Source: Macrostomum lignano
Lineage: Eukaryota
Assembly (NCBI GenBank): GCA_002269645.1
Contig: NIVC01001970.1
Coordinates: 1 to 64,000 of the forward strand
Length of the DNA: 64,000 nt
Direction of reading: 5' to 3'
The notes under the pieces were generated by a model. That model searched no databases and was not told where the DNA came from. It worked only from the letters and a program-made list of their open reading frames with translations. Shown here one piece after another: positions 1 to 64,000 of the stretch. Each line of letters starts with the position of its first letter. The stretch's first letter is position 1. A program made the position numbers and the translations under genes.

Positions 1-3
1 AGC

Positions 4-414
4 CAGGGGTCGCGGCAAACTCAGGCGCAGGCCACATGCGCCCGCAAAGTCTCTTCATCCGGCCCTCGCGCGTCCTTTGAAACTGCACATAGTAACTCGG
101 CCCGCTCAATGTTTGTCTCTTCTCAGTGCTCTTCTCTCTTCTCTCCACTCTTCTTCTCTCCCCTCTTTTCTCTCCTCTCTTTATTCCTCTACTCGATCCC
201 TCTCTCTTCTCTTTTCTACTCTCCTAGCCTAATTCATCTCTCCTCTCCTCTCATCTTTGCTCCTTTATTCCCTCGCCTCTCCCTTCTCCCATCTCCCTTC
301 CTTCTTTTTTATGATCCCTCTCTCATCTCCTCCTTCAATTCCTCCGGACGCAGTCATGCTCTAGGTTCTTTATCTGCTCTGGCCCTTGGGGTAAAAAAGT
401 TTGCTGACCCCCTG
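4..414. mobile_element. hAT (Charlie-like) non-autonomous MITE
   Basis: Imperfect TIRs CAGGGGTCGCGGCAAACT (4-21) and AGTTTGCTGACCCCCTG (398-414). The right flank ACGTAAGC ends in AGC, matching the 3 visible left-flank bases (1-3), consistent with an 8-bp TSD cut by the window edge. Confidence 0.65.
110..345. repeat. CT-rich low-complexity tract inside the MITE
   Basis: Near-pure C/T sequence of degenerate CTCTT-type motifs. Confidence 0.8.
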
Positions 415-2199
415 ACGTAAGCGAAATGGCAAGTGTGAAAAAACAGCGCCTGTTGCGTTGCCGCTGGAACCTCTGGTAAACAATGTGCAAGAAAATCCTG
501 TTTATATACGACCTTCGGCACCCTGATTGACATCGAAATACCAGGAAAAAGGACGATCGGAAAAGTGTAGGTGCTTGGTTTTTTGTTAGCTCGCCCAGTT
601 TATCAATAAGAGCGCTGGCCTTTGTACTCTGATACAGACTGTACACTGGTATTGAATTCAAAGCCACAAAGTAGTTTTCTCAAACTTGCTGAAAGATGCA
701 CGAATCTGGGCTCAGCTGGAGATATGTGCGCACAGTATTACTCGCGAAAAAAATTGGAAAACTTGCGTTCACCCTCCTCTTAACCCCAGCCACTCATTCT
801 CTCAGTATATGTCAGTTGATTGCAGTGTGAACGCTTGCGATCACTCGTGAAAGTCAGTTGATGGCACGATCAGAAGCTACTCAAGGTGCTCAATGAAGCC
901 CGTCAGTCGAATTTAAAACTTAATCGCAAGAAACTGAAAGTTGGTGTTTCTTCAGTATGTCAGCCACACGTGATTTCATCCGACGGTGTGTTCGTCCAGA
1001 TCCTGGGGCCTTTTCATATTACCAATTCCAGAACCAGAATCGGTTCGGAATTCCAAGAAAAACAGCAGTATAACTATTAAACTCTGTTAATATTCGACTG
1101 CCTTAACAACCTAACTTAGCACAATTCACTTTCTTCGGCGATTCAATAATAATAAGTACATCTAGTTATGGAGACAAAAGTTATACTTCACAAATTGGTT
1201 CTGGTTCTGGAACCAGAGCAAGCAATATGAAAAGGCCCCTGCTTGCGACGCCATGTAGGTAATGAACCGACGAGAGAAAGCCTGTATTTATTAAAAGTAT
1301 CATAAAGCATACGTATACATCAGTCAATGTGCGCCTTTTACTCTTCTTTTGTAACATGAATTAACTGTTTACTTTCGTAATTTCTTTCCTTAACCTATTT
1401 CAATCGTGTAAGTGGTAATTTTTTGCATCTTTAGTGCTAATGCTAATTGTATATAACATGTTCATACATGCGCGGCAATATATATGATTTATGTCTTAAT
1501 TACCTTTACTCATAAATGCATATGTTTTTCTTCAAATTGTAACTTGTCTTCCTTGCTTATCAATCAGTCCTTTCAGAGCGTTCCTAAACAATTATTCTTT
1601 TACAAGTTTGATAACGCTTACATTTGGCTTTACAAAGTTTAAAATGAAATTTTCTGCCCTAATCAATTGCTCTGTGAAAATATTGAATTTAACGTAGTGT
1701 GTTTCTCACTGCATCCAATAGCAGTATGCAATATGCATGCGCATATATTAAAATGCAATATCACTCTATCTGCTATTAATTTGCTGACATTTTTTATACT
1801 GGTATATTTTCGTAAGCATAATAAAATACTGATAAAATATAAAATCTGATAATCTATAAAATTAAATAATTCTATTAAATTGTGTTATGAAATAGTCTTC
1901 ACTATTTTTTTATCACGGTGAACCTATAATGTAAACTACCAGCCTAATTATAAAGGATTCGATTAATTTCATGCGCATAGTATGCTACTATAAGTAGGCT
2001 GTAAAAAAACGGCGTTTTTTCTCCGGTGATTCGCTGCAGTTTCCCGGGACATTTCGCTGCGCGATTCGCCGGAGTTTTTGACACTGGGAAGCGAAGGGGT
2101 GAGAGGGGCTGAGTAATCGATAGCAATAGCAACGTACATGATTGGGGGACGGGTGGCTGGGGTGCAGCAGTATCATCTAATCTATGAATGATATTATTT

Positions 2200-2660
2200 A
2201 TAATAATGATAATATTAATAATAACAATAATAACAATTTGTGACTCGAAATGAGCTAAGCATCAAAGTAGTTAAAAAATTACCCATAGGATGTAAAAAGC
2301 AAGAAACAAAACTCAGCAGCGGGCCTCCCGTAGACGTGAGTGTGGCGTGGGCGTGGGAGGCGAAAATGGTGCGGGGCGTTTCTAGCCTGGGAACAACTGC
2401 CCGAGTCGGCGGAAGATGCGCACCCGGATCCCCGCTCCCCAGAATTAGCGCGGATGCAGGCCGCAAGGGCGACAACTACATGTATAGCTTCAGGGCATGG
2501 GGGCCGAAGGCAACTGCAGCATTTTCACACCGACCGGGTGGAAGTCATCGTGGTCGCCCAGGTCGGTGTACTTGGCTGATTTGCGGGCCTCGGCCGAAGT
2601 GGCAGCTGCGCGGGGGCGATAGCAGAAGCGTGCAGGTGACTTGAGGCGCAGGTGTGGGTG
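2200..2660 (-). mobile_element. Decayed 3' end of a CRE-clade (restriction-like endonuclease) non-LTR retrotransposon
   Basis: GC-rich island. Minus-strand translation across frameshifts gives ...AAATSAEARKSAKYTDLGDHDDFHPVGV / AFGPHALKL / SGDPGAHL / FRRLG..., with remnants resembling the terminal GNA motif. This fits the CRE RLE C-terminal pattern (AAA..AE.RK..KY..L...F.PV.VE..G..GP.A......GDP....QRL...Q.GNA). A short 3' UTR and a (TTA/TTG)n-like tail follow at ~2200-2237. Confidence 0.65.
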
Positions 2661-3421
2661 ATAGTTACGTCGCGCGTTACTATTATAATAATAATTTAAG
2701 TGTAATAATAATAATTTATCATTGTTTACTATATAGTAATATCGAATTGCATCATTGTCGCCACGCGTCCGTGCATCATAGCTATCACACATGTAGATGT
2801 AGCAATATAGAACACGTGTATACGCGTATATACAAGCTATCTTACTGGTACAAGTACGCACGTAGGGTAACGTAAAACCACACCATTTTACAATGTTAAA
2901 GACTTAAGCAAATGTAAAGTAAGTTTCAACGAATGATAGAGCATCGTATATGATTATCTAATGATACCAATTTACTATTTATTTTATGAATGATAGAAAA
3001 ACTACTTAAAATAACGTACATGTACTTGTATGATCTCTATTCTGAAGCACATAGTGTTGTGCAGCAATGTCTCTAGCAAAGAGCAATATCTTCAGCCAAA
3101 GATAGCGTTTTATAGCAAAAAATCCGAGGCCAGCTCAGCACTGTTTTTAAACTAACTTTAAATAAAATATTAGGAAGTAAATTAAAAAACTAAAAACCGG
3201 ATACCATACATAATAATTCTACTGTAATAACAGTAATGTAATAACTACCACGAGCAAAATTGAAAAAATCGAATGATGCACTACTGCATGCGTCGCAGTA
3301 AAACGTAACATATTATTGTTCAAATAAACAAAAGATAAATCTAATGTTAGTCACTATACTGTAATCAGTTTCACTTTCACATTGAATTGTGTTATTTAGT
3401 AAAAATAATGTTAAGCAACAA

Positions 3422-3743
3422 CAAGGGCGGATTTAGGGGGGCGGGGGGGAAAATTTCAGTCATGGGTTTATGGCGCCCCCACTGACGCCAATGCACACCG
3501 ACCTTACGGAAAGGATTCATCCAGGTGCATAAAGACTGACATCTGCTGCGCGACCCCCACCCTGCTACTGGCCCACCCCATATGAAGATTTTTAGTGCCC
3601 TCCAAACTAAGACAGCAAAGGGTAATAAAACTAAACCTAGCTCCACTGGCGCAACATTGGCCCCTGGCGCCCCCATTTGTGATTGTCATTGGCGCCCCTG
3701 ACAGTCCGCCACTTCCCAAACAGAATTCCTGGATCCGCCACTG
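3422..3743. mobile_element. hAT-family MITE (322 bp)
   Basis: GC-rich insert in AT-rich DNA. Ends are CAAGGGCGGATTT and, reverse-complemented, CAGTGGCGGATCC. Flanks AGCAACAA (3414-3421) and ATCAACAA (3744-3751) match 7/8, an 8-bp TSD. Internal GGCGCCCC repeats. Confidence 0.7.
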
Positions 3744-3979
3744 ATCAACAAAATTATTTTTAAATACCTGCATAATCCATGTATGTTTGATTTCAATGTT
3801 TAAAAGATATTCATGACCACAAGAAAATAGGGTACTCGTTGAAACGAAAAAAGCAACTTTATATTGTACGGGTAATTTGGACGGATATTAAAACAATAGA
3901 CAGGCCACAACTCACTGGCTTGCACCACGTATGCAATAAAAAGTATATATAAGTTAGACTACCTTAATGGTACTGTGAT

Positions 3980-3985
3980 TTTATT
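3980..3985 (-). promoter_or_regulatory. Candidate polyadenylation signal (AATAAA) of the left giant gene
   Basis: AATAAA on the minus strand ~330 nt downstream of the TAA at 4312-4314. AT-rich context makes chance hits common. Confidence 0.3.
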
Positions 3986-4311
3986 CCATTAAGCATTAAC
4001 CTGCTCACTTCATGCTACCTTAATTTGTAAGATTTTAAAAAGCTACATAAAATTTAAAGCTAACAGCTAATAACTCGAATTTCGCTGCACCAAGTTTAGT
4101 TAAATTCAACTAAAAAGAACCCCAATTGCAATTTATAGCAAAAGCAGGGGCCCATCTATTTCTTAGCTATCTAAAACACAAAACCAATAAATATTTAAAC
4201 GTTTCTGAAGCTAAAAAAGCACAAAACGTTGAAGAGATTGAAACTGGAAAAAGTTTCTTGCTACTTAAAATAATCATAAAATTGTATCAATTTTGTATGA
4301 AATTAAAAAAA

Positions 4312-7300
4312 TTAATCGAAAGGAGTCACGAAAATTTTCTCTTCAATAAGAAGACCAGTTCCACAGACTTCTTGAAAAACTTGAGCCGACGCATCGGCAA
4401 ATTTTGCGAAAGTCGAAATAAACCCAGTCGATGTCGAAACCTCAAAACAAACGGACGTAGAATCAATCGGCTGGTTGCACTGAACACCAACGCTTGAAGA
4501 AATAGGAGTAACCAAAAGTTCACTCTGAACAAAATGACGTTCAAGAAAGCTGACACACTCTCTAACTTCTAGCTCTTCTTTGTAGCGCATTGTCGAGTCC
4601 GATGTCTGCAGCATCTCACAGAAGCCCATGCCGTCTATTTCTTGTTTCGCTCGAACGGAGCCGACCATGACCGAAGTCTCGAGGAAGGATGCGCACTCTC
4701 TTACTTCAAGCTCTTCCTTGTAGCGTACCGACCCGACTGATGTCTGCAGCATCTCACAGACCCATGTCCTCCACATCCTGTTTCGCTCGAACGGAGCCGA
4801 CCATGAAGGATGTCTCAAGGAACGAAGCGCATTCTCTCACTTCTAGCTCTTCTTTGTAGCGCATTGTCGAGTCGATGTCTGCAGCATCTCACAGACGCCC
4901 ATGTCCTCCACATCTGTTTCGCTCGAACGGAGCCGACCATGACCGAAGTCTCGAGGAAGGATGCGCACTCTCTTACTTCAAGCTCTTCTTTGTAGCGTAC
5001 CGACCCGACTGATGTCTGCAGCATCTCACAGACGCCCATGTCCTCCACATCCTGTTTCGCTCGAACGGAGCCGACCATGAAGGATGTCTCAAGGAACGAA
5101 GCGCATTCTCTCACTTCTAGCTCTTCTTTGTAGCGCATTGTCGAGTCCGATGTCTGCAGCATCTCACAGACGCCCATGTCCTACATCTGTTTCGCTCGAA
5201 CGGAGCCGACCATGACCGAAGTCTCGAGGAAGGATGCGCACTCTCTTACTTCAAGCTCTTCTTGTAGCGTACCGACCCGACTGATGTCTGCAGCATCTCA
5301 CAGACGCCCATGTCCTCCACATCCTGTTTCGCTCGAACGGAGCCGACCATGACGAAGTCTCGAGGAAGGATGCGCACTCTCTTACTTCAAGCTCTTCCTT
5401 GTAGCGTACCGACCCGACTGATGTCTGCAGCATCTCACAGACGCCCATGTCCTCCACATCCTGTTTCGCTCGAACGGAGCCGACCATGAAGGATGTCTCA
5501 AGGAACGAAGCGCATTCTCTCACTTCTAGCTCTTCTTGTAGCGCATTGTCGAGTCCGATGTCTGCAGCATCTCACAGACGCCCATGTCCTCCACATCCTG
5601 TTTCGCTCGAACGGAGCCGACCATGAGGAAGTCTCGAGGAAGGAGCGCACTCTCTTACTTCAAGCTCTTCTTTGTAGCGCGTCGACCCGACTGATGTCTG
5701 CAGCATCTCACAGACGCCCATGTCCTCCACATCCTGTTTCGCTCGAACGGAGCCGACCATGAAGGATGTCTCAAGGAACGAGCGCATTCTCTCACTTCAA
5801 GCTCTTCTTTGTAGCGCATTGTCGAGTCCGATGTCTGCAGCATCTCACAGACGCCCATGTCCTCCACATCCTGTTTCGCTCGAACGGAGCCGACCATGAC
5901 CGAAGTCTCGAGGAAGGATGCGCACTCTCTTACTTCAAGCTCTTCCTTGTAGCGTACCGACCCGACTGATGTCTGCAGCATCTCACAGACGCCCATGTCC
6001 TCCACATCCTGTTTCGCTCGAACGGAGCCGACCATGAAGGAGTCTCAAGGAAGGATGCGCACTCTCACTTCAAGCTCTTCCTTGTAGCGTCGACCGTGAT
6101 GTCTGCAGCATCTCACAGACGCCCATGTCCTCCACATCCTGTTTCGCTCGAACGGAGCCGACCATGACCGAAGTCTCGAGGAAGGATGCGCATTCTCTCT
6201 TACTTCAAGCTCTTCCTTGTAGCGTCGACCCGACTGATGTCTGCAGCATCTCACAGACGCCCATGTCCTCCACATCCTGTTTCGCTCGAACGGAGCCGAC
6301 CATGAAGGAGTCTCAAGGAACGATGCGCACTCTCTCACTTCTAGCTCTTCTTTGTAGCGCGTCGAGTCCGATGTCTGCAGCATCTCACAGACGCCCATGT
6401 CCTCCACATCCTGTTTCGCTCGAACGGAGCCGACCATGAAGAAGTCTCAAGGAAGGATGCGCACTCTCTTACTTCAAGCTCTTCCTTGTAGCGTCGACCG
6501 ACTGATGTCTGCAGCATCTCACAGACGCCCATGTCCTCCACATCCTGTTTCGCTCGAACGGAGCCGACCATGAAGGATGTCTCGAGGAACGAAGCGCACT
6601 CTCTCACTTCAAGCTCTTCTTGTAGCGCGTCGAGTGATGTCTGCAGCATCTCACAGACGCCCATGTCCTCACATCTGTTTCGCTCGAACGGAGCCGACCA
6701 TGACCGAAGTCTCGAGGAAGGATGCGCACTCTCTTACTTCAAGCTCTTCCTTGTAGCGTACCGACCCGACTGATGTCTGCAGCATCTCACAGACGCCCAT
6801 GTCCTCCACATCCTGTTTCGCTCGAACGGAGCCGACCATGACCGAAGTCTCGAGGAAGGATGCGCACTCTCTTACTTCAAGCTCTTCTTGTAGCGTACCG
6901 ACCCGACTGATGTCTGCAGCATCTCACAGACGCCCATGTCCTCCACATCCTGTTTCGCTCGAACGGAGCCGACCATGAAGGATGTCTCAAGGAACGAAGC
7001 GCATTCTCTCACTTCTAGCTCTTCTTGTAGCGCATTGTCGAGTCCGATGTCTGCAGCATCTCACAGACGCCCATGTCCTCCACATCCTGTTTCGCTCGAA
7101 CGGAGCCGACCATGAAGGAGTCTCAAGGAACGAAGCGCATTCTCTCACTTCTAGCTCTTCTTTGTAGCGCATTGTCGAGTCCGATGTCTGCAGCATCTCA
7201 CAGACGCCCATGTCCTCCACATCCTGTTTCGCTCGAACGGAGCCGACCATGACCGAAGTCTCGAGGAAGGATGCGCACTCTCTTACTTCAAGCTCTTCCT

Positions 7301-10300
7301 TGTAGCGTACCGACCGACTGATGTCTGCAGCATCTCACAGACGCCCATGTCCTCCACATCCTGTTTCGCTCGAACGGAGCCGACCATGACCGAAGTCTCG
7401 AGGAAGGATGCGCACTCTCTTACTTCAAGCTCTTCCTTGTAGCGTACCGACCCGACTGATGTCTGCAGCATCTCACAGACGCCCATGTCCTCCACATCCT
7501 GTTTCGCTCGAACGGAGCCGACCATGAAGGATGTCTCGAGGAACGAGCGCATTCTCTCACTTCAAGCTCTTCTTGTAGCGTCGAGTCCGATGTCTGCAGC
7601 ATCTCACAGACGCCCATGTCCTCCACATCCTGTTTCGCTCGAACGGAGCCGACCATGACCGAAGTCTCGAGGAAGGATGCGCACTCTCTTACTTCAAGCT
7701 CTTCCTTGTAGCGTACCGACCCGACTGATGTCTGCAGCATCTCACAGACGCCCATGTCCTCCACATCCTGTTTCGCTCGAACGGAGCCGACCATGAAGGA
7801 TGTCTCAAGGAACGAAGCGCATTCTCTCACTTCTAGCTCTTCTTTGTAGCGCATTGTCGAGTCCGATGTCTGCAGCATCTCACAGACGCCCATGTCCTCC
7901 ACATCCTGTTTCGCTCGAACGGAGCCGACCATGACCGAAGTCTCGAGGAAGGATGCGCACTCTCTTACTTCAAGCTCTTCCTTGTAGCGTACCGACCCGA
8001 CTGATGTCTGCAGCATCTCACAGACGCCCATGTCCTCCACATCCTGTTTCGCTCGAACGGAGCCGACCATGAAGGATGTCTCAAGGAACGAAGCGCATTC
8101 TCTCACTTCAAGCTCTTCTTGTAGCGCATTGTCGAGTCCGATGTCTGCAGCATCTCACAGACGCCCATGTCCTCCACATCCTGTTTCGCTCGAACGGAGC
8201 CGACCATGACCGAAGTCTCGAGGAAGGATGCGCACTCTCTTACTTCAAGCTCTTCCTTGTAGCGTACCGACCCGACTGATGTCTGCAGCATCTCACAGAC
8301 GCCCATGTCCTCCACATCCTGTTTCGCTCGAACGGAGCCGACCATGAAGGATGTCTCAAGGAACGAAGCGCATTCTCTCACTTCTAGCTCTTCTTGTAGC
8401 GCATTGTCGAGTCCGATGTCTGCAGCATCTCACAGACGCCCATGTCCTCCACATCCTGTTTCGCTCGAACGGAGCCGACCATGAGGAAGTCTCGAGGAAG
8501 GATGCGCACTCTCTTACTTCAAGCTCTTCCTTGTAGCGTACCGACCCGACTGATGTCTGCAGCATCTCACAGACGCCCATGTCCTCCACATCCTGTTTCG
8601 CTCGAACGGAGCCGACCATGACCGAAGTCTCGAGGAAGGATGCGCACTCTCTTACTTCAAGCTCTTCTTGTAGCGTACCGACCCGACTGATGTCTGCAGC
8701 ATCTCACAGACGCCCATGTCCTCCACATCCTGTTTCGCTCGAACGGAGCCGACCATGAGGATGTCTCAAGGAACGAAGCGCATTCTCTCACTTCTAGCTC
8801 TTCTTGTAGCGCATTGTCGAGTCCGATGTCTGCAGCATCTCACAGACGCCCATGTCCTCCACATCCTGTTTCGCTCGAACGGAGCCGACCATGGAAGTCT
8901 CGAGGAAGGATGCGCACTCTCTTACTTCAAGCTCTTCCTTGTAGCGTACCGACCGACTGATGTCTGCAGCATCTCACAGACGCCCATGTCCTCCACATCC
9001 TGTTTCGCTCGAACGGAGCCGACCATGAAGGATGTCTCAAGGAACGAGCGCATTCTCTCACTTCTAGCTCTTCTTTGTAGCGCATTGTCGAGTCGATGTC
9101 TGCAGCATCTCACAGACGCCCATGTCCTCCACATCCTGTTTCGCTCGAACGGAGCCGACCATGACCGAAGTCTCGAGGAAGGATGCGCACTCTCTTACTT
9201 CAAGCTCTTCCTTGTAGCGTACCGACCCGACTGATGTCTGCAGCATCTCACAGACGCCCATGTCCTCCACATCCTGTTTCGCTCGAACGGAGCCGACCAT
9301 GAAGGATGTCTCAAGGAACGAAGCGCATTCTCTCACTTCTAGCTCTTCTTGTAGCGCATTGTCGAGTCCGATGTCTGCAGCATCTCACAGACGCCCATGT
9401 CCTCACATCCTGTTTCGCTCGAACGGAGCCGACCATGACCGAAGTCTCGAGGAAGGATGCGCACTCTCTTACTTCAAGCTCTTCCTTGTAGCGTACCGAC
9501 CCGACTGATGTCTGCAGCATCTCACAGACGCCCATGTCCTCCACATCCTGTTTCGCTCGAACGGAGCCGACCATGACCGAAGTCTCGAGGAAGGATGCGC
9601 ACTCTCTTACTTCAAGCTCTTCCTTGTAGCGTACCGACCCGACTGATGTCTGCAGCATCTCACAGACGCCCATGTCCTCCACATCCTGTTTCGCTCGAAC
9701 GGAGCCGACCATGAAGGATGTCTCAAGGAACGAAGCGCATTCTCTCACTTCTAGCTCTTCTTTGTAGCGCATTGTCGAGTCCGATGTCTGCAGCATCTCA
9801 CAGACGCCCATGTCCTCCACATCCTGTTTCGCTCGAACGGAGCCGACCATGACCGAAGTCTCGAGGAAGGATGCGCACTCTCTTACTTCAAGCTCTTCCT
9901 TGTAGCGTACCGACCCGACTGATGTCTGCAGCATCTCACAGACGCCCATGTCCTCCACATCCTGTTTCGCTCGAACGGAGCCGACCATGAAGGATGTCTC
10001 AAGGAACGAAGCGCATTCTCTCACTTCTAGCTCTTCTTTGTAGCGCATTGTCGAGTCCGATGTCTGCAGCATCTCACAGACGCCCATGTCCTCCACATCC
10101 TGTTTCGCTCGAACGGAGCCGACCATGACCGAAGTCTCGAGGAAGGATGCGCACTCTCTTACTTCAAGCTCTTCCTTGTAGCGTACCGACCGACTGATGT
10201 CTGCAGCATCTCACAGACGCCCATGTCCTCCACATCCTGTTTCGCTCGAACGGAGCCGACCATGAAGGATGTCTCAAGGAACGAAGCGCATTCTCTCACT

Positions 10301-13300
10301 TCCAGCTCTTCTTTGTAGCGCATTGTCGAGTCCGATGTCTGCAGCATCTCACAGACGCCCATGTCCTCCACATCCTGTTTCGCTCGAACGGAGCCGACCA
10401 TGACCGAAGTCTCGAGGAAGGATGCGCACTCTCTTACTTCAAGCTCTTCCTTGTAGCGTACCGACCCGACTGATGTCTGCAGCATCTCACAGACGCCCAT
10501 GTCCTCCACATCCTGTTTCGCTCGAACGGAGCCGACCATGACCGAAGTCTCGAGGAAGGATGCGCACTCTCTTACTTCAAGCTCTTCCTTGTAGCGTACC
10601 GACCCGACTGATGTCTGCAGCATCTCACAGACGCCCATGTCCTCCACATCCTGTTTCGCTCGAACGGAGCCGACCATGAAGGATGTCTCAAGGAACGAAG
10701 CGCATTCTCTCACTTCTAGCTCTTCTTTGTAGCGCATTGTCGAGTCCGATGTCTGCAGCATCTCACAGACGCCCATGTCCTCCACATCCTGTTTCGCTCG
10801 AACGGAGCCGACCATGACCGAAGTCTCGAGGAAGGATGCGCACTCTCTTACTTCAAGCTCTTCCTTGTAGCGTACCGACCCGACTGATGTCTGCAGCATC
10901 TCACAGACGCCCATGTCCTCCACATCCTGTTTCGCTCGAACGGAGCCGACCATGAAGGATGTCTCAAGGAACGAAGCGCATTCTCTCACTTCTAGCTCTT
11001 CTTTGTAGCGCATTGTCGAGTCCGATGTCTGCAGCATCTCACAGACGCCCATGCCTCTACATCCTGTTTCGCTCGAACGGAGCCGACCATGACCGAAGTC
11101 TCGAGGAAGGATGCGCACTCTCTTACTTCAAGCTCTTCCTTGTAGCGTACCGACCCGACTGATGTCTGCAGCATCTCACAGACGCCCATGTCCTCCACAT
11201 CCTGTTTCGCTCGAACGGAGCCGACCATGAAGGATGTCTCAAGGAACGAAGCGCATTCTCTACTTCTAGCTCTTCTTTGTAGCGCATTGTCGAGTCCGAT
11301 GTCTGCAGCATCTCACAGACGCCCATGCCTCACATCCTGTTTCGCTCGAACGGAGCCGACCATGACCGAAGTCTCGAGGAAGGATGCGCACTCTCTTACT
11401 TCAAGCTCTTCTTGTAGCGTACCGACCCGACTGATGTCTGCAGCATCTCACAGACGCCCATGTCCTCCACATCCTGTTTCGCTCGAACGGAGCCGACCAT
11501 GACCGAAGTCTCGAGGAAGGATGCGCACTCTCTTACTTCAAGCTCTTCCTTGTAGCGTACCGACCCGACTGATGTCTGCAGCATCTCACAGACGCCCATG
11601 TCCTCCACATCCTGTTTCGCTCGAACGGAGCCGACCATGAAGGATGTCTCAAGGAACGAAGCGCATTCTCTCACTTCTAGCTCTTCTTTGTAGCGCATTG
11701 TCGAGTCCGATGTCTGCAGCATCTCACAGACGCCCATGTCCTCCACATCCTGTTTCGCTCGAACGGAGCCGACCATGACCGAAGTCTCGAGGAAGGATGC
11801 GCACTCTCTTACTTCAAGCTCTTCCTTGTAGCGTACCGACCCGACTGATGTCTGCAGCATCTCACAGACGCCCATGTCCTCCACATCCTGTTTCGCTCGA
11901 ACGGAGCCGACCATGAAGGATGTCTCAAGGAACGAAGCGCATTCTCTCACTTCTAGCTCTTCTTTGTAGCGCATTGTCGAGTCCGATGTCTGCAGCATCT
12001 CACAGACGCCCATGTCCTCCACATCCTGTTTCGCTCGAACGGAGCCGACCATGACCGAAGTCTCGAGGAAGGATGCGCACTCTCTTACTTCAAGCTCTTC
12101 CTTGTAGCGTACCGACCCGACTGATGTCTGCAGCATCTCACAGACGCCCATGTCCTCCACATCCTGTTTCGCTCGAACGGAGCCGACCATGAAGGATGTC
12201 TCAAGGAACGAAGCGCATTCTCTCACTTCTAGCTCTTCTTTGTAGCGCATTGTCGAGTCCGATGTCTGCAGCATCTCACAGACGCCCATGTCCTCCACAT
12301 CCTGTTTCGCTCGAACGGAGCCGACCATGACCGAAGTCTCGAGGAAGGATGCGCACTCTCTTACTTCAAGCTCTTCCTTGTAGCGTACCGACCCGACTGA
12401 TGTCTGCAGCATCTCACAGACGCCCATGTCCTCCACATCCTGTTTCGCTCGAACGGAGCCGACCATGACCGAAGTCTCGAGGAAGGATGCGCACTCTCTT
12501 ACTTCAAGCTCTTCTTGTAGCGTACCGACCCGACTGATGTCTGCAGCATCTCACAGACGCCCATGTCCTCCACATCCTGTTTCGCTCGAACGGAGCCGAC
12601 CATGAAGGATGTCTCAAGGAACGAAGCGCATTCTCTCACTTCTAGCTCTTCTTTGTAGCGCATTGTCGAGTCCGATGTCTGCAGCATCTCACAGACGCCC
12701 ATGTCCTCCACATCCTGTTTCGCTCGAACGGAGCCGACCATGACCGAAGTCTCGAGGAAGATGCGCACTCTCTTACTTCAAGCTCTTCCTTGTAGCGTAC
12801 CGACCCGACTGATGTCTGCAGCATCTCACAGACGCCCATGTCCTCCACATCCTGTTTCGCTCGAACGGAGCCGACCATGAAGGATGTCTCAAGGAACGAA
12901 GCGCATTCTCTCACTTCTAGCTCTTCTTTGTAGCGCATTGTCGAGTCCGATGTCTGCAGCATCTCACAGACGCCCATGCCTCCACATCTGTTTCGCTCGA
13001 ACGGAGCCGACCATGACCGAAGTCTCGAGGAAGGATGCGCACTCTCTTACTTCAAGCTCTTCCTTGTAGCGTACCGACCCGACTGATGTCTGCAGCATCT
13101 CACAGACGCCCATGTCCTCCACATCCTGTTTCGCTCGAACGGAGCCGACCATGAAGGATGTCTCAAGGAACGAAGCGCATTCTCTCACTTCTAGCTCTTC
13201 TTTGTAGCGCATTGTCGAGTCCGATGTCTGCAGCATCTCACAGACGCCCATGCCTCTACATCTGTTTCGCTCGAACGGAGCCGACCATGACCGAAGTCTC

Positions 13301-16300
13301 GAGGAAGGATGCGCACTCTCTTACTTCAAGCTCTTCCTTGTAGCGTACCGACCCGACTGATGTCTGCAGCATCTCACAGACGCCCATGTCCTCCACATCC
13401 TGTTTCGCTCGAACGGAGCCGACCATGAAGGATGTCTCAAGGAACGAAGCGCATTCTCTCACTTCTAGCTCTTCTTTGTAGCGCATTGTCGAGTCCGATG
13501 TCTGCAGCATCTCACAGACGCCCATGCCTCTACATCTGTTTCGCTCGAACGGAGCCGACCATGACCGAAGTCTCGAGGAAGGATGCGCACTCTCTTACTT
13601 CAAGCTCTTCCTTGTAGCGTACCGACCCGACTGATGTCTGCAGCATCTCACAGACGCCCATGTCCTCCACATCCTGTTTCGCTCGAACGGAGCCGACCAT
13701 GAAGGATGTCTCAAGGAACGAAGCGCATTCTCTTACTTCTAGCTCTTCTTTGTAGCGCATTGTCGAGTCCGATGTCTGCAGCATCTCACAGACGCCCATG
13801 CCTCCACATCCTGTTTCGCTCGAACGGAGCCGACCATGACGAAGTCTCGAGGAAGGATGCGCACTCTCTTACTTCAAGCTCTTCCTTGTAGCGTACCGAC
13901 CCGACTGATGTCTGCAGCATCTCACAGACGCCCATGTCCTCCACATCCTGTTTCGCTCGAACGGAGCCGACCATGAAGGATGTCTCAAGGAACGAAGCGC
14001 ATTCTCTCACTTCTAGCTCTTCTTTGTAGCGCATTGTCGAGTCCGATGTCTGCAGCATCTCACAGACGCCCATGTCCTCCACATCCTGTTTCGCTCGAAC
14101 GGAGCCGACCATGACCGAAGTCTCGAGGAAGGATGCGCACTCTCTTACTTCAAGCTCTTCCTTGTAGCGTACCGACCCGACTGATGTCTGCAGCATCTCA
14201 CAGACGCCCATGTCCTCCACATCCTGTTTCGCTCGAACGGAGCCGACCATGACCGAAGTCTCGAGGAAGGATGCGCACTCTCTTACTTCAAGCTCTTCCT
14301 TGTAGCGTACCGACCCGACTGATGTCTGCAGCATCTCACAGACGCCCATGTCCTCCACATCCTGTTTCGCTCGAACGGAGCCGACCATGACCGAAGTCTC
14401 GAGGAAGGATGCGCACTCTCTTACTTCAAGCTCTTCCTTGTAGCGTACCGACCCGACTGATGTCTGCAGCATCTCACAGACGCCCATGTCCTCCACATCC
14501 TGTTTCGCTCGAACGGAGCCGACCATGAAGGATGTCTCAAGGAACGAAGCGCATTCTCTCACTTCTAGCTCTTCTTTGTAGCGCATTGTCGAGTCCGATG
14601 TCTGCAGCATCTCACAGACGCCCATGCCTCTACATCTGTTTCGCTCGAACGGAGCCGACCATGACCGAAGTCTCGAGGAAGGATGCGCACTCTCTTACTT
14701 CAAGCTCTTCCTTGTAGCGTACCGACCCGACTGATGTCTGCAGCATCTCACAGACGCCCATGTCCTCCACATCCTGTTTCGCTCGAACGGAGCCGACCAT
14801 GAAGGATGTCTCAAGGAACGAAGCGCATTCTCTCACTTCTAGCTCTTCTTTGTAGCGCATTGTCGAGTCCGATGTCTGCAGCATCTCACAGACGCCCATG
14901 CCGTCTACTTCTTGTTTCGCTCGAACGGAGCCGACCATGACCGAAGTCTCGAGGAAGGATGCGCACTCTCTTACTTCAAGCTCTTCCTTGTAGCGTACCG
15001 ACCCGACTGATGTCTGCAGCATCTCACAGACGCCCATGTCCTCCACATCCTGTTTCGCTCGAACGGAGCCGACCATGAAGGATGTCTCAAGGAACGAAGC
15101 GCATTCTCTCACTTCTAGCTCTTCTTTGTAGCGCATTGTCGAGTCCGATGTCTGCAGCATCTCACAGACGCCCATGCCGTCTACATCTGTTTCGCTCGAA
15201 CGGAGCCGACCATGACCGAAGTCTCGAGGAAGGATGCGCACTCTCTTACTTCAAGCTCTTCCTTGTAGCGTACCGACCCGACTGATGTCTGCAGCATCTC
15301 ACAGACGCCCATGTCCTCCACATCCTGTTTCGCTCGAACGGAGCCGACCATGACCGAAGTCTCGAGGAAGGATGCGCACTCTCTTACTTCAAGCTCTTCT
15401 TGTAGCGTACCGACCGACTGATGTCTGCAGCATCTCACAGACGCCCATGTCCTCCACATCCTGTTTCGCTCGAACGGAGCCGACCATGAAGGATGTCTCA
15501 AGGAACGAAGCGCATTCTCTCACTTCTAGCTCTTCTTTGTAGCGCATTGTCGAGTCCGATGTCTGCAGCATCTCACAGACGCCCATGCCTCTACTTCTGT
15601 TTCGCTCGAACGGAGCCGACCATGACCGAAGTCTCGAGGAAGGATGCGCACTCTCTTACTTCAAGCTCTTCCTTGTAGCGTACCGACCCGACTGATGTCT
15701 GCAGCATCTCACAGACGCCCATGCCGTCCTACTTCTGTTTCGCTCGAACGGAGCCGACCATGACCGAAGTCTCGAGGAAGGATGCGCACTCTCTTACTTC
15801 AAGCTCTTCTTGTAGCGTACCGACCGACTGATGTCTGCAGCATCTCACAGACGCCCATGTCCTCCACATCCTGTTTCGCTCGAACGGAGCCGACCATGAA
15901 GGATGTCTCAAGGAACGAAGCGCACTCTCTTACTTCTAGCTCTTCTTTGTAGCGCATTGTCGAGTCCGATGTCTGCAGCATCTCACAGACGCCCATGTCC
16001 TCCACATCCTGTTTCGCTCGAACGGAGCCGACCATGAAGGATGTCTCAAGGAACGAAGCGCATTCTCTCACTTCTAGCTCTTCTTTGTAGCGCATTGTCG
16101 AGTCCGATGTCTGCAGCATCTCACAGACGCCCATGCCGTCTACTTCTGTTTCGCTCGAACGGAGCCGACCATGACCGAAGTCTCGAGGAAGGATGCGCAC
16201 TCTCTTACTTCAAGCTCTTCCTTGTAGCGTACCGACCCGACTGATGTCTGCAGCATCTCACAGACGCCCATGTCCTCCACATCCTGTTTCGCTCGAACGG

Positions 16301-19300
16301 AGCCGACCATGAAGGATGTCTCAAGGAACGAAGCGCATTCTCTCACTTCTAGCTCTTCTTTGTAGCGCATTGTCGAGTCCGATGTCTGCAGCATCTCACA
16401 GACGCCCATGCCTCTACATCTGTTTCGCTCGAACGGAGCCGACCATGACCGAAGTCTCGAGGAAGGATGCGCACTCTCTTACTTCAAGCTCTTCCTTGTA
16501 GCGTACCGACCCGACTGATGTCTGCAGCATCTCACAGACGCCCATGTCCTCCACATCCTGTTTCGCTCGAACGGAGCCGACCATGAAGGATGTCTCAAGG
16601 AACGAAGCGCATTCTCTCACTTCTAGCTCTTCTTTGTAGCGCATTGTCGAGTCCGATGTCTGCAGCATCTCACAGACGCCCATGCCGTCACTTCTGTTTC
16701 GCTCGAACGGAGCCGACCATGACGAAGTCTCGAGGAAGGATGCGCACTCTCTTACTTCAAGCTCTTCCTTGTAGCGTACCGACCCGACTGATGTCTGCAG
16801 CATCTCACAGACACCCATGTCCTCCACATCCTGTTTCGCTCGAACGGAGCCGACCATGAAGGATGTCTCAAGGAACGAAGCGCATTCTCTCACTTCTAGC
16901 TCTTCTTTGTAGCGCATTGTCGAGTCCGATGTCTGCAGCATCTCACAGACGCCCATGTCCTCCACATCCTGTTTCGCTCGAACGGAGCCGACCATGACCG
17001 AAGTCTCGAGGAAGGATGCGCACTCTCTTACTTCAAGCTCTTCCTTGTAGCGTACCGACCCGACTGATGTCTGCAGCATCTCACAGACGCCCATGTCCTC
17101 CACATCCTGTTTCGCTCGAACGGAGCCGACCATGAAGGATGTCTCAAGGAACGAAGCGCACTCTCTTACTTCTAGCTCTTCTTTGTAGCGCATTGTCGAG
17201 TCCGATGTCTGCAGCATCTCACAGACGCCCATGTCCTCCACATCCTGTTTCGCTCGAACGGAGCCGACCATGACCGAAGTCTCGAGGAAGGATGCGCACT
17301 CTCTTACTTCAAGCTCTTCCTTGTAGCGTACCGACCCGACTGATGTCTGCAGCATCTCACAGACGCCCATGTCCTCCACATCCTGTTTCGCTCGAACGGA
17401 GCCGACCATGACCGAAGTCTCGAGGAAGGATGCGCACTCTCTTACTTCAAGCTCTTCCTTGTAGCGTACCGACCCGACTGATGTCTGCAGCATCTCACAG
17501 ACGCCCATGTCCTCCACATCCTGTTTCGCTCGAACGGAGCCGACCATGAAGGATGTCTCAAGGAACGAAGCGCATTCTCTCACTTCTAGCTCTTCTTTGT
17601 AGCGCATTGTCGAGTCCGATGTCTGCAGCATCTCACAGAAGCCCATGCCGTCTACTTCTTGTTTCGCTCGAACGGAGCCGACCATGACCGAAGTCTCGAG
17701 GAAGGATGCGCACTCTCTTACTTCAAGCTCTTCCTTGTAGCGTACCGACTTGACTGATGTCTGCAGCATCTCACAGACGCCCATGTCCTCCACATCCTGT
17801 TTCGCTCGAACGGAGCCGACCATGAAGGATGTCTCAAGGAACGAAGCGCATTCTCTCACTTCTAGCTCTTCTTTGTAGCGCATTGTCGAGTCCGATGTCT
17901 GCAGCATCTCACAGAAGCCCATGCCGTCTACTTCTTGTTTCGCTCGAACGGAGCCGACCATGATCGAAGTCTCGAGGAAGGATGCGCACTCTCTTACTTC
18001 AAGCTCTTCCTTGTAGCGTACCGACCCGACTGATGTCTGCAGCATCTCACAGACGCCCATGTCCTCCACATCCTGTTTCGCTCGAACGGAGCCGACCATG
18101 AAGGATGTCTCAAGGAACGAAGCGCATTCTCTCACTTCTAGCTCTTCTTTGTAGCGCATTGTCGAGTCCGATGTCTGCAGCATCTCACAGAAGCCCATGC
18201 CGTCTACTTCTTGTTTCGCTCGAACGGAGCCGACCATGACCGAAGTCTCGAGGAAGGATGCGCACTCTCTTACTTCAAGCTCTTCCTTGTAGCGTACCGA
18301 CCCGACTGATGTCTGCAGCATCTCACAGACGCCCATGTCCTCCACATCCTGTTTCGCTCGAACGGAGCCGACCATGAAGGATGTCTCAAGGAACGAAGCG
18401 CATTCTCTCACTTCTAGCTCTTCTTTGTAGCGCATTGTCGAGTCCGATGTCTGCAGCATCTCACAGAAGCCCATGCCGTCTACTTCTTGTTTCGCTCGAA
18501 CGGAGCCGACCATGACCGAAGTCTCGAGGAAGGATGCGCACTCTCTTACTTCAAGCTCTTCCTTGTAGCGTACCGACCCGACTGATGTCTGCAGCATCTC
18601 ACAGACGCCCATGTCCTCCACATCCTGTTTCGCTCGAACGGAGCCGACCATGAAGGATGTCTCAAGGAACGAAGCGCATTCTCTCACTTCTAGCTCTTCT
18701 TTGTAGCGCATTGTCGAGTCCGATGTCTGCAGCATCTCACAGAAGCCCATGCCGTCTACTTCTTGTTTCGCTCGAACGGAGCCGACCATGACCGAAGTCT
18801 CGAGGAAGGATGCGCACTCTCTTACTTCAAGCTCTTCCTTGTAGCGTACCGACTTGACTGATGTCTGCAGCATCTCACAGACGCCCATGTCCTCCACATC
18901 CTGTTTCGCTCGAACGGAGCCGACCATGAAGGATGTCTCAAGGAACGAAGCGCATTCTCTCACTTCTAGCTCTTCTTTGTAGCGCATTGTCGAGTCCGAT
19001 GTCTGCAGCATCTCACAGAAGCCCATGCCGTCTACTTCTTGTTTCGCTCGAACGGAGCCGACCATGATCGAAGTCTCGAGGAAGGATGCGCACTCTCTTA
19101 CTTCAAGCTCTTCCTTGTAGCGTACCGACCCGACTGATGTCTGCAGCATCTCACAGACGCCCATGTCCTCCACATCCTGTTTCGCTCGAACGGAGCCGAC
19201 CATGAAGGATGTCTCAAGGAACGAAGCGCATTCTCTCACTTCTAGCTCTTCTTTGTAGCGCATTGTCGTGTCTGATGTCTCCAACATCTCACAGAAGCCC

Positions 19301-22300
19301 ATGTCGTTCACACTCTGGCTTACTTGAATGGACTCACTCAAGACAGTCGTTTCCAGGAATGAGGCGCATTCGTTGAGCTTCGGCTCTTCCTTGTAGCGTA
19401 CCGACCCGTCTAATGTGGGCAGCATCTCACAGACGCCCATTTCATCGACTGGCTGTTCCACTTGAACTGAAGCCTCCTTCACAAGTGTCTCTACTCGGAT
19501 AGCGCCTTCCAGGAATGTGGTCTCGGAGAATGTGAAGCACTCGTCGAGTTTCGGCACCTCCTTGTAGCGTACCGACCCGTCTGATGTGAGCAGCATCTCA
19601 CAGACGCCCATTCCATCGACTGGCTGTTCCACTTGAACTGAAGCCTCCTTCACAAGTGTCTCTACTCTGATAGCGCCTTCCAGGAATGTGGTCTCGGAGA
19701 ATGTGAAGCACTCGTTGAGTTTCGGCTCTTCCTTGTAGCGTACCGACCCGTCTGATGTGAGCAGCATCTCACAGACGCCCATTCCATCAACTGGCTGTTC
19801 CACTTGAACTGAAGCCTCCTTCACAAGTGTCTCTACTCGGATAGCGCCTTCCAGGAATGTGGTCTCGGAGAATGTAAAGCACTCGTCGAGTTTCGGCTCC
19901 TCCTTGTAGCGTATGGACCCGTCTGATGTGAGCAGCATCTCACAGACGCCCATGTCGTCTATTTCTTGTTTCACTCGAACAGATCCCATCATGACGGATG
20001 TCTCGAGGAACGATGCGCAGTCTCTCACTTCTAGCTCTTCTTTGTAGCGCATTGTCGTGTCTGATGTCTCCAACATCTCACAGAAGCCCATGTCGTTCAC
20101 ACTCTGGCTTACTCGAATGGACTCACTCAAGACAGTCGTTTCCAGGAATGAGGCGCATTCGTTGAGCTTCGGCTCTTCCTTGTAGCGTACCGACCCGTCT
20201 AATGTGGGCAGCATCTCACAGACGCCCATTTCATCGACTGGCTGTTCCACTTGAACTGAAGCCTCCTTCACAAGTGTCTCTACTCGGATAGCGCCTTCCA
20301 GGAATGTGGTCTCGGAGAATGTGAAGCACTCGTTGAGTTTCGGCTCTTCCTTGTAGCGTACCGACCCGTCTGATGTGAGCAGCATCTCACAGACGCCCAT
20401 TCCATCGACTGGCTGTTCCACTTGAACTGAAGCCTCCTTCACAAGTGTCTCTACTCGGATAGCGCCTTCCAGGAATGTGGTCTCGGAGAATGTGAAGCAC
20501 TCGTTGAGTTTCGGCTCTTCCTTGTAGCGTACCGACCCGTCTGATGTGAGCAGCATCTCACAGACGCCCATTTCATCGACTGGCTGTTCCACTTGAACTG
20601 AAGCCTCCTTCACAAGTGTCTCTACTCGGATAGCGCCTTCCAGGAATGTGGTCTCGGAGAATGTGAAGCACTCGTCGAGTTTCGGCTCCTCCTTGTAGCG
20701 TATGGACCCGTCTGATGTGAGCAGCATCTCACAGACGCCCATTCCATCGACTGGCTGTTCCACTTGAACTGAAGCCTCCTTCACAAGTGTCTCTACTCGG
20801 ATAGCGCCTTCCAGGAATGTGGTCTCGGAGAATGTGAAGCACTCGTCGAGTTTCGGCTCCTCCTTGTAGCGTATGGACCCGTCTGATGTGAGCAGCATCT
20901 CACAGACGCCCATGTCGTCTATTTCTTGTTTCACTCGAACAGATCCCATCATGACGGATGTCTCGAGGAACGATGCGCAGTCTCTCACTTCTAGCTCTTC
21001 TTTGTAGCGCATTGTCGTGTCTGATGTCTCCAACATCTCACAGAAGCCCATGTCGTTCACACTCTGGCTTACTCGAATGGACTCACTCAAGACAGTCGTT
21101 TCCAGGAATGAGGCGCATTCGTTGAGCTTCGGCTCTTCCTTGTAGCGTACCGACCCGTCTAATGTGGGCAGCATCTCACAGACGCCCATTCCATCGACTG
21201 GCTGTTCCACTTGAACTGAAGCCTCCTTCACAAGTGTCTCTACTCGGATAGCGCCTTCCAGGAATGTGGTCTCGGAGAATGTGAAGCACTCGTTGAGTTT
21301 CGGCTCTTCCTTGTAGCGTACCGACCCGTCTGATGTGAGCAGCATCTCACAGACGCCCATTCCATCGACTGGCTGTTCCACTTGAACTGAAGCCTCCTTC
21401 ACAAGTGTCTCTACTCTGATAGCGCCTTCCAGGAATGTGGTCTCGGAGAATGTGAAGCACTCGTTGAGTTTAGGCTCTTCCTTGTAGCGTACTGACCCGT
21501 CTGATGTGAGCAGCATCTCACAGACGCCCATTCCATCGACTGGCTGTTCCACTTGAACTGAAGCCTCCTTCACAAGTGTCTCTACTCGGATAGCGCCTTC
21601 CAGGAATGTGGTCTCGGAGAATGTAAAGCACTCGTCGAGTTTCGGCTCCTCCTTGTAGCGTATGGACCCGTCTGATGTGAGCAGCATCTCACAGACGCCC
21701 ATTCCATCGACTGGCTGTTCCACTTGAACTGAAGCCTCCTTCACAAGTGTCTCTACTCGGATAGCGCCTTCCAGGAATGTGGTCTCGGAGAATGTAAAGC
21801 ACTCGTCGAGTTTCGGCTCCTCCTTGTAGCGTATGGACCCGTCTGATGTGAGCAGCATCTCACAGACGCCCATGTCGTCTATTTCTTGTTTCACTCGAAC
21901 AGATCCCATCATGACGGATGTCTCGAGGAACGATGCGCAGTCTCTCACTTCTAGCTCTTCTTTGTAGCGCATTGTCGTGTCTGATTTCTCCAACATCTCA
22001 CAGAAGCCCATGTCGTTCACACTCTGGCTTACTCGAATGGACTCACTCAAGACAGTCGTTTCCAGGAATGAGGCGCATTCGTTGAGCTTCGGCTCTTCCT
22101 TGTAGCGTACCGACCCGTCTAATGTGGGCAGCATCTCACAGACGCCCATTTCATCGACTGGCTGTTCCACTTGAACTGAAGCCTCCTTCACAAGTGTCTC
22201 TACTCGGATAGCGCCTTCCAGGAATGTGGTCTCGGAGAATGTGAAGCACTCGTTGAGTTTCGGCTCTTCCTTGTAGCGTACCGACCCGTCTGATGTGAGC

Positions 22301-25300
22301 AGCATCTCACAGACGCCCATTCCATCGACTGGCTGTTCCACTTGAACTGAAGCCTCCTTCACAAGTGTCTCTACTCTGATAGCGCCTTCCAGGAATGTGG
22401 TCTCGGAGAATGTGAAGCACTCGTTGAGTTTAGGCTCTTCCTTGTAGCGTACTGACCCGTCTGATGTGAGCAGCATCTCACAGACGCCCATTCCATCGAC
22501 TGGCTGTTCCACTTGAACTGAAGCCTCCTTCACAAGTGTCTCTACTCGGATAGCGCCTTCCAGGAATGTGGTCTCGGAGAATGTAAAGCACTCGTCGAGT
22601 TTCGGCTCCTCCTTGTAGCGTATGGACCCGTCTGATGTGAGCAGCATCTCACAGACGCCCATGTCGTCTATTTCTTGTTTCACTCGAACAGATCCCATCA
22701 TGACGGATGTCTCGAGGAACGATGCGCAGTCTCTCACTTCTAGCTCTTCTTTGTAGCGCATTGTCGTGTCTGATTTCTCCAACATCTCACAGAAGCCCAT
22801 GTCGTTCACACTCTGGCTTACTCGAATGGACTCACTCAAGACAGTCGTTTCCAGGAATGAGGCGCATTCGTTGAGCTTCGGCTCTTCCTTGTAGCGTACC
22901 GACCCGTCTAATGTGGGCAGCATCTCACAGACGCCCATTTCATCGACTGGCTGTTCCACTTGAACTGAAGCCTCCTTCACAAGTGTCTCTACTCGGATAG
23001 CGCCTTCCAGGAATGTGGTCTCGGAGAATGTGAAGCACTCGTTGAGTTTCGGCTCTTCCTTGTAGCGTACCGACCCGTCTGATGTGAGCAGCATCTCACA
23101 GACGCCCATTCCATCGACTGGCTGTTCCACTTGAACTGAAGCCTCCTTCACAAGTGTCTCTACTCTGATAGCGCCTTCCAGGAATGTGGTCTCGGAGAAT
23201 GTGAAGCACTCGTTGAGTTTAGGCTCTTCCTTGTAGCGTACTGACCCGTCTGATTTGAGCAGCATCTCACAGACGCCCATTCCATCGACTGGCTGTTCCA
23301 CTTGAACTGAAGCCTCCTTCACAAGTGTCTCTACTCGGATAGCGCCTTCCAGGAATGTGGTCTCGGAGAATGTGAAGCACTCGTCGAGTTTCGGCTCCTC
23401 CTTGTAGCGTATGGACCCGTCTGATGTGAGCAGCATCTCACAGACGCCCATGTCGTCTATTTCTTGTTTCACTCGAACAGATCCCATCATGACGGATGTC
23501 TCGAGGAACGATGCGCAGTCTCTCACTTCTAGCTCTTCTTTGTAGCGCATTGTCGTGTCTGATGTCTCCAACATCTCACAGAAGCCCATGTCGTTCACAC
23601 TCTGGCTTACTCGAATGGACTCACTCAAGACAGTCGTTTCCAGGAATGAGGCGCATTCGTTGAGCTTCGGCTCTTCCTTGTAGCGTACCGACCCGTCTAA
23701 TGTGGGCAGCATCTCACAGACGCCCATTTCATCGACTGGCTGTTCCACTTGAACTGAAGCCTCCTTCACAAGTGTCTCTACTCTGATAGCGCCTTCCAGG
23801 AATGTGGTCTCGGAGAATGTGAAGCACTCGTTGAGTTTCGGCTCTTCCTTGTAGCGTACCGACCCGTCTGATGTGAGCAGCATCTCACAGACGCCCATTC
23901 CATCGACTGGCTGTTCCACTTGAACTGAAGCCTCCTTCACAAGTGTCTCTACTCTGATAGCGCCTTCCAGGAATGTGGTCTCGGAGAATGTGAAGCACTC
24001 GTTGAGTTTAGGCTCTTCCTTGTAGCGTACTGACCCGTCTGATGTGAGCAGCATCTCACAGACGCCCATTCCATCGACTGGCTGTTCCACTTGAACTGAA
24101 GCCTCCTTCACAAGTGTCTCTACTCGGATAGCGCCTTCCAGGAATGTGGTCTCGGAGAATGTAAAGCACTCGTCGAGTTTCGGCTCCTCCTTGTAGCGTA
24201 TGGACCCGTCTGATGTGAGCAGCATCTCACAGACGCCCATGTCGTCTATTTCTTGTTTCACTCGAACAGATCCCATCATGACGGATGTCTCGAGGAACGA
24301 TGCGCAGTCTCTCACTTCTAGCTCTTCTTTGTAGCGCATTGTCGTGTCTGATTTCTCCAACATCTCACAGAAGCCCATGTCGTTCACACTCTGGCTTACT
24401 CGAATGGACTCACTCAAGACAGTCGTTTCCAGGAATGAGGCGCATTCGTTGAGCTTCGGCTCTTCCTTGTAGCGTACCGACCCGTCTAATGTGGGCAGCA
24501 TCTCACAGACGCCCATTTCATCGACTGGCTGTTCCACTTGAACTGAAGCCTCCTTCACAAGTGTCTCTACTCGGATAGCGCCTTCCAGGAATGTGGTCTC
24601 GGAGAATGTGAAGCACTCGTTGAGTTTCGGCTCTTCCTTGTAGCGTACCGACCCGTCTGATGTGAGCAGCATCTCACAGACGCCCATTCCATCGACTGGC
24701 TGTTCCACTTGAACTGAAGCCTCCTTCACAAGTGTCTCTACTCTGATAGCGCCTTCCAGGAATGTGGTCTCGGAGAATGTGAAGCACTCGTTGAGTTTAG
24801 GCTCTTCCTTGTAGCGTACTGACCCGTCTGATGTGAGCAGCATCTCACAGACGCCCATTCCATCGACTGGCTGTTCCACTTGAACTGAAGCCTCCTTCAC
24901 AAGTGTCTCTACTCGGATAGCGCCTTCCAGGAATGTGGTCTCGGAGAATGTAAAGCACTCGTCGAGTTTCGGCTCCTCCTTGTAGCGTATGGACCCGTCT
25001 GATGTGAGCAGCATCTCACAGACGCCCATTCCATCGACTGGCTGTTCCACTTGAACTGAAGCCTCCTTCACAAGTGTCTCTACTCTGATAGCGCCTTCCA
25101 GGAATGTGGTCTCGGAGAATGTGAAGCACTCGTTGAGTTTAGGCTCTTCCTTGTAGCGTACTGACCCGTCTGATTTGAGCAGCATCTCACAGACGCCCAT
25201 TCCATCGACTGGCTGTTCCACTTGAACTGAAGCCTCCTTCACAAGTGTCTCTACTCGGATAGCGCCTTCCAGGAATGTGGTCTCGGAGAATGTGAAGCAC

Positions 25301-28300
25301 TCGTTGAGTTTCGGCTCCTCCTTGTAGCGTATGGACCCGTCTGATGTGAGCAGCATCTCACAGACGCCCATGTCGTCTATTTCTTGTTTCACTCGAACAG
25401 ATCCCATCATGACGGATGTCTCGAGGAACGATGCGCAGTCTCTCACTTCTAGCTCTTCTTTGTAGCGCATTGTCGTGTCTGATGTCTCCAACATCTCACA
25501 GAAGCCCATGTCGTTCACACTCTGGCTTACTCGAATGGACTCACTCAAGACAGTCGTTTCCAGGAATGAGGCGCATTCGTTGAGCTTCGGCTCTTCCTTG
25601 TAGCGTACCGACCCGTCTAATGTGGGCAGCATCTCACAGACGCCCATTTCATCGACTGGCTGTTCCACTTGAACTGAAGCCTCCTTCACAAGTGTCTCTA
25701 CTCTGATAGCGCCTTCCAGGAATGTGGTCTCGGAGAATGTGAAGCACTCGTTGAGTTTCGGCTCTTCCTTGTAGCGTACTGACCCGTCTGATTTGAGCAG
25801 CATCTCACAGACGCCCATTCCATCGACTGGCTGTTCCACTTGAACTGAAGCCTCCTTCACAAGTGTCTCTACTCGGATAGCGCCTTCCAGGAATGTGGTC
25901 TCGGAGAATGTGAAGCACTCGTTGAGTTTCGGCTCCTCCTTGTAGCGTATGGACCCGTCTGATGTGAGCAGCATCTCACAGACGCCCATGTCGTCTATTT
26001 CTTGTTTCACTCGAACAGATCCCATCATGACGGATGTCTCGAGGAACGATGCGCAGTCTCTCACTTCTAGCTCTTCTTTGTAGCGCATTGTCGTGTCTGA
26101 TGTCTCCAACATCTCACAGAAGCCCATGTCGTTCACACTCTGGCTTACTCGAATGGACTCACTCAAGACAGTCGTTTCCAGGAATGAGGCGCATTCGTTG
26201 AGCTTCGGCTCTTCCTTGTAGCGTACCGACCCGTCTAATGTGGGCAGCATCTCACAGACGCCCATTTCATCGACTGGCTGTTCCACTTGAACTGAAGCCT
26301 CCTTCACAAGTGTCTCTACTCTGATAGCGCCTTCCAGGAATGTGGTCTCGGAGAATGTGAAGCACTCGTTGAGTTTCGGCTCTTCCTTGTAGCGTACCGA
26401 CCCGTCTGATGTGAGCAGCATCTCACAGACGCCCATTCCATCGACTGGCTGTTCCACTTGAACTGAAGCCTCCTTCACAAGTGTCTCTACTCTGATAGCG
26501 CCTTCCAGGAATGTGGTCTCGGAGAATGTGAAGCACTCGTTTAGTTTCGGCTCTTGCTTGTAACGTACCGACCCGTCTGATGTGAGCAGCGTCTCAGAAA
26601 CGCCCATCTCATCCACGGTTGGCTCTGCTCGCACACCAGTCGTTTTGTGTATAAGCTCAAGCGAGCTGGCGCACTCTTCGACCTGCGGTTCGTCCTTGAA
26701 TCTTACGTTTTCGCTCGCGCTTAGTACCTCGTTGTATACGCCAATCTCTCCGACTTCTTGATTGACTTGCACAGAAGCTTCTTGGACTTTAGTTTTCGTA
26801 CGAACGAAGCCTGACTTGACCAACAACTCAAGCGAGCTGGCGCACTCTTCGACCTTCGGTTCATCCTTGAATCTCATGGCACCATGAGAGAACATAAATT
26901 GCTCACAGACGCCCATCTCATCTACGGTCGGCTGTGCTCGTACACCAGCATTTTCGTGCATAAATTCAAGCGAGCTGTTGCACTGTAGAATTTTCGGCAT
27001 GTTACTGAATTTTACGTTGCTGTTAACTGCTTTGATTTTTTCCACTTCTTCAGCAAATCCCAGTTCGCTGACGACTTGTTTGGCTGTTACAGAAACGTCT
27101 TTCGTTGTCATCTGTGCTTTGGTGTTGCTTTCCTTATAAGATTTTTCTAAGTGGGAGAAACACTCTCGAATTTTTGTCTCCTCTTTGCATAAAACAGACG
27201 CATCTTCGGTTGAAATTTCCATTTCAACGCTCATGCACGCAAGTTTTGGGCTTACGGAGATGCTGCTTTCGCCTGTGAAAGAATCTGTTTGAAGTGCGGC
27301 TTCACTAAAGTGGTTCTCATAGTGCACTTCGCAAGTGCTGAGTTTTTCCTGAGTTTTTTCTTCAGTTTTGCAATTTACACTGCTATCCGCAAATTCCAGG
27401 TCAAATGAACACTCAAAATCTGAAATTTGGTTTTCGATTACGCAGTTGACTCCCTGTTCGGCAGTGACTAGCTCCTGAGACAGGTGCATATATTTTATTT
27501 GTTGCTTAACAACTAAAACCGATTCCTCTGTTTCACAGGTCGTTTTTACGCAGGCATCTTGAACTTCTACTTTTCTCGGTGGTTGAGTTGCCATGAGCTT
27601 TTTACGGTTTGTCTCCTCTTCGATTTTTATCTCGATGTCGATGTCTACGCTTTGTCTTCCGAATCTCTCATCCACCTGTTCAGCAACATAAAGGGAGTCT
27701 GTGTCAGTTTGCCTAACCCGGCTTTCGTACTTAATGAGTTTCTCTTCCGTCTCTACTGTTTGGCCAGACTGATCTGTTTGAGTCTCTGAGTCGCTGCTTT
27801 CTATTTCTAGACAGAACAGATCATTCTGCACAGTATAGTGCAGGTGGCAGGCAATCTTGCTCTCCGCCATCACGCTCTGCTTATCGCAACCTGTGCTGGC
27901 TATTGGTATCTGCGCAGTTTGACAGCCAGCCTCGCGCGTGACTGCTTGGGTTTTTCCAACAGCAGCACCGGTGCCGGAGCCTGAGCTTGAAGTCGCATTC
28001 GCTTCGCTTTCATTGGAGCTCGAAATTGCCGTTGCAAGCTTTCGCGTTTCCGAGTACTCTAACTTTTCTTTGACGTCAACTCTCAGCTGGGATCGGCCCT
28101 CAGATGCCGATGCAGCAGCGTACGCGGACTGAGAGTGCACTATCGGACTCGGAATATTTTCGTGCAGGTAGCGTTTTACTTCGGACTCGTACTCTTGAAT
28201 GTAGTTGTACACAGCCTGACGAAATACTGGATCCTCAATATCCTGAGTAGAGTTCTGTCGATATTCCGAATAACCCGCCTGCACAGATTTCGAAGTGGGA

Positions 28301-28602
28301 GACAGGAGCCCCACCGGACTCCTTGGGGGCGGTTTGGTCTGCGTGCTCTCGCTCATTGACGCACGTCTGAGCTGCTGGCGGACCTGATCCTTGGCGACTG
28401 TCAGATCCCGGATGCTGGTTAGGTCGACTGGCCTGGACTTGAGAAGGGGATACCACTCAGACTCGCGACTGTCGCGAAGGCTGCCTCTTCTACCTTCGAA
28501 TAGAAGATCGGTGGTGTCCATTCTCTGCGAGTTCGTTACCGATTGACCGTCTGTCTGCGAGCTCCCGGTGACTTGCACTGCTAGTGACTGGCTTTCACGC
28601 TG
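4312..28602 (-). CDS. Giant terminal exon (~24.3 kb, ~8,100 aa) of a plakin-family gene: unique TQT/VQV-motif region, then 57/46-aa higher-order repeats, then 46-aa A/B array, then short C-terminus ending KIFVTPFD*
   Basis: Acceptor CTACAG|CAGCGT at 28603/28602, phase 0, matching the upstream exon. Open for >4,000 codons (ORF 16414-28674). Beyond that the same peptide continues through many single-base frameshifts to the unique tail and stop at 4312-4314. Confidence 0.8.
4560..19270 (-). repeat. Coding tandem array of 138-bp (46-aa) units, mostly alternating A (SDSTM...TSF) and B (SVGSV...TSV) as a 276-bp dimer, ~105 units
   Basis: Period 138 bp (e.g. cccatgtcc at 9531 and 9669). B unit MGVCEMLQTSVGSVRYKEELEVRECASFLETSVMVGSVRAKQDVED. 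Copy number estimated from length. Confidence 0.95.
19200..26600 (-). repeat. Coding higher-order repeat block: nine HORs of (171 bp)n + 138 + 138 bp, n=2-5, 29 copies of the 57-aa unit
   Basis: Marker AATGTGGGC (MLPTLDG unit) at ~19413, 20201, 21161, 22121, 22911, 23700, 24489, 25620 and 26237. Spacings of ~789, 960, 960, 789, 789, 789, 1131 and 618 equal n x 171 + 276. Confidence 0.9.
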
Positions 28603-28687
28603 CTGTAGATCAATGGGTAGGTAATAAAAACAGTTTTTGATGTGCAAAACTGATCCAAATTTAACTTGAGTCAAATTTTCTGCTTAC

Positions 28688-28811
28688 TTGGACGCTTTGA
28701 TTAACTGTTGTTGATTTTCTGACCTCTGTCAAACGAGTTGAGTAGAGACTCCAATCCTGCATCCGGGTCTGCAGATCTTCCATTTGTTTGCCACTTTCTT
28801 CCTGCATTTTC
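28688..28811 (-). CDS. Plakin gene exon 8 (KMQEESGKQMEDLQTRMQDWSLYSTRLTEVRKSTTVNQSVQ)
   Basis: Acceptor TTTTGCAG|G (phase 2), donor CAA|GTAAGC (phase 0). An 85-nt intron leads to the giant exon. Helical, spectrin-like peptide. Confidence 0.8.
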
Positions 28812-28851
28812 CTGCAAAATTCATTGAGAAGTTACTTATAAGAGCGTATAT

Positions 28852-29548
28852 AGAGCGTTCTCAGGAACAGACTGGAGCGTGCTCACAAACAGACTGGAGC
28901 ATGCTCACAAACAGACTGGAGCGTTCTCAGAAACAGACTGGAGCGTGCTCACAAACAGACTGGAGCATGCTCACAAACAGACTGGAGCGTGCTCACAAAC
29001 AGACTGGAGCATGCTCACAAACAGACTGGAGCATGCTCACAAACAGACTGGAGCGTGCTCACAAACAGACTGGAGCGTGATCGCAAACAGACTGGAGCAT
29101 GCTCACAAACAGACTGGAGCATGCTCACAAACAGACTGGAGCATGCTCACAAACAGACTGGAGCATGCTCACAAACAGACTGGAGCATGCTCACAAACAG
29201 ACTGGAGCGTGCTCACAAACAGACTGGAGCGTGATCACAAACAGACTGGAGCATGCTCACAAACAGACTGGAGCATGCTCACAAACAGACTGGAGCATGC
29301 TCACAAACAGACTGGAGCATGCTCACAAATAGACTGAAGCGTGCTCACAAACAGACTGGAGCGTGCTCACAAACAGACTGGAGCATGCTCACAAACAGAC
29401 TGGAGCATGCTCACAAACAGACTGGAGCATGCTCACAAACAGACTGGAGCGTGCTCACAAACAGACTGGAGCGTGATCACAAACAGACTGGAGCGTGATC
29501 ACAAACAGACTGGAGCGTGATCACAAACAGACTGGAGCGTGATCACAA
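28852..29548. repeat. 22-bp minisatellite (AAACAGACTGGAGCATGCTCAC)n, ~31 copies, intronic
   Basis: Direct tandem periodicity. Many units contain the palindrome GAGCATGCTC. Confidence 0.95.
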
Positions 29549-29585
29549 CAACACAAGAGTTCCACTAGAGTTGGCCCGAACTCAC

Positions 29586-29769
29586 TGTAGGACAGAAATG
29601 GCGGTCATCATCTGAGCCGACTCTTCCGTTAGCCCGCTGTGGTCGCGCTTGAAAAATTCCAACTGCTCGTTGAGGCATTTCCAGTTTCGCATGTGCTCAA
29701 GCAGCTTCTCAAGCAAAGATCGAAGCAGAACGGCGTCGCTCGAGCGAACCGTCGAACTCTGGTCCGGCG
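29586..29769 (-). CDS. Plakin gene exon 7 (PDQSSTVRSSDAVLLRSLLEKLLEHMRNWKCLNEQLEFFKRDHSGLTEESAQMMTAISVLQ)
   Basis: Acceptor TTCATCATTGCAG|CG (phase 1), donor CA|GTGAGT (phase 2). Both phases match the neighbouring exons. Confidence 0.75.
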
Positions 29770-29984
29770 CTGCAATGATGAAACGGTGTGGGGGCGTTTC
29801 AGCAAGCAAGTCGAAAAAACTCACCGTTAACTTCTGATAGCTCAAAACTCGACAGCATTGAAGAGAATTAGAATTTCAAGATTATAAAACTTAAAGTTTG
29901 CGAAAGTGACCAGAAAGTTTTCTCGACTATGTGATTTTTAATACCTGGACATTGAATTCTAAAGCCCGTGTAAAAGTCTCCAGT

Positions 29985-30685
29985 GTAAAAGCCCCTGGTG
30001 CTAAAGCCCGTGGTGCTAAATCCCCTGGTGCTAAAGCCCCTGGTGCTGAAGCCCGTGGTGCTAAAGCCCGTGGTGCTAAAGCCCCTGGTGCTAAAGCCCG
30101 TGGTGCTAAAGCCCGTGGTGCTAAAGCCCCTGGTGCTAAAGCCCGTGGTGCTAAAGCCCGTGGTGCTAAAGCCCCTGGTGCTAAAGCCCGTGGTGCTAAA
30201 GCCCGTGGTGCTAAAGCCCCTGGTGCTAAAGCCCGTGGTGCTAAAGCCCCTGGTGCTAAAGCCCCTGGTGCTAAAGCCCCTGGTGCTAAAGCCCCTGGTG
30301 CTTAAGCCCCTGGTGCTAAAGCCCGTGGTGCTAAAGCCCCTAGTGCTAAAGCCCCTGGTACTAAAGCCCCTGGTGCTAAAGCCCGTGGTGCTAAAGCCCC
30401 TGGTGCTAAAGCCCGTGGTGCTAAAGCCCCTGGTGCTAAAGCCCGTGGTGCTAAAGCTCGTGGTGCTAAATCCCCTGGTGCTAAAGCCCCTGGTGCTGAA
30501 GCCCGTGGTGCTAAAGCCCGTGGTGCTAAAGCCCCTGGTGCTAAAGCCCGTGGTGCTAAAGCCCGTGGTGCTAAAGCCCCTGGTGCTAAAGCCCGTGGTG
30601 CTAAAGCCCGTGGTGCTAAAGCCCCTGGTGCTAAAGCCCGTGGTGCTAAAGCCCGTGGTGCTAAAGCCCGTGGTGCCAAAGCACC
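29985..30685. repeat. 15-bp minisatellite (GCCC[C/G]TGGTGCTAAA)n, ~46 copies, intronic
   Basis: Direct tandem periodicity with two interspersed variants. Confidence 0.95.
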
Positions 30686-30801
30686 TGGAACTGGAGTTTG
30701 ATTGAATTCTCAGATTGAATTACTGGAGTCCTTTGGTACCTTAAAGCCCATACCCGTTAGGTAGATTATTTGAAACGTAATTATCAGCATGAATAACTCA
30801 C

Positions 30802-30952
30802 AACTGAGCACGAGTCGGTCTCGAACGGCTTGAACCGCTTCAACCAGCTGACTGCGCTGCTGGCCCTCGTCTCCCAGTAGGCCGTCACTGAGGGCTTCCT
30901 CCAGCTGGGTGAGAAAGTTCAGGAATGTCAGCTGAGCTGATGGCTCCGCAGT
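30802..30952 (-). CDS. Plakin gene exon 6 (TAEPSAQLTFLNFLTQLEEALSDGLLGDEGQQRSQLVEAVQAVRDRLVLS)
   Basis: Acceptor CCTTATAG|ACT (phase 0), donor T|GTGAGT (phase 1). GC-rich amphipathic-helix-like coding stretch. Confidence 0.75.
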
Positions 30953-31053
30953 CTATAAGGGTGCAATGAAGAGCTTACTGTCTGATAAAATCTTATTATA
31001 GTTAAAAAGAAACTACGTTTGAAACAGATTTTAGTCAGCGTTAAACAGCTCAC

Positions 31054-31165
31054 CACGGTGTCATTGCTGAGCAGCTTCTGCAAATAGTCGGAGTAGAACT
31101 GCGTCAGCCACTGCTGAACTTCGGTTAGCAGACTTGCCCACGTGTTGCGCAGCTTGCGTCGAATT
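31054..31165 (-). CDS. Plakin gene exon 5 (IRRKLRNTWASLLTEVQQWLTQFYSDYLQKLLSNDTV)
   Basis: Acceptor CTTTTCTAG|A (phase 2), donor GTG|GTGAGC (phase 0). Corresponds to the post-SH3 helix with conserved Trp in plakin domains. Confidence 0.8.
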
Positions 31166-31373
31166 CTAGAAAAGTTTTTTGTGTGTTAGGAACTTTTTAA
31201 TTTAAAAAAGGTACTACGGAAGTGTAGAGGTCATTACGTTAAAAGTAATAAAAATCGTTTGTACAATAATTATCCCGACGAAAATCATTGCTCCAGTAGC
31301 TAGCCAAAAAATAATAACCTAACCGTAAATACCGGAAAACTTCTGTTTCTTAGAAAACAACAACAACAACAAC

Positions 31374-32391
31374 CGACCCGACCCGATCCGGGATCAAGCC
31401 AAGCTGGAATCCGAGCAGATTCTGCATTGCCCACGCCGGGAATCGAACTGGATCAGAAACAAGCCCTGGCTTCCGAGAATCGAGGATCGGGTCACCCTTT
31501 GCGAGCACCTGACTCAGCCGGTCTCCAGGAACGATCCGCCAGAGACCAGGCGGTCGGCGACGGAAGACACCATTAAATCATGGGGCGACCGCAAGATCCA
31601 CTATTTCACCGACGGATCTGCATCCGAAGGAACGGAGAATGGAGGGGCAGCCTGTGTGGCAGTCGCCCCTACTTCGGGCCAGGTGGTTTGGATTGAGGGA
31701 GCTGCTACCGGGCGCTGGTGTGGCTCGTTCCAAGCTGAACTCTCAGCTCTGCACCTCGCCCTGGACCACATCCTTGAGACTAAGCAGGACTCTGCCCTGA
31801 TCCTCACCGACAGCCAATCGGCCATTGCGGCGCTCAGAGGTCGGCAGCACTCCCTGAACCCTCTGCTCGAGTCGCTCAAGCGCAAGCTGACGCAGGTGGA
31901 GAGCCACGCCGACGTGGTCCTGCAGTGGATCCCAGGTCATTCTGGGACTCCCGGTAACGAGAGAGCCGACACCGAGGCAAAGAACGCCTGTCTGCTCCCC
32001 AGGACCTTCTAGGGATCGACATCGAGGCCGCCCGAAGCCGCATACGCCGTCTCATCAACTATAAGCCTCTCCTGAATGACCGGCTGAAGCGGGTCTACAG
32101 CAAGACCCCCTCGATGCCTGCTCGCCCTCGCGCGCTTCAGGTTTCCATAGCTCAAATGCGTGCCGGTCACGATCCTTCTACGGCGTACTATCAGCACCGA
32201 ATAGGCACTAGGGAGGATAGCAGATGCCTCCGGTGCGACCTCTTAGAAGACAAGGACCACTTCCTCGAATGTCCGGCCCTGGCCGGAGCTCGGCACGCGA
32301 CGGACCTACACCAACTGGAGGACTTGGCCGATGGCGATCTGGTGGCTAGGTTCTTGGACTGCCTGCATAGGCAGCCCTAGACCACCTTCCG
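31374..32391 (+). mobile_element. 5'-truncated non-LTR retrotransposon (I-group-like) with RNase H and C-terminal CCHC
   Basis: YFTDGS...QAELSAL...ILTDSQSA...LQWIPGHSGTPGNERADTEAK (RNase H). After one frameshift near 32000: IAQMRAGH...CLRCDLLEDKDHFLEC. Ends in a (CAA)n tail. Confidence 0.85.
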
Positions 32392-32395
32392 CAAC

Positions 32396-32471
<76 letters not shown>
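32392..32471. repeat. (CAA)~25 microsatellite shared as the 3' tail of two opposed LINEs
   Basis: Directly visible; a shorter CAA run also precedes the left element at ~31357-31373. Confidence 0.95.
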
Positions 32472-33045
32472 AGTACACTGGATAGTCTCCAGTGTCACAG
32501 GGTGCGTCTCAAGGCCAGAGTGCGAACATTGGCCGCTCCGCCGGCAGAGTCCAGGGCGCCGGCGTCAGCCAGCAGGCAGTCGACGAAACGCCGAGTGCGC
32601 GCCTGTCCTCGCCGGTAGGGTGCCTGCAGTGTCAGCAGCAGCACCTCCTGCACCGGCTCTGGGCAGTACGACTCGGCGCGGATGATGTGGCCTGCCAGCT
32701 GGAGTCGCCGACGGCGCAGCAGGTCACTTGGACGGGCCCGGCCGTCGCGGCGATAGAGTGCCGCGTTGGTGACTCGCTCGTCGCCGATCTTGAAGGCGGC
32801 GCGCAGCAGGCCAGCGTGCGCCGCGTCGACTTGATGTTCGAGCGAGTCTGTCAGCGTCCAGGTCTCGGCGTTGTAAAGCAGGCCGGTTTCGACTACCGCC
32901 TGAAACAAAGCCGCCCTCTGGCGGTCCGGAAGGGCCTCAGACTGCAGGACCGCCCTCACAGAGCGGAAGGCAGCCCAGGCAAGCCCGCGGCGACGACGCA
33001 GATCCTCGCGTACGTCGGGAACCAGACCACCGAGGTAGACGAACT
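32472..33045 (-). mobile_element. 5'-truncated RTE-clade LINE (RT end/thumb and C-terminus)
   Basis: FVYLGGLV...DLRRRRGLAWAAFR...LFQAVVETGLLYNAETWTLT...LRRRRLQLAGHIIRA, typical of RTE ORF ends. Stop at 32495-32497, then a very short 3' UTR and a (TTG)n tail. Confidence 0.85.
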
Positions 33046-33169
33046 AACTCTTAGAAAGTTATTTCAAAAACTTCTAAACACTACATTTAATGTAGCAGCG
33101 CCCTGGGCCTCCAATAATTTTTATCCACCCTCCCTTTCTCCTCTGTGATACCTGTGCCCCGAGATGAGC

Positions 33170-33505
33170 CATTGGGATGACTCATTGGGATGACTCATTG
33201 GGATGACTTATTGGGATGACTCATTGGGATGACTCTTTGGGATGACTAATTGGGATGACTTATTGGGATGACTTATTGGGATGACTCATTGGGATGACTC
33301 ATTGGGATGACTCATTGGGATGACTCATTGGGATGACTCATTGGGATGACTCATTGGGATGACTCATTGGGATGACTCATTGGGATGACTCATTGGGATG
33401 ACTCATTGGGATGACTCATTGGGATGACTCATTGGGATGACTCATTGGGATGACTCATTGGGATGACTCATTGGGATGACTCATTGGGATGACTCATTGG
33501 GATGA
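33170..33505. repeat. 13-bp minisatellite (CATTGGGATGACT)n, ~26 copies
   Basis: Direct tandem periodicity; most unit junctions read TGACTCA. Confidence 0.95.
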
Positions 33506-34784
33506 GTTATCACAATGACTCCTGCTTATCGCCCACCCGCTCCCCCGAGCACCAACCCCACCTGTTTTCTGTTGTTCGAAGTCAATCATGTGACAGCTTT
33601 ACGACCGCCTATATGTGCCCAAGCTTTTCCCCGCCTGTTACATAATCCCCCATAATCAATAATTTTCTCCGCTTCTCCCTACCCCAATGTCTCCTCTAAT
33701 CATAGCGCGGCTGGCGGGTGAACTCATCAGAGTTGCTTGATAACAGAGGTCAAGGACAGGTCACGGTCTTGCGTCACACATGATCTCGGGGCTATAAATA
33801 GGAGCTTGTCTTGAGCCCTGAGCGGCATCTTCCCCTCTCCTGTCCGCTGGGTTTCAGTCCCTCTTGCAGTTCTGTTTTCTCGCGACACCGAACCTTCCCT
33901 GAAAACTGAAAGCACCCGAACTGGCAACTTTTCCCAGCTTTTATCTGGACCGACCCTTGAATCTCCCCCCATTGCTCTTAGTCGTGTTATGAAGTGTGAG
34001 TAGAGAGTGCGCCTGTCACAAGGCATGGAATAGAAGCTGAGGATCAGAGTGGAGATCACCGAGTATGAGCCAAACCCAATCAAATAATCATAGCAGTAAC
34101 AGTGCTTCTAAATAAGTCCCTGTAGAATGTGCACCACGAGAGAGCTCTGGAACCTGCACTTCCTCATCCCCCTGCCGCATCGAATCCATCTATATGAACT
34201 GGAAAGACATTAAAATGGCGTCATCTATTATCCACCCTCGAGATCCTGAGGCTTAGGAGGGAATTTTGGTCTAGAATTATCGCTTACCAGCTAGAAGATC
34301 CCCCTATGCAAAAATCCTCATTTCCAGCACGGACTAGACTGTCCTTGTATTACTCGCATGGAGTCCCTCAATCGGCCATCTCTAGTACAGTTGCGTCAAG
34401 AACCTTCGTCTGTTATACAGACCGGGAGTTCCGTCTCGTTTGTGGGAGTTTTCACCGGGTGTACTCCTGCACAGGTTACTGGTGGCGACCGCGCCTCTGG
34501 CGTGTACCTTCAAACAACCCGGGCCCGTTGTCAAGATAGTGGGACCTTGGCCGCAAAGTCAGCTACCGCACCATCCAGAAGTGGACAACGTCTTGGGGAC
34601 ACATGTCCTAAGCAATTTAGCGTCCCTAAAGTTACGGCATGTTTTTTTCGATTGACTCCTTTCATTGCATTCTTTCTGTTAATGTCTATTTGGTTATACA
34701 TTAAAGTTATACGAAGAGTTAACCATTCGTTGGTGAGAATGCAAAATTTTTGGGGAAATCGGTGGGGAAATTAGGCTGACTCAC

Positions 34785-34939
34785 ACGACAGCCACTTCAA
34801 CAGCCTCAGTGTCTGGCGGCGGCAGCCAGATGCAGATGCTGGGCACCTCCATCACTGTTCCATCGGCCTTGGCCACCTTCCAGTTGAATGAGTTTGAGTT
34901 GTCCAGTACTGTCACCTCCTCGGAGTTGTTCAGAGTGTT
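34785..34939 (-). CDS. Plakin gene exon 4: SH3 domain of the plakin domain (NTLNNSEEVTVLDNSNSFNWKVAKADGTVMEVPSICIWLPPPDTEAVEVAV)
   Basis: Matches the plakin SH3 signature L.DNS....WKV....G....VPS.C..(L/V)PPP..EA of plectin/BPAG1/desmoplakin. Acceptor TCTCTCCCACCAG|AAC (phase 0), donor GT|GTGAGT (phase 2). Confidence 0.9.
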
Positions 34940-34957
34940 CTGGTGGGAGAGAATAGA

Positions 34958-35172
34958 ATGCATAGTGAGCATAGGATGCATAGTGAGCATAGGATGCATC
35001 AGTGAGCATAGGATGCATCAGTGAGCATAGGATGCATCAGTGAGCATAGGATGCATAGTGAGCATAGGATGCATAGTGAGCATAGGATGCATCAGTGAGC
35101 ATAGGATGCATCAGTGAGCATAGGATGCATCAGTGAGCATAGGATGCATCAGTGAGCATAGGATGCATAGTG
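34958..35172. repeat. 18/19-bp minisatellite (AGTGAGCATAGGATGCAT[C])n, ~11-12 copies
   Basis: Direct tandem periodicity, intronic. Confidence 0.9.
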
Positions 35173-35194
35173 AGTGAACATCGGAACATGCATA

Positions 35195-35722
35195 TCCCAC
35201 TGCAGACCCACATTGCAGACCCCACACTGCAGACCTCACACTGCAGACGTCACACTGCAGACCCAAGATTGCAGACCCCACACTGCAGACCCACATTGCA
35301 GACCCCACACTGCAGACCTCACACTGCAGACGTCACACTGCAGACCCAAGATTGCAGACCCCACACTGCAGACCCACATTGCAGACCCCACACTGCAGAC
35401 GTCACACTGCAGACCCAAGATTGCAGACCCCACACTGCAGACCCCACATTGCAGACCTCAACTGCAGACCCCAACTGCAGACCTCACACTGCAGACGTCA
35501 CACTGCAGACCCAAGATTGCAGACCCCACACTGCAGACCCACACTGCAGACCCACATTGCAGACCCAACACTGCAGACGTCACACTGCAGACCCAAGATT
35601 GCAGACCCCACACTGCAGACCCACATTGCAGACCCCACACTGCAGACCCCCCACTGCAGACGTCACACTGCAGACCCAAGATTGCAGACCCCACACTGCA
35701 GACCCCACACTGCAGACCCCAG
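35195..35722. repeat. Variable 13-15-bp minisatellite built on CTGCAGACC(C)CACA
   Basis: Dense [C/T]TGCAGAC cores with several spacer variants forming a loose higher-order pattern; abuts the previous array. Confidence 0.9.
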
Positions 35723-35742
35723 ATACGCATAAGCAAGCAAAC

Positions 35743-35889
35743 CTCTCCATCGTCGAAACGGAAAATATTTCTGGCCGGATAGCCAACATCCACTGGCTGG
35801 CAGCGGCGGTACAGCGGCACCACGCTGTGACTCTTCGACATCAGCTGGTCGGTGCGCTGTGACAGCAGCAGCAGCTGTGAGTAGTTTTC
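35743..35889 (-). CDS. Plakin gene exon 3 (ENYSQLLLLSQRTDQLMSKSHSVVPLYRRCQPVDVGYPARNIFRFDDGE)
   Basis: Resembles the plakin pre-SH3 segment (L..+AK.++.L.PR...P..P++A+CDY). Acceptor TTTTCTACAG|GAA, donor GAG|GTTTGC, both phase 0. Confidence 0.8.
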
Positions 35890-36493
35890 CTGTAGAAAAG
35901 AGAAATATTTTTTAGGTTTCACGCCTTGATACCAGTACACCTATTAATGTTGCTAGTAGTCATCATTGCAAGTGGAGGTAAAAAGGTTTCCGACGTATAA
36001 TGATGAGGACTGTGGATGGTAAAGTTATTTATTGGATTCTCACCCATCAGGGCCAACCCCCAAAGCACAGAGGGTGTTGTACATGCCTGAAGGTAAGAAA
36101 GTCAAAGGGCTGCTTGTACACGTACACCCTTTGTGAGCCCGTGTGCACGAGGGCGTGCCTCAACTCTGGTTGTGAGAGGATTTCGTACTCACAACCCTTC
36201 TGTGAATATTTCTTGTCTTTTTTCGCTGGACCATGAGCATTGGAGGAGGCCGCAACCCCTAAAGGGCGCCGCGATATACAGTGTCTTCGTGGGCGCCCCT
36301 GCCACTGTCTTCTGGGCCAGTGCAGCTCGTATGCCACATCCAACAGATGGCAAAAGTTAGTTATGGAGGGACAGCGGCCCGTTGGTCTTCCTCTGCGTTC
36401 CTCCACTGTATTTGCCTGCCGACCCATTGACACGAAATCCAATTTAATCCCATTTATCCCGTGAAATTTTTCGCAAGCACAGAAGAAACTCAC

Positions 36494-36718
36494 ACTCAAG
36501 ACCGTGTTCATTCGCTGCATAGAGCTCAGCTGTCCTGTTGGCGGAATCGAACCAACGACTTGAGCGTTAGCCAGATTTCGCGAGTTGATCACCTCTTCAA
36601 GCTCGTTGGCTTCGTGATAGAACCATTGATAATCTGCCGAATTCTTCAGGTGCAGCTGGGTCAGCTCGCCGAGTCGAGTCACCCATTCCCAGGTCTGCGA
36701 CACCTCGTTGCTGAGTTG
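36494..36718 (-). CDS. Plakin gene exon 2 (QLSNEVSQTWEWVTRLGELTQLHLKNSADYQWFYHEANELEE...MNTVLS)
   Basis: Matches the plakin motif Q..W.W+..L......HLK....Y..F+.+A. Acceptor AACTTCAG|CAA, donor AGT|GTGAGT, both phase 0. Confidence 0.85.
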
Positions 36719-37172
36719 CTGAAGTTTTGGGTTTAAGCAAACGCTTTGCAGGATTGATAGCTCTTATATAGTAAAAAGAAAGTCTGGGAAGTGACGTTTT
36801 GGGGAATAGTTAAAGAAAAATTCGTGATTTATCATACACCTGAGCACCGGAGTTATCTTATGTAAGCTATTGCATGGTTTTTGTTCCTAAACATCGATAT
36901 ATTCAATGCGACTCTGACTTTCTAGTCATCACTACTTGTAGTTCTGTGCTTTGCTCAGGCTTTTTTGCAAGTTCAACAAGCCATTTTTTATGAAATGCTA
37001 CCACCGCGGCAATAAAGCAAATTTTAATGGCGAAATTTGAATTTTTGCATCTCTCAAGTGTATTCTTTCTGCGCTTTGAGCTTTGTAACTTTACAATAAT
37101 GCCTCGTACTTTTCGAAACTTGTCAAGCTTGTAAGTGGATTTTGAACGAAGCACTATTTAAGTATTTCGCAC

Positions 37173-37577
37173 CTTTTTCTCCAATAGTTCCGTGTTGTCA
37201 CGCTGGGACAGAGCGATGGCCTGGCCTTCCACTTGGCGGCAGCACTCGGCTAGGTTGCTTTCAAGGCTGGAGATCTGTCTCAGGTAGGCGATAGCGTCCT
37301 TGTTGATTGACACTTGGCCGCGAGCCTGCTGCAGCTGCTGCGCGCAGGACGAATCTTCCAGAAGTAGCTTCTGCGCTTCGGACGATGAAGCGATCGCCAG
37401 CTGCTCTTCTAGGCTGGCAATCTTGGCAAGGAGCGACTCCTGCGTTCGGCTCTGGTGCAGCAGGGCTTGCTGGCTGCAGCCCAGTCGCGGCGAGGCGATC
37501 ACGTCAGCGTTGGCCGTCAGCCAGGCTTGCGCCGCCTCGATTACATCGGGGTTGTCTGGCGTCTCCAGCGAAGCCAT
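37173..37577 (-). CDS. Plakin gene first identifiable coding exon (MASLETPDNPDVIEAAQAWLTAN...ELLEKK), spectrin-repeat-like
   Basis: Open GC-rich frame, ATG in context AAACGATGG, donor AAG|GTGCGA (phase 0). A pyrimidine-rich acceptor CGCTTTTCCAG| lies 13 nt upstream (37591/37590). The start codon is inferred. Confidence 0.7.
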
Positions 37578-37734
37578 CGTTTGACAATGGCTGGAAAAGC
37601 GATGGAGGCGGTGAGGCGTTCTTGATTCACGTTTCAGATACAAGATTGACAGCTTTTGGTAGATAAACACGCGTGTCTATCTTTGTTGGCTGCCTTCTGG
37701 GACTATTTGATACGTGTTCTTTCTGTGGCGTGGA

Positions 37735-38510
37735 ATGCGCTGGGGGGTTCATTCTGGAGCTCGACATGCACTGTGGTTCATTCTGGAGTGTGACAATGCC
37801 CTGGGGGTTCATTCTGGGGATGTGACAATGCCCTGGGGGTTTATTCTGGGGATGTGACGATTCCCTGGGCGTTCATTCTGGGGATGTGACAATGCCCTGG
37901 GGGTTCATTCTGGGGATGTGACGATTCCCTGGGCGTTTATTCTGGGGATGTGACAATGCTCTGGGCGTTTATTCTGGGGATGTGACAATGCTCTGGGCGT
38001 TTATTCTGGGGATGTGACGATTCCCTGGGCGTTTATTCTGGGGATGTGACAATGCTCTGGGCGTTTATTCTGGGGATGTGACGATTCCCTGGGCGTTTAT
38101 TCTTGGGATGTGACAATGCTCTGGGCGTTTATTCTGGGGATGTGACAATGCCCTGGGCGTTTATTCTGGGGATGTGACGATTCCCTGGGCGTTTATTCTG
38201 GGGATGTGACAATGCTCTGGGGGATCCATTCTGGGGATGGGACAATGCTCTGGGGGATCCATTCTGGGGATGGGACAATGCTCTGGGGGATCCATTCTGG
38301 GGATGGGACAATGCTCTGGGGGATCCATTCTGGGAATGTGACAATGCTCTGGGGGATTCATTCTGGCGATGTGACAATGCTCTGGGGGATTCATTCTGGC
38401 GATGTGACAATGCTCTGGGGGATTCATTCTGGGGATGTGACAATGCGCTGGGGAGTTTATTCTGGGGATGTGACAATGCGCTGGGTTCATTCTGAGGATG
38501 TGATAATGCG
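37735..38510. repeat. 32/33-bp minisatellite (GGGGATGTGACAATGCTCTGGGCGTTTATTCT-like), ~22 copies
   Basis: Tandem periodicity switching from 32-bp to 33-bp units near 38200. Confidence 0.9.
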
Positions 38511-38590
38511 CTAATTAAATATACAATGTGTAGCATGTAAATAATCTGAATTCAAAACTTCAAATCGTTTCAGTAAGGAATAACTTGAAA

Positions 38591-38600
38591 ACTTACCTCA
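38591..38600 (-). other. Candidate splice donor of an upstream non-coding exon (TGAG|GTAAGT)
   Basis: Perfect donor consensus upstream of the 37590 acceptor; an in-frame TAA lies just 5' of it. Use is not demonstrated. Confidence 0.3.
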
Positions 38601-38816
38601 CAAAAAATTAATAGAAATTGAACCTTTTTGAAACTGTTTTGCAATTGAATGCTTGCAGGGTTTGAAACTGTTAGCAGGGTTTTTAGTATTGAAGTTAATG
38701 CCTTGCCTTGTATTCGGGGCTTGGTAAGGCTGCTTTTATGCTTGACAGACTCTGAACCAGCTTCTCAATTTTATTCTGTATGTCCGCCTGAGACTCTGAG
38801 CTCAACTACACACTCC

Positions 38817-38819
<3 letters not shown>

Positions 38820-38847
<28 letters not shown>
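38820..38847. repeat. (GA)n microsatellite
   Basis: Directly visible. Confidence 0.9.
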
Positions 38848-38854
<7 letters not shown>

Positions 38855-39630
38855 GTTAAACGAACCATAAAATTCTAAATGTCTATTGTATTCACTGGTC
38901 CACGGAGTCTGCCTATGAGTAAATACGCCATTGAAGCCCAGAGCTGTCTACATCAATAGAGGTGCACAAACTTCACGGCGAAACGTGCTCTCAGCAAAAT
39001 GCCGCGGGCAACTTGCTGGATCAGGTGAGATGGAGACAGACAGAGAGAGAATAAAAGTTTCAAAATAAGCAAACGCTATTGTTCAATTCGCATCGAAGGG
39101 CCGGCGAAACGAAGAAGAAGCAACAATCGCCCTCCTATGGGTTGCAGCGGGGCAGCAGAGCTGCTGCAAGACGGGCGTAGAAAGGCAAAGAAAATTGCAG
39201 AAGAAAAAACTTTGAGCATTTCGGCAGAAACCAACGGTAAGAGTGAGCACTGCCCACTCGGTCAAAGGTATTTGGCTGCATGGTTTAAATCCAAGCAAAA
39301 GCTCCTAAAGCTTGCAGGTTGATGAGTGCAATTCTACACTTCACTTTAGCTCCTGTAGACAGACATTATTTACTCTGGTTTGCAGCCACTGCAGCAGATT
39401 AAAGATGCGAGGTTTTAAGACAGCCGTAAACAGTTAACCAGACAAGGGAAACATTGGAAAAACTGAAATCAAAGGGTGCCATACCTAGGCATTCCAATCG
39501 TGGGATTATTTAGGGAATGAAATTTTTAGGGATTTGGTATCAGTCGGGATCCCGAAATTTCATGGCTTTAATGCCGGGATTGCTCCGGTTAGAACATTTT
39601 TTTCATTGTGGTACCAGCGTATTTTTAGGA

Positions 39631-39913
39631 TTTTTATAATATAATACAATTTGATCAGCCGCAGCTATTGCGCGGCGCATCTGAAGGCTGCGTACGGCTG
39701 TTCAGTCCAAGGACTGGGGGGTCGCCACACACACCCTCAATTACCCCAGCTAATGCTGGCACCCATTGTACAGCTGGGTGAACTGAAGCAATGCAGAGTT
39801 GAGTGTTTTGCTCAATGTCAAGGACACAAATTGTTCTGAGTGGGTCAGGAATCGAACCCTCGACCTTCCAGTCGTGAGTCCGACGGTTCAACCACTAGAC
39901 TACAATCCCAGCC
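39631..39913 (-). mobile_element. tRNA-derived SINE with conserved central (CORE/V/Meta-like) domain
   Basis: Minus strand: A box TAGTCTAGTGG, B box GGTTCGATTCC, then TGTGTCCTTGACATTGAGCAAAACACT...CACCCAGCTGTACAATGGGTGCC and an AT-rich tail. There is no tRNA 3' acceptor stem. Confidence 0.8.
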
Positions 39914-40199
39914 TCGTAGAGTCTTAATTTTTAGCATTTTTATAAAAGTGTACAGACTATATTTAAAAGGGAACAAAGTCTGCAGCATTTGCTTTTTCGC
40001 AGTGGTCCTAGTGATTGCCAATTTTATCAGTATTCTAGACCTACCTACAAAGCACCAACAAAACTGAAAATCTTCCATAGGCATGAAGGCTTTAGAATAG
40101 AAAATATTGGGGGTATGGGAGCCCACATTCTTCACCATAGACAAGTTTTATCAAGGATTCATCACAACTCGATTCAATGACCTCCTTCGACCTCCTTAG

Positions 40200-41055
40200 C
40201 TCCTCAGCTTAAACACAATTTGACTTGATTTGCCAAACTCAGTTCAGCTTGACCATGAATAGAGCTGATGCATTTGTGTGTGACATGGCCAAAGCAGGTT
40301 ATGCAATGAAGGAAATCAAGGAGGCCCTGTACAAAGCCCACAAAGTCGGAGAGACAGATCTGCCGCCTAATTTGACAGGTGAAAGAGGGAGTTGGCACCA
40401 AAGGCCAGCGGAAGTTCAACCCGAAGAAGACCAAACGCTCGGTCAGACAATCACTCCTGTTCAGACAGCAGTGGAGTCGAGCCGTCGTGTAAAAATGGAG
40501 GAATTGGCAGCCGAATTCAGCCTCTCTGTCAGACCTGTCCACTTGATTGTCCACGAAGATCTTGACCTGGCCAAGCAGCAACGGTTTTCCATTGGGATAA
40601 TGTCCGTCGATGATTAGGTCCGTTCAACAGAAAGCGTGAGGAATTTTCTGGAGAGATACTTGATCCATGTACTTCCTCATCCGCTGTACTTGCCAGATTT
40701 GGCTCCCGGATACTTCTGGCTCTTTCGTAAAGCAAAACAAGAGTTATCGGTCATCCAGCTTGCTGACAACTCAGTCAGTAACGAGTTGGAACGGGTTATG
40801 CGAGGTCTCCCAGCAGAAGCATTTGTTCTGGATTCAAGGATACTGGAGGCAGATTCAAGGATACTGGAGGCAGATTCAAGGATACTGAAGGCAGATTCAA
40901 GGATACTGGAAGCAGATTCAAGGATACTGGAGGCAGATTCAAGGATACTGAAGGCAGATTCAAGGATACTGGAAGCAGATTCAAGGATACTGAAGGCACA
41001 TTCAAGGATCAAAGAGGCAGATTCAATGCTAAGGGAGCAAAGGGATATGAGTTAA
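40200..41055 (+). mobile_element. Degenerate, internally deleted mariner (Tc1/mariner) transposase
   Basis: HTH remnant SSRRVKMEELAAEFSLSVRPVHLIVHEDLDL and catalytic C-terminal remnant LPHPLYLPDLAPGYFWLF (cf. mariner HPPYSPDLAP.D(F/Y).LF). The central DD region is missing; TIRs were not identified. Confidence 0.75.
40829..41025. repeat. 21-bp minisatellite (GATTCAAGGATACTGGAGGCA)n, ~9 copies, within the mariner relic
   Basis: Direct tandem periodicity. Confidence 0.9.
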
Positions 41056-41547
41056 AAAGAGTAAAATTCCAAAAATTTTCAAGTTAAGAACTTCACGTCG
41101 TTTAATGGGCTCAATAGGGGCTTTATATTTATTAAAAATAAAGTCACACAGGTTAAGCTGGCATTCTAGATTCTGGCGCCAAAGGCATAACTTTGATAAA
41201 TTTGCTATCAAGTAACTAAATACGAAAAAGCTGAAGAGAGAAATATGTTATTAGAAAAAGCACGAATAAGTTTTTGTTATAAGTAGAGGGTGAAAAAGAT
41301 CGGGGCACACGAGGGCGAATGTTAGACTTAATCATTTATAATCAAAATCACTCTATAGATTAGCAAGTTATTAAAAACTTTTGCTCAGGTAGCCAAAAAT
41401 TTAATTTAGTCAATATTCAAAATAAAAAGCAGTATAGCTGCTAATAATACAATTCTGTTTACTTCTTCGTTGGTTATTGATATTGTCGCAGGCCCTGTTT
41501 CATAGATTCTACAGTTTTTATCAATTTTGTTTTACTTTCGGGATTGC

Positions 41548-41553
41548 TTTATT
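41548..41553 (-). promoter_or_regulatory. Candidate polyadenylation signal of the right giant reading frame
   Basis: AATAAA on the minus strand ~420 nt after the stop at 41971-41973. Confidence 0.3.
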
Positions 41554-41589
41554 CAATCAACGATTTCGTCATTTAACTTTTTCGGAAAA

Positions 41590-41795
41590 GCTTGTCACTT
41601 GTCAGGGCTTGTCACTTGGGGGCTTGTCACTTGTCAGGGCTTGTCACTTGTCAGGGCTTGTCACTTGTCAAGGCTTGTCACTTGTCAGGGCTTGTCACTT
41701 GTCAGGACTGGTCACTTGTCAGGACTGGTCACTTGTCAGGGCTTGTCACTTGTCAGGGCTTGTCACTTGTCAGGGCTTGTCACTTGTCAGGGCTT
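41590..41795. repeat. 17-bp minisatellite (CTTGTCACTTGTCAGGG)n, ~12 copies
   Basis: Direct tandem periodicity. Confidence 0.9.
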
Positions 41796-41970
41796 AAAAT
41801 AATCAATTTTAACCTAACTGTTTCATCTCTAGCAGCACTGCGGCAGAAAAGAAATATTAGTGCAGACAGATAAGCGTTCAAGATTATCGGGTTACCAGAT
41901 ATTCGATCCAAGTGCTGAATAAAGCTACAAAAATATAATACAATGTTCGCAAATGATTGATCATATCGAA

Positions 41971-44900
41971 TTAGTCAAATCCTTCGAAAACACCATCGTC
42001 GCTGCGCAAATCCAGCTGTGAACCACGCGGAGTCCGGCTCCAGGTCAACCTGGCAGTAATTGGCACACCCAGCTGGGTCCGAGCACTGCTGCCGGAGTCA
42101 GTCGATCCCAATGCGGTTCTTTCGCGTCTTGTTACACCCAGCTGGGCCCGGGCACTGCTGACGGAGTCGGTTGATTCCAATGCAGTTCCTTCGCGCCTTG
42201 TTACACCCAGCTGGGTCCGAGCACTGCTGACGGAGTCGGTCGATTCCAATGAAGTTCCTTCACGCCTTGTTACACCCAGCTGTGCCCGGGCACTGCTGAC
42301 GGAGTCAGTCGATCCCAATGCGGTTCCTTCGCGCCTTGTTACACCCAGCTGTGCCCGGGCACTGCTGACGGAGTCGGTCGATCCCAATGCGGTTCCTTCG
42401 CGCCTTGTTACACCTAGCTGGGTGCGAGCACTGCTGACGGAATCAGTCGGTCCCAATGCCGTTCGTTCATGCCTTGTTACACCCAGCTGGGCCCGGGCAC
42501 TGCTGACGGAGTCGGTCGATTCCAATGCAGTTCCTTCACGCCTTGTTACACCCAGCTGGGCCCGGGCACTGCTGACGGAGTCGGTCGATTCCAATGAAGT
42601 TCCTTCACGCCTTGTTACACCCAGCTGTGCCCGGGCACTGCTGACGGAGTCAGTCGATCCCAATGCGGTTCCTTCGCGCCTTGTTACACCCAGCTGTGCC
42701 CGGGCACTGCTGACGGAGTCAGTCGATTCCAATGCAGTTCCTTCGCGCCTTGTTACATCCAGCTGGGTGCGAGCACTGCTGGCGGAATCAGTCGGTCCCA
42801 ATGCCGTTCGTTCATGCCTTGTTACACCCAGCTGTGCCCGGGCACTGCTGACGGAGTCGGTCGATTCCAATTCAGTTCCTTCGCGCCTTGTTACACCCAG
42901 CTGGGTCCGAGCACTGCTGACGGAGTCAGTCGATCCCAATGCGCTTCGTTCGCGTCTTGTTACGCTGGCTTCTAGACGGGCGTGCGGCGCTGACACAGTC
43001 TCCGGCTTAACTGACACTAAAATACTGTTTAACTGCACCTCGTAGCAACAGCCGCTACTCGAAACGAACGAAGCCGACTCATTTGGGACAATTGAGGCGT
43101 CGAATTTCAGTATGGCGGCACGAAACTCCTTGGACTCCTCGATGCAGGCATGGGTGCTGCAAATTTCCTTAGCAGCAAAACTCTCCCAGTGGCTTCCAGA
43201 AGATCTTATCAAAACCTGATCCTGCTTTTTTACGCTAGCACTTCCGGTTTTGAACAACCAAAACGATCCGCTGTTCTTTGAGAGCACTCTATAGTTAGCC
43301 TTAACAATGGCTTCTTCAGTGATAGCTCGGACAGAAACATAACTATCCCGAACAGGGACCTCTAAAGCCGCTTCGCAAAATCCAAATTTGTTGCTATTAC
43401 AACAGCGAATACCAGCGTCGGAGGTAAAGGATTCTTTGTGACAACCCGTGGCACGCAGCTCAGGAAGAGCCTTAACAAAAGATTCCACGTATTTCCTTCC
43501 AAAAACACACGAGCCTTCAACCGATTCAAAACAAAGCGAACCTTCAAATGACACAACTTTTGGTATGTAACAAGCCTTAATTCCATTTCCAATCATAACC
43601 ACTTTCTTCGACATATCGACACACACCGAAGAATTCTTAGCTTTAACTTCTGCTCGAGCCGAGCCATGCTCGAAAGAGAACTCGAGCGAGCTGGCGCATG
43701 CTTCCAATTTCGGCTCGTCCTTGTAGCGTACCGACCCGTCTGATGTAAGCAGCATCTCACAGACGCCCATGTCCTCCACATCCTGTTTCGCTCGAACGGA
43801 GCCGACCATGAAGGATGTCTCAAGGAACGAAGCGCATTCTCTCACTTCAAGCTCTTCCTTGTAGCGTACCGACCCGACTGATGTCTGCAGCATCTCACAG
43901 ACGCCCATGTCCTCCACATCCTGTTTCGCTCGAACGGAGCCGACCATGAAGGATGTCTCAAGGAACGAAGCGCATTCTCTCACTTCTAGCTCTTCTTTGT
44001 AGCGCATTGTCGAGTCCGATGTCTGCAGCATCTCATAGACGCCCATGTCCTCCACATCCTGTTTCGCTCGAACGGAGCCGACCATGACCGAAGTCTCGAG
44101 GAAGGATGCGCACTCTCTTACTTCAAGCTCTTCCTTGTAGCGTACCGACCCGACTGATGTCTGCAGCATCTCACAGACGCCCATGCCCTCCACATCCTGT
44201 TTCGCTCGAACGGAGCCGACCATGAAGGATGTCTCAAGGAACGAAGCGCATTCTCTCACTTCTAGCTCTTCTTTGTAGCGCATTGTCGAGTCCGATGTCT
44301 GCAGCATCTCACAGAAGCCCATGCCGTCTACTTCTTGTTTCGCTCGAACGGAGCCGACCATGACCGAAGTCTCGAGGAAGGATGCGCACTCTCTTACTCC
44401 AAGCTCTTCTTTGTAGCGTACCGACCCGACTGATGTCTGCAGCATCTCACAGACGCCCATGTCCTCCACATCCTGTTTCGCTCGAACGGAGCCGACCATG
44501 AAGGATGTCTCAAGGAACGAAGCGCATTCTCTCACTTCTAGCTCTTCTTTGTAGCGCATTGTCGAGTCCGATGTCTGCAGCATCTCACAGACGCCCATGT
44601 CCTCCACATCCTGTTTCGCTCGAACGGAGCCGACCATGAAGGATGTCTCAAGGAACGAAGCGCATTCTCTCACTTCTAGCTCTTCTTTGTAGCGCATTGT
44701 CGAGTCCGATGTCTGCAGCATCTCACAGACGCCCATGTCCTCCACATCCTGTTTCGCTCGAACGGAGCCGACCATGACCGAAGTCTCGAGGAAGGATGCG
44801 CACTCTCTTACTTCAAGCTCTTCCTTGTAGCGTACCGACCCGACTGATGTCTGCAGCATCTCACAGACGCCCATGTCCTCCACATCCTGTTTCGCTCGAA

Positions 44901-47900
44901 CGGAGCCGACCATGAAGGATGTCTCAAGGAACGAAGCGCATTCTCTCACTTCTAGCTCTTCTTTGTAGCGCATTGTCGAGTCCGATGTCTGCAGCATCTC
45001 ACAGACGCCCATGTCCGTCCTACTTCTGTTTCGCTCGAACGGAGCCGACCATGACCGAAGTCTCGAGGAAGGATGCGCACTCTCTTACTTCAAGCTCTTC
45101 CTTGTAGCGTACCGACCCGACTGATGTCTGCAGCATCTCACAGACGCCCATGTCCTCCACATCCTGTTTCGCTCGAACGGAGCCGACCATGAAGGATGTC
45201 TCAAGGAACGAAGCGCATTCTCTCACTTCTAGCTCTTCTTTGTAGCGCATTGTCGAGTCCGATGTCTGCAGCATCTCACAGAAGCCCATGCTGTCTACTT
45301 CTTGTTTCGCTCGAACGGAGCCGACCATGACCGAAGTCTCGAGGAAGGATGCGCACTCTCTTACTCCAAGCTCTTCCTTGTAGCGTACCGACCCGACTGA
45401 TGTCTGCAGCATCTCACAGACGCCCATGTCCTCCACATCCTGTTTCGCTCGAACGGAGCCGACCATGAAGGATGTCTCAAGGAACGAAGCGCATTCTCTC
45501 ACTTCCAGCTCTTCTTTGTAGCGCATGTCGAGTCCGATGTCTGCAGCATCTCACAGAGCCCATGCCGTCTACTTCTGTTTCGCTCGAACGGAGCCGACCA
45601 TGACCGAAGTCTCGAGGAAGGATGCGCACTCTCTTACTTCAAGCTCTTCCTTGTAGCGTACCGACCCGACTGATGTCTGCAGCATCTCACAGACGCCCAT
45701 GTCCTCCACATCCTGTTTCGCTCGAACGGAGCCGACCATGAAGGATGTCTCAAGGAACGAAGCGCATTCTCTCACTTCTAGCTCTTCTTTGTAGCGCATT
45801 GTCGAGTCCGATGTCTGCAGCATCTCACAGAAGCCCATGCCTCTACTTCTTGTTTCGCTCGAACGGAGCCGACCATGACCGAAGTCTCGAGGAAGGATGC
45901 GCACTCTCTTACTTCAAGCTCTTCCTTGTAGCGTACCGACCCGACTGATGTCTGCAGCATCTCACAGACGCCCATGTCCTCCACATCCTGTTTCGCTCGA
46001 ACGGAGCCGACCATGAAGGATGTCTCAAGGAACGAAGCGCATTCTCTCACTTCTAGCTCTTCTTTGTAGCGCATTGTCGAGTCCGATGTCTGCAGCATCT
46101 CACAGACGCCCATGTCCTCCACATCCTGTTTCGCTCGAACGGAGCCGACCATGAAGGATGTCTCAAGGAACGAAGCGCATTCTCTCACTTCTAGCTCTTC
46201 TTTGTAGCGCATTGTCGAGTCCGATGTCTGCAGCATCTCACAGACGCCCATGTCCTCCACATCCTGTTTCGCTCGAACGGAGCCGACCATGACCGAAGTC
46301 TCGAGGAAGGATGCGCACTCTCTTACTTCAAGCTCTTCCTTGTAGCGTACCGACCCGACTGATGTCTGCAGCATCTCACAGACGCCCATGTCCTCCACAT
46401 CCTGTTTCGCTCGAACGGAGCCGACCATGAAGGATGTCTCAAGGAACGAAGCGCATTCTCTCACTTCAGCTCTTCTTTGTAGCGCATTGTCGAGTCCGAT
46501 GTCTGCAGCATCTCACAGACGCCCATGCCGTCTACATCTGTTTCGCTCGAACGGAGCCGACCATGACCGAAGTCTCGAGGAAGGATGCGCACTCTCTTAC
46601 TTCAAGCTCTTCCTTGTAGCGTACCGACCCGACTGATGTCTGCAGCATCTCACAGACGCCCATGTCCTCCACATCCTGTTTCGCTCGAACGGAGCCGACC
46701 ATGAAGGATGTCTCAAGGAACGAAGCGCATTCTCTCACTTCTAGCTCTTCTTTGTAGCGCATTGTCGAGTCCGATGTCTGCAGCATCTCACAGACGCCCA
46801 TGTCCTCCACATCCTGTTTCGCTCGAACGGAGCCGACCATGACCGAAGTCTCGAGGAAGGATGCGCACTCTCTTACTTCAAGCTCTTCCTTGTAGCGTAC
46901 CGACCCGACTGATGTCTGCAGCATCTCACAGACGCCCATGTCCTCCACATCCTGTTTCGCTCGAACGGAGCCGACCATGAAGGATGTCTCAAGGAACGAA
47001 GCGCATTCTCTCACTTCAGCTCTTCTTTGTAGCGCATTGTCGAGTCCGATGTCTGCAGCATCTCACAGACGCCCATGCCGTCTACTTCTGTTTCGCTCGA
47101 ACGGAGCCGACCATGACCGAAGTCTCGAGGAAGGATGCGCACTCTCTTACTTCAAGCTCTTCCTTGTAGCGTACCGACCCGACTGATGTCTGCAGCATCT
47201 CACAGACGCCCATGTCCTCCACATCCTGTTTCGCTCGAACGGAGCCGACCATGAAGGATGTCTCAAGGAACGAAGCGCATTCTCTCACTTCTAGCTCTTC
47301 TTTGTAGCGCATTGTCGAGTCCGATGTCTGCAGCATCTCACAGACGCCCATGTCCTCCACATCCTGTTTCGCTCGAACGGAGCCGACCATGAAGGATGTC
47401 TCAAGGAACGAAGCGCATTCTCTCACTTCTAGCTCTTCTTTGTAGCGCATTGTCGAGTCCGATGTCTGCAGCATCTCACAGACGCCCATGTCCTCCACAT
47501 CCTGTTTCGCTCGAACGGAGCCGACCATGACCGAAGTCTCGAGGAAGGATGCGCACTCTCTTACTTCAAGCTCTTCCTTGTAGCGTACCGACCCGACTGA
47601 TGTCTGCAGCATCTCACAGACGCCCATGTCCTCCACATCCTGTTTCGCTCGAACGGAGCCGACCATGACCGAAGTCTCGAGGAAGGATGCGCACTCTCTT
47701 ACTTCAAGCTCTTCTTTGTAGCGTACCGACCCGACTGATGTCTGCAGCATCTCACAGACGCCCATGTCCTCCACATCCTGTTTCGCTCGAACGGAGCCGA
47801 CCATGAAGGATGTCTCAAGGAACGAAGCGCATTCTCTCACTTCAGCTCTTCTTTGTAGCGCATTGTCGAGTCCGATGTCTGCAGCATCTCACAGACGCCC

Positions 47901-50900
47901 ATGTCCTCCACATCCTGTTTCGCTCGAACGGAGCCGACCATGACCGAAGTCTCGAGGAAGGATGCGCACTCTCTTACTTCAAGCTCTTCCTTGTAGCGTA
48001 CCGACCCGACTGATGTCTGCAGCATCTCACAGACGCCCATGTCCTCCACATCCTGTTTCGCTCGAACGGAGCCGACCATGAAGGATGTCTCAAGGAACGA
48101 AGCGCATTCTCTCACTTCAGCTCTTCTTTGTAGCGCATTGTCGAGTCCGATGTCTGCAGCATCTCACAGACGCCCATGCCTCACATCTGTTTCGCTCGAA
48201 CGGAGCCGACCATGACCGAAGTCTCAAGGAAGGATGCGCACTCTCTTACTTCAAGCTCTTCCTTGTAGCGTACCGACCCGACTGATGTCTGCAGCATCTC
48301 ACAGACGCCCATGTCCTCCACATCCTGTTTCGCTCGAACGGAGCCGACCATGAAGGATGTCTCAAGGAACGAAGCGCATTCTCTCACTTCTAGCTCTTCT
48401 TTGTAGCGCATTGTCGAGTCCGATGTCTGCAGCATCTCACAGACGCCCATGTCCTCACTTCTGTTTCGCTCGAACGGAGCCGACCATGACGAAGTCTCGA
48501 GGAAGGATGCGCACTCTCTTACTTCAAGCTCTTCCTTGTAGCGTACCGACCCGACTGATGTCTGCAGCATCTCACAGACGCCCATGTCCTCCACATCCTG
48601 TTTCGCTCGAACGGAGCCGACCATGACCGAAGTCTCGAGGAAGGATGCGCACTCTCTTACTTCAAGCTCTTCTTTGTAGCGTACCGACCCGACTGATGTC
48701 TGCAGCATCTCACAGACGCCCATGTCCTCCACATCCTGTTTCGCTCGAACGGAGCCGACCATGAAGGATGTCTCAAGGAACGAAGCGCATTCTCTCACTT
48801 CTAGCTCTTCTTGTAGCGCATTGTCGAGTCCGATGTCTGCAGCATCTCACAGACGCCCATGTCCTCCACATCCTGTTTCGCTCGAACGGAGCCGACCATG
48901 ACCGAAGTCTCGAGGAAGGATGCGCACTCTCTTACTTCAAGCTCTTCCTTGTAGCGTACCGACCCGACTGATGTCTGCAGCATCTCACAGACGCCCATGT
49001 CCTCCACATCCTGTTTCGCTCGAACGGAGCCGACCATGAAGGATGTCTCAAGGAACGAAGCGCATTCTCTCACTTCAGCTCTTCTTTGTAGCGCATTGTC
49101 GAGTCCGATGTCTGCAGCATCTCACAGACGCCCATGTCCTACATCTGTTTCGCTCGAACGGAGCCGACCATGACCGAAGTCTCGAGGAAGGATGCGCACT
49201 CTCTTACTTCAAGCTCTTCCTTGTAGCGTACCGACCCGACTGATGTCTGCAGCATCTCACAGACGCCCATGTCCTCCACATCCTGTTTCGCTCGAACGGA
49301 GCCGACCATGAAGGATGTCTCAAGGAACGAAGCGCATTCTCTCACTTCTAGCTCTTCTTTGTAGCGCATTGTCGAGTCCGATGTCTGCAGCATCTCACAG
49401 ACGCCCATGCCTCACATCCTGTTTCGCTCGAACGGAGCCGACCATGACCGAAGTCTCGAGGAAGGATGCGCACTCTCTTACTTCAAGCTCTTCCTTGTAG
49501 CGTACCGACCCGACTGATGTCTGCAGCATCTCACAGACGCCCATGTCCTCCACATCCTGTTTCGCTCGAACGGAGCCGACCATGAAGGATGTCTCAAGGA
49601 ACGAAGCGCATTCTCTCACTTCTAGCTCTTCTTTGTAGCGCATTGTCGAGTCCGATGTCTGCAGCATCTCACAGACGCCCATGTCCTCCACATCCTGTTT
49701 CGCTCGAACGGAGCCGACCATGACCGAAGTCTCGAGGAAGGATGCGCACTCTCTTACTTCAAGCTCTTCCTTGTAGCGTACCGACCCGACTGATGTCTGC
49801 AGCATCTCACAGACGCCCATGTCCTCCACATCCTGTTTCGCTCGAACGGAGCCGACCATGAAGGATGTCTCAAGGAACGAAGCGCATTCTCTCACTTCTA
49901 GCTCTTCTTTGTAGCGCATTGTCGAGTCCGATGTCTGCAGCATCTCACAGACGCCCATGTCCTCCACATCCTGTTTCGCTCGAACGGAGCCGACCATGAC
50001 CGAAGTCTCGAGGAAGGATGCGCACTCTCTTACTTCAAGCTCTTCCTTGTAGCGTACCGACCCGACTGATGTCTGCAGCATCTCACAGACGCCCATGTCC
50101 TCCACATCCTGTTTCGCTCGAACGGAGCCGACCATGAAGGATGTCTCAAGGAACGAAGCGCATTCTCTCACTTCTAGCTCTTCTTTGTAGCGCATTGTCG
50201 AGTCCGATGTCTGCAGCATCTCACAGACGCCCATGTCCTCCACATCCTGTTTCGCTCGAACGGAGCCGACCATGACCGAAGTCTCGAGGAAGGATGCGCA
50301 CTCTCTTACTTCAAGCTCTTCCTTGTAGCGTACCGACCCGACTGATGTCTGCAGCATCTCACAGACGCCCATGTCCTCCACATCCTGTTTCGCTCGAACG
50401 GAGCCGACCATGACCGAAGTCTCGAGGAAGGATGCGCACTCTCTTACTTCAAGCTCTTCCTTGTAGCGTACCGACCCGACTGATGTCTGCAGCATCTCAC
50501 AGACGCCCATGTCCTCCACATCCTGTTTCGCTCGAACGGAGCCGACCATGAAGGATGTCTCAAGGAACGAAGCGCATTCTCTCACTTCTAGCTCTTCTTT
50601 GTAGCGCATTGTCGAGTCCGATGTCTGCAGCATCTCACAGACGCCCATGTCCTCCACATCCTGTTTCGCTCGAACGGAGCCGACCATGACCGAAGTCTCG
50701 AGGAAGGATGCGCACTCTCTTACTTCAAGCTCTTCCTTGTAGCGTACCGACCCGACTGATGTCTGCAGCATCTCACAGACGCCCATGTCCTCCACATCCT
50801 GTTTCGCTCGAACGGAGCCGACCATGAAGGATGTCTCAAGGAACGAAGCGCATTCTCTCACTTCAGCTCTTCTTTGTAGCGCATTGTCGAGTCCGATGTC

Positions 50901-53900
50901 TGCAGCATCTCACAGACGCCCATGTCCTCCACATCCTGTTTCGCTCGAACGGAGCCGACCATGAAGGATGTCTCAAGGAAGGAGCGCATTCTCTTACTTC
51001 AAGCTCTTCTTGTAGCGCGTCGAGTCCGATGTCTGCAGCATCTCACAGACGCCCATGTCCTCCACATCCTGTTTCGCTCGAACGGAGCCGACCATGAAGG
51101 ATGTCTCAAGGAACGAAGCGCATTCTCTCACTTCTAGCTCTTCTTTGTAGCGCATTGTCGAGTCCGATGTCTGCAGCATCTCACAGACGCCCATGTCCTC
51201 CACATCCTGTTTCGCTCGAACGGAGCCGACCATGACCGAAGTCTCGAGGAAGGATGCGCACTCTCTTACTTCAAGCTCTTCTTGTAGCGTACCGACCCGA
51301 CTGATGTCTGCAGCATCTCACAGACGCCCATGTCCTCCACATCCTGTTTCGCTCGAACGGAGCCGACCATGAAGGATGTCTCAAGGAACGAAGCGCATTC
51401 TCTCACTTCTAGCTCTTCTTTGTAGCGCATTGTCGAGTCCGATGTCTGCAGCATCTCACAGACGCCCATGTCCTCCACATCCTGTTTCGCTCGAACGGAG
51501 CCGACCATGAAGGAGTCTCAAGGAACGAGCGCATTCTCTCACTTCAAGCTCTTCTTTGTAGCGCATTGTCGAGTCCGATGTCTGCAGCATCTCACAGACG
51601 CCCATGTCCTCCACATCCTGTTTCGCTCGAACGGAGCCGACCATGAGAAGTCTCAAGGAACGAGCGCATTCTCTCACTTCAAGCTCTTCTTTGTAGCGCG
51701 TACCGACCGACTGATGTCTGCAGCATCTCACAGACGCCCATGTCCTCCACATCCTGTTTCGCTCGAACGGAGCCGACCATGACCGAAGTCTCGAGGAAGG
51801 ATGCGCACTCTCTTACTTCAAGCTCTTCTTTGTAGCGTACCGACCCGACTGATGTCTGCAGCATCTCACAGACGCCCATGTCCTCCACATCCTGTTTCGC
51901 TCGAACGGAGCCGACCATGAAGGATGTCTCAAGGAACGAAGCGCATTCTCTCACTTCTAGCTCTTCTTTGTAGCGCATTGTCGAGTCCGATGTCTGCAGC
52001 ATCTCACAGACGCCCATGTCCTCCACATCCTGTTTCGCTCGAACGGAGCCGACCATGACCGAAGTCTCGAGGAAGGATGCGCACTCTCTTACTTCAAGCT
52101 CTTCTTGTAGCGTACCGACCCGACTGATGTCTGCAGCATCTCACAGACGCCCATGTCCTCCACATCCTGTTTCGCTCGAACGGAGCCGACCATGAAGGAT
52201 GTCTCAAGGAACGAAGCGCATTCTCTCACTTCTAGCTCTTCTTTGTAGCGCATTGTCGAGTCCGATGTCTGCAGCATCTCACAGACGCCCATGTCCTCCA
52301 CTTCTTGTTTCGCTCGAACGGAGCCGACCATGACCGAAGTCTCAAGGAAGGATGCGCACTCTCTTACTTCAAGCTCTTCCTTGTAGCGTACCGACCCGAC
52401 TGATGTCTGCAGCATCTCACAGACGCCCATGTCCTCCACATCCTGTTTCGCTCGAACGGAGCCGACCATGAAGGATGTCTCAAGGAACGAAGCGCATTCT
52501 CTCACTTCCAGCTCTTCTTTGTAGCGCATTGTCGAGTCCGATGTCTGCAGCATCTCACAGACGCCCATGTCCTCCACATCCTGTTTCGCTCGAACGGAGC
52601 CGACCATGACGAAGTCTCGAGGAAGGATGCGCACTCTCTTACTTCAAGCTCTTCTTGTAGCGTACCGACCCGACTGATGTCTGCAGCATCTCACAGACGC
52701 CCATGTCCTCCACATCCTGTTTCGCTCGAACGGAGCCGACCATGACCGAAGTCTCGAGGAAGGATGCGCACTCTCTTACTTCAAGCTCTTCTTGTAGCGT
52801 ACCGACCCGACTGATGTCTGCAGCATCTCACAGACGCCCATGTCCTCCACATCCTGTTTCGCTCGAACGGAGCCGACCATGAAGGATGTCTCAAGGAACG
52901 AAGCGCATTCTCTCACTTCTAGCTCTTCTTTGTAGCGCATTGTCGAGTCCGATGTCTGCAGCATCTCACAGACGCCCATGTCCTCCACATCCTGTTTCGC
53001 TCGAACGGAGCCGACCATGACCGAAGTCTCGAGGAAGGATGCGCACTCTCTTACTTCAAGCTCTTCCTTGTAGCGTACCGACCCGACTGATGTCTGCAGC
53101 ATCTCACAGACGCCCATGTCCTCCACATCCTGTTTCGCTCGAACGGAGCCGACCATGAAGGATGTCTCAAGGAACGAAGCGCATTCTCTCACTTCTAGCT
53201 CTTCTTTGTAGCGCATTGTCGAGTCCGATGTCTGCAGCATCTCACAGACGCCCATGCCTCACATCCTGTTTCGCTCGAACGGAGCCGACCATGACCGAAG
53301 TCTCGAGGAAGGATGCGCACTCTCTTACTTCAAGCTCTTCCTTGTAGCGTACCGACCCGACTGATGTCTGCAGCATCTCACAGACGCCCATGTCCTCCAC
53401 ATCCTGTTTCGCTCGAACGGAGCCGACCATGAAGGATGTCTCAAGGAACGAAGCGCATTCTCTCACTTCTAGCTCTTCTTTGTAGCGCATTGTCGAGTCC
53501 GATGTCTGCAGCATCTCACAGACGCCCATGCCGTCTACATCTGTTTCGCTCGAACGGAGCCGACCATGACCGAAGTCTCGAGGAAGGATGCGCACTCTCT
53601 TACTTCAAGCTCTTCCTTGTAGCGTACCGACCCGACTGATGTCTGCAGCATCTCACAGACGCCCATGTCCTCCACATCCTGTTTCGCTCGAACGGAGCCG
53701 ACCATGAAGGATGTCTCAAGGAACGAAGCGCATTCTCTCACTTCTAGCTCTTCTTTGTAGCGCATTGTCGAGTCCGATGTCTGCAGCATCTCACAGACGC
53801 CCATGCCTCTACATCTGTTTCGCTCGAACGGAGCCGACCATGACCGAAGTCTCGAGGAAGGATGCGCACTCTCTTACTTCAAGCTCTTCCTTGTAGCGTA

Positions 53901-56900
53901 CCGACCCGACTGATGTCTGCAGCATCTCACAGACGCCCATGTCCTCCACATCCTGTTTCGCTCGAACGGAGCCGACCATGAAGGATGTCTCAAGGAACGA
54001 AGCGCATTCTCTCACTTCTAGCTCTTCTTTGTAGCGCATTGTCGAGTCCGATGTCTGCAGCATCTCACAGACGCCCATGTCCTCCACATCCTGTTTCGCT
54101 CGAACGGAGCCGACCATGACCGAAGTCTCGAGGAAGGATGCGCACTCTCTTACTTCAAGCTCTTCCTTGTAGCGTACCGACCCGACTGATGTCTGCAGCA
54201 TCTCACAGACGCCCATGTCCTCCACATCCTGTTTCGCTCGAACGGAGCCGACCATGAAGGATGTCTCAAGGAACGAAGCGCATTCTCTCACTTCTAGCTC
54301 TTCTTTGTAGCGCATTGTCGAGTCCGATGTCTGCAGCATCTCACAGACGCCCATGTCCTCCACATCCTGTTTCGCTCGAACGGAGCCGACCATGACCGAA
54401 GTCTCGAGGAAGGATGCGCACTCTCTTACTTCAAGCTCTTCCTTGTAGCGTACCGACCCGACTGATGTCTGCAGCATCTCACAGACGCCCATGTCCTCCA
54501 CATCCTGTTTCGCTCGAACGGAGCCGACCATGACCGAAGTCTCAAGGAAGGATGCGCACTCTCTTACTTCAAGCTCTTCTTGTAGCGTACCGACCCGACT
54601 GATGTCTGCAGCATCTCACAGACGCCCATGTCCTCCACATCCTGTTTCGCTCGAACGGAGCCGACCATGAAGGATGTCTCAAGGAACGAAGCGCATTCTC
54701 TCACTTCTAGCTCTTCTTTGTAGCGCATTGTCGAGTCCGATGTCTGCAGCATCTCACAGACGCCCATGTCCTCCACATCCTGTTTCGCTCGAACGGAGCC
54801 GACCATGACCGAAGTCTCGAGGAAGGATGCGCACTCTCTTACTTCAAGCTCTTCTTGTAGCGTACCGACCCGACTGATGTCTGCAGCATCTCACAGACGC
54901 CCATGTCCTCCACATCCTGTTTCGCTCGAACGGAGCCGACCATGAAGGATGTCTCAAGGAACGAAGCGCATTCTCTCACTTCAGCTCTTCTTTGTAGCGC
55001 ATTGTCGAGTCCGATGTCTGCAGCATCTCACAGACGCCCATGTCCTCCACATCCTGTTTCGCTCGAACGGAGCCGACCATGAAGGATGTCTCAAGGAACG
55101 AAGCGCATTCTCTCACTTCTAGCTCTTCTTTGTAGCGCATTGTCGAGTCCGATGTCTGCAGCATCTCACAGACGCCCATGTCCTCCACATCCTGTTTCGC
55201 TCGAACGGAGCCGACCATGAAGGATGTCTCAAGGAACGAAGCGCATTCTCTCACTTCTAGCTCTTCTTTGTAGCGCATTGTCGAGTCCGATGTCTGCAGC
55301 ATCTCACAGACGCCCATGTCCTCCACATCCTGTTTCGCTCGAACGGAGCCGACCATGACCGAAGTCTCGAGGAACGATGCGCACTCTCTTACTTCAGCTC
55401 TTCTTGTAGCGTACCGACCGACTGATGTCTGCAGCATCTCACAGACGCCCATGTCCTCCACATCCTGTTTCGCTCGAACGGAGCCGACCATGAAGGATGT
55501 CTCAAGGAACGAAGCGCATTCTCTCACTTCAGCTCTTCTTTGTAGCGCATTGTCGAGTCCGATGTCTGCAGCATCTCACAGACGCCCATGTCCTCCACAT
55601 CCTGTTTCGCTCGAACGGAGCCGACCATGAAGGATGTCTCAAGGAACGAAGCGCATTCTCTCACTTCTAGCTCTTCTTTGTAGCGCATTGTCGAGTCCGA
55701 TGTCTGCAGCATCTCACAGACGCCCATGCCTCACATCCTGTTTCGCTCGAACGGAGCCGACCATGACCGAAGTCTCGAGGAAGGATGCGCACTCTCTTAC
55801 TTCAAGCTCTTCCTTGTAGCGTACCGACCCGACTGATGTCTGCAGCATCTCACAGACGCCCATGTCCTCCACATCCTGTTTCGCTCGAACGGAGCCGACC
55901 ATGAAGGATGTCTCAAGGAACGAAGCGCATTCTCTCACTTCTAGCTCTTCTTTGTAGCGCATTGTCGAGTCCGATGTCTGCAGCATCTCACAGACGCCCA
56001 TGTCCTCCACATCCTGTTTCGCTCGAACGGAGCCGACCATGACCGAAGTCTCGAGGAAGGATGCGCACTCTCTTACTTCAAGCTCTTCCTTGTAGCGTAC
56101 CGACCGACTGATGTCTGCAGCATCTCACAGACGCCCATGTCCTCCACATCCTGTTTCGCTCGAACGGAGCCGACCATGAAGGATGTCTCAAGGAACGAAG
56201 CGCATTCTCTCACTTCAGCTCTTCTTTGTAGCGCATTGTCGAGTCCGATGTCTGCAGCATCTCACAGACGCCCATGTCCTCCACATCCTGTTTCGCTCGA
56301 ACGGAGCCGACCATGAAGGATGTCTCAAGGAACGAAGCGCATTCTCTCACTTCTAGCTCTTCTTTGTAGCGCATTGTCGAGTCCGATGTCTGCAGCATCT
56401 CACAGACGCCCATGTCCTCCACATCCTGTTTCGCTCGAACGGAGCCGACCATGAAGGATGTCTCAAGGAACGAAGCGCATTCTCTCACTTCTAGCTCTTC
56501 TTTGTAGCGCATTGTCGAGTCCGATGTCTGCAGCATCTCACAGACGCCCATGTCCTCCACATCCTGTTTCGCTCGAACGGAGCCGACCATGAAGGATGTC
56601 TCAAGGAACGAAGCGCATTCTCTCACTTCTAGCTCTTCTTTGTAGCGCATTGTCGAGTCCGATGTCTGCAGCATCTCACAGACGCCCATGTCCTCCACAT
56701 CCTGTTTCGCTCGAACGGAGCCGACCATGACCGAAGTCTCGAGGAAGATGCGCACTCTCTTACTTCAAGCTCTTCCTTGTAGCGTACCGACCCGACTGAT
56801 GTCTGCAGCATCTCACAGACGCCCATGTCCTCCACATCCTGTTTCGCTCGAACGGAGCCGACCATGAAGGATGTCTCAAGGAACGAAGCGCATTCTCTCA

Positions 56901-59900
56901 CTTCAGCTCTTCTTTGTAGCGCATTGTCGAGTCCGATGTCTGCAGCATCTCACAGACGCCCATGTCCTCCACATCCTGTTTCGCTCGAACGGAGCCGACC
57001 ATGAAGGATGTCTCAAGGAACGAAGCGCATTCTCTCACTTCTAGCTCTTCTTTGTAGCGCATTGTCGAGTCCGATGTCTGCAGCATCTCACAGACGCCCA
57101 TGTCCTCCACATCCTGTTTCGCTCGAACGGAGCCGACCATGACCGAAGTCTCGAGGAAGGATGCGCACTCTCTTACTTCAAGCTCTTCCTTGTAGCGTAC
57201 CGACCCGACTGATGTCTGCAGCATCTCACAGACGCCCATGTCCTCCACATCCTGTTTCGCTCGAACGGAGCCGACCATGAAGGATGTCTCAAGGAACGAA
57301 GCGCATTCTCTCACTTCTAGCTCTTCTTTGTAGCGCATTGTCGAGTCCGATGTCTGCAGCATCTCACAGACGCCCATGTCCTCCACATCCTGTTTCGCTC
57401 GAACGGAGCCGACCATGAAGGATGTCTCAAGGAACGAGCGCATTCTCTCACTTCTAGCTCTTCTTGTAGCGCATTGTCGAGTCCGATGTCTGCAGCATCT
57501 CACAGACGCCCATGTCCTCCACATCCTGTTTCGCTCGAACGGAGCCGACCATGAAGGATGTCTCAAGGAACGAAGCGCATTCTCTCACTTCTAGCTCTTC
57601 TTTGTAGCGCATTGTCGAGTCCGATGTCTGCAGCATCTCACAGACGCCCATGTCCTCCACATCCTGTTTCGCTCGAACGGAGCCGACCATGACCGAAGTC
57701 TCGAGGAAGGATGCGCACTCTCTTACTTCAAGCTCTTCTTGTAGCGTACCGACCCGACTGATGTCTGCAGCATCTCACAGACGCCCATGTCCTCCACATC
57801 CTGTTTCGCTCGAACGGAGCCGACCATGAAGGATGTCTCAAGGAACGAAGCGCATTCTCTCACTTCTAGCTCTTCTTTGTAGCGCATTGTCGAGTCCGAT
57901 GTCTGCAGCATCTCACAGACGCCCATGTCCTCCACATCCTGTTTCGCTCGAACGGAGCCGACCATGACCGAAGTCTCGAGGAAGGATGCGCACTCTCTTA
58001 CTTCAAGCTCTTCCTTGTAGCGTACCGACCCGACTGATGTCTGCAGCATCTCACAGACGCCCATGTCCTCCACATCCTGTTTCGCTCGAACGGAGCCGAC
58101 CATGAAGGATGTCTCAAGGAACGAAGCGCATTCTCTCACTTCTAGCTCTTCTTTGTAGCGCATTGTCGAGTCCGATGTCTGCAGCATCTCACAGACGCCC
58201 ATGTCCTCCACATCCTGTTTCGCTCGAACGGAGCCGACCATGAAGGATGTCTCAAGGAACGAAGCGCATTCTCTCACTTCTAGCTCTTCTTTGTAGCGCA
58301 TTGTCGAGTCCGATGTCTGCAGCATCTCACAGACGCCCATGTCCTCCACATCCTGTTTCGCTCGAACGGAGCCGACCATGACCGAAGTCTCGAGGAAGGA
58401 TGCGCACTCTCTTACTTCAAGCTCTTCCTTGTAGCGTACCGACCGACTGATGTCTGCAGCATCTCACAGACGCCCATGTCCTCCACATCCTGTTTCGCTC
58501 GAACGGAGCCGACCATGAAGGATGTCTCAAGGAACGAAGCGCATTCTCTCACTTCAGCTCTTCTTTGTAGCGCATTGTCGAGTCCGATGTCTGCAGCATC
58601 TCACAGACGCCCATGTCCTCCACATCCTGTTTCGCTCGAACGGAGCCGACCATGAAGGATGTCTCAAGGAACGAAGCGCATTCTCTCACTTCTAGCTCTT
58701 CTTTGTAGCGCATTGTCGAGTCCGATGTCTGCAGCATCTCACAGACGCCCATGTCCTCCACATCCTGTTTCGCTCGAACGGAGCCGACCATGAAGGATGT
58801 CTCAAGGAACGAAGCGCATTCTCTCACTTCTAGCTCTTCTTTGTAGCGCATTGTCGAGTCCGATGTCTGCAGCATCTCACAGACGCCCATGTCCGTCCAC
58901 TTCTGTTTCGCTCGAACGGAGCCGACCATGACCGAAGTCTCGAGGAAGGATGCGCACTCTCTTACTTCAAGCTCTTCCTTGTAGCGTACCGACCCGACTG
59001 ATGTCTGCAGCATCTCACAGACGCCCATGTCCTCCACATCCTGTTTCGCTCGAACGGAGCCGACCATGAAGGATGTCTCAAGGAACGAAGCGCATTCTCT
59101 CACTTCTAGCTCTTCTTTGTAGCGCATTGTCGAGTCCGATGTCTGCAGCATCTCACAGACGCCCATGCCGTCTACTTCTTGTTTCGCTCGAACGGAGCCG
59201 ACCATGACCGAAGTCTCGAGGAAGGATGCGCACTCTCTTACTTCAAGCTCTTCCTTGTAGCGTACCGACCCGACTGATGTCTGCAGCATCTCACAGACGC
59301 CCATGTCCTCCACATCCTGTTTCGCTCGAACGGAGCCGACCATGAAGGATGTCTCAAGGAACGAAGCGCATTCTCTCACTTCTAGCTCTTCTTTGTAGCG
59401 CATTGTCGAGTCCGATGTCTGCAGCATCTCACAGACGCCCATGCCGTCTACTTCTTGTTTCGCTCGAACGGAGCCGACCATGACCGAAGTCTCGAGGAAG
59501 GATGCGCACTCTCTTACTTCAAGCTCTTCCTTGTAGCGTACCGACCCGACTGATGTCTGCAGCATCTCACAGACGCCCATGTCCTCCACATCCTGTTTCG
59601 CTCGAACGGAGCCGACCATGAAGGATGTCTCAAGGAACGAAGCGCATTCTCTCACTTCTAGCTCTTCTTTGTAGCGCATTGTCGAGTCCGATGTCTGCAG
59701 CATCTCACAGACGCCCATGCCGTCTACTTCTGTTTCGCTCGAACGGAGCCGACCATGACCGAAGTCTCGAGGAAGGATGCGCACTCTCTTACTTCAAGCT
59801 CTTCCTTGTAGCGTACCGACCCGACTGATGTCTGCAGCATCTCACAGACGCCCATGTCCTCCACATCCTGTTTCGCTCGAACGGAGCCGACCATGAAGGA

Positions 59901-62900
59901 TGTCTCAAGGAACGAAGCGCATTCTCTCACTTCTAGCTCTTCTTTGTAGCGCATTGTCGAGTCCGATGTCTGCAGCATCTCACAGACGCCCATGCCGTCT
60001 ACTTCTGTTTCGCTCGAACGGAGCCGACCATGACCGAAGTCTCGAGGAAGGATGCGCACTCTCTTACTTCAAGCTCTTCCTTGTAGCGTACCGACCCGAC
60101 TGATGTCTGCAGCATCTCACAGACGCCCATGTCCTCCACATCCTGTTTCGCTCGAACGGAGCCGACCATGAAGGATGTCTCAAGGAACGAAGCGCATTCT
60201 CTCACTTCTAGCTCTTCTTTGTAGCGCATTGTCGAGTCCGATGTCTGCAGCATCTCACAGACGCCCATGTCCTCCACATCCTGTTTCGCTCGAACGGAGC
60301 CGACCATGACCGAAGTCTCGAGGAAGGATGCGCACTCTCTTACTTCAAGCTCTTCCTTGTAGCGTACCGACCCGACTGATGTCTGCAGCATCTCACAGAC
60401 GCCCATGTCCTCCACATCCTGTTTCGCTCGAACGGAGCCGACCATGAAGGATGTCTCAAGGAACGAAGCGCATTCTCTCACTTCTAGCTCTTCTTTGTAG
60501 CGCATTGTCGAGTCCGATGTCTGCAGCATCTCACAGACGCCCATGCCGTCTACTTCTTGTTTCGCTCGAACGGAGCCGACCATGACCGAAGTCTCGAGGA
60601 AGGATGCGCACTCTCTTACTTCAAGCTCTTCCTTGTAGCGTACCGACCCGACTGATGTCTGCAGCATCTCACAGACGCCCATGTCCTCCACATCCTGTTT
60701 CGCTCGAACGGAGCCGACCATGAAGGATGTCTCAAGGAACGAAGCGCATTCTCTCACTTCTAGCTCTTCTTTGTAGCGCATTGTCGAGTCCGATGTCTGC
60801 AGCATCTCACAGAAGCCCATGCCGTCTACTTCTTGTTTCGCTCGAACGGAGCCGACCATGACCGAAGTCTCGAGGAAGGATGCGCACTCTCTTACTTCAA
60901 GCTCTTCCTTGTAGCGTACCGACCCGACTGATGTCTGCAGCATCTCACAGACGCCCATGTCCTCCACATCCTGTTTCGCTCGAACGGAGCCGACCATGAA
61001 GGATGTCTCAAGGAACGAAGCGCATTCTCTCACTTCTAGCTCTTCTTTGTAGCGCATTGTCGAGTCCGATGTCTGCAGCATCTCACAGACGCCCATGCCG
61101 TCTACTTCTTGTTTCGCTCGAACGGAGCCGACCATGACCGAAGTCTCGAGGAAGGATGCGCACTCTCTTACTTCAAGCTCTTCCTTGTAGCGTACCGACC
61201 CGACTGATGTCTGCAGCATCTCACAGACGCCCATGTCCTCCACATCCTGTTTCGCTCGAACGGAGCCGACCATGAAGGATGTCTCAAGGAACGAAGCGCA
61301 TTCTCTCACTTCTAGCTCTTCTTTGTAGCGCATTGTCGAGTCCGATGTCTGCAGCATCTCACAGACGCCCATGCCGTCTACTTCTTGTTTCGCTCGAACG
61401 GAGCCGACCATGACCGAAGTCTCGAGGAAGGATGCGCACTCTCTTACTTCAAGCTCTTCCTTGTAGCGTACCGACCCGACTGATGTCTGCAGCATCTCAC
61501 AGACGCCCATGTCCTCCACATCCTGTTTCGCTCGAACGGAGCCGACCATGACCGAAGTCTCGAGGAAGGATGCGCACTCTCTTACTTCAAGCTCTTCCTT
61601 GTAGCGTACCGACCCGACTGATGTCTGCAGCATCTCACAGACGCCCATTCCATCGACTGACTGTTCCACTTGAACTGAAGCCTCCTTCACAAGGGTCTCT
61701 ACTCGGATAGCGCCTTCCAGGAATGTGGTCTCGGAGAATGTGAAGCACTCGTCGAGTTTCGGCTCTTCCTTGTAGCGTACCGACCCGTCTGATGTGAGCA
61801 GCATCTCACAGACGCCCATTCCATCGACTGACTGTTCCACTTGAACTGAAGCCTCCTTCACAAGTGTCTCTACTCGGATAGCGCCTTCCAGGAATGTGGT
61901 CTCGGAGAATGTGAAGCACTCGTCGAGTTTCGGCTCTTCCTTGTTGCGTACCGACCCGTCTGATGTGAGCAGCATCTCACAGACGCCCATTCCATCGACT
62001 GGCTGTTCCACTTGAACTGAAGCCTCCTTCACAAGTGTCTCTACTCGGATAGCGCCTTCCAGGAATGTGGTCTCGGAGAATGTGAAGCACTCGTCGAGTT
62101 TCGGCTCCTCCTTGTAGCGTACCGAAGCGTCTGATGTGAGCAGCATCTCACAGACGCCCATGTCGTCTATTTCTTGTGTCACTCGAACAGATCTTATCAT
62201 GACGGATGTCTCGAGGAACGATGCGCAGTCTCTCACTTCTAGCTCTTCTTTGTAGCGCATTGTCGTGTCTGATGTCTCCAACATCTCACAGAAGCCCATT
62301 TCGTTCACACTCTGGCTTACTCGAATGGACTCACTCAAGACAGTCGTTTCCAGGAATGAGGCGCATTCGTTGAGCTTCGGCTCTTCCTTGTAGCGTACCG
62401 ACCCGACTGATGTCTGCAGCATCTCACAGACGCCCATGTCCTCCACATCCTGTTTCGCTCGAACGGAGCCGACCATGAAGGATGTCTCAAGGAACGAAGC
62501 GCATTCTCTCACTTCTAGCTCTTCTTTGTAGCGCATTGTCGAGTCCGATGTCTGCAGCATCTCACAGACGCCCATGCCGTCTACTTCTTGTTTCGCTCGA
62601 ACGGAGCCGACCATGACCGAAGTCTCGAGGAAGGATGCGCACTCTCTTACTTCAAGCTCTTCCTTGTAGCGTACCGACCCGACTGATGTCTGCAGCATCT
62701 CACAGACGCCCATGTCCTCCACATCCTGTTTCGCTCGAACGGAGCCGACCATGAAGGATGTCTCAAGGAACGAAGCGCATTCTCTCACTTCTAGCTCTTC
62801 TTTGTAGCGCATTGTCGAGTCCGATGTCTGCAGCATCTCACAGAAGCCCATGCCGTCTACTTCTTGTTTCGCTCGAACGGAGCCGACCATGACCGAAGTC

Positions 62901-64000
62901 TCGAGGAAGGATGCGCACTCTCTTACTTCAAGCTCTTCCTTGTAGCGTACCGACCCGACTGATGTCTGCAGCATCTCACAGACGCCCATGTCCTCCACAT
63001 CCTGTTTCGCTCGAACGGAGCCGACCATGAAGGATGTCTCAAGGAACGAAGCGCATTCTCTCACTTCTAGCTCTTCTTTGTAGCGCATTGTCGAGTCCGA
63101 TGTCTGCAGCATCTCACAGACGCCCATGCCGTCTACTTCTTGTTTCGCTCGAACGGAGCCGACCATGACCGAAGTCTCGAGGAAGGATGCGCACTCTCTT
63201 ACTTCAAGCTCTTCCTTGTAGCGTACCGACCCGACTGATGTCTGCAGCATCTCACAGACGCCCATGTCCTCCACATCCTGTTTCGCTCGAACGGAGCCGA
63301 CCATGAAGGATGTCTCAAGGAACGAAGCGCATTCTCTCACTTCTAGCTCTTCTTTGTAGCGCATTGTCGAGTCCGATGTCTGCAGCATCTCACAGACGCC
63401 CATGCCGTCTACTTCTTGTTTCGCTCGAACGGAGCCGACCATGACCGAAGTCTCGAGGAAGGATGCGCACTCTCTTACTTCAAGCTCTTCCTTGTAGCGT
63501 ACCGACCCGACTGATGTCTGCAGCATCTCACAGACGCCCATGTCCTCCACATCCTGTTTCGCTCGAACGGAGCCGACCATGAAGGATGTCTCAAGGAACG
63601 AAGCGCATTCTCTCACTTCTAGCTCTTCTTTGTAGCGCATTGTCGAGTCCGATGTCTGCAGCATCTCACAGACGCCCATGTCCTCCACATCCTGTTTCGC
63701 TCGAACGGAGCCGACCATGACCGAAGTCTCGAGGAAGGATGCGCACTCTCTTACTTCAAGCTCTTCCTTGTAGCGTACCGACCCGACTGATGTCTGCAGC
63801 ATCTCACAGACGCCCATGTCCTCCACATCCTGTTTCGCTCGAACGGAGCCGACCATGAAGGATGTCTCAAGGAACGAAGCGCATTCTCTCACTTCTAGCT
63901 CTTCTTTGTAGCGCATTGTCGAGTCCGATGTCTGCAGCATCTCACAGACGCCCATGCCGTCTACTTCTTGTTTCGCTCGAACGGAGCCGACCATGACCGA
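41971..64000 (-). CDS. 3' part (>22 kb, >7,300 aa) of a second giant repeat-coding exon, paralogous to 4312-28602, ending DDGVFEGFD*; 5' end outside the window
   Basis: Same 46-aa A/B units. Long clean ORFs at both ends (59999-63994 and 41971-45012) with scattered single-base frameshifts between. Unique Cys/Ser/Val-rich region at ~43700-42960, then 23-aa repeats and a stop. Confidence 0.75.
42060..42962 (-). repeat. Coding 69-bp (23-aa) repeat VTRREGTALGSTDSVSSARAQLG x13
   Basis: Period 69 bp (ttgttacaccc at 42129 and 42198); 13 copies counted in the translation. Confidence 0.95.
43700..64000 (-). repeat. Coding 138-bp A/B tandem array, ~140 units in the window
   Basis: Same units as 4560-19270; runs off the window edge. 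Copy number estimated from length. Confidence 0.95.
61645..62390 (-). repeat. Single 46+46+3x57-aa higher-order unit embedded in the right A/B array
   Basis: Contains ETTVLSESIRVSQSVNE, SVMIRSVRVTQEIDD and three ETLVKEASVQVEQ units, with private substitutions relative to the 19.2-26.6 kb block. Confidence 0.9.

What the first reader, a model, noticed from the sequence alone, without database searches (positions are those of the whole stretch)
4312..37577. Giant (~8,600 aa) plakin whose tail is a ~24-kb single-exon array of a novel 46-aa repeat
Seen: eight small exons with consensus GT-AG sites chain with matching phases (0,0,0,2,0,1,2,0) into the giant exon, and they carry the plakin SH3/spectrin signatures. 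Known: plakins normally follow the plakin domain with a coiled-coil rod and 38-aa plakin repeats (desmoplakin, plectin, VAB-10A) or with spectrin repeats, EF-hand and GAS2 (Shot, MACF1). Inference: here that C-terminal half is replaced by ~8,100 aa of an unrelated, hierarchically amplified Glu/Val/Ser/Cys repeat. I do not recognise this architecture; it could be a lineage-specific giant cytolinker or molecular ruler.
Basis: partly seen in the sequence, partly recalled or inferred. Interest (0 to 1): 0.9.

Follow-up and report, generated by a model that had tools for sequence, protein, structure and literature searches.

The report
Flatworm giant plakin-head repeat protein gene
This is a real gene of the flatworm Macrostomum lignano in which a short plakin (desmoplakin-like) head, made from eight small exons, is joined to a roughly 24-kb exon of a repeat found only in this species. 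It is uncharacterised and belongs to a small gene family, but the reading frame is broken in the assembled sequence, most likely by assembly errors.

Summary
On the minus strand, eight small exons with GT-AG sites splice in frame. They encode 501 aa with a Pfam SH3_10 domain above the curated cut-off and sequence matches to the desmoplakin and plectin plakin domains. They join a giant exon (28602-4312) built of 138-nt (46-aa) and 171-nt (57-aa) units arranged in higher-order blocks.

Three corrections apply:
- **Frame.** It is open only from 28602 to 16417 (4,062 codons). The distal 12 kb has about 50 frame changes. Of 139 deletions, 138 sit at sites that differ between unit types, and a paralogous copy is mostly intact, so I read them as consensus errors. 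The ~8,600 aa length is plausible but not shown.
- **Second gene.** A second array (64000-41971) is the tail of a separate upstream gene.
- **Family.** M. lignano has at least three paralogue types (46/57-aa or 24-aa units), all filed only as hypothetical proteins.

An exhaustive profile search of 1.84 billion proteins found the repeat only in M. lignano. Its fold and function are unknown; it is acidic and strand-prone, with two Cys per unit. The best analogy is AHNAK/desmoyokin, which has the same gene layout but no detectable homology. Verdict: a new variant of a known kind, of moderate interest.

The parts
37173..37577 (-). Exon 1 (405 nt, aa 1-135). The start ATG is at 37577-37575.
   Evidence: GT donor. 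An in-frame stop lies upstream and there is no earlier ATG. The N-terminus MAS... is shared with paralogue P0008 and model P0006.
36494..36718 (-). Exon 2 (225 nt)
   Evidence: AG/GT sites and open frame. Colinear with P0006 and P0008.
35743..35889 (-). Exon 3 (147 nt). The SH3_10 domain starts here, at about 35817.
34785..34939 (-). Exon 4 (155 nt). It holds the rest of SH3_10, including the VPSICIWLPPPDTEA motif, which is invariant in all three paralogue types.
   Evidence: Aligns to the desmoplakin and plectin SH3 region.
31054..31165 (-). Exon 5 (112 nt)
   Evidence: tblastn.
30802..30952 (-). Exon 6 (151 nt)
29586..29769 (-). Exon 7 (184 nt)
28688..28811 (-). Exon 8 (124 nt)
   Evidence: Its sequence continues into the giant exon in P0003 and P0006.
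26608..28602 (-). Start of the giant exon: an acidic, Ser-rich linker of about 560 aa that grades into degenerate repeat units. The acceptor is a tandem CAG|CAG (NAGNAG).
   Evidence: No Pfam or PDB match. The motif VYNYIQEYESEVKRYLHENIPSPIV is conserved in paralogue types II and III. P0003 lacks one Q at the junction and P0006 has it.
19366..26607 (-). Higher-order repeat zone: blocks of two to five 171-nt (57-aa) units followed by two 138-nt (46-aa) units. The frame is intact.
   Evidence: Tandem Repeats Finder; unit-length series.
16417..19365 (-). Proximal part of the homogeneous 138-nt array, still in frame. The open frame that begins at 28602 ends with a stop at 16414-16416.
4531..16413 (-). 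Distal part of the 138-nt array, about 88 units, with about 50 frame changes caused by 1-3-nt deletions. Probably coding, with the deletions being consensus errors.
   Evidence: The paralogous copy L004 has 56 of 64 units at exactly 138 nt.
4312..4530 (-). Unique C-terminal tail (about 70 aa, ...LLIEEKIFVTPFD) plus the stop codon. An AATAAA lies at 3985.
   Evidence: NCBI M. lignano proteins P0009 and P0013 carry the same tail. None of three genomic copies has an indel in it.
41971..64000 (-). Neighbouring gene A, outside the finding: a second array of the same unit types that runs off the window end. It finishes with about 230 unique residues, then 13 copies of a 23-aa repeat (42065-42963), then a stop at 41971.
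   Evidence: The tail has no match in the protein database and no copy downstream of array 1.

Best explanation
This is a genuine protein-coding gene of the flatworm Macrostomum lignano. It belongs to a family, seen so far only in this species, whose members join a short plakin-domain head to a giant tandem-repeat tail encoded by one very large exon.

What is shown:
- The exon chain, the plakin SH3 head and the absence of a signal peptide.
- A linker of about 560 aa.
- An array of 46/57-aa units whose peptide sequence has been under purifying selection.
- A short unique C-terminus.

What is inferred:
- The roughly 50 frame breaks in the distal 12 kb are long-read consensus errors made where reads from different unit types were piled together. 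If so, the real product is about 8,000-8,700 aa with about 155 units.
- By analogy with other plakins, the head takes the protein to junctional or membrane-plaque complexes.
- The acidic (pI about 4.3), strand-prone tail, with two Cys per unit, acts as a very long tether, spacer or scaffold beneath the membrane. This is the role proposed for AHNAK/desmoyokin. The tail's partners and fold are unknown.
For: Gene structure:
- GT-AG sites and an open splice chain.
- SH3_10 above the Pfam cut-off.
- Desmoplakin and plectin matches over about 235 residues.
- Near-identical M. lignano models P0003 and P0006 cross the exon 8/giant exon junction.

The repeat is coding:
- A 12.2-kb open frame.
- Unit types A and B differ at pS 0.37 against pN 0.06.
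- The paralogues keep the peptide motif while their DNA and unit length differ.

The frame breaks are artefacts:
- 141 deletion events, 6 insertions and about 82 substitutions across 246 units.
- 138 of 139 deletions touch the 24% of positions that differ between unit types, p about 2e-84.
- 76% lie in short homopolymer runs.
- The breaks are confined to the array interiors.
- Copy L004 in the public assembly has 56 of 64 units intact and ORFs of 1,116 and 1,395 aa. Copy L003, at a contig end, is far more damaged.

Tail and expression:
- The tail ORF is conserved without indels in three copies.
- Transcripts of the same cluster (Mlig000934) are detected and classed 'Non-Specific' in positional RNA-seq (PMC7336406 supplements).
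Against: - As assembled, the frame stops at 16414, and I have no read-level or cDNA data for this locus.
- Array length in any assembly of such a homogeneous repeat is uncertain.
- Two AlphaFold runs gave no confident fold (pLDDT 39 and 34), so 'strand-prone' rests on weak evidence.
- No localisation, interaction or phenotype data exist.
- The expression evidence concerns sister members of the transcript cluster, not this exact gene.
- The head covers only part of a canonical plakin domain, so its targeting function is assumed.
- The C-terminal tail shows mostly non-synonymous differences between copies.
Confidence: 0.72

Rival explanations
1. The frame breaks are real. The protein ends at the stop at 16414 (about 4,563 aa), and the distal 12 kb of array is a decaying, non-coding extension or 3' UTR.
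For: It is the literal reading of the sequence. A few full-length units also carry in-frame stops, and L004 has one in-frame stop.
Against: The deletion:insertion ratio is 23:1, and indels outnumber substitutions. Nearly all deletions fall at sites that differ between unit types. The distal units are otherwise identical to the in-frame ones: only 20 distinct sequences occur among 162 full-length units. The homologous array in L004 is largely intact. The unique tail ORF after the array is preserved in three copies.
Confidence: 0.1
2. The array is a non-coding 138-bp satellite that happens to lie next to a small plakin-like gene. The long ORF is incidental.
For: It is an extremely homogeneous tandem array duplicated within the window. 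M. lignano is repeat-rich.
Against: The array holds 4,062 stop-free codons in one frame only. pN/pS between unit types is about 0.16. The array is continuous in frame with the spliced head. Paralogues have different units but the same peptide motif. Public gene models and RNA-seq counts exist for array fragments.
Confidence: 0.02
3. The tail is a regular beta-solenoid rod related to leucine-rich repeats, with one turn per 23-24 aa. It would be a stiff ruler rather than a flexible tether.
For: The 24-aa units of paralogue type III score 38.1 bits on Pfam LRR_5, against a cut-off of 27.7. The base period is 23-24 aa. Hydrophobic periodicity is about 2.0-2.2, and the low-confidence model is all strands.
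Against: The window's own units give no LRR hit at E<=1. Scores on perfect repeats are inflated by summing weak per-unit matches. AlphaFold confidence is very low. The profile search of 1.84 billion proteins returned no LRR proteins.
Confidence: 0.12
4. The tail is a cross-linkable structural precursor. About 300-350 Cys and many Lys, Gln and Glu would let it be locked into an insoluble cortical layer such as the epidermal cell web, in the way envoplakin and periplakin are built into the cornified envelope.
For: Each unit has two conserved Cys. Cys makes up 3.9% of the repeat. Cluster-mates are expressed body-wide rather than in gonad or tail. The envoplakin/periplakin precedent is described in PMC2132639 and PMC2185584 (listed).
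Against: There is no direct evidence. The cytoplasm is reducing. Half of the type II units lack the second Cys.
Confidence: 0.12

Closest known systems
Plakin family (desmoplakin, plectin, envoplakin, periplakin; spectraplakins Shot/VAB-10/MACF1)
   Same: It has an SH3 domain of the plakin type (Pfam SH3_10) embedded in spectrin-repeat-like sequence. About 235 residues align to the desmoplakin (3R6N) and plectin (3PE0) plakin-domain crystal constructs. It is cytoplasmic and very large.
   Different: The head is only about 500 aa. There are no calponin-homology domains, no plakin repeats, and no spectrin rod, EF-hand or GAS2 domains. There is no 3.5-residue hydrophobic periodicity that would indicate a coiled-coil rod. 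The whole C-terminal part is an unrelated 46/57-aa repeat.
AHNAK (desmoyokin), AHNAK2 and periaxin
   Same: The gene and protein layout is the same: several small exons encode a short N-terminal targeting domain, and one giant exon encodes thousands of residues of tandem repeats plus a unique C-terminus. AHNAK was first found as a desmosomal plaque protein (PMC10682155; PMC2171952).
   Different: No sequence relationship was detected. The head is a plakin SH3/spectrin module, not a PDZ domain. The unit is 46/57 aa (base 23-24 aa) rather than 128 or 165 aa. The tail here is strongly acidic and contains Cys.
Epiplakin
   Same: A plakin-family member whose repeats are encoded by a single large exon and are highly homogenised (own knowledge; see also PMC8782857, listed).
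   Different: Epiplakin consists only of plakin repeat domains and lacks a plakin domain. The protein here is the reverse: it has the plakin-domain head and no plakin repeats.
BspA-type leucine-rich repeats (Pfam LRR_5)
   Same: The repeat period is 23-24 aa, and paralogue type III scores above the curated threshold.
   Different: The window's units do not match. The hit may be a repeat-summing artefact. LRR_5 proteins are mostly bacterial or protist surface proteins.

Membership tests
Plakin family | Plakin-type SH3 domain (SH3_10) inserted in a spectrin repeat | tested here: met
   PF17902 scores 46.6 bits against a cut-off of 22.8, at aa 235-299. The alignment to the desmoplakin and plectin SH3 regions includes the VPS.C..(V/L)PPP motif.
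Plakin family | Flanking spectrin repeats of the plakin domain (SR3-SR9, about 900-1,000 aa in canonical members) | tested here: inconclusive
   The profile of three paralogue heads matches desmoplakin 3R6N over query positions 82-317 (E 1.1e-11) and plectin 3PE0 over 129-297. The head is only 501 aa, so at most about 4 repeats fit. No structure model of the head was made.
Plakin family | C-terminal plakin repeat domains (intermediate-filament binding), or a spectrin rod with EF-hand and GAS2 (spectraplakins) | tested here: not met
   Pfam scans of the head plus linker, all repeat types and the neighbouring gene's tail found none of these families.
Plakin family | Central coiled-coil rod (desmoplakin, plectin, envoplakin, periplakin) | tested here: not met
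   The hydrophobicity spectrum of the repeats peaks at periods of about 2.0-2.2 and 3.0, not 3.5-3.6. The low-confidence model is mostly strands. No dedicated coiled-coil predictor was run.
Spectraplakins | N-terminal calponin-homology actin-binding domain | tested here: not met
   The ORF starts at a conserved MAS... with an in-frame stop upstream. The 4.4 kb upstream holds only minisatellites and the end of another gene.
AHNAK/periaxin family | N-terminal PDZ domain and homologous central repeat units | tested here: not met
   There is no PDZ hit. The repeat profile found only M. lignano proteins among 1.84 billion representatives.
AHNAK/periaxin family | Gene layout: small 5' exons plus one giant repeat exon | tested here: met
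   AHNAK layout as described in PMC10682155. This is a resemblance in layout only.
Leucine-rich repeats, BspA type (LRR_5) | Match to PF13306 above the gathering score | tested here: not met
   The window's 46- and 57-aa units give no LRR hit at E<=1. Only the 24-aa units of paralogue type III score 38.1 bits against 27.7.

The most novel reading that the evidence does not exclude
Macrostomum has a previously undescribed class of giant cortical proteins. A plakin-domain anchor is fused to thousands of residues of an orphan, acidic, Cys-bearing, strand-forming repeat with a base unit of 23-24 aa. The class has diversified into at least three paralogue types and been recombined with at least one non-plakin head. 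These proteins would take over the mechanical linker or cell-web role that desmoplakin- or AHNAK-type proteins play in vertebrates, using a fold not yet seen.
Probability: 0.3. Interest if true: 0.7.

Novelty: new variant of a known kind. Interest (0 to 1): 0.55.

Why it matters
To my knowledge, the only plakin-domain proteins described outside vertebrates are the spectraplakins. A plakin head fused to an orphan 8,000-residue repeat would show that the plakin domain was re-used as a portable anchoring module in flatworms.

It would also add an independent example of the 'small targeting head plus giant single-exon repeat' design known from AHNAK.

M. lignano has working RNAi, in situ hybridisation and transgenesis, so the function is directly testable.

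The locus is also a clear worked example of how consensus errors in homogeneous tandem arrays split one giant gene into many 'hypothetical protein' fragments in public annotation. The fragments here were named AMOTL1, Nesprin-1 and RNase H domain protein by automatic pipelines.

Tried and rejected
- **AlphaFold2 of the repeat.** Five units without an alignment gave pLDDT 39. Four units with a 9-row alignment of natural paralogue segments gave pLDDT 34. Neither model was usable, so no fold search was run.
- **Pfam on the repeats.** Only sub-threshold hits with no accepted stretches.
- **PDB sequence searches.** The repeat profile and the linker found nothing.
- **Word-indexed protein searches.** The head and the repeat returned only M. 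lignano entries. The tail of the neighbouring gene returned nothing.
- **Metagenome scans.** The head and repeat alignments found no relatives.
- **Literature.** No paper combines Macrostomum with plakin terms or with the locus tags.
- **Supplement searches for expression.** Nothing in PMC5816591, PMC5730564 or PMC11398382. Only PMC7336406 held cluster-mates, and its files were cut before the higher-numbered IDs.
- **Exact look-up of P0003.** Not on record.
- **Profile-profile test that the two halves of the 46-aa unit are related.** Weak: P = 0.004, probability 8%. The 23-aa base unit therefore rests mainly on inspection and on the 24-aa units of type III.
- **dN/dS between the window and paralogue L002 in the linker.** Too few differences to be informative: pS 0.015, pN 0.010.
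- **A stylet-, testis- or adhesive-organ-specific role.** Considered and set aside, because cluster-mates are positionally non-specific.
Full report
**Organism and locus.** The spliced head and the start of the giant exon are 97-100% identical to predicted proteins of the free-living flatworm Macrostomum lignano: UniRef A0A1I8H8D0, A0A1I8GZB3 and A0A1I8G870. Genomic copies in the public assembly GCA_002269645.1 are 95-98% identical to the window but not the same sequence (L002, L003, L004). The window is therefore another copy, or another assembly, of a multi-copy locus. That fits the known recent polyploidy of this species (PMC10733133, listed).

**The small exons and the head.**
They chain in frame into the giant exon.
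- The ATG at 37577 follows an in-frame stop with no earlier ATG. The N-terminus MAS... is shared with a 51%-identical paralogue.
- The 501-aa head contains Pfam SH3_10 above its curated cut-off, 46.6 bits against 22.8.
- It matches the crystallised plakin-domain fragments of desmoplakin (3R6N) and plectin (3PE0) over about 235 residues. E-values are 7.7e-10 as a single sequence and 1.1e-11 as a three-paralogue profile.
- There is no signal peptide, no calponin-homology domain and nothing else from the plakin tool-kit.
Model P0003 lacks one Q, which fits the tandem CAG|CAG acceptor at 28602/28599.

**The giant exon.** From 28602 it encodes four parts in order.
- A linker of about 560 aa that is acidic and Ser-rich, with no database match.
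- A zone of higher-order repeats. Two to five 57-aa units alternate with two 46-aa units, in blocks of about 790-960 nt that are 95-98% identical.
- A long homogeneous array of 46-aa units, mainly of two types. Type A is VGSVRAKQDVEDMGVCEMLQTSVGSVRYKEELEVRECASFLETSVM. Type B has DSTM in place of VGSV and F in place of V.
- After one diverged last unit, a unique 70-aa tail and a stop at 4312.

The same tail ends two NCBI M. lignano proteins, P0009 and P0013, and has no indel in three genomic copies.

**Is the repeat coding?** Yes, on three grounds.
- One frame is open for 4,062 codons.
- Unit types A and B differ at 11.5 synonymous and 6.5 non-synonymous positions. That is pS 0.37 against pN 0.06, with a run of third-position changes across an unchanged RYKEELEVRECASFLETS.
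- The paralogues keep the peptide motif while their DNA and unit length differ.

**The frame breaks.** After 16417 the frame changes about 50 times. The second array behaves the same way in its interior. I conclude these are consensus errors, for five reasons.
- Among 246 units of the two arrays there are 141 deletion events, 6 insertions and about 82 substitutions. Natural decay would show the reverse proportions.
- Full-length units are nearly identical within each type. Only 20 distinct sequences occur among 162.
- 138 of 139 deletions touch the 24 positions that differ between the four main unit types. Those positions and their equivalent gap placements cover 24% of the unit, giving p of about 2e-84. 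In addition, 76% of deletions lie in short homopolymer runs, which make up 34% of the unit. This is what a consensus caller produces when reads from different unit types are piled on one another.
- The breaks are absent near the array edges and in the more distinctive higher-order zone.
- In the public assembly, the homologous array of L004 has 56 of 64 units at exactly 138 nt and ORFs of 1,116 and 1,395 aa. The copy at a contig end, L003, is far more damaged.

The 24,288 nt from 28602 to 4315 are a multiple of three, and the first and last segments are in the same frame.

A product of about 8,600 aa with about 155 units is therefore likely but unproven. The literal product is 4,563 aa. The number of units in any assembly of this array should be treated as approximate.

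**What else is in the window.** A second array of the same unit types occupies 64000-43738 on the same strand and runs off the window. It ends in its own C-terminus: about 230 unique, Cys-rich residues, 13 copies of a 23-aa repeat (TRREGTALGSTDSVSSARAQLGV) and a stop at 41971. This tail has no copy downstream of array 1 and no match in the protein database. It is therefore the end of a separate upstream gene A, whose head lies beyond the window. The gene in the finding (gene B) starts 4.4 kb downstream of it.

**The family.** A profile of the repeat was searched exhaustively against 1.84 billion representative proteins. It hit only M. lignano proteins, plus one marginal bacterial sequence at E = 8e-5. 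Two metagenome scans found nothing. The hits define at least three paralogue types, all with the same plakin head and a conserved linker motif (VY.YI.E...EVK.YL....P..IV).
- Type I is the window, with 46/57-aa units.
- Type II is P0014/P0007. Its head is 47-49% identical, and 46- and 57-aa units alternate strictly.
- Type III is P0008/P0012. Its head is 51% identical, and it has long runs of a 24-aa unit, SGCFRETSYNESRVRFKEEIAVTG.

The 24-aa unit aligns by eye with each half of the 46-aa unit, through the pattern C..(x)..TS...(G)S.VR.K.E. The profile-profile test of the two halves is only weakly positive, P = 0.004.

At another locus (L001, P0004) the same repeats follow a non-plakin coiled-coil head, if that gene model is right. 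In L002 the start of the giant exon is duplicated without a head.

All of these are filed as hypothetical proteins or under misleading automatic names. I found no paper that mentions them.

**What the tail might be.**
- The repeat is acidic, pI 4.3. Its composition is Glu 15.5%, Val 11.7%, Ser 9.1% and Cys 3.9%, with almost no Pro in the 46-aa units.
- Its hydrophobicity alternates with periods of about 2.0-2.2 and 3.0, and there is no alpha-helical or heptad signal.
- Both AlphaFold runs gave very low confidence. The run with an alignment drew about four short strands per unit.
- The type III units pass the Pfam LRR_5 threshold, but the window's units do not. I treat this as a lead, not a classification.

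**Expression.** Transcripts of cluster Mlig000934, the cluster that holds the repeat fragment P0005, are present at low counts in all four positional RNA-seq libraries and are classed 'Non-Specific' (PMC7336406 supplements). This points to body-wide somatic expression rather than a gonad- or tail-specific structure. It is indirect, because I did not see those members' sequences.

**Mechanism proposed (inferred).**
- The plakin head docks the protein at junctional or membrane-plaque complexes, as plakin domains do in desmoplakin, plectin and periplakin.
- The giant acidic repeat extends from there as a long tether, spacer or scaffold. It may be stabilised or cross-linked through its roughly 300-350 cysteines.
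- The nearest analogue in design is AHNAK/desmoyokin. It has small 5' exons for a targeting domain, one giant exon of tandem repeats and a unique C-terminus, and it was first isolated from desmosomal plaques (PMC10682155). No homology to it was detected.

**Verdict.** The gene and its unusual architecture are real, and the repeat is an orphan. The claim of a single open 8,600-aa frame needs better sequence. The gene is one member of a small family rather than unique. I rate it a new variant of a known kind, with moderate interest.

Noticed in passing
window 41971-64000 (minus strand): A second giant array of the same 138-nt unit types belongs to a separate upstream gene. It has its own C-terminus: about 230 unique Cys-rich residues and 13 copies of a 23-aa repeat at 42065-42963. 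That tail matches nothing in the 5.8-billion-cluster protein database.
   Followed up: partly
window 28866-29548, 29988-30682, 33170-33505, 34949-35721, 37734-38509, 40831-41026, 41590-41795: The introns of the head and the intergenic spacer are packed with minisatellites of period 13-32 nt, 9-46 copies each and 82-97% identical.
   Followed up: no
window 28599-28604: A tandem CAG|CAG (NAGNAG) acceptor sits at the start of the giant exon. Public models differ by exactly one Gln here: P0006 has QQ and P0003 has Q.
   Followed up: partly
L002 (NIVC01000828.1:38399-60576), positions 5711 and 16580: In a paralogous locus, the start of the giant exon (linker plus first repeats, with about 60 nt of the preceding intron) occurs twice, about 11 kb apart. 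The second copy has no head exons and carries many 1-nt indels.
   Followed up: partly
L001 (NIVC01000392.1:482132-509604), gene model P0004: A more diverged copy of the repeat (about 89% DNA identity) is modelled with a different head: an acidic N-terminus (MSLLDEDFEVIGSDEP...) followed by a short coiled coil, and no plakin domain. The model may be chimeric.
   Followed up: partly
window about 28150-28250 (linker, aa ~630-660 of the protein); also P0008 and P0014: A motif of about 30 aa, VYNYIQEYESEVKRYLHENIPSPIV, is conserved in the otherwise divergent linkers of all three paralogue types. It could be a binding site.
   Followed up: no
P0008/P0012 (paralogue type III, not in the window): The 24-aa units score above the Pfam gathering threshold for BspA-type leucine-rich repeats (LRR_5, 38.1 bits against 27.7). 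The window's 46/57-aa units do not.
   Followed up: partly
window 4531-16413 and 45000-60000: Deletions in the arrays fall almost only at the positions where unit types differ (138 of 139). This is a useful diagnostic signature of consensus errors in tandem repeats. Public annotation splits these genes into many short 'hypothetical proteins', with names such as AMOTL1, Nesprin-1 and RNase H domain protein.
   Followed up: yes

Follow-up and report, generated by a model that had tools for sequence, protein, structure and literature searches.

The window analysed is a stretch of 64,000 nucleotides from Macrostomum lignano (NIVC01001970.1:1-64000). It contains two tandem copies of a gene, of which one (gene B, minus strand) is fully covered. 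The N-terminal exons of gene B lie at 28688..37577 and were mapped by tblastn of the M. lignano proteins P0001 and P0002, which yielded eight blocks (37577-37173, 36721-36485, 35913-35734, 34996-34784, 31164-31048, 31018-30803, 29785-29585 and 28813-28688). They encode a plakin domain, that is, spectrin repeats with an embedded SH3 domain, an arrangement shared with desmoplakin, plectin and Drosophila Shot. The Pfam family SH3_10 (PF17902) passes its cut-off (E=7.8e-12), and searches against PDB retrieve desmoplakin (3r6n, E=1.2e-9) and plectin (3pe0, E=4e-9). Judged by these matches, the gene B product is a plakin-domain protein and, as a cytolinker, cytoplasmic, a compartment that would fit binding of the dynein light chain LC8 (DYNLL).

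The last intron (28603..28687, minus strand, read from the sequence as GTAAGC...CTACAG) precedes a giant exon. The junction, SVQ followed by QRESQ, agrees with P0001 and P0002. Counted from QRESQ up to the first stop in frame, the uninterrupted part of this exon comprises 4,062 codons (16414..28602, minus strand; ORF, translation and splice acceptor), within an ORF of 4,086 codons without a stop (16414-28674). This ORF contains 29 copies of the motif KEASVQVE, one QEASVQVN and all N-terminal motifs that an earlier reading of the DNA (the original prediction) had listed as candidate LC8-binding sites.

In its domain content, gene B departs from other plakins. The Plectin family (plakin repeats), a coiled-coil rod and calponin-homology, EF-hand and GAR domains were not detected with Pfam, and neither plakin/plectin repeats nor a spectrin or coiled-coil rod were found after the plakin domain by Pfam and PDB searches. 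For the linker and repeats of gene B and for the C-terminal tail of the second gene copy (gene A), Pfam yields no family above its cut-off. Homologs of the gene B protein were found only among M. lignano proteins. Drosophila Shot likewise has a very large single exon of repeats (PMC2173965), but these are plakin repeats, which were not detected in gene B.

The giant exon begins with a non-repetitive linker of 562 residues (26917..28602, minus strand), rich in Ser, Thr, Gln and Glu and bearing motifs of the TQT/QTD type. It is followed by a higher-order repeat block (19441..26916, minus strand; unit parsing and TRF) of 30 units of 57 residues (B), interspersed with units of 46 residues (a), and then by an array of 46-residue units only (4556..19440, minus strand, period 138 bp; TRF, frame runs and indel analysis), in which the frame is repeatedly broken below position 16414. 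In the higher-order block, TRF reports periods of 171 and 138 with 95-98% matches at the DNA level. The 57-residue units occur in runs of one to five, with one or two 46-residue units between runs; the order starts BaBBaaBBaaBBBBBaaBBBaa.... The original prediction of 29 tandem copies of KEASVQVE thus had the count exactly right (first copy 26452-26475, last copy 19456-19479, minus strand), but the array is not a simple tandem, as the B runs are interrupted. Likewise, all 30 of the 57-residue units carry 11 residues more than the 46-residue units, as had been proposed, but only 29 of these inserts end in KEASVQVE. The first, diverged unit has QEASVQVN instead (26761-26784, minus strand; unit parsing), with codons that differ synonymously from those of the other units, so that EASVQV occurs 30 times in the ORF, compared with two occurrences of TQT.

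The array bears the marks of recent higher-order tandem amplification, with near-identical blocks and a variant unit that can be traced back to a duplication within the array. The 29 units with KEASVQVE have only 17 variable sites in 171 nucleotides and none in codons 40-54. Because they are near-identical, the 29 copies are best counted as one evolutionary event rather than as 29 independent occurrences. Both terminal 33-nucleotide segments of the 57-residue unit match the last 33 nucleotides of the 46-residue units at 15-20 of 33 positions (null expectation 8.5 +/- 2.6, maximum 17), which identifies the 57-residue unit as a 46-residue unit whose last 11 codons were duplicated. An element [DE][GA][SA][VI][RQ][VY][KE] is present two or three times per unit; in the 57-residue unit, its copies read DGSVRYKE, EGAIRVET and EASVQVEQ. 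As the last of these has Gln in place of Arg, KEASVQVE is the Q form of the repeat's own element, [GS][VI]R[VA]KQ. Within the window, the Q form occurs 34 times and the R form 266 times. The two also alternate at the homologous position between paralogs, where AAGIQVKQ aligns with GSVRVKQ.

Gene A is the upstream tandem paralog. Its array (43738..64000, minus strand; TRF and unit list) continues past the window edge and includes three 57-residue units with KEASVQVE (61649-62161). The C-terminal tail of gene A (41971..43737, minus strand; translation) consists of a Cys-rich part followed by a 23-residue repeat in 13 copies, VTRREGTALESTDSVSSARAQLG; no known domain was recognised in it (nothing below E=0.1 in Pfam). 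At the paralogous locus L001, the array is followed by a tail with the same start. Repeats of 23 residues, GSGCFRETSYNESRVRFKEEIAVT, are also present in a paralog. Outside M. lignano, the 23/46/57-residue repeat has no match; it was found only in the paralogs of this species. The repeat retrieved nothing above threshold from Pfam, and neither sequence nor profile searches of PDB gave a match at E<=10.

The motif itself is conserved. KEASVQV is identical in a paralogous unit that is only 54% identical overall, with four of the seven codons differing synonymously, and EASVQV is retained in the diverged first 57-residue unit. Because the paralogous copy has kept these residues despite four synonymous changes, KEASVQV is under purifying selection. 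In addition, the 46-residue units of the paralog carry AAGIQVK, and [VI]QV, including the GIQV of the nNOS, DLGAP1 and DNMT3A class, is found in every one of its ~44 units.

The original prediction was that the array could be a high-valency LC8 ladder that dimerises and stiffens the tail, based on the resemblance of KEASVQVE to KDTGIQVD of nNOS. We scored the motifs with a PSSM built from the LC8Pred training set (79 binders and 32 non-binders; Table S4 of PMC6607443), which is a simplified stand-in for LC8Pred and not LC8Pred itself. LC8 sites have Gln at position 0 as anchor, with Thr, Val or Ile at -1 and Thr or Val at +1. KEASVQVE and QEASVQVN (VQV) have this anchor, as do SDSETQTD and SESTQTK (TQT). 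The core VQVE also occurs in the DLGAP1 site QSVGVQVE, a proven one (Table S4, PMC6607443), and VQVN is that of ATMIN. Preferred in the flanks are Asp or Ser at -4, a residue at -3 that is large or basic, and Asp, Glu or Pro at +2, whereas bulky aromatic residues are unfavourable at -2. KEASVQVE has favourable residues at -5 (Lys) and +2 (Glu), and its flank-only log-ratio (2.96) equals that of the median binder. Ser at -2 and Ala at -3 are poor: all five xQV binders of the training set (DLGAP1/GKAP QSVGVQVE and LSIGIQVD, nNOS KDTGIQVD, DNMT3A KDLGIQVD and ATMIN ISTGVQVN) share the [VI]QV anchor and a following Glu, Asp or Asn with KEASVQVE but have Gly at -2 and Thr, Val, Ile or Leu at -3, and a small residue at -3 belongs to a disfavoured class (Table S4 and text of PMC6607443). 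The GIQV of the paralog matches the xQV class at -2 but has Lys at +2 instead of the preferred Asp, Glu or Pro.

In total, KEASVQVE scores 7.1 bits, which places it at the 3rd percentile among binders and at the 25th among non-binders that contain an anchor. It is not clearly above shuffles of a single unit (P=0.074), and the core [TVI]Q[TV][DEP] appears in 2.2% of shuffled units. QEASVQVN reaches 5.2 bits. As an LC8 site, KEASVQVE is thus predicted to be weak and non-canonical. For LC8 clients of 14-16 residues, an AlphaFold-multimer score range of binders is available (PMC12057147); the candidate peptide from the array is TLVKEASVQVEQP.

The picture differs for the linker. The motifs that had been listed for the start of the giant exon are all present in the translation (minus strand): SLAVQVT (28567-28587), SSQTD (28549-28563), SESTQTK (28333-28353), EAGCQTA (27913-27933), SDSETQTD (27772-27795) and EAALQTD (27283-27303). 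Only SDSETQTD is a strong candidate of LC8 type. Its score of 17.4 bits lies at the 89th percentile among binders and exceeds that of each of the 32 non-binders, and it stands out against shuffled sequence (P=0.0015), as KEASVQVE does not. P0001 and P0002 retain the motif, whereas the distant paralogs P0004 and P0005 do not. We consider it one good candidate LC8 site. The others fall below the lower quartile of binders (11.4 bits): VTGSSQTD just misses it (11.1 bits), MSESTQTK reaches 8.1 bits with a TQT anchor in poor flanks (flank-only log-ratio -4.5, lower than for every binder and non-binder), and, SDSETQTD and VTGSSQTD apart, the named N-terminal motifs score 5-8 bits. The anchors CQT (EAGCQTA) and LQT (EAALQTD) are absent or non-binding in Table S4 of PMC6607443. 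The 562-residue linker is enriched in weak motifs that score 7 bits or more (7 observed, 1.9 expected, P=0.0025).

Spacing also bears on the proposed ladder. Multivalent LC8 scaffolds, namely ASCIZ/ATMIN with 7-11 sites, Nup159, and the L2 region of KANK1 with 15 or more, resemble the array in that a single cytoplasmic or nuclear chain bears many candidate sites. In these scaffolds, the sequence varies from site to site, and rod-forming clients have linkers of 3-5 residues. In contrast, the array sites are identical, with 49 residues between neighbours (motif period 57) and 141 across a pair of 46-residue units. The spacers show conservation and are fairly hydrophobic; order-promoting residues make up 37% of the sequence between motifs, in which Gly, Arg, Lys, Glu and Cys are among the invariant residues. 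By charge-hydropathy, the array is marginally on the folded side (+0.024), the surroundings of SDSETQTD are on the disordered side (-0.09) and the linker as a whole is on the boundary. AlphaFold2 gives a pLDDT of 26.5 for the repeats, with no fold, and a mean pLDDT of 28 for the linker, with nothing confidently folded, from alignments of only 8 and 5 rows, respectively; the value for the repeats is compatible with disorder, but at such low confidence the models are uninformative. Because KEASVQVE is weak and non-canonical as an LC8 site and its copies are too far apart, the array is probably not a rigid LC8 ladder, and the original prediction is supported in part only.

We favour the reading that the array is the orphan-repeat spacer or platform of an M. 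lignano plakin cytolinker, in which KEASVQVE was amplified along with the repeat (probability about 0.55). The region is the giant exon of a cytolinker with a plakin domain, and this protein is specific to M. lignano. A basic period of ~23 residues may have been doubled to 46, and tandem duplication of the last 11 codons produced the 57-residue variant. Recent unequal crossing-over may then have amplified this variant as B runs followed by a pair of 46-residue units, and a single motif would thereby have been multiplied to 29 near-identical copies. From the plakin domain and the overall architecture, the array is most likely a long structural spacer or a binding platform of a junction-anchored cytolinker. 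One LC8 dimer could bind at SDSETQTD in the upstream linker and contribute to the pairing of two chains. AHNAK-type giants combine a small N-terminal domain with a single huge exon of short beta-prone repeats. They share with gene B the giant exon of charged repeats that alternate hydrophobic and polar residues and have no confidently predicted fold, but no sequence similarity was detected, and unit length and N-terminal domain differ. Several observations run counter to this reading: KEASVQV is conserved although its Gln would not obviously be required in a purely structural strand, [VI]QV is present in every unit of the paralog, the pLDDT of the repeats is compatible with disorder, and KANK1 arrays of motifs that do not bind individually do bind LC8 cooperatively, which scores of the LC8Pred type miss.

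It is unlikely, in our view, that the [GS][VI]QV elements are true LC8 sites at which many dimers bind cooperatively, pairing or cross-linking chains and extending the region. The shared cores, the favourable Lys and Glu, the conservation of KEASVQV, the [VI]QV in all ~44 paralogous units, the lack of a predicted fold in a cytoplasmic protein and the strong TQT sites in the linkers of two paralog lineages speak for it, and KANK1, whose weak sites cooperate to convert a disordered linker into a rod, provides a precedent. The low total score, within the non-binder range and not above shuffles, and the long, conserved, hydrophobic spacers speak against it. In addition, 266 of the 300 homologous elements in the window have Arg, which cannot be the anchor (RQT is a non-binder), and out-of-register pairing would be expected with 29 identical sites. 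A more specific version, that this lineage-restricted plakin family keeps dozens of [GS][VI]QV elements (~30 per chain in gene B, ~44 in the paralog) as low-affinity LC8 sites that zip or cross-link chains together with the TQT site of the linker, seems rather improbable.

Only tentatively can the conservation of KEASVQV be attributed to a partner other than LC8 or to self-association of the repeats through paired strands. As cytolinkers, plakins bind filaments, and transglutaminase acts on two members of the family, envoplakin and periplakin. The partner might be a cytoskeletal protein, for instance one of intermediate filaments, or an enzyme that forms cross-links at the Gln or Lys of KEASVQV. 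Besides purifying selection, this reading has in its favour that the highest local beta-amphipathic moment of the unit (2.9) is at EASVQVE and that AlphaFold2 places low-confidence strands on ASVQVE and ECFTFSETT. Yet the overall beta periodicity of the unit is not significant (z=0.4-1.7), the AlphaFold2 confidence is far too low for these strands to be relied on, and Pfam and PDB searches identified no partner, fold or homolog. A decaying pseudogene or mis-assembled satellite, in which the motifs would be meaningless, is highly improbable: the reading frame of the 138-bp arrays is interrupted every few units, a C-terminal tail like that of gene A and the paralog is missing from gene B, and no expression or localisation data were found, but there are 4,086 stop-free codons, 48 of the 49 indels are 1-bp deletions (37 in homopolymer runs), the signature of long-read consensus error, and amino acids are conserved between paralogs despite synonymous change.

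For motif scans, the lesson is that copy number within a young tandem array is no independent evidence. If the array did bind LC8, its valency would be ~2-3 times the highest known, and its identical, regular sites would provide a natural test of how linker length relates to cooperativity. LC8 would then organise a junctional cytolinker; were the elements low-affinity LC8 sites, no known LC8 client would have a higher valency, and LC8 would be connected with plakins for the first time. Even if LC8 plays no part, the locus reveals a family of plakin-domain proteins that is uncharacterised, probably of more than 8,000 residues, in a genetically tractable flatworm, and the orphan 23/46/57-residue repeat of this family contains a short element that is under selection.

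Two paralogs, gene A and gene B, lie in tandem on the minus strand of the window. The N-termini of P0001 and P0002 (two Macrostomum lignano proteins, both BOX15_Mlig031564g3) were located as eight exon blocks of gene B within 37577-28688. They contain a plakin-type SH3 domain (PF17902, E=7.8e-12) and match the plakin domains of desmoplakin (3r6n) and plectin (3pe0) with E ~1e-9. A GT...AG intron (28687-28603) lies just before the giant exon, whose first base is 28602. Homologs are solely M. lignano proteins, namely P0001, P0002, Mlig000934g7 (P0003), Mlig017584g1 (P0004, P0009), Mlig024865g2 (P0005) and a further homolog (P0010), in searches of sets of 5.8 billion and 1.84 billion proteins. 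With phmmer, the 1.84 billion representatives yielded M. lignano paralogs only, besides one spurious match (E=5e-4), and word-indexed searches with the protein, a paralog and the unit profile returned nothing outside M. lignano. Pfam searches of the repeats, the 562-aa linker (26917-28602) and the C-terminal tail gave sub-threshold noise alone, and no PDB chain matched a 1,535-aa stretch or the unit profile at E<=10. No literature reports were found on Macrostomum plakins or on Mlig031564, Mlig000934, Mlig017584 or Mlig024865. By sequence comparison, gene B encodes a cytolinker with a plakin domain, whose central array is orphan and confined to this lineage.

The introns of gene B are rich in minisatellites (28866-38509), with units of 22 bp x31 (28866-29548), 15 bp x46 (29988-30682), 13 bp x26 (33170-33505), 19 bp x12 (34949-35174), 14 bp x38 (35198-35721) and 32 bp x24 (37734-38509). 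Gene A (41971-64000, minus strand) is located upstream of gene B; its array extends from 43738 past position 64000, and the tail covers 41971-43737. Within the window, the gene A array has only three 57-aa KEASVQVE units (61649-62161). Gene A ends with a Cys-rich tail, after which a 23-aa repeat occurs 13 times (a 69-bp tandem repeat, 42065-42963); a known domain was not found in this part.

The original prediction was that 29 tandem KEASVQVE copies in gene B, along with several motifs at the start of the giant exon, bind dynein light chain (LC8/DYNLL) and form a stiffening ladder. According to the ORF listing, there is a single open frame of 4,086 codons (28674 to 16414, minus strand), in which KEASVQVE occurs exactly 29 times, QEASVQVN once and TQT twice. 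This bears out the count, and upon translation all listed N-terminal motifs were present where they had been reported. The protein was parsed into 30 units of 57 aa (B) and 37 units of 46 aa (a), in the order BaBBaaBBaaBBBBBaaBBBaaBBBaaBBBaaBBBBaaBBBBaaBBB, followed by 46-aa units alone. The copies are thus tandem only in part, being 57 aa apart within runs of one to five units, while the runs are split by one or two 46-aa units. Tandem Repeats Finder reported alternating 171-bp and 138-bp blocks with 95-98% matches (19366-26607), a 138-bp array (4556-19440) and a second 138-bp array (43738-64000).

The 138-bp arrays (4556-16414 and 45012-59999, minus strand; 18454-21640 in L001, a paralog locus on NIVC01003798.1) shift frame every 1-10 units. 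Of the 49 indels scored in 4600-16545, 48 are deletions of 1 bp, and 37 are within homopolymer runs of at least 2. These frame changes have the look of consensus errors from long reads. The true end of the protein is probably not the stop at 16414, and its length may be above 8,000 aa. The annotated P0004, encoded at L001, terminates early at a 1-bp frameshift. The gene B array ends abruptly near 4556 (4312-4818, minus strand); the short tail that follows (…ERHFVQSELLVTPISSSVGVQCNQPIDS…) differs from the SARAEVKAKNSSVCVDMSKKV tail common to gene A and L001, which is missing here. A truncation, an assembly break or an additional exon could account for this.

The 57-aa unit had been described as carrying an 11-aa insert, and DNA comparison of two 33-nt segments agrees that it corresponds to the 46-aa unit plus 11 residues. 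Its last 33 nt (ASVQVEQPVDG) match the 46-aa unit ends (GSVRVKQEIDD or GSVRAKQDVED) at 16-20 of 33 positions, and the preceding 33 nt (GAIRVETLVKE) match them at 15-19 of 33, against 8.5 +/- 2.6 matches (maximum 17) at all other offsets. These matches therefore show that the 57-aa unit arose from the 46-aa unit by tandem duplication of its terminal 11 codons. The unit is in turn assembled from a shorter element, of which DGSVRYKE, EGAIRVET and EASVQVEQ are variants; plain repeats of 23 aa (GSGCFRETSYNESRVRFKEEIAVT) occur in a distant paralog. The Gln of VQV sits at the position held by Arg in most copies: [VI]R[VA] is found in 266 elements of the window and [VI]Q[VA] in 34. In the unit alignment, AAGIQVKQ from the paralog is aligned with GSVRVKQ. 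One 46-aa unit (19312-19335, minus strand) has LSESIQVSQ in place of LSESIRVSQ; here a single-base change has independently replaced Arg by Gln at the position that gives the VQV of KEASVQVE. Among the 29 copies, 17 of 171 nucleotide sites are variable, with none in codons 40-54. The copies stem from recent unequal crossing-over and represent one evolutionary event.

The L001 array (16363-23730) has about 44 units, all with [VI]QV; its 57-aa units contain VKEASVQV[NH]QPVGA and its 46-aa units are YEAAGIQVKQAVSE, with AAGIQVK. The 57-aa units of the window and L001 are identical at 31 of 57 residues. K-E-A-S-V-Q-V is among these, with four synonymous codon differences (AAG/AAA, TCA/TCT, GTT/GTA and GTG/GTC), and EASVQV is also retained in the diverged first unit of the window. 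The comparison shows purifying selection on KEASVQV, not gene conversion. EASVQV and R[YF]K[DE]EPK are the two best-conserved blocks of the unit; by our estimate, a conserved stretch this long is only mildly unexpected for sequences with such identities (P about 0.05-0.1). A role of the conserved element with another partner or in self-association is an unlikely alternative.

Candidate LC8 motifs were scored with a log-odds PSSM, a simplified stand-in for LC8Pred, by leave-one-out scoring on the 79 binders and 32 anchor-containing non-binders of its training set (Table S4, PMC6607443). SDSETQTD scored 17.4 bits, at the 89th percentile of binders and above all non-binders, and nearly matches the proven ATMIN site SDTETQTE. 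VTGSSQTD (11.1 bits) is slightly under the lower quartile of binders (11.4), followed by MSESTQTK (8.1 bits, with the worst flank score of all), SEAALQTD (7.8 bits, 8th percentile of binders) and REAGCQTA (6.9 bits, 3rd percentile), while QEASVQVN (5.2 bits) and QSLAVQVT (5.1 bits) are lower than all binders. KEASVQVE itself reached 7.1 bits, at the 3rd percentile of binders and the 25th of non-binders, mainly because the VQV anchor is rarer; its flank-only binder-versus-non-binder log-ratio (2.96) equals that of the median binder. Glu at +2 and Lys at -5 are favourable, while Ala at -3 is disfavoured as "small -3" (PMC6607443). All five xQV binders in Table S4 (PMC6607443) have Gly at -2, where KEASVQVE has Ser. 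The expectation that the motifs exceed shuffled sequence holds for the N-terminal part (SDSETQTD, P=0.0015; seven weak linker motifs versus 1.9 expected, P=0.0025) but not quite for KEASVQVE against shuffles of its own unit (P=0.074). SDSETQTD may serve to recruit a single LC8 dimer.

A strong linker TQT site is found in two of three paralog lineages, namely SDSETQTD in the window and TSCATQTD (15.4 bits, P=0.008) in P0004. The third lineage carries a weak SQT site close to that of P0004. TSCATQTD and VEAASQTD (P0005) are in neighbouring alignment columns and the sites of the window are elsewhere, so positional conservation of the TQT sites is approximate only. The plakin domains have no LC8 motif above 8 bits. 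The only linker part conserved across the three lineages is VYNYIQEYESEVKRYLHENIPSPIV (27984-28302, ORF aa 125-230), with 13 invariant alignment columns and a low-confidence helical prediction. Candidate LC8-client peptides (14-16-mers) are TLVKEASVQVEQPV and IESSDSETQTDQSG, with LEYEAAGIQVKQAV from the paralog; MMGSVRVKQEIDD is the Arg variant that occurs naturally.

LC8 clients are bound through disordered segments. In AlphaFold2 models, mean pLDDT was 26.5 over six repeat units (BBaaBB) and 28 over the linker, values that cannot tell disorder from an orphan fold because the alignments had only 8 and 5 closely related rows. Order-promoting residues make up 37% of the array, which has invariant positions for Gly, Arg, Lys, Glu and Cys and falls marginally on the folded side of a borderline charge-hydropathy plot; hydrophobic periodicity of the beta-strand type did not reach significance in the units (z=0.4-1.7). 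The most disorder-like stretch of the linker is that around SDSETQTD. In the rod-forming clients Nup159 and KANK1, sites are joined by linkers of 3-5 residues, whereas the motifs here are 49 conserved residues apart, or 141 across paired 46-aa units. With this spacing and the weak KEASVQVE score, a stiff ladder of the known kind is not expected, and chains whose sites are identical would be just as likely to pair out of register or form a network as to form a duplex. In KANK1, weak, non-canonical sites that escape LC8Pred bind LC8 cooperatively, and for this reason the array might still be a genuine multivalent LC8 client, which we consider improbable. A resemblance of VQVEQPVD to the tau-type VQIVYKPVD was dropped, being too short and with no MAP/tau Pfam matches.

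We favour, with a probability of about 0.55, a repeat-borne origin of the KEASVQVE array that does not involve a ladder. LC8 binding is a reasonable hypothesis on an uncharacterised protein, weaker than "29 sites" implies. The array probably serves a junctional cytolinker as a structural spacer or platform.

Follow-up and report, generated by a model that had tools for sequence, protein, structure and literature searches.

Plakin cytolinkers, among them desmoplakin, plectin, envoplakin/periplakin and the invertebrate spectraplakins, carry a plakin domain in which an SH3 domain is placed inside a spectrin repeat, and in vertebrate plakins a single, very large terminal exon codes for the C-terminal repeat region. 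Both features are shared by the Macrostomum genes and proteins described here. In epiplakin the terminal plakin-repeat copies are almost identical, and like the Macrostomum genes it has many tandem copies within one exon that have been homogenised at the nucleotide level. Unlike them, epiplakin lacks a plakin domain and is built of units that are true plakin-repeat domains, and its homogenisation is confined to one gene, whereas in Macrostomum two neighbouring genes with different tails are involved. AHNAK and AHNAK2 also resemble the Macrostomum genes, being paralogues of similar design with a small N-terminal domain and a single giant exon of short tandem units, but their sequences and N-terminal domains are unrelated, and the paralogues are non-adjacent with non-identical arrays. 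Concerted evolution and unequal crossing-over in tandem paralogues with internal repeats are known from spidroins and mucins, and hybrid genes of the Lepore-globin type are also known. Such crossing-over hybrids have identical units without fixed differences, diverged flanks and an in-register hybrid unit, as does the Macrostomum locus. The differences are that the module exchanged in Macrostomum, an array, exceeds 20 kb and has been attached to a foreign C-terminus, and that the event is polymorphic among recently duplicated locus copies within one species.

The sequence analysed (the window) comprises positions 1 to 64,000 of contig NIVC01001970.1 of the Macrostomum lignano assembly GCA_002269645.1. 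It contains two large repeat arrays, both coding on the minus strand in a head-to-tail arrangement, and all features described below are on that strand. We consider that these probably belong to two distinct genes in tandem, of which the upstream one is a recombinant that combines an array of the type found in the downstream gene (G1) with the tail of an older paralogue (G2).

G1 is complete, consisting of an ATG at 37577, eight small exons coding for an SR-SH3-SR plakin domain, and one terminal exon of 24.3 kb. The small exons (28688..37577 overall) were placed by tblastn of protein P0002 and a search for GT-AG junctions. They are found at 37577-37173, 36718-36494, 35889-35743, 34939-34785 (the second half of the SH3 domain), 31165-31054, 30952-30802, 29769-29586 and 28811-28688. 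The giant exon (4312..28602) begins with a unique linker (28602-26917) that matches two M. lignano proteins (94% and 72% identical), each beginning with MASLETPDN. Two degenerate units (26916-26608) are followed by blocks of L, P and E units (26607-19441), an A/B array (19440-4630), a last partial unit, and a C-terminus of 76 aa (RHFVQSELL...VTPFD; 4539-4315) with its stop codon at 4312-4314. This C-terminus and its 3' flank are also present in Mlig_3_7 (P0009, P0012, L005 and L007).

The plakin affinity of G1 is supported by a Pfam SH3_10 match in exon 4 (1e-10) and by the best PDB matches of the 500-aa N-terminus in phmmer, to desmoplakin (3r6n, 7.7e-10, residues 99-315) and plectin (3pe0, 3.2e-9), while reference G2 proteins match SH3_10 at 8.7e-11. 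The arrangement that defines a plakin domain, spectrin repeats with an embedded SH3 (the SR4-SH3-SR5 core), is present in gene 1. At about 490 aa, this domain is short. Pfam scans of the arrays, both tails and proteins P0006 and P0007 detected no plakin-repeat domains, and scans of the exons and P0006 detected no calponin-homology (CH) domain, nor was any other Pfam family found; these absences set the Macrostomum proteins apart from known plakins. The C-terminal part consists instead of hundreds of orphan acidic units of 46 or 57 residues. For the repeat unit and the tails, Pfam returned only summed spurious matches, with 0 significant stretches, and the units had no match outside Macrostomum among 1.84 billion representatives. 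Five consecutive units modelled by AlphaFold2 from a single sequence gave an uninformative pLDDT of 31.7; the available alignment is shallow and restricted to Macrostomum. A literature search found no papers containing both 'Macrostomum lignano' and 'plakin'. The proteins probably form a Macrostomum-restricted family that combines a short SR-SH3-SR plakin domain with one huge exon of acidic, two-cysteine units of 46/57 residues, and they are presumed to be cytoskeletal linkers.

Upstream of G1 is a spacer of 4.4 kb (37578..41970) that contains minisatellites of 17, 21 and 32 bp and is collinear with L001, L002 and L004 of Mlig_3_7. The 123 nt directly before the G1 ATG are 100% identical in three copies. 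Beyond the spacer is the C-terminus of the upstream gene (41971..43632), which ORF translation and TRF resolve into about 220 unique residues, thirteen 23-aa (69-bp) repeats at 42065-42963, and a short tail (...EGFD). The full exit described by the first-pass annotation, EHGSARAEVK through the repeats to EGFD, corresponds to 43671-41971, with the stop codon at 41971-41973, and the first AATAAA occurs 420 nt downstream of that stop. At three Mlig_3_7 loci the corresponding tails match this sequence (tail 2) at 95–97% identity and contain 9, 7 and 6 repeats compared to the 13 here.

The second array (43771..64000) forms the 3' portion of the upstream gene's giant terminal exon; it is cut at the window edge, and the 5' end of the gene is off-window, beyond 64000. 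Anchor spacing gives at least 147 units of 46 or 57 codons each, 142 of about 138 bp plus one P-E-L-L-L block, and TRF reports a 138-bp period with 130 copies. All units were typed as A, B, a or b except for this block (61649..62437; 46+46+57+57+57 codons, spacing 138, 138, 171, 171 and 171 bp), where TRF detects a 171-bp period at 61591-62161. The block is of the same kind as those of gene 1 at 26.6-19.4 kb.

The two arrays are very closely related at the level of single units. An exact 138-bp copy is found at 4.6-19.4 kb for 88 of the 100 indel-free units of array 2, and there are zero fixed differences per unit type between this array and that of G1, so that the near-identity described from first inspection holds. 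The longest exact stretch common to both is 1047 bp, and when only the reliably assembled zones are considered, 27 of 33 units show 100% identity between arrays. Part of the apparent identity, and of the length and unit order, could nevertheless have been produced by the assembler. Between locus copies the flanking sequences differ by 2–8%, in contrast to the absence of fixed differences between the arrays. The exits differ completely beyond the last repeat unit, as had been noted, with both tails located as quoted and no similarity between them by BLASTP. A collinear duplication of array 1 is ruled out, since the best 15-kb alignment of the arrays reaches only 93.9% and recurs in many registers, and the strings of unit types differ; the earlier argument against a simple haplotype duplication therefore stands. 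Units A and B differ at 10 synonymous and 5 non-synonymous codons, and the repeat units are under coding constraint.

The transition from array 2 to its tail occurs within one hybrid unit (43633..43770) that reads in frame as MGVCEMLLTSDGSVRYK followed by DEPKLEACASSLEFSFEHGSARA-EVK. Alignment shows that the 45 nt at its 5' end belong to the L type and include one private synonymous change, and that the remainder is D-type, i.e., of the kind found in G2. The change from one type to the other is abrupt and preserves both register and reading frame. Its breakpoint lies near 43725, inside some 20 nt of shared homology (TACAAGGA(A/C)GAGCCGAAA), and this is also the position at which megablast homology to L001, L002 and L004 begins in all three cases. 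Private variants are present in four of the nine units adjoining the switch, as expected for a real, separately evolving array end. Identical units next to diverged unique parts (88 of 100 units with exact copies, unrelated tails, plakin exons of 33–79% aa identity) are what concerted evolution or recombination leaves behind, and the L/D hybrid at 43770-43633 provides the in-register hybrid unit at the exchange point.

What a parental arrangement may look like is seen at three Mlig_3_7 loci (contigs NIVC01000828.1, NIVC01003798.1 and NIVC01000222.1), where tail 2, the spacer and G1 follow in the same order and are collinear with window positions 43725-26656 at 93–98%, corroborating the placement of a G2-type tail next to G1. 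At these loci tail 2 ends the older paralogue G2, which has its own plakin exons (E1–E7). The plakin exons of G1 and G2 are 33–79% identical in amino acid sequence; exon 2 is 91% identical at the nucleotide level, and the other exons are 33–60% identical in amino acids. The first-pass annotation had proposed tandem paralogues, and this is borne out by both genes: G1 has its own ATG, eight plakin exons and GT-AG borders, and the gene ending in EGFD has a full plakin exon set of its own at all three reference loci. The G2 array at these loci consists of C/D units (49, 46 and at least 12) and, where it can be seen in full, covers about 7.5 kb, compared to at least 20.2 kb for array 2, and there are no C/D units in the window. 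Array length also varies for G1, whose giant exon is 24 kb in the window and about 55 kb in NIVC01000222.1, where L units are likewise scattered among a/b units.

Since the reference loci carry a distinct C/D array, the identity of the two arrays in the window points to a recent recombinant rather than to long-term co-homogenisation. In this exchange, an L-type unit within an array of G1 type would have recombined, by non-allelic homologous recombination, with the final unit of a G2 array. A single unequal crossover in a G2-G1 tandem, the route we favour, would produce the order G2, then a gene with the 5' part and array of G1 fused to the G2 tail, then G1, so that a G1-type 5' part would be expected beyond 64000. 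The two genes would be expressed independently. Replacement and expansion of the array inside G2 itself would be a less likely route. A crossover within an L unit requires L units to be interspersed in the A/B part; they are so found at 62.2-61.6 kb and in L005, but are absent right at the junction, which counts against the favoured crossover. Identity between the arrays would then reflect recent common origin together with ordinary concerted evolution of tandem units.

The first-pass annotation had instead attributed the homogeneity of the arrays to gene conversion or unequal exchange, and in this form the claim did not find support. It would make the upstream gene an ordinary G2, with its own divergent exons beyond 64000 and an array kept identical to that of G1 by continuing exchange. 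Identical units without fixed differences are compatible with such a process, as are the direct orientation of the arrays and the 15–24 kb between them, and the 91% nucleotide identity of exon 2 suggests that local conversion has occurred elsewhere in these genes. However, in each of the three reference copies of G2 a distinct C/D array continues as far as the tail, which means that homogenisation does not normally prevail. Array 2 also exceeds every reference G2 array in length by a factor of more than 2.5, and its G1-type architecture, including the P-E-L-L-L block, is better explained by wholesale acquisition of a G1-type array than by piecemeal conversion. We regard continuing conversion as unlikely.

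An assembly mis-join, in which the A/B array at 43.8-64 kb came from a G1-type gene (e.g., the 55-kb form) and the true array before tail 2 is C/D, is a little more doubtful again. The junction between A/B array and tail 2 was seen in this window only, with no protein or contig searched repeating it; a protein search with the junction and tail returned no protein containing tail 2, and exact look-up of the 1013-aa ORF that spans it gave no match. Mixed reads have left obvious consensus errors in the array interiors (see below), Mlig_3_7 contigs break within these arrays (L007 starts in one), and the genome is notoriously redundant, with 180 Mb of duplicated blocks of at least 95% identity in M. 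lignano assemblies (PMC5730564). Yet the join is in register and in frame, at a homology of about 20 nt between units that are otherwise strongly different, which is much less than a long-read overlap would need. Around the junction, 3 kb (41971-45012) form an error-free ORF, and both the adjoining units and the L-part of the hybrid carry the private changes described above. Finally, the repeat number and sequence of tail 2 differ from those of all three reference tails, indicating a distinct locus copy and not one that was re-used.

It was also proposed that the window represents a single transcription unit in which shared upstream exons lead to either of two mutually exclusive giant terminal exons, a reading we consider very improbable and one that the gene structures do not support. 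An acceptor-like sequence (cttttccag) is found 13 nt upstream of the G1 ATG, with the frame open across it, both units are on the same strand, and polycistronic precursors exist in this species (PMC5730564). A spliced-leader trans-splice site would account for this acceptor equally well; 38.8% of M. lignano genes are trans-spliced (PMC5730564). Existing gene models begin at the ATG at 37577, and because the plakin domain of G1 is complete, a product spliced from upstream exons would contain two. The upstream gene at the reference loci has its own full exon set and stop codon. Rather than shared upstream exons without an independent distal start, the arrangement expected of alternative terminal exons, G1 has its own start codon and its own exons.

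While the head-to-tail coding arrays reported by the first-pass annotation are confirmed, array 2 as assembled does not form one giant reading frame. Unit lengths of 133-137 bp reveal net frameshifts in about 39 of its units (45013..59998), and only the stretches at 41971-45012 (1013 aa) and 59999-64000 (at least 1331 aa) are open. The interior and 3' part of the G1 A/B array (4893..16413) are similarly affected, with about 40 frameshifted units, and in both regions the consensus is unreliable. Array indels comprise 141 deletion events compared to 8 inserted bases, and 124 of 125 single-base deletions fall on sites that differ between the A, B, a and b units (25% expected, p ~1e-72). This coincidence shows that the deletions are consensus errors from mixed read pile-ups, and the order and number of units in the array interiors are accordingly unreliable. 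Homopolymer sequencing errors fit only in part, as the GGG at position 2 and the AAA at position 120 are spared and two-base runs are affected, whereas coincidence with unit-variable sites accounts for 124 of the 125. The frame breaks are assembly artefacts. That they are genuine and both arrays are decaying pseudogenes is scarcely credible even with some 80 units out of frame, given the excess of deletions over insertions, the removal in nearly every case of a base that distinguishes unit types, the lack of further decay (about one substitution in each broken unit), the intact ends of each array over 1000–4000 codons, and the predominance of synonymous differences between unit types.

In a broader context, it is quite possible, though we put it forward tentatively, that Macrostomum has a lineage-specific family of giant plakin-domain proteins, of about 8,000 to perhaps 18,000 or more residues, in which whole arrays, tens of kilobases long, and tails are shuffled by in-register recombination between tandem paralogues, so that recently duplicated locus copies within one genome encode different combinations of array and tail. 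If true, such shuffling would be a natural form of 'module swapping' inside single exons. The junction described here, if real, would be a clean and datable case of a giant repeat protein gaining a C-terminus, or an array, in a single recombination. With the parental state preserved in three sister copies of the same species, how fast and by what mechanics coding arrays undergo concerted evolution would become directly measurable. The placement of deletions on unit-variable sites allows frame breaks in such arrays to be recognised from sequence alone as consensus artefacts, and this test is reusable for other long-read assemblies. For M. lignano, a regeneration model, the locus draws attention to a family of giant plakin-domain proteins that is as yet unstudied.

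The coding sequence of interest lies entirely on the minus strand, where long ORFs are found at 16414–28674 (4086 aa), 41971–45012 (1013 aa) and 59999–63994 (1331 aa); an ORF scan of the window detected none on the plus strand, and GC skew is negative throughout 4–28 kb and 42–64 kb. Tandem Repeats Finder delimited a 138-bp array at 4556–19440, alternating 171/138-bp blocks at 19.4–26.6 kb, and a second 138-bp array at 43738–64000 with a short 171-bp block inside it (61.6–62.2 kb). The translated units have 46 or 57 residues (e.g., MGVCEMLQTSDSTMRYKEELEVRECASFLETSFMVGSVRAKQDVED and MGVCEMLLTSDGSVRYKEEPKLNECFTFSETTFLEGAIRVETLVKEASVQVEQPVDG) and were named A, B, a, b, P and E (46 aa) or L (57 aa). 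Arrays carry a net charge of about −4 to −5 per 46 residues, with two Cys per unit. Outside its repeats, the 4086-aa ORF matches two Macrostomum lignano proteins (94% and 72% identity), both of which start MASLETPDN and contain Pfam SH3_10. The model for the downstream gene, G1, obtained by mapping these back, starts at an ATG at 37577; its eight small exons have canonical GT-AG junctions and precede a terminal exon running from 28602 to a stop at 4312. Its N-terminal 490 residues form a domain of plakin type, with an SH3_10 match (1e-10) in exon 4, and the best solved relatives are the plakin domains of desmoplakin (3r6n, 7.7e-10) and plectin (3pe0, 3.2e-9). In the G1 repeat region, 46 L/P/E units precede 108 A/B-type units (array 1), and 147 units were counted in array 2 (64000–43771), the 3' part of the terminal exon of the upstream gene.

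The first-pass annotation had described a second giant reading frame with units essentially nucleotide-identical to those of array 1 and a completely different exit, and all of this is real except for the continuity of the frame. For 88 of the 100 indel-free array-2 units, array 1 contains an identical 138-bp copy, no unit type shows a fixed difference between the arrays, and the longest exact stretch common to both is 1047 bp; in the intact-frame zones alone, 27 of 33 array-2 units are 100% identical to some G1 unit. The arrays are not collinear copies, since their best 15-kb alignment (93.9%) is found again at many 276-bp registers, and their unit types follow a different order. G1 exits through RHFVQSELL...VTPFD* (4539–4312, minus) and the upstream gene through EHGSARAEVK...13 x 23 aa...EGFD* (43671–41971, minus), and a tail-to-tail comparison found no similarity between the C-termini past the last repeat unit.

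A net frameshift occurs in about 39 units at 45.0–60.1 kb, which interrupts the supposed single frame and leaves long ORFs in array 2 only at its two ends, and in about 40 units at 4.9–16.4 kb. Indels in the arrays amount to 141 deletion events against 8 inserted bases, the deletions being mostly single-nucleotide losses that recur at about ten positions, which are not the longest homopolymers but sites where unit types differ. All but one of 125 single-base deletions fall on one of 24 A/B/a/b-variable sites (25% expected; p ~1e-72), and by inspection it is the variable base itself that is lost, e.g., GAGCT-GAAG, where A reads CTAGAAG and B CTTGAAG. This pattern is expected of a consensus caller piling up reads from different units. 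Frameshifted units are otherwise intact, with about one substitution each, and since A and B differ at 10 synonymous versus 5 non-synonymous codons, the arrays are constrained coding sequence. We conclude that the array frameshifts are assembly artefacts; unit number and order inside both arrays should not be trusted, and the zones 16414–28674, 41971–45012 and 59999–64000 look reliable.

Three copies of the region were compared in Mlig_3_7 (GCA_002269645.1), on NIVC01000828.1 (L001, L006), NIVC01003798.1 (L002) and NIVC01000222.1 (L004, L005); one more contig (L007) begins within an array. All three are collinear with the window from 43725 down to 26656 at 93–98% identity, diverge from each other to a similar degree, and have the order EGFD* C-terminus, spacer (4.3–6.7 kb), G1, so that the position of this tail next to the 5' end of G1 is independently corroborated. 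The VTPFD* C-terminus and its 3' flank are corroborated as well, by proteins P0009 and P0012 and by L005, which aligns with window 11055–1. Such copies fit the known redundancy of the genome, in which blocks of at least 95% identity total 180 Mb (PMC5730564), and its hidden polyploidy (PMC10468722).

At all three loci the EGFD* tail belongs to a distinct, old paralogue, G2, which has a linker and a complete set of plakin exons of its own; these exons are in the same order as those of G1 and 33–79% identical to them (aa). Its array consists of alternating 46- and 57-residue C/D units (MGAFDEVLTADGGMRYKDEPKLEACASSLELEYEAAGIQVKQAVSE / MGSCEQILTADGG...), and those seen whole have 49 and 46 units (~7.5 kb). 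On its upstream side G2 is flanked by an oppositely oriented 312-aa gene, and a metallophosphoesterase gene follows G1, so the reference cluster is exactly G2–G1. On NIVC01000222.1 (record 31.5–100.6 kb), G1 extends over ~69 kb; its terminal exon is ~55 kb long, which if real would equal ~18,000 codons, and has L units scattered among the a/b units. The annotation cuts this gene into many small 'genes', and the arrays there carry the same short-unit (132–137 bp) artefacts.

The window holds no C/D units at all. Homology to all three references starts at one base, 43725, within a single unit (43770–43633) that begins with 45 nt of L type, carrying one private synonymous change, and is D-type thereafter; the switch falls in ~20 nt common to both types, in register and in frame. 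Private substitutions occur in four of the nine adjoining units, and the 23-aa repeat is present 13 times in the tail, versus 9, 7 and 6 times in the references. The upstream gene of the window combines an array of G1 type with a G2-type tail. Array 2 resembles a G1 array and not an altered G2 array, given its size (at least 20.2 kb), its one P-E-L-L-L block, and the ~55-kb reference exon with interspersed L units. This array-tail recombinant, set against three parental-type copies, is the most interesting element of the region.

The simplest origin would be a single unequal crossover in a G2–G1 tandem, pairing an L unit from a G1 array with the last unit of G2; this would give G2–chimera–G1 and predicts G1-type plakin exons beyond 64000. 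Alternatively, the array may have been replaced within G2 by conversion and expansion, and local conversion between G2 and G1 is suggested at exon 2, where L002 9800–10037 is 91% identical (nt) to window 36721–36484; the other plakin exons are only 33–60% identical at the protein level. Under either origin, the near-identity of the arrays would reflect recent exchange and not stable co-homogenisation of the two old paralogues, since the three sister copies keep their arrays distinct. The proposal of tandem paralogues homogenised by gene conversion or unequal exchange was half right: the separate G1 and G2 exon sets uphold the paralogues, and the distinct reference arrays speak against the homogenisation. 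It is improbable that array 2 was mis-joined to its tail during assembly; among the proteins and contigs searched, the A/B-to-EGFD* junction was found in the window only, and array interiors are poorly assembled, but the switch shares only 20 nt between otherwise strongly different units, is in register, lies within 3 kb of error-free sequence and has private variants on both sides. One gene with two mutually exclusive terminal exons, as also proposed, is unlikely because G1 has its own start and a complete plakin domain, and the reference G2 is likewise complete.

Over the 123 nt preceding the G1 ATG (37578–37700, minus), the window, L001 and L004 show 100% identity, within a spacer that is otherwise only 90–95% identical; this stretch is a candidate for a promoter, a 5' UTR or a region with a trans-splice acceptor. 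It contains cttttccag 13 nt ahead of the ATG, consistent with a spliced-leader acceptor; trans-splicing affects 38.8% of M. lignano genes (PMC5730564). Eight minisatellites fill the G1 introns and spacer, at 28866–29548 (period 22 bp), 29988–30682 (15 bp), 33170–33505 (13 bp), 34949–35174 (19 bp), 35198–35721 (14 bp), 37734–38509 (32 bp), 40831–41026 (21 bp) and 41590–41795 (17 bp). One stops ~10 nt ahead of the exon 4 acceptor, and several lie within stretches alignable to the Mlig_3_7 loci. Intron 4 of G1 contains an RNase H/RT-like remnant (31656–32012, plus; Pfam RNase_H 4.3e-12, RVT_3 2.7e-5), with neighbouring ORFs to ~33150 and an adjoining long poly-Q-coding tract (~32.4–32.5 kb); the remnant is probably a decayed retrotransposon. 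Two ORFs at 40225–41055 (plus) gave no significant match in a Pfam scan; their sequence (…HVLPHPLYLPDLAPGYFWLFRKAK…) is reminiscent of the C-terminus of a mariner/Tc1-type transposase.

In Pfam scans, neither the arrays nor the tails matched a plakin-repeat, CH or any other family. Run against 1.84 billion representative proteins, a profile built from 16 unit variants retrieved only Macrostomum proteins, apart from two marginal matches that look spurious, and within the literature library searched no paper pairs 'Macrostomum lignano' with 'plakin'. As far as databases reach, this is an unannotated, Macrostomum-restricted plakin-domain repeat family. A further member at another place in the genome, P0007 (L003, NIVC01000392.1, record 482–510 kb), has related L/P/E-type units and a different N-terminus, with only weak coiled-coil-type Pfam matches and none to SH3_10, so the repeat module also occurs outside plakin-domain genes. 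Single-sequence structure prediction gave an uninformative pLDDT of 31.7, and the plakin domain is the sole handle on function. By analogy with plakins, the N-terminus would attach to complexes at junctions or membranes, and the acidic, Cys-containing array would make an extended linker or scaffold.
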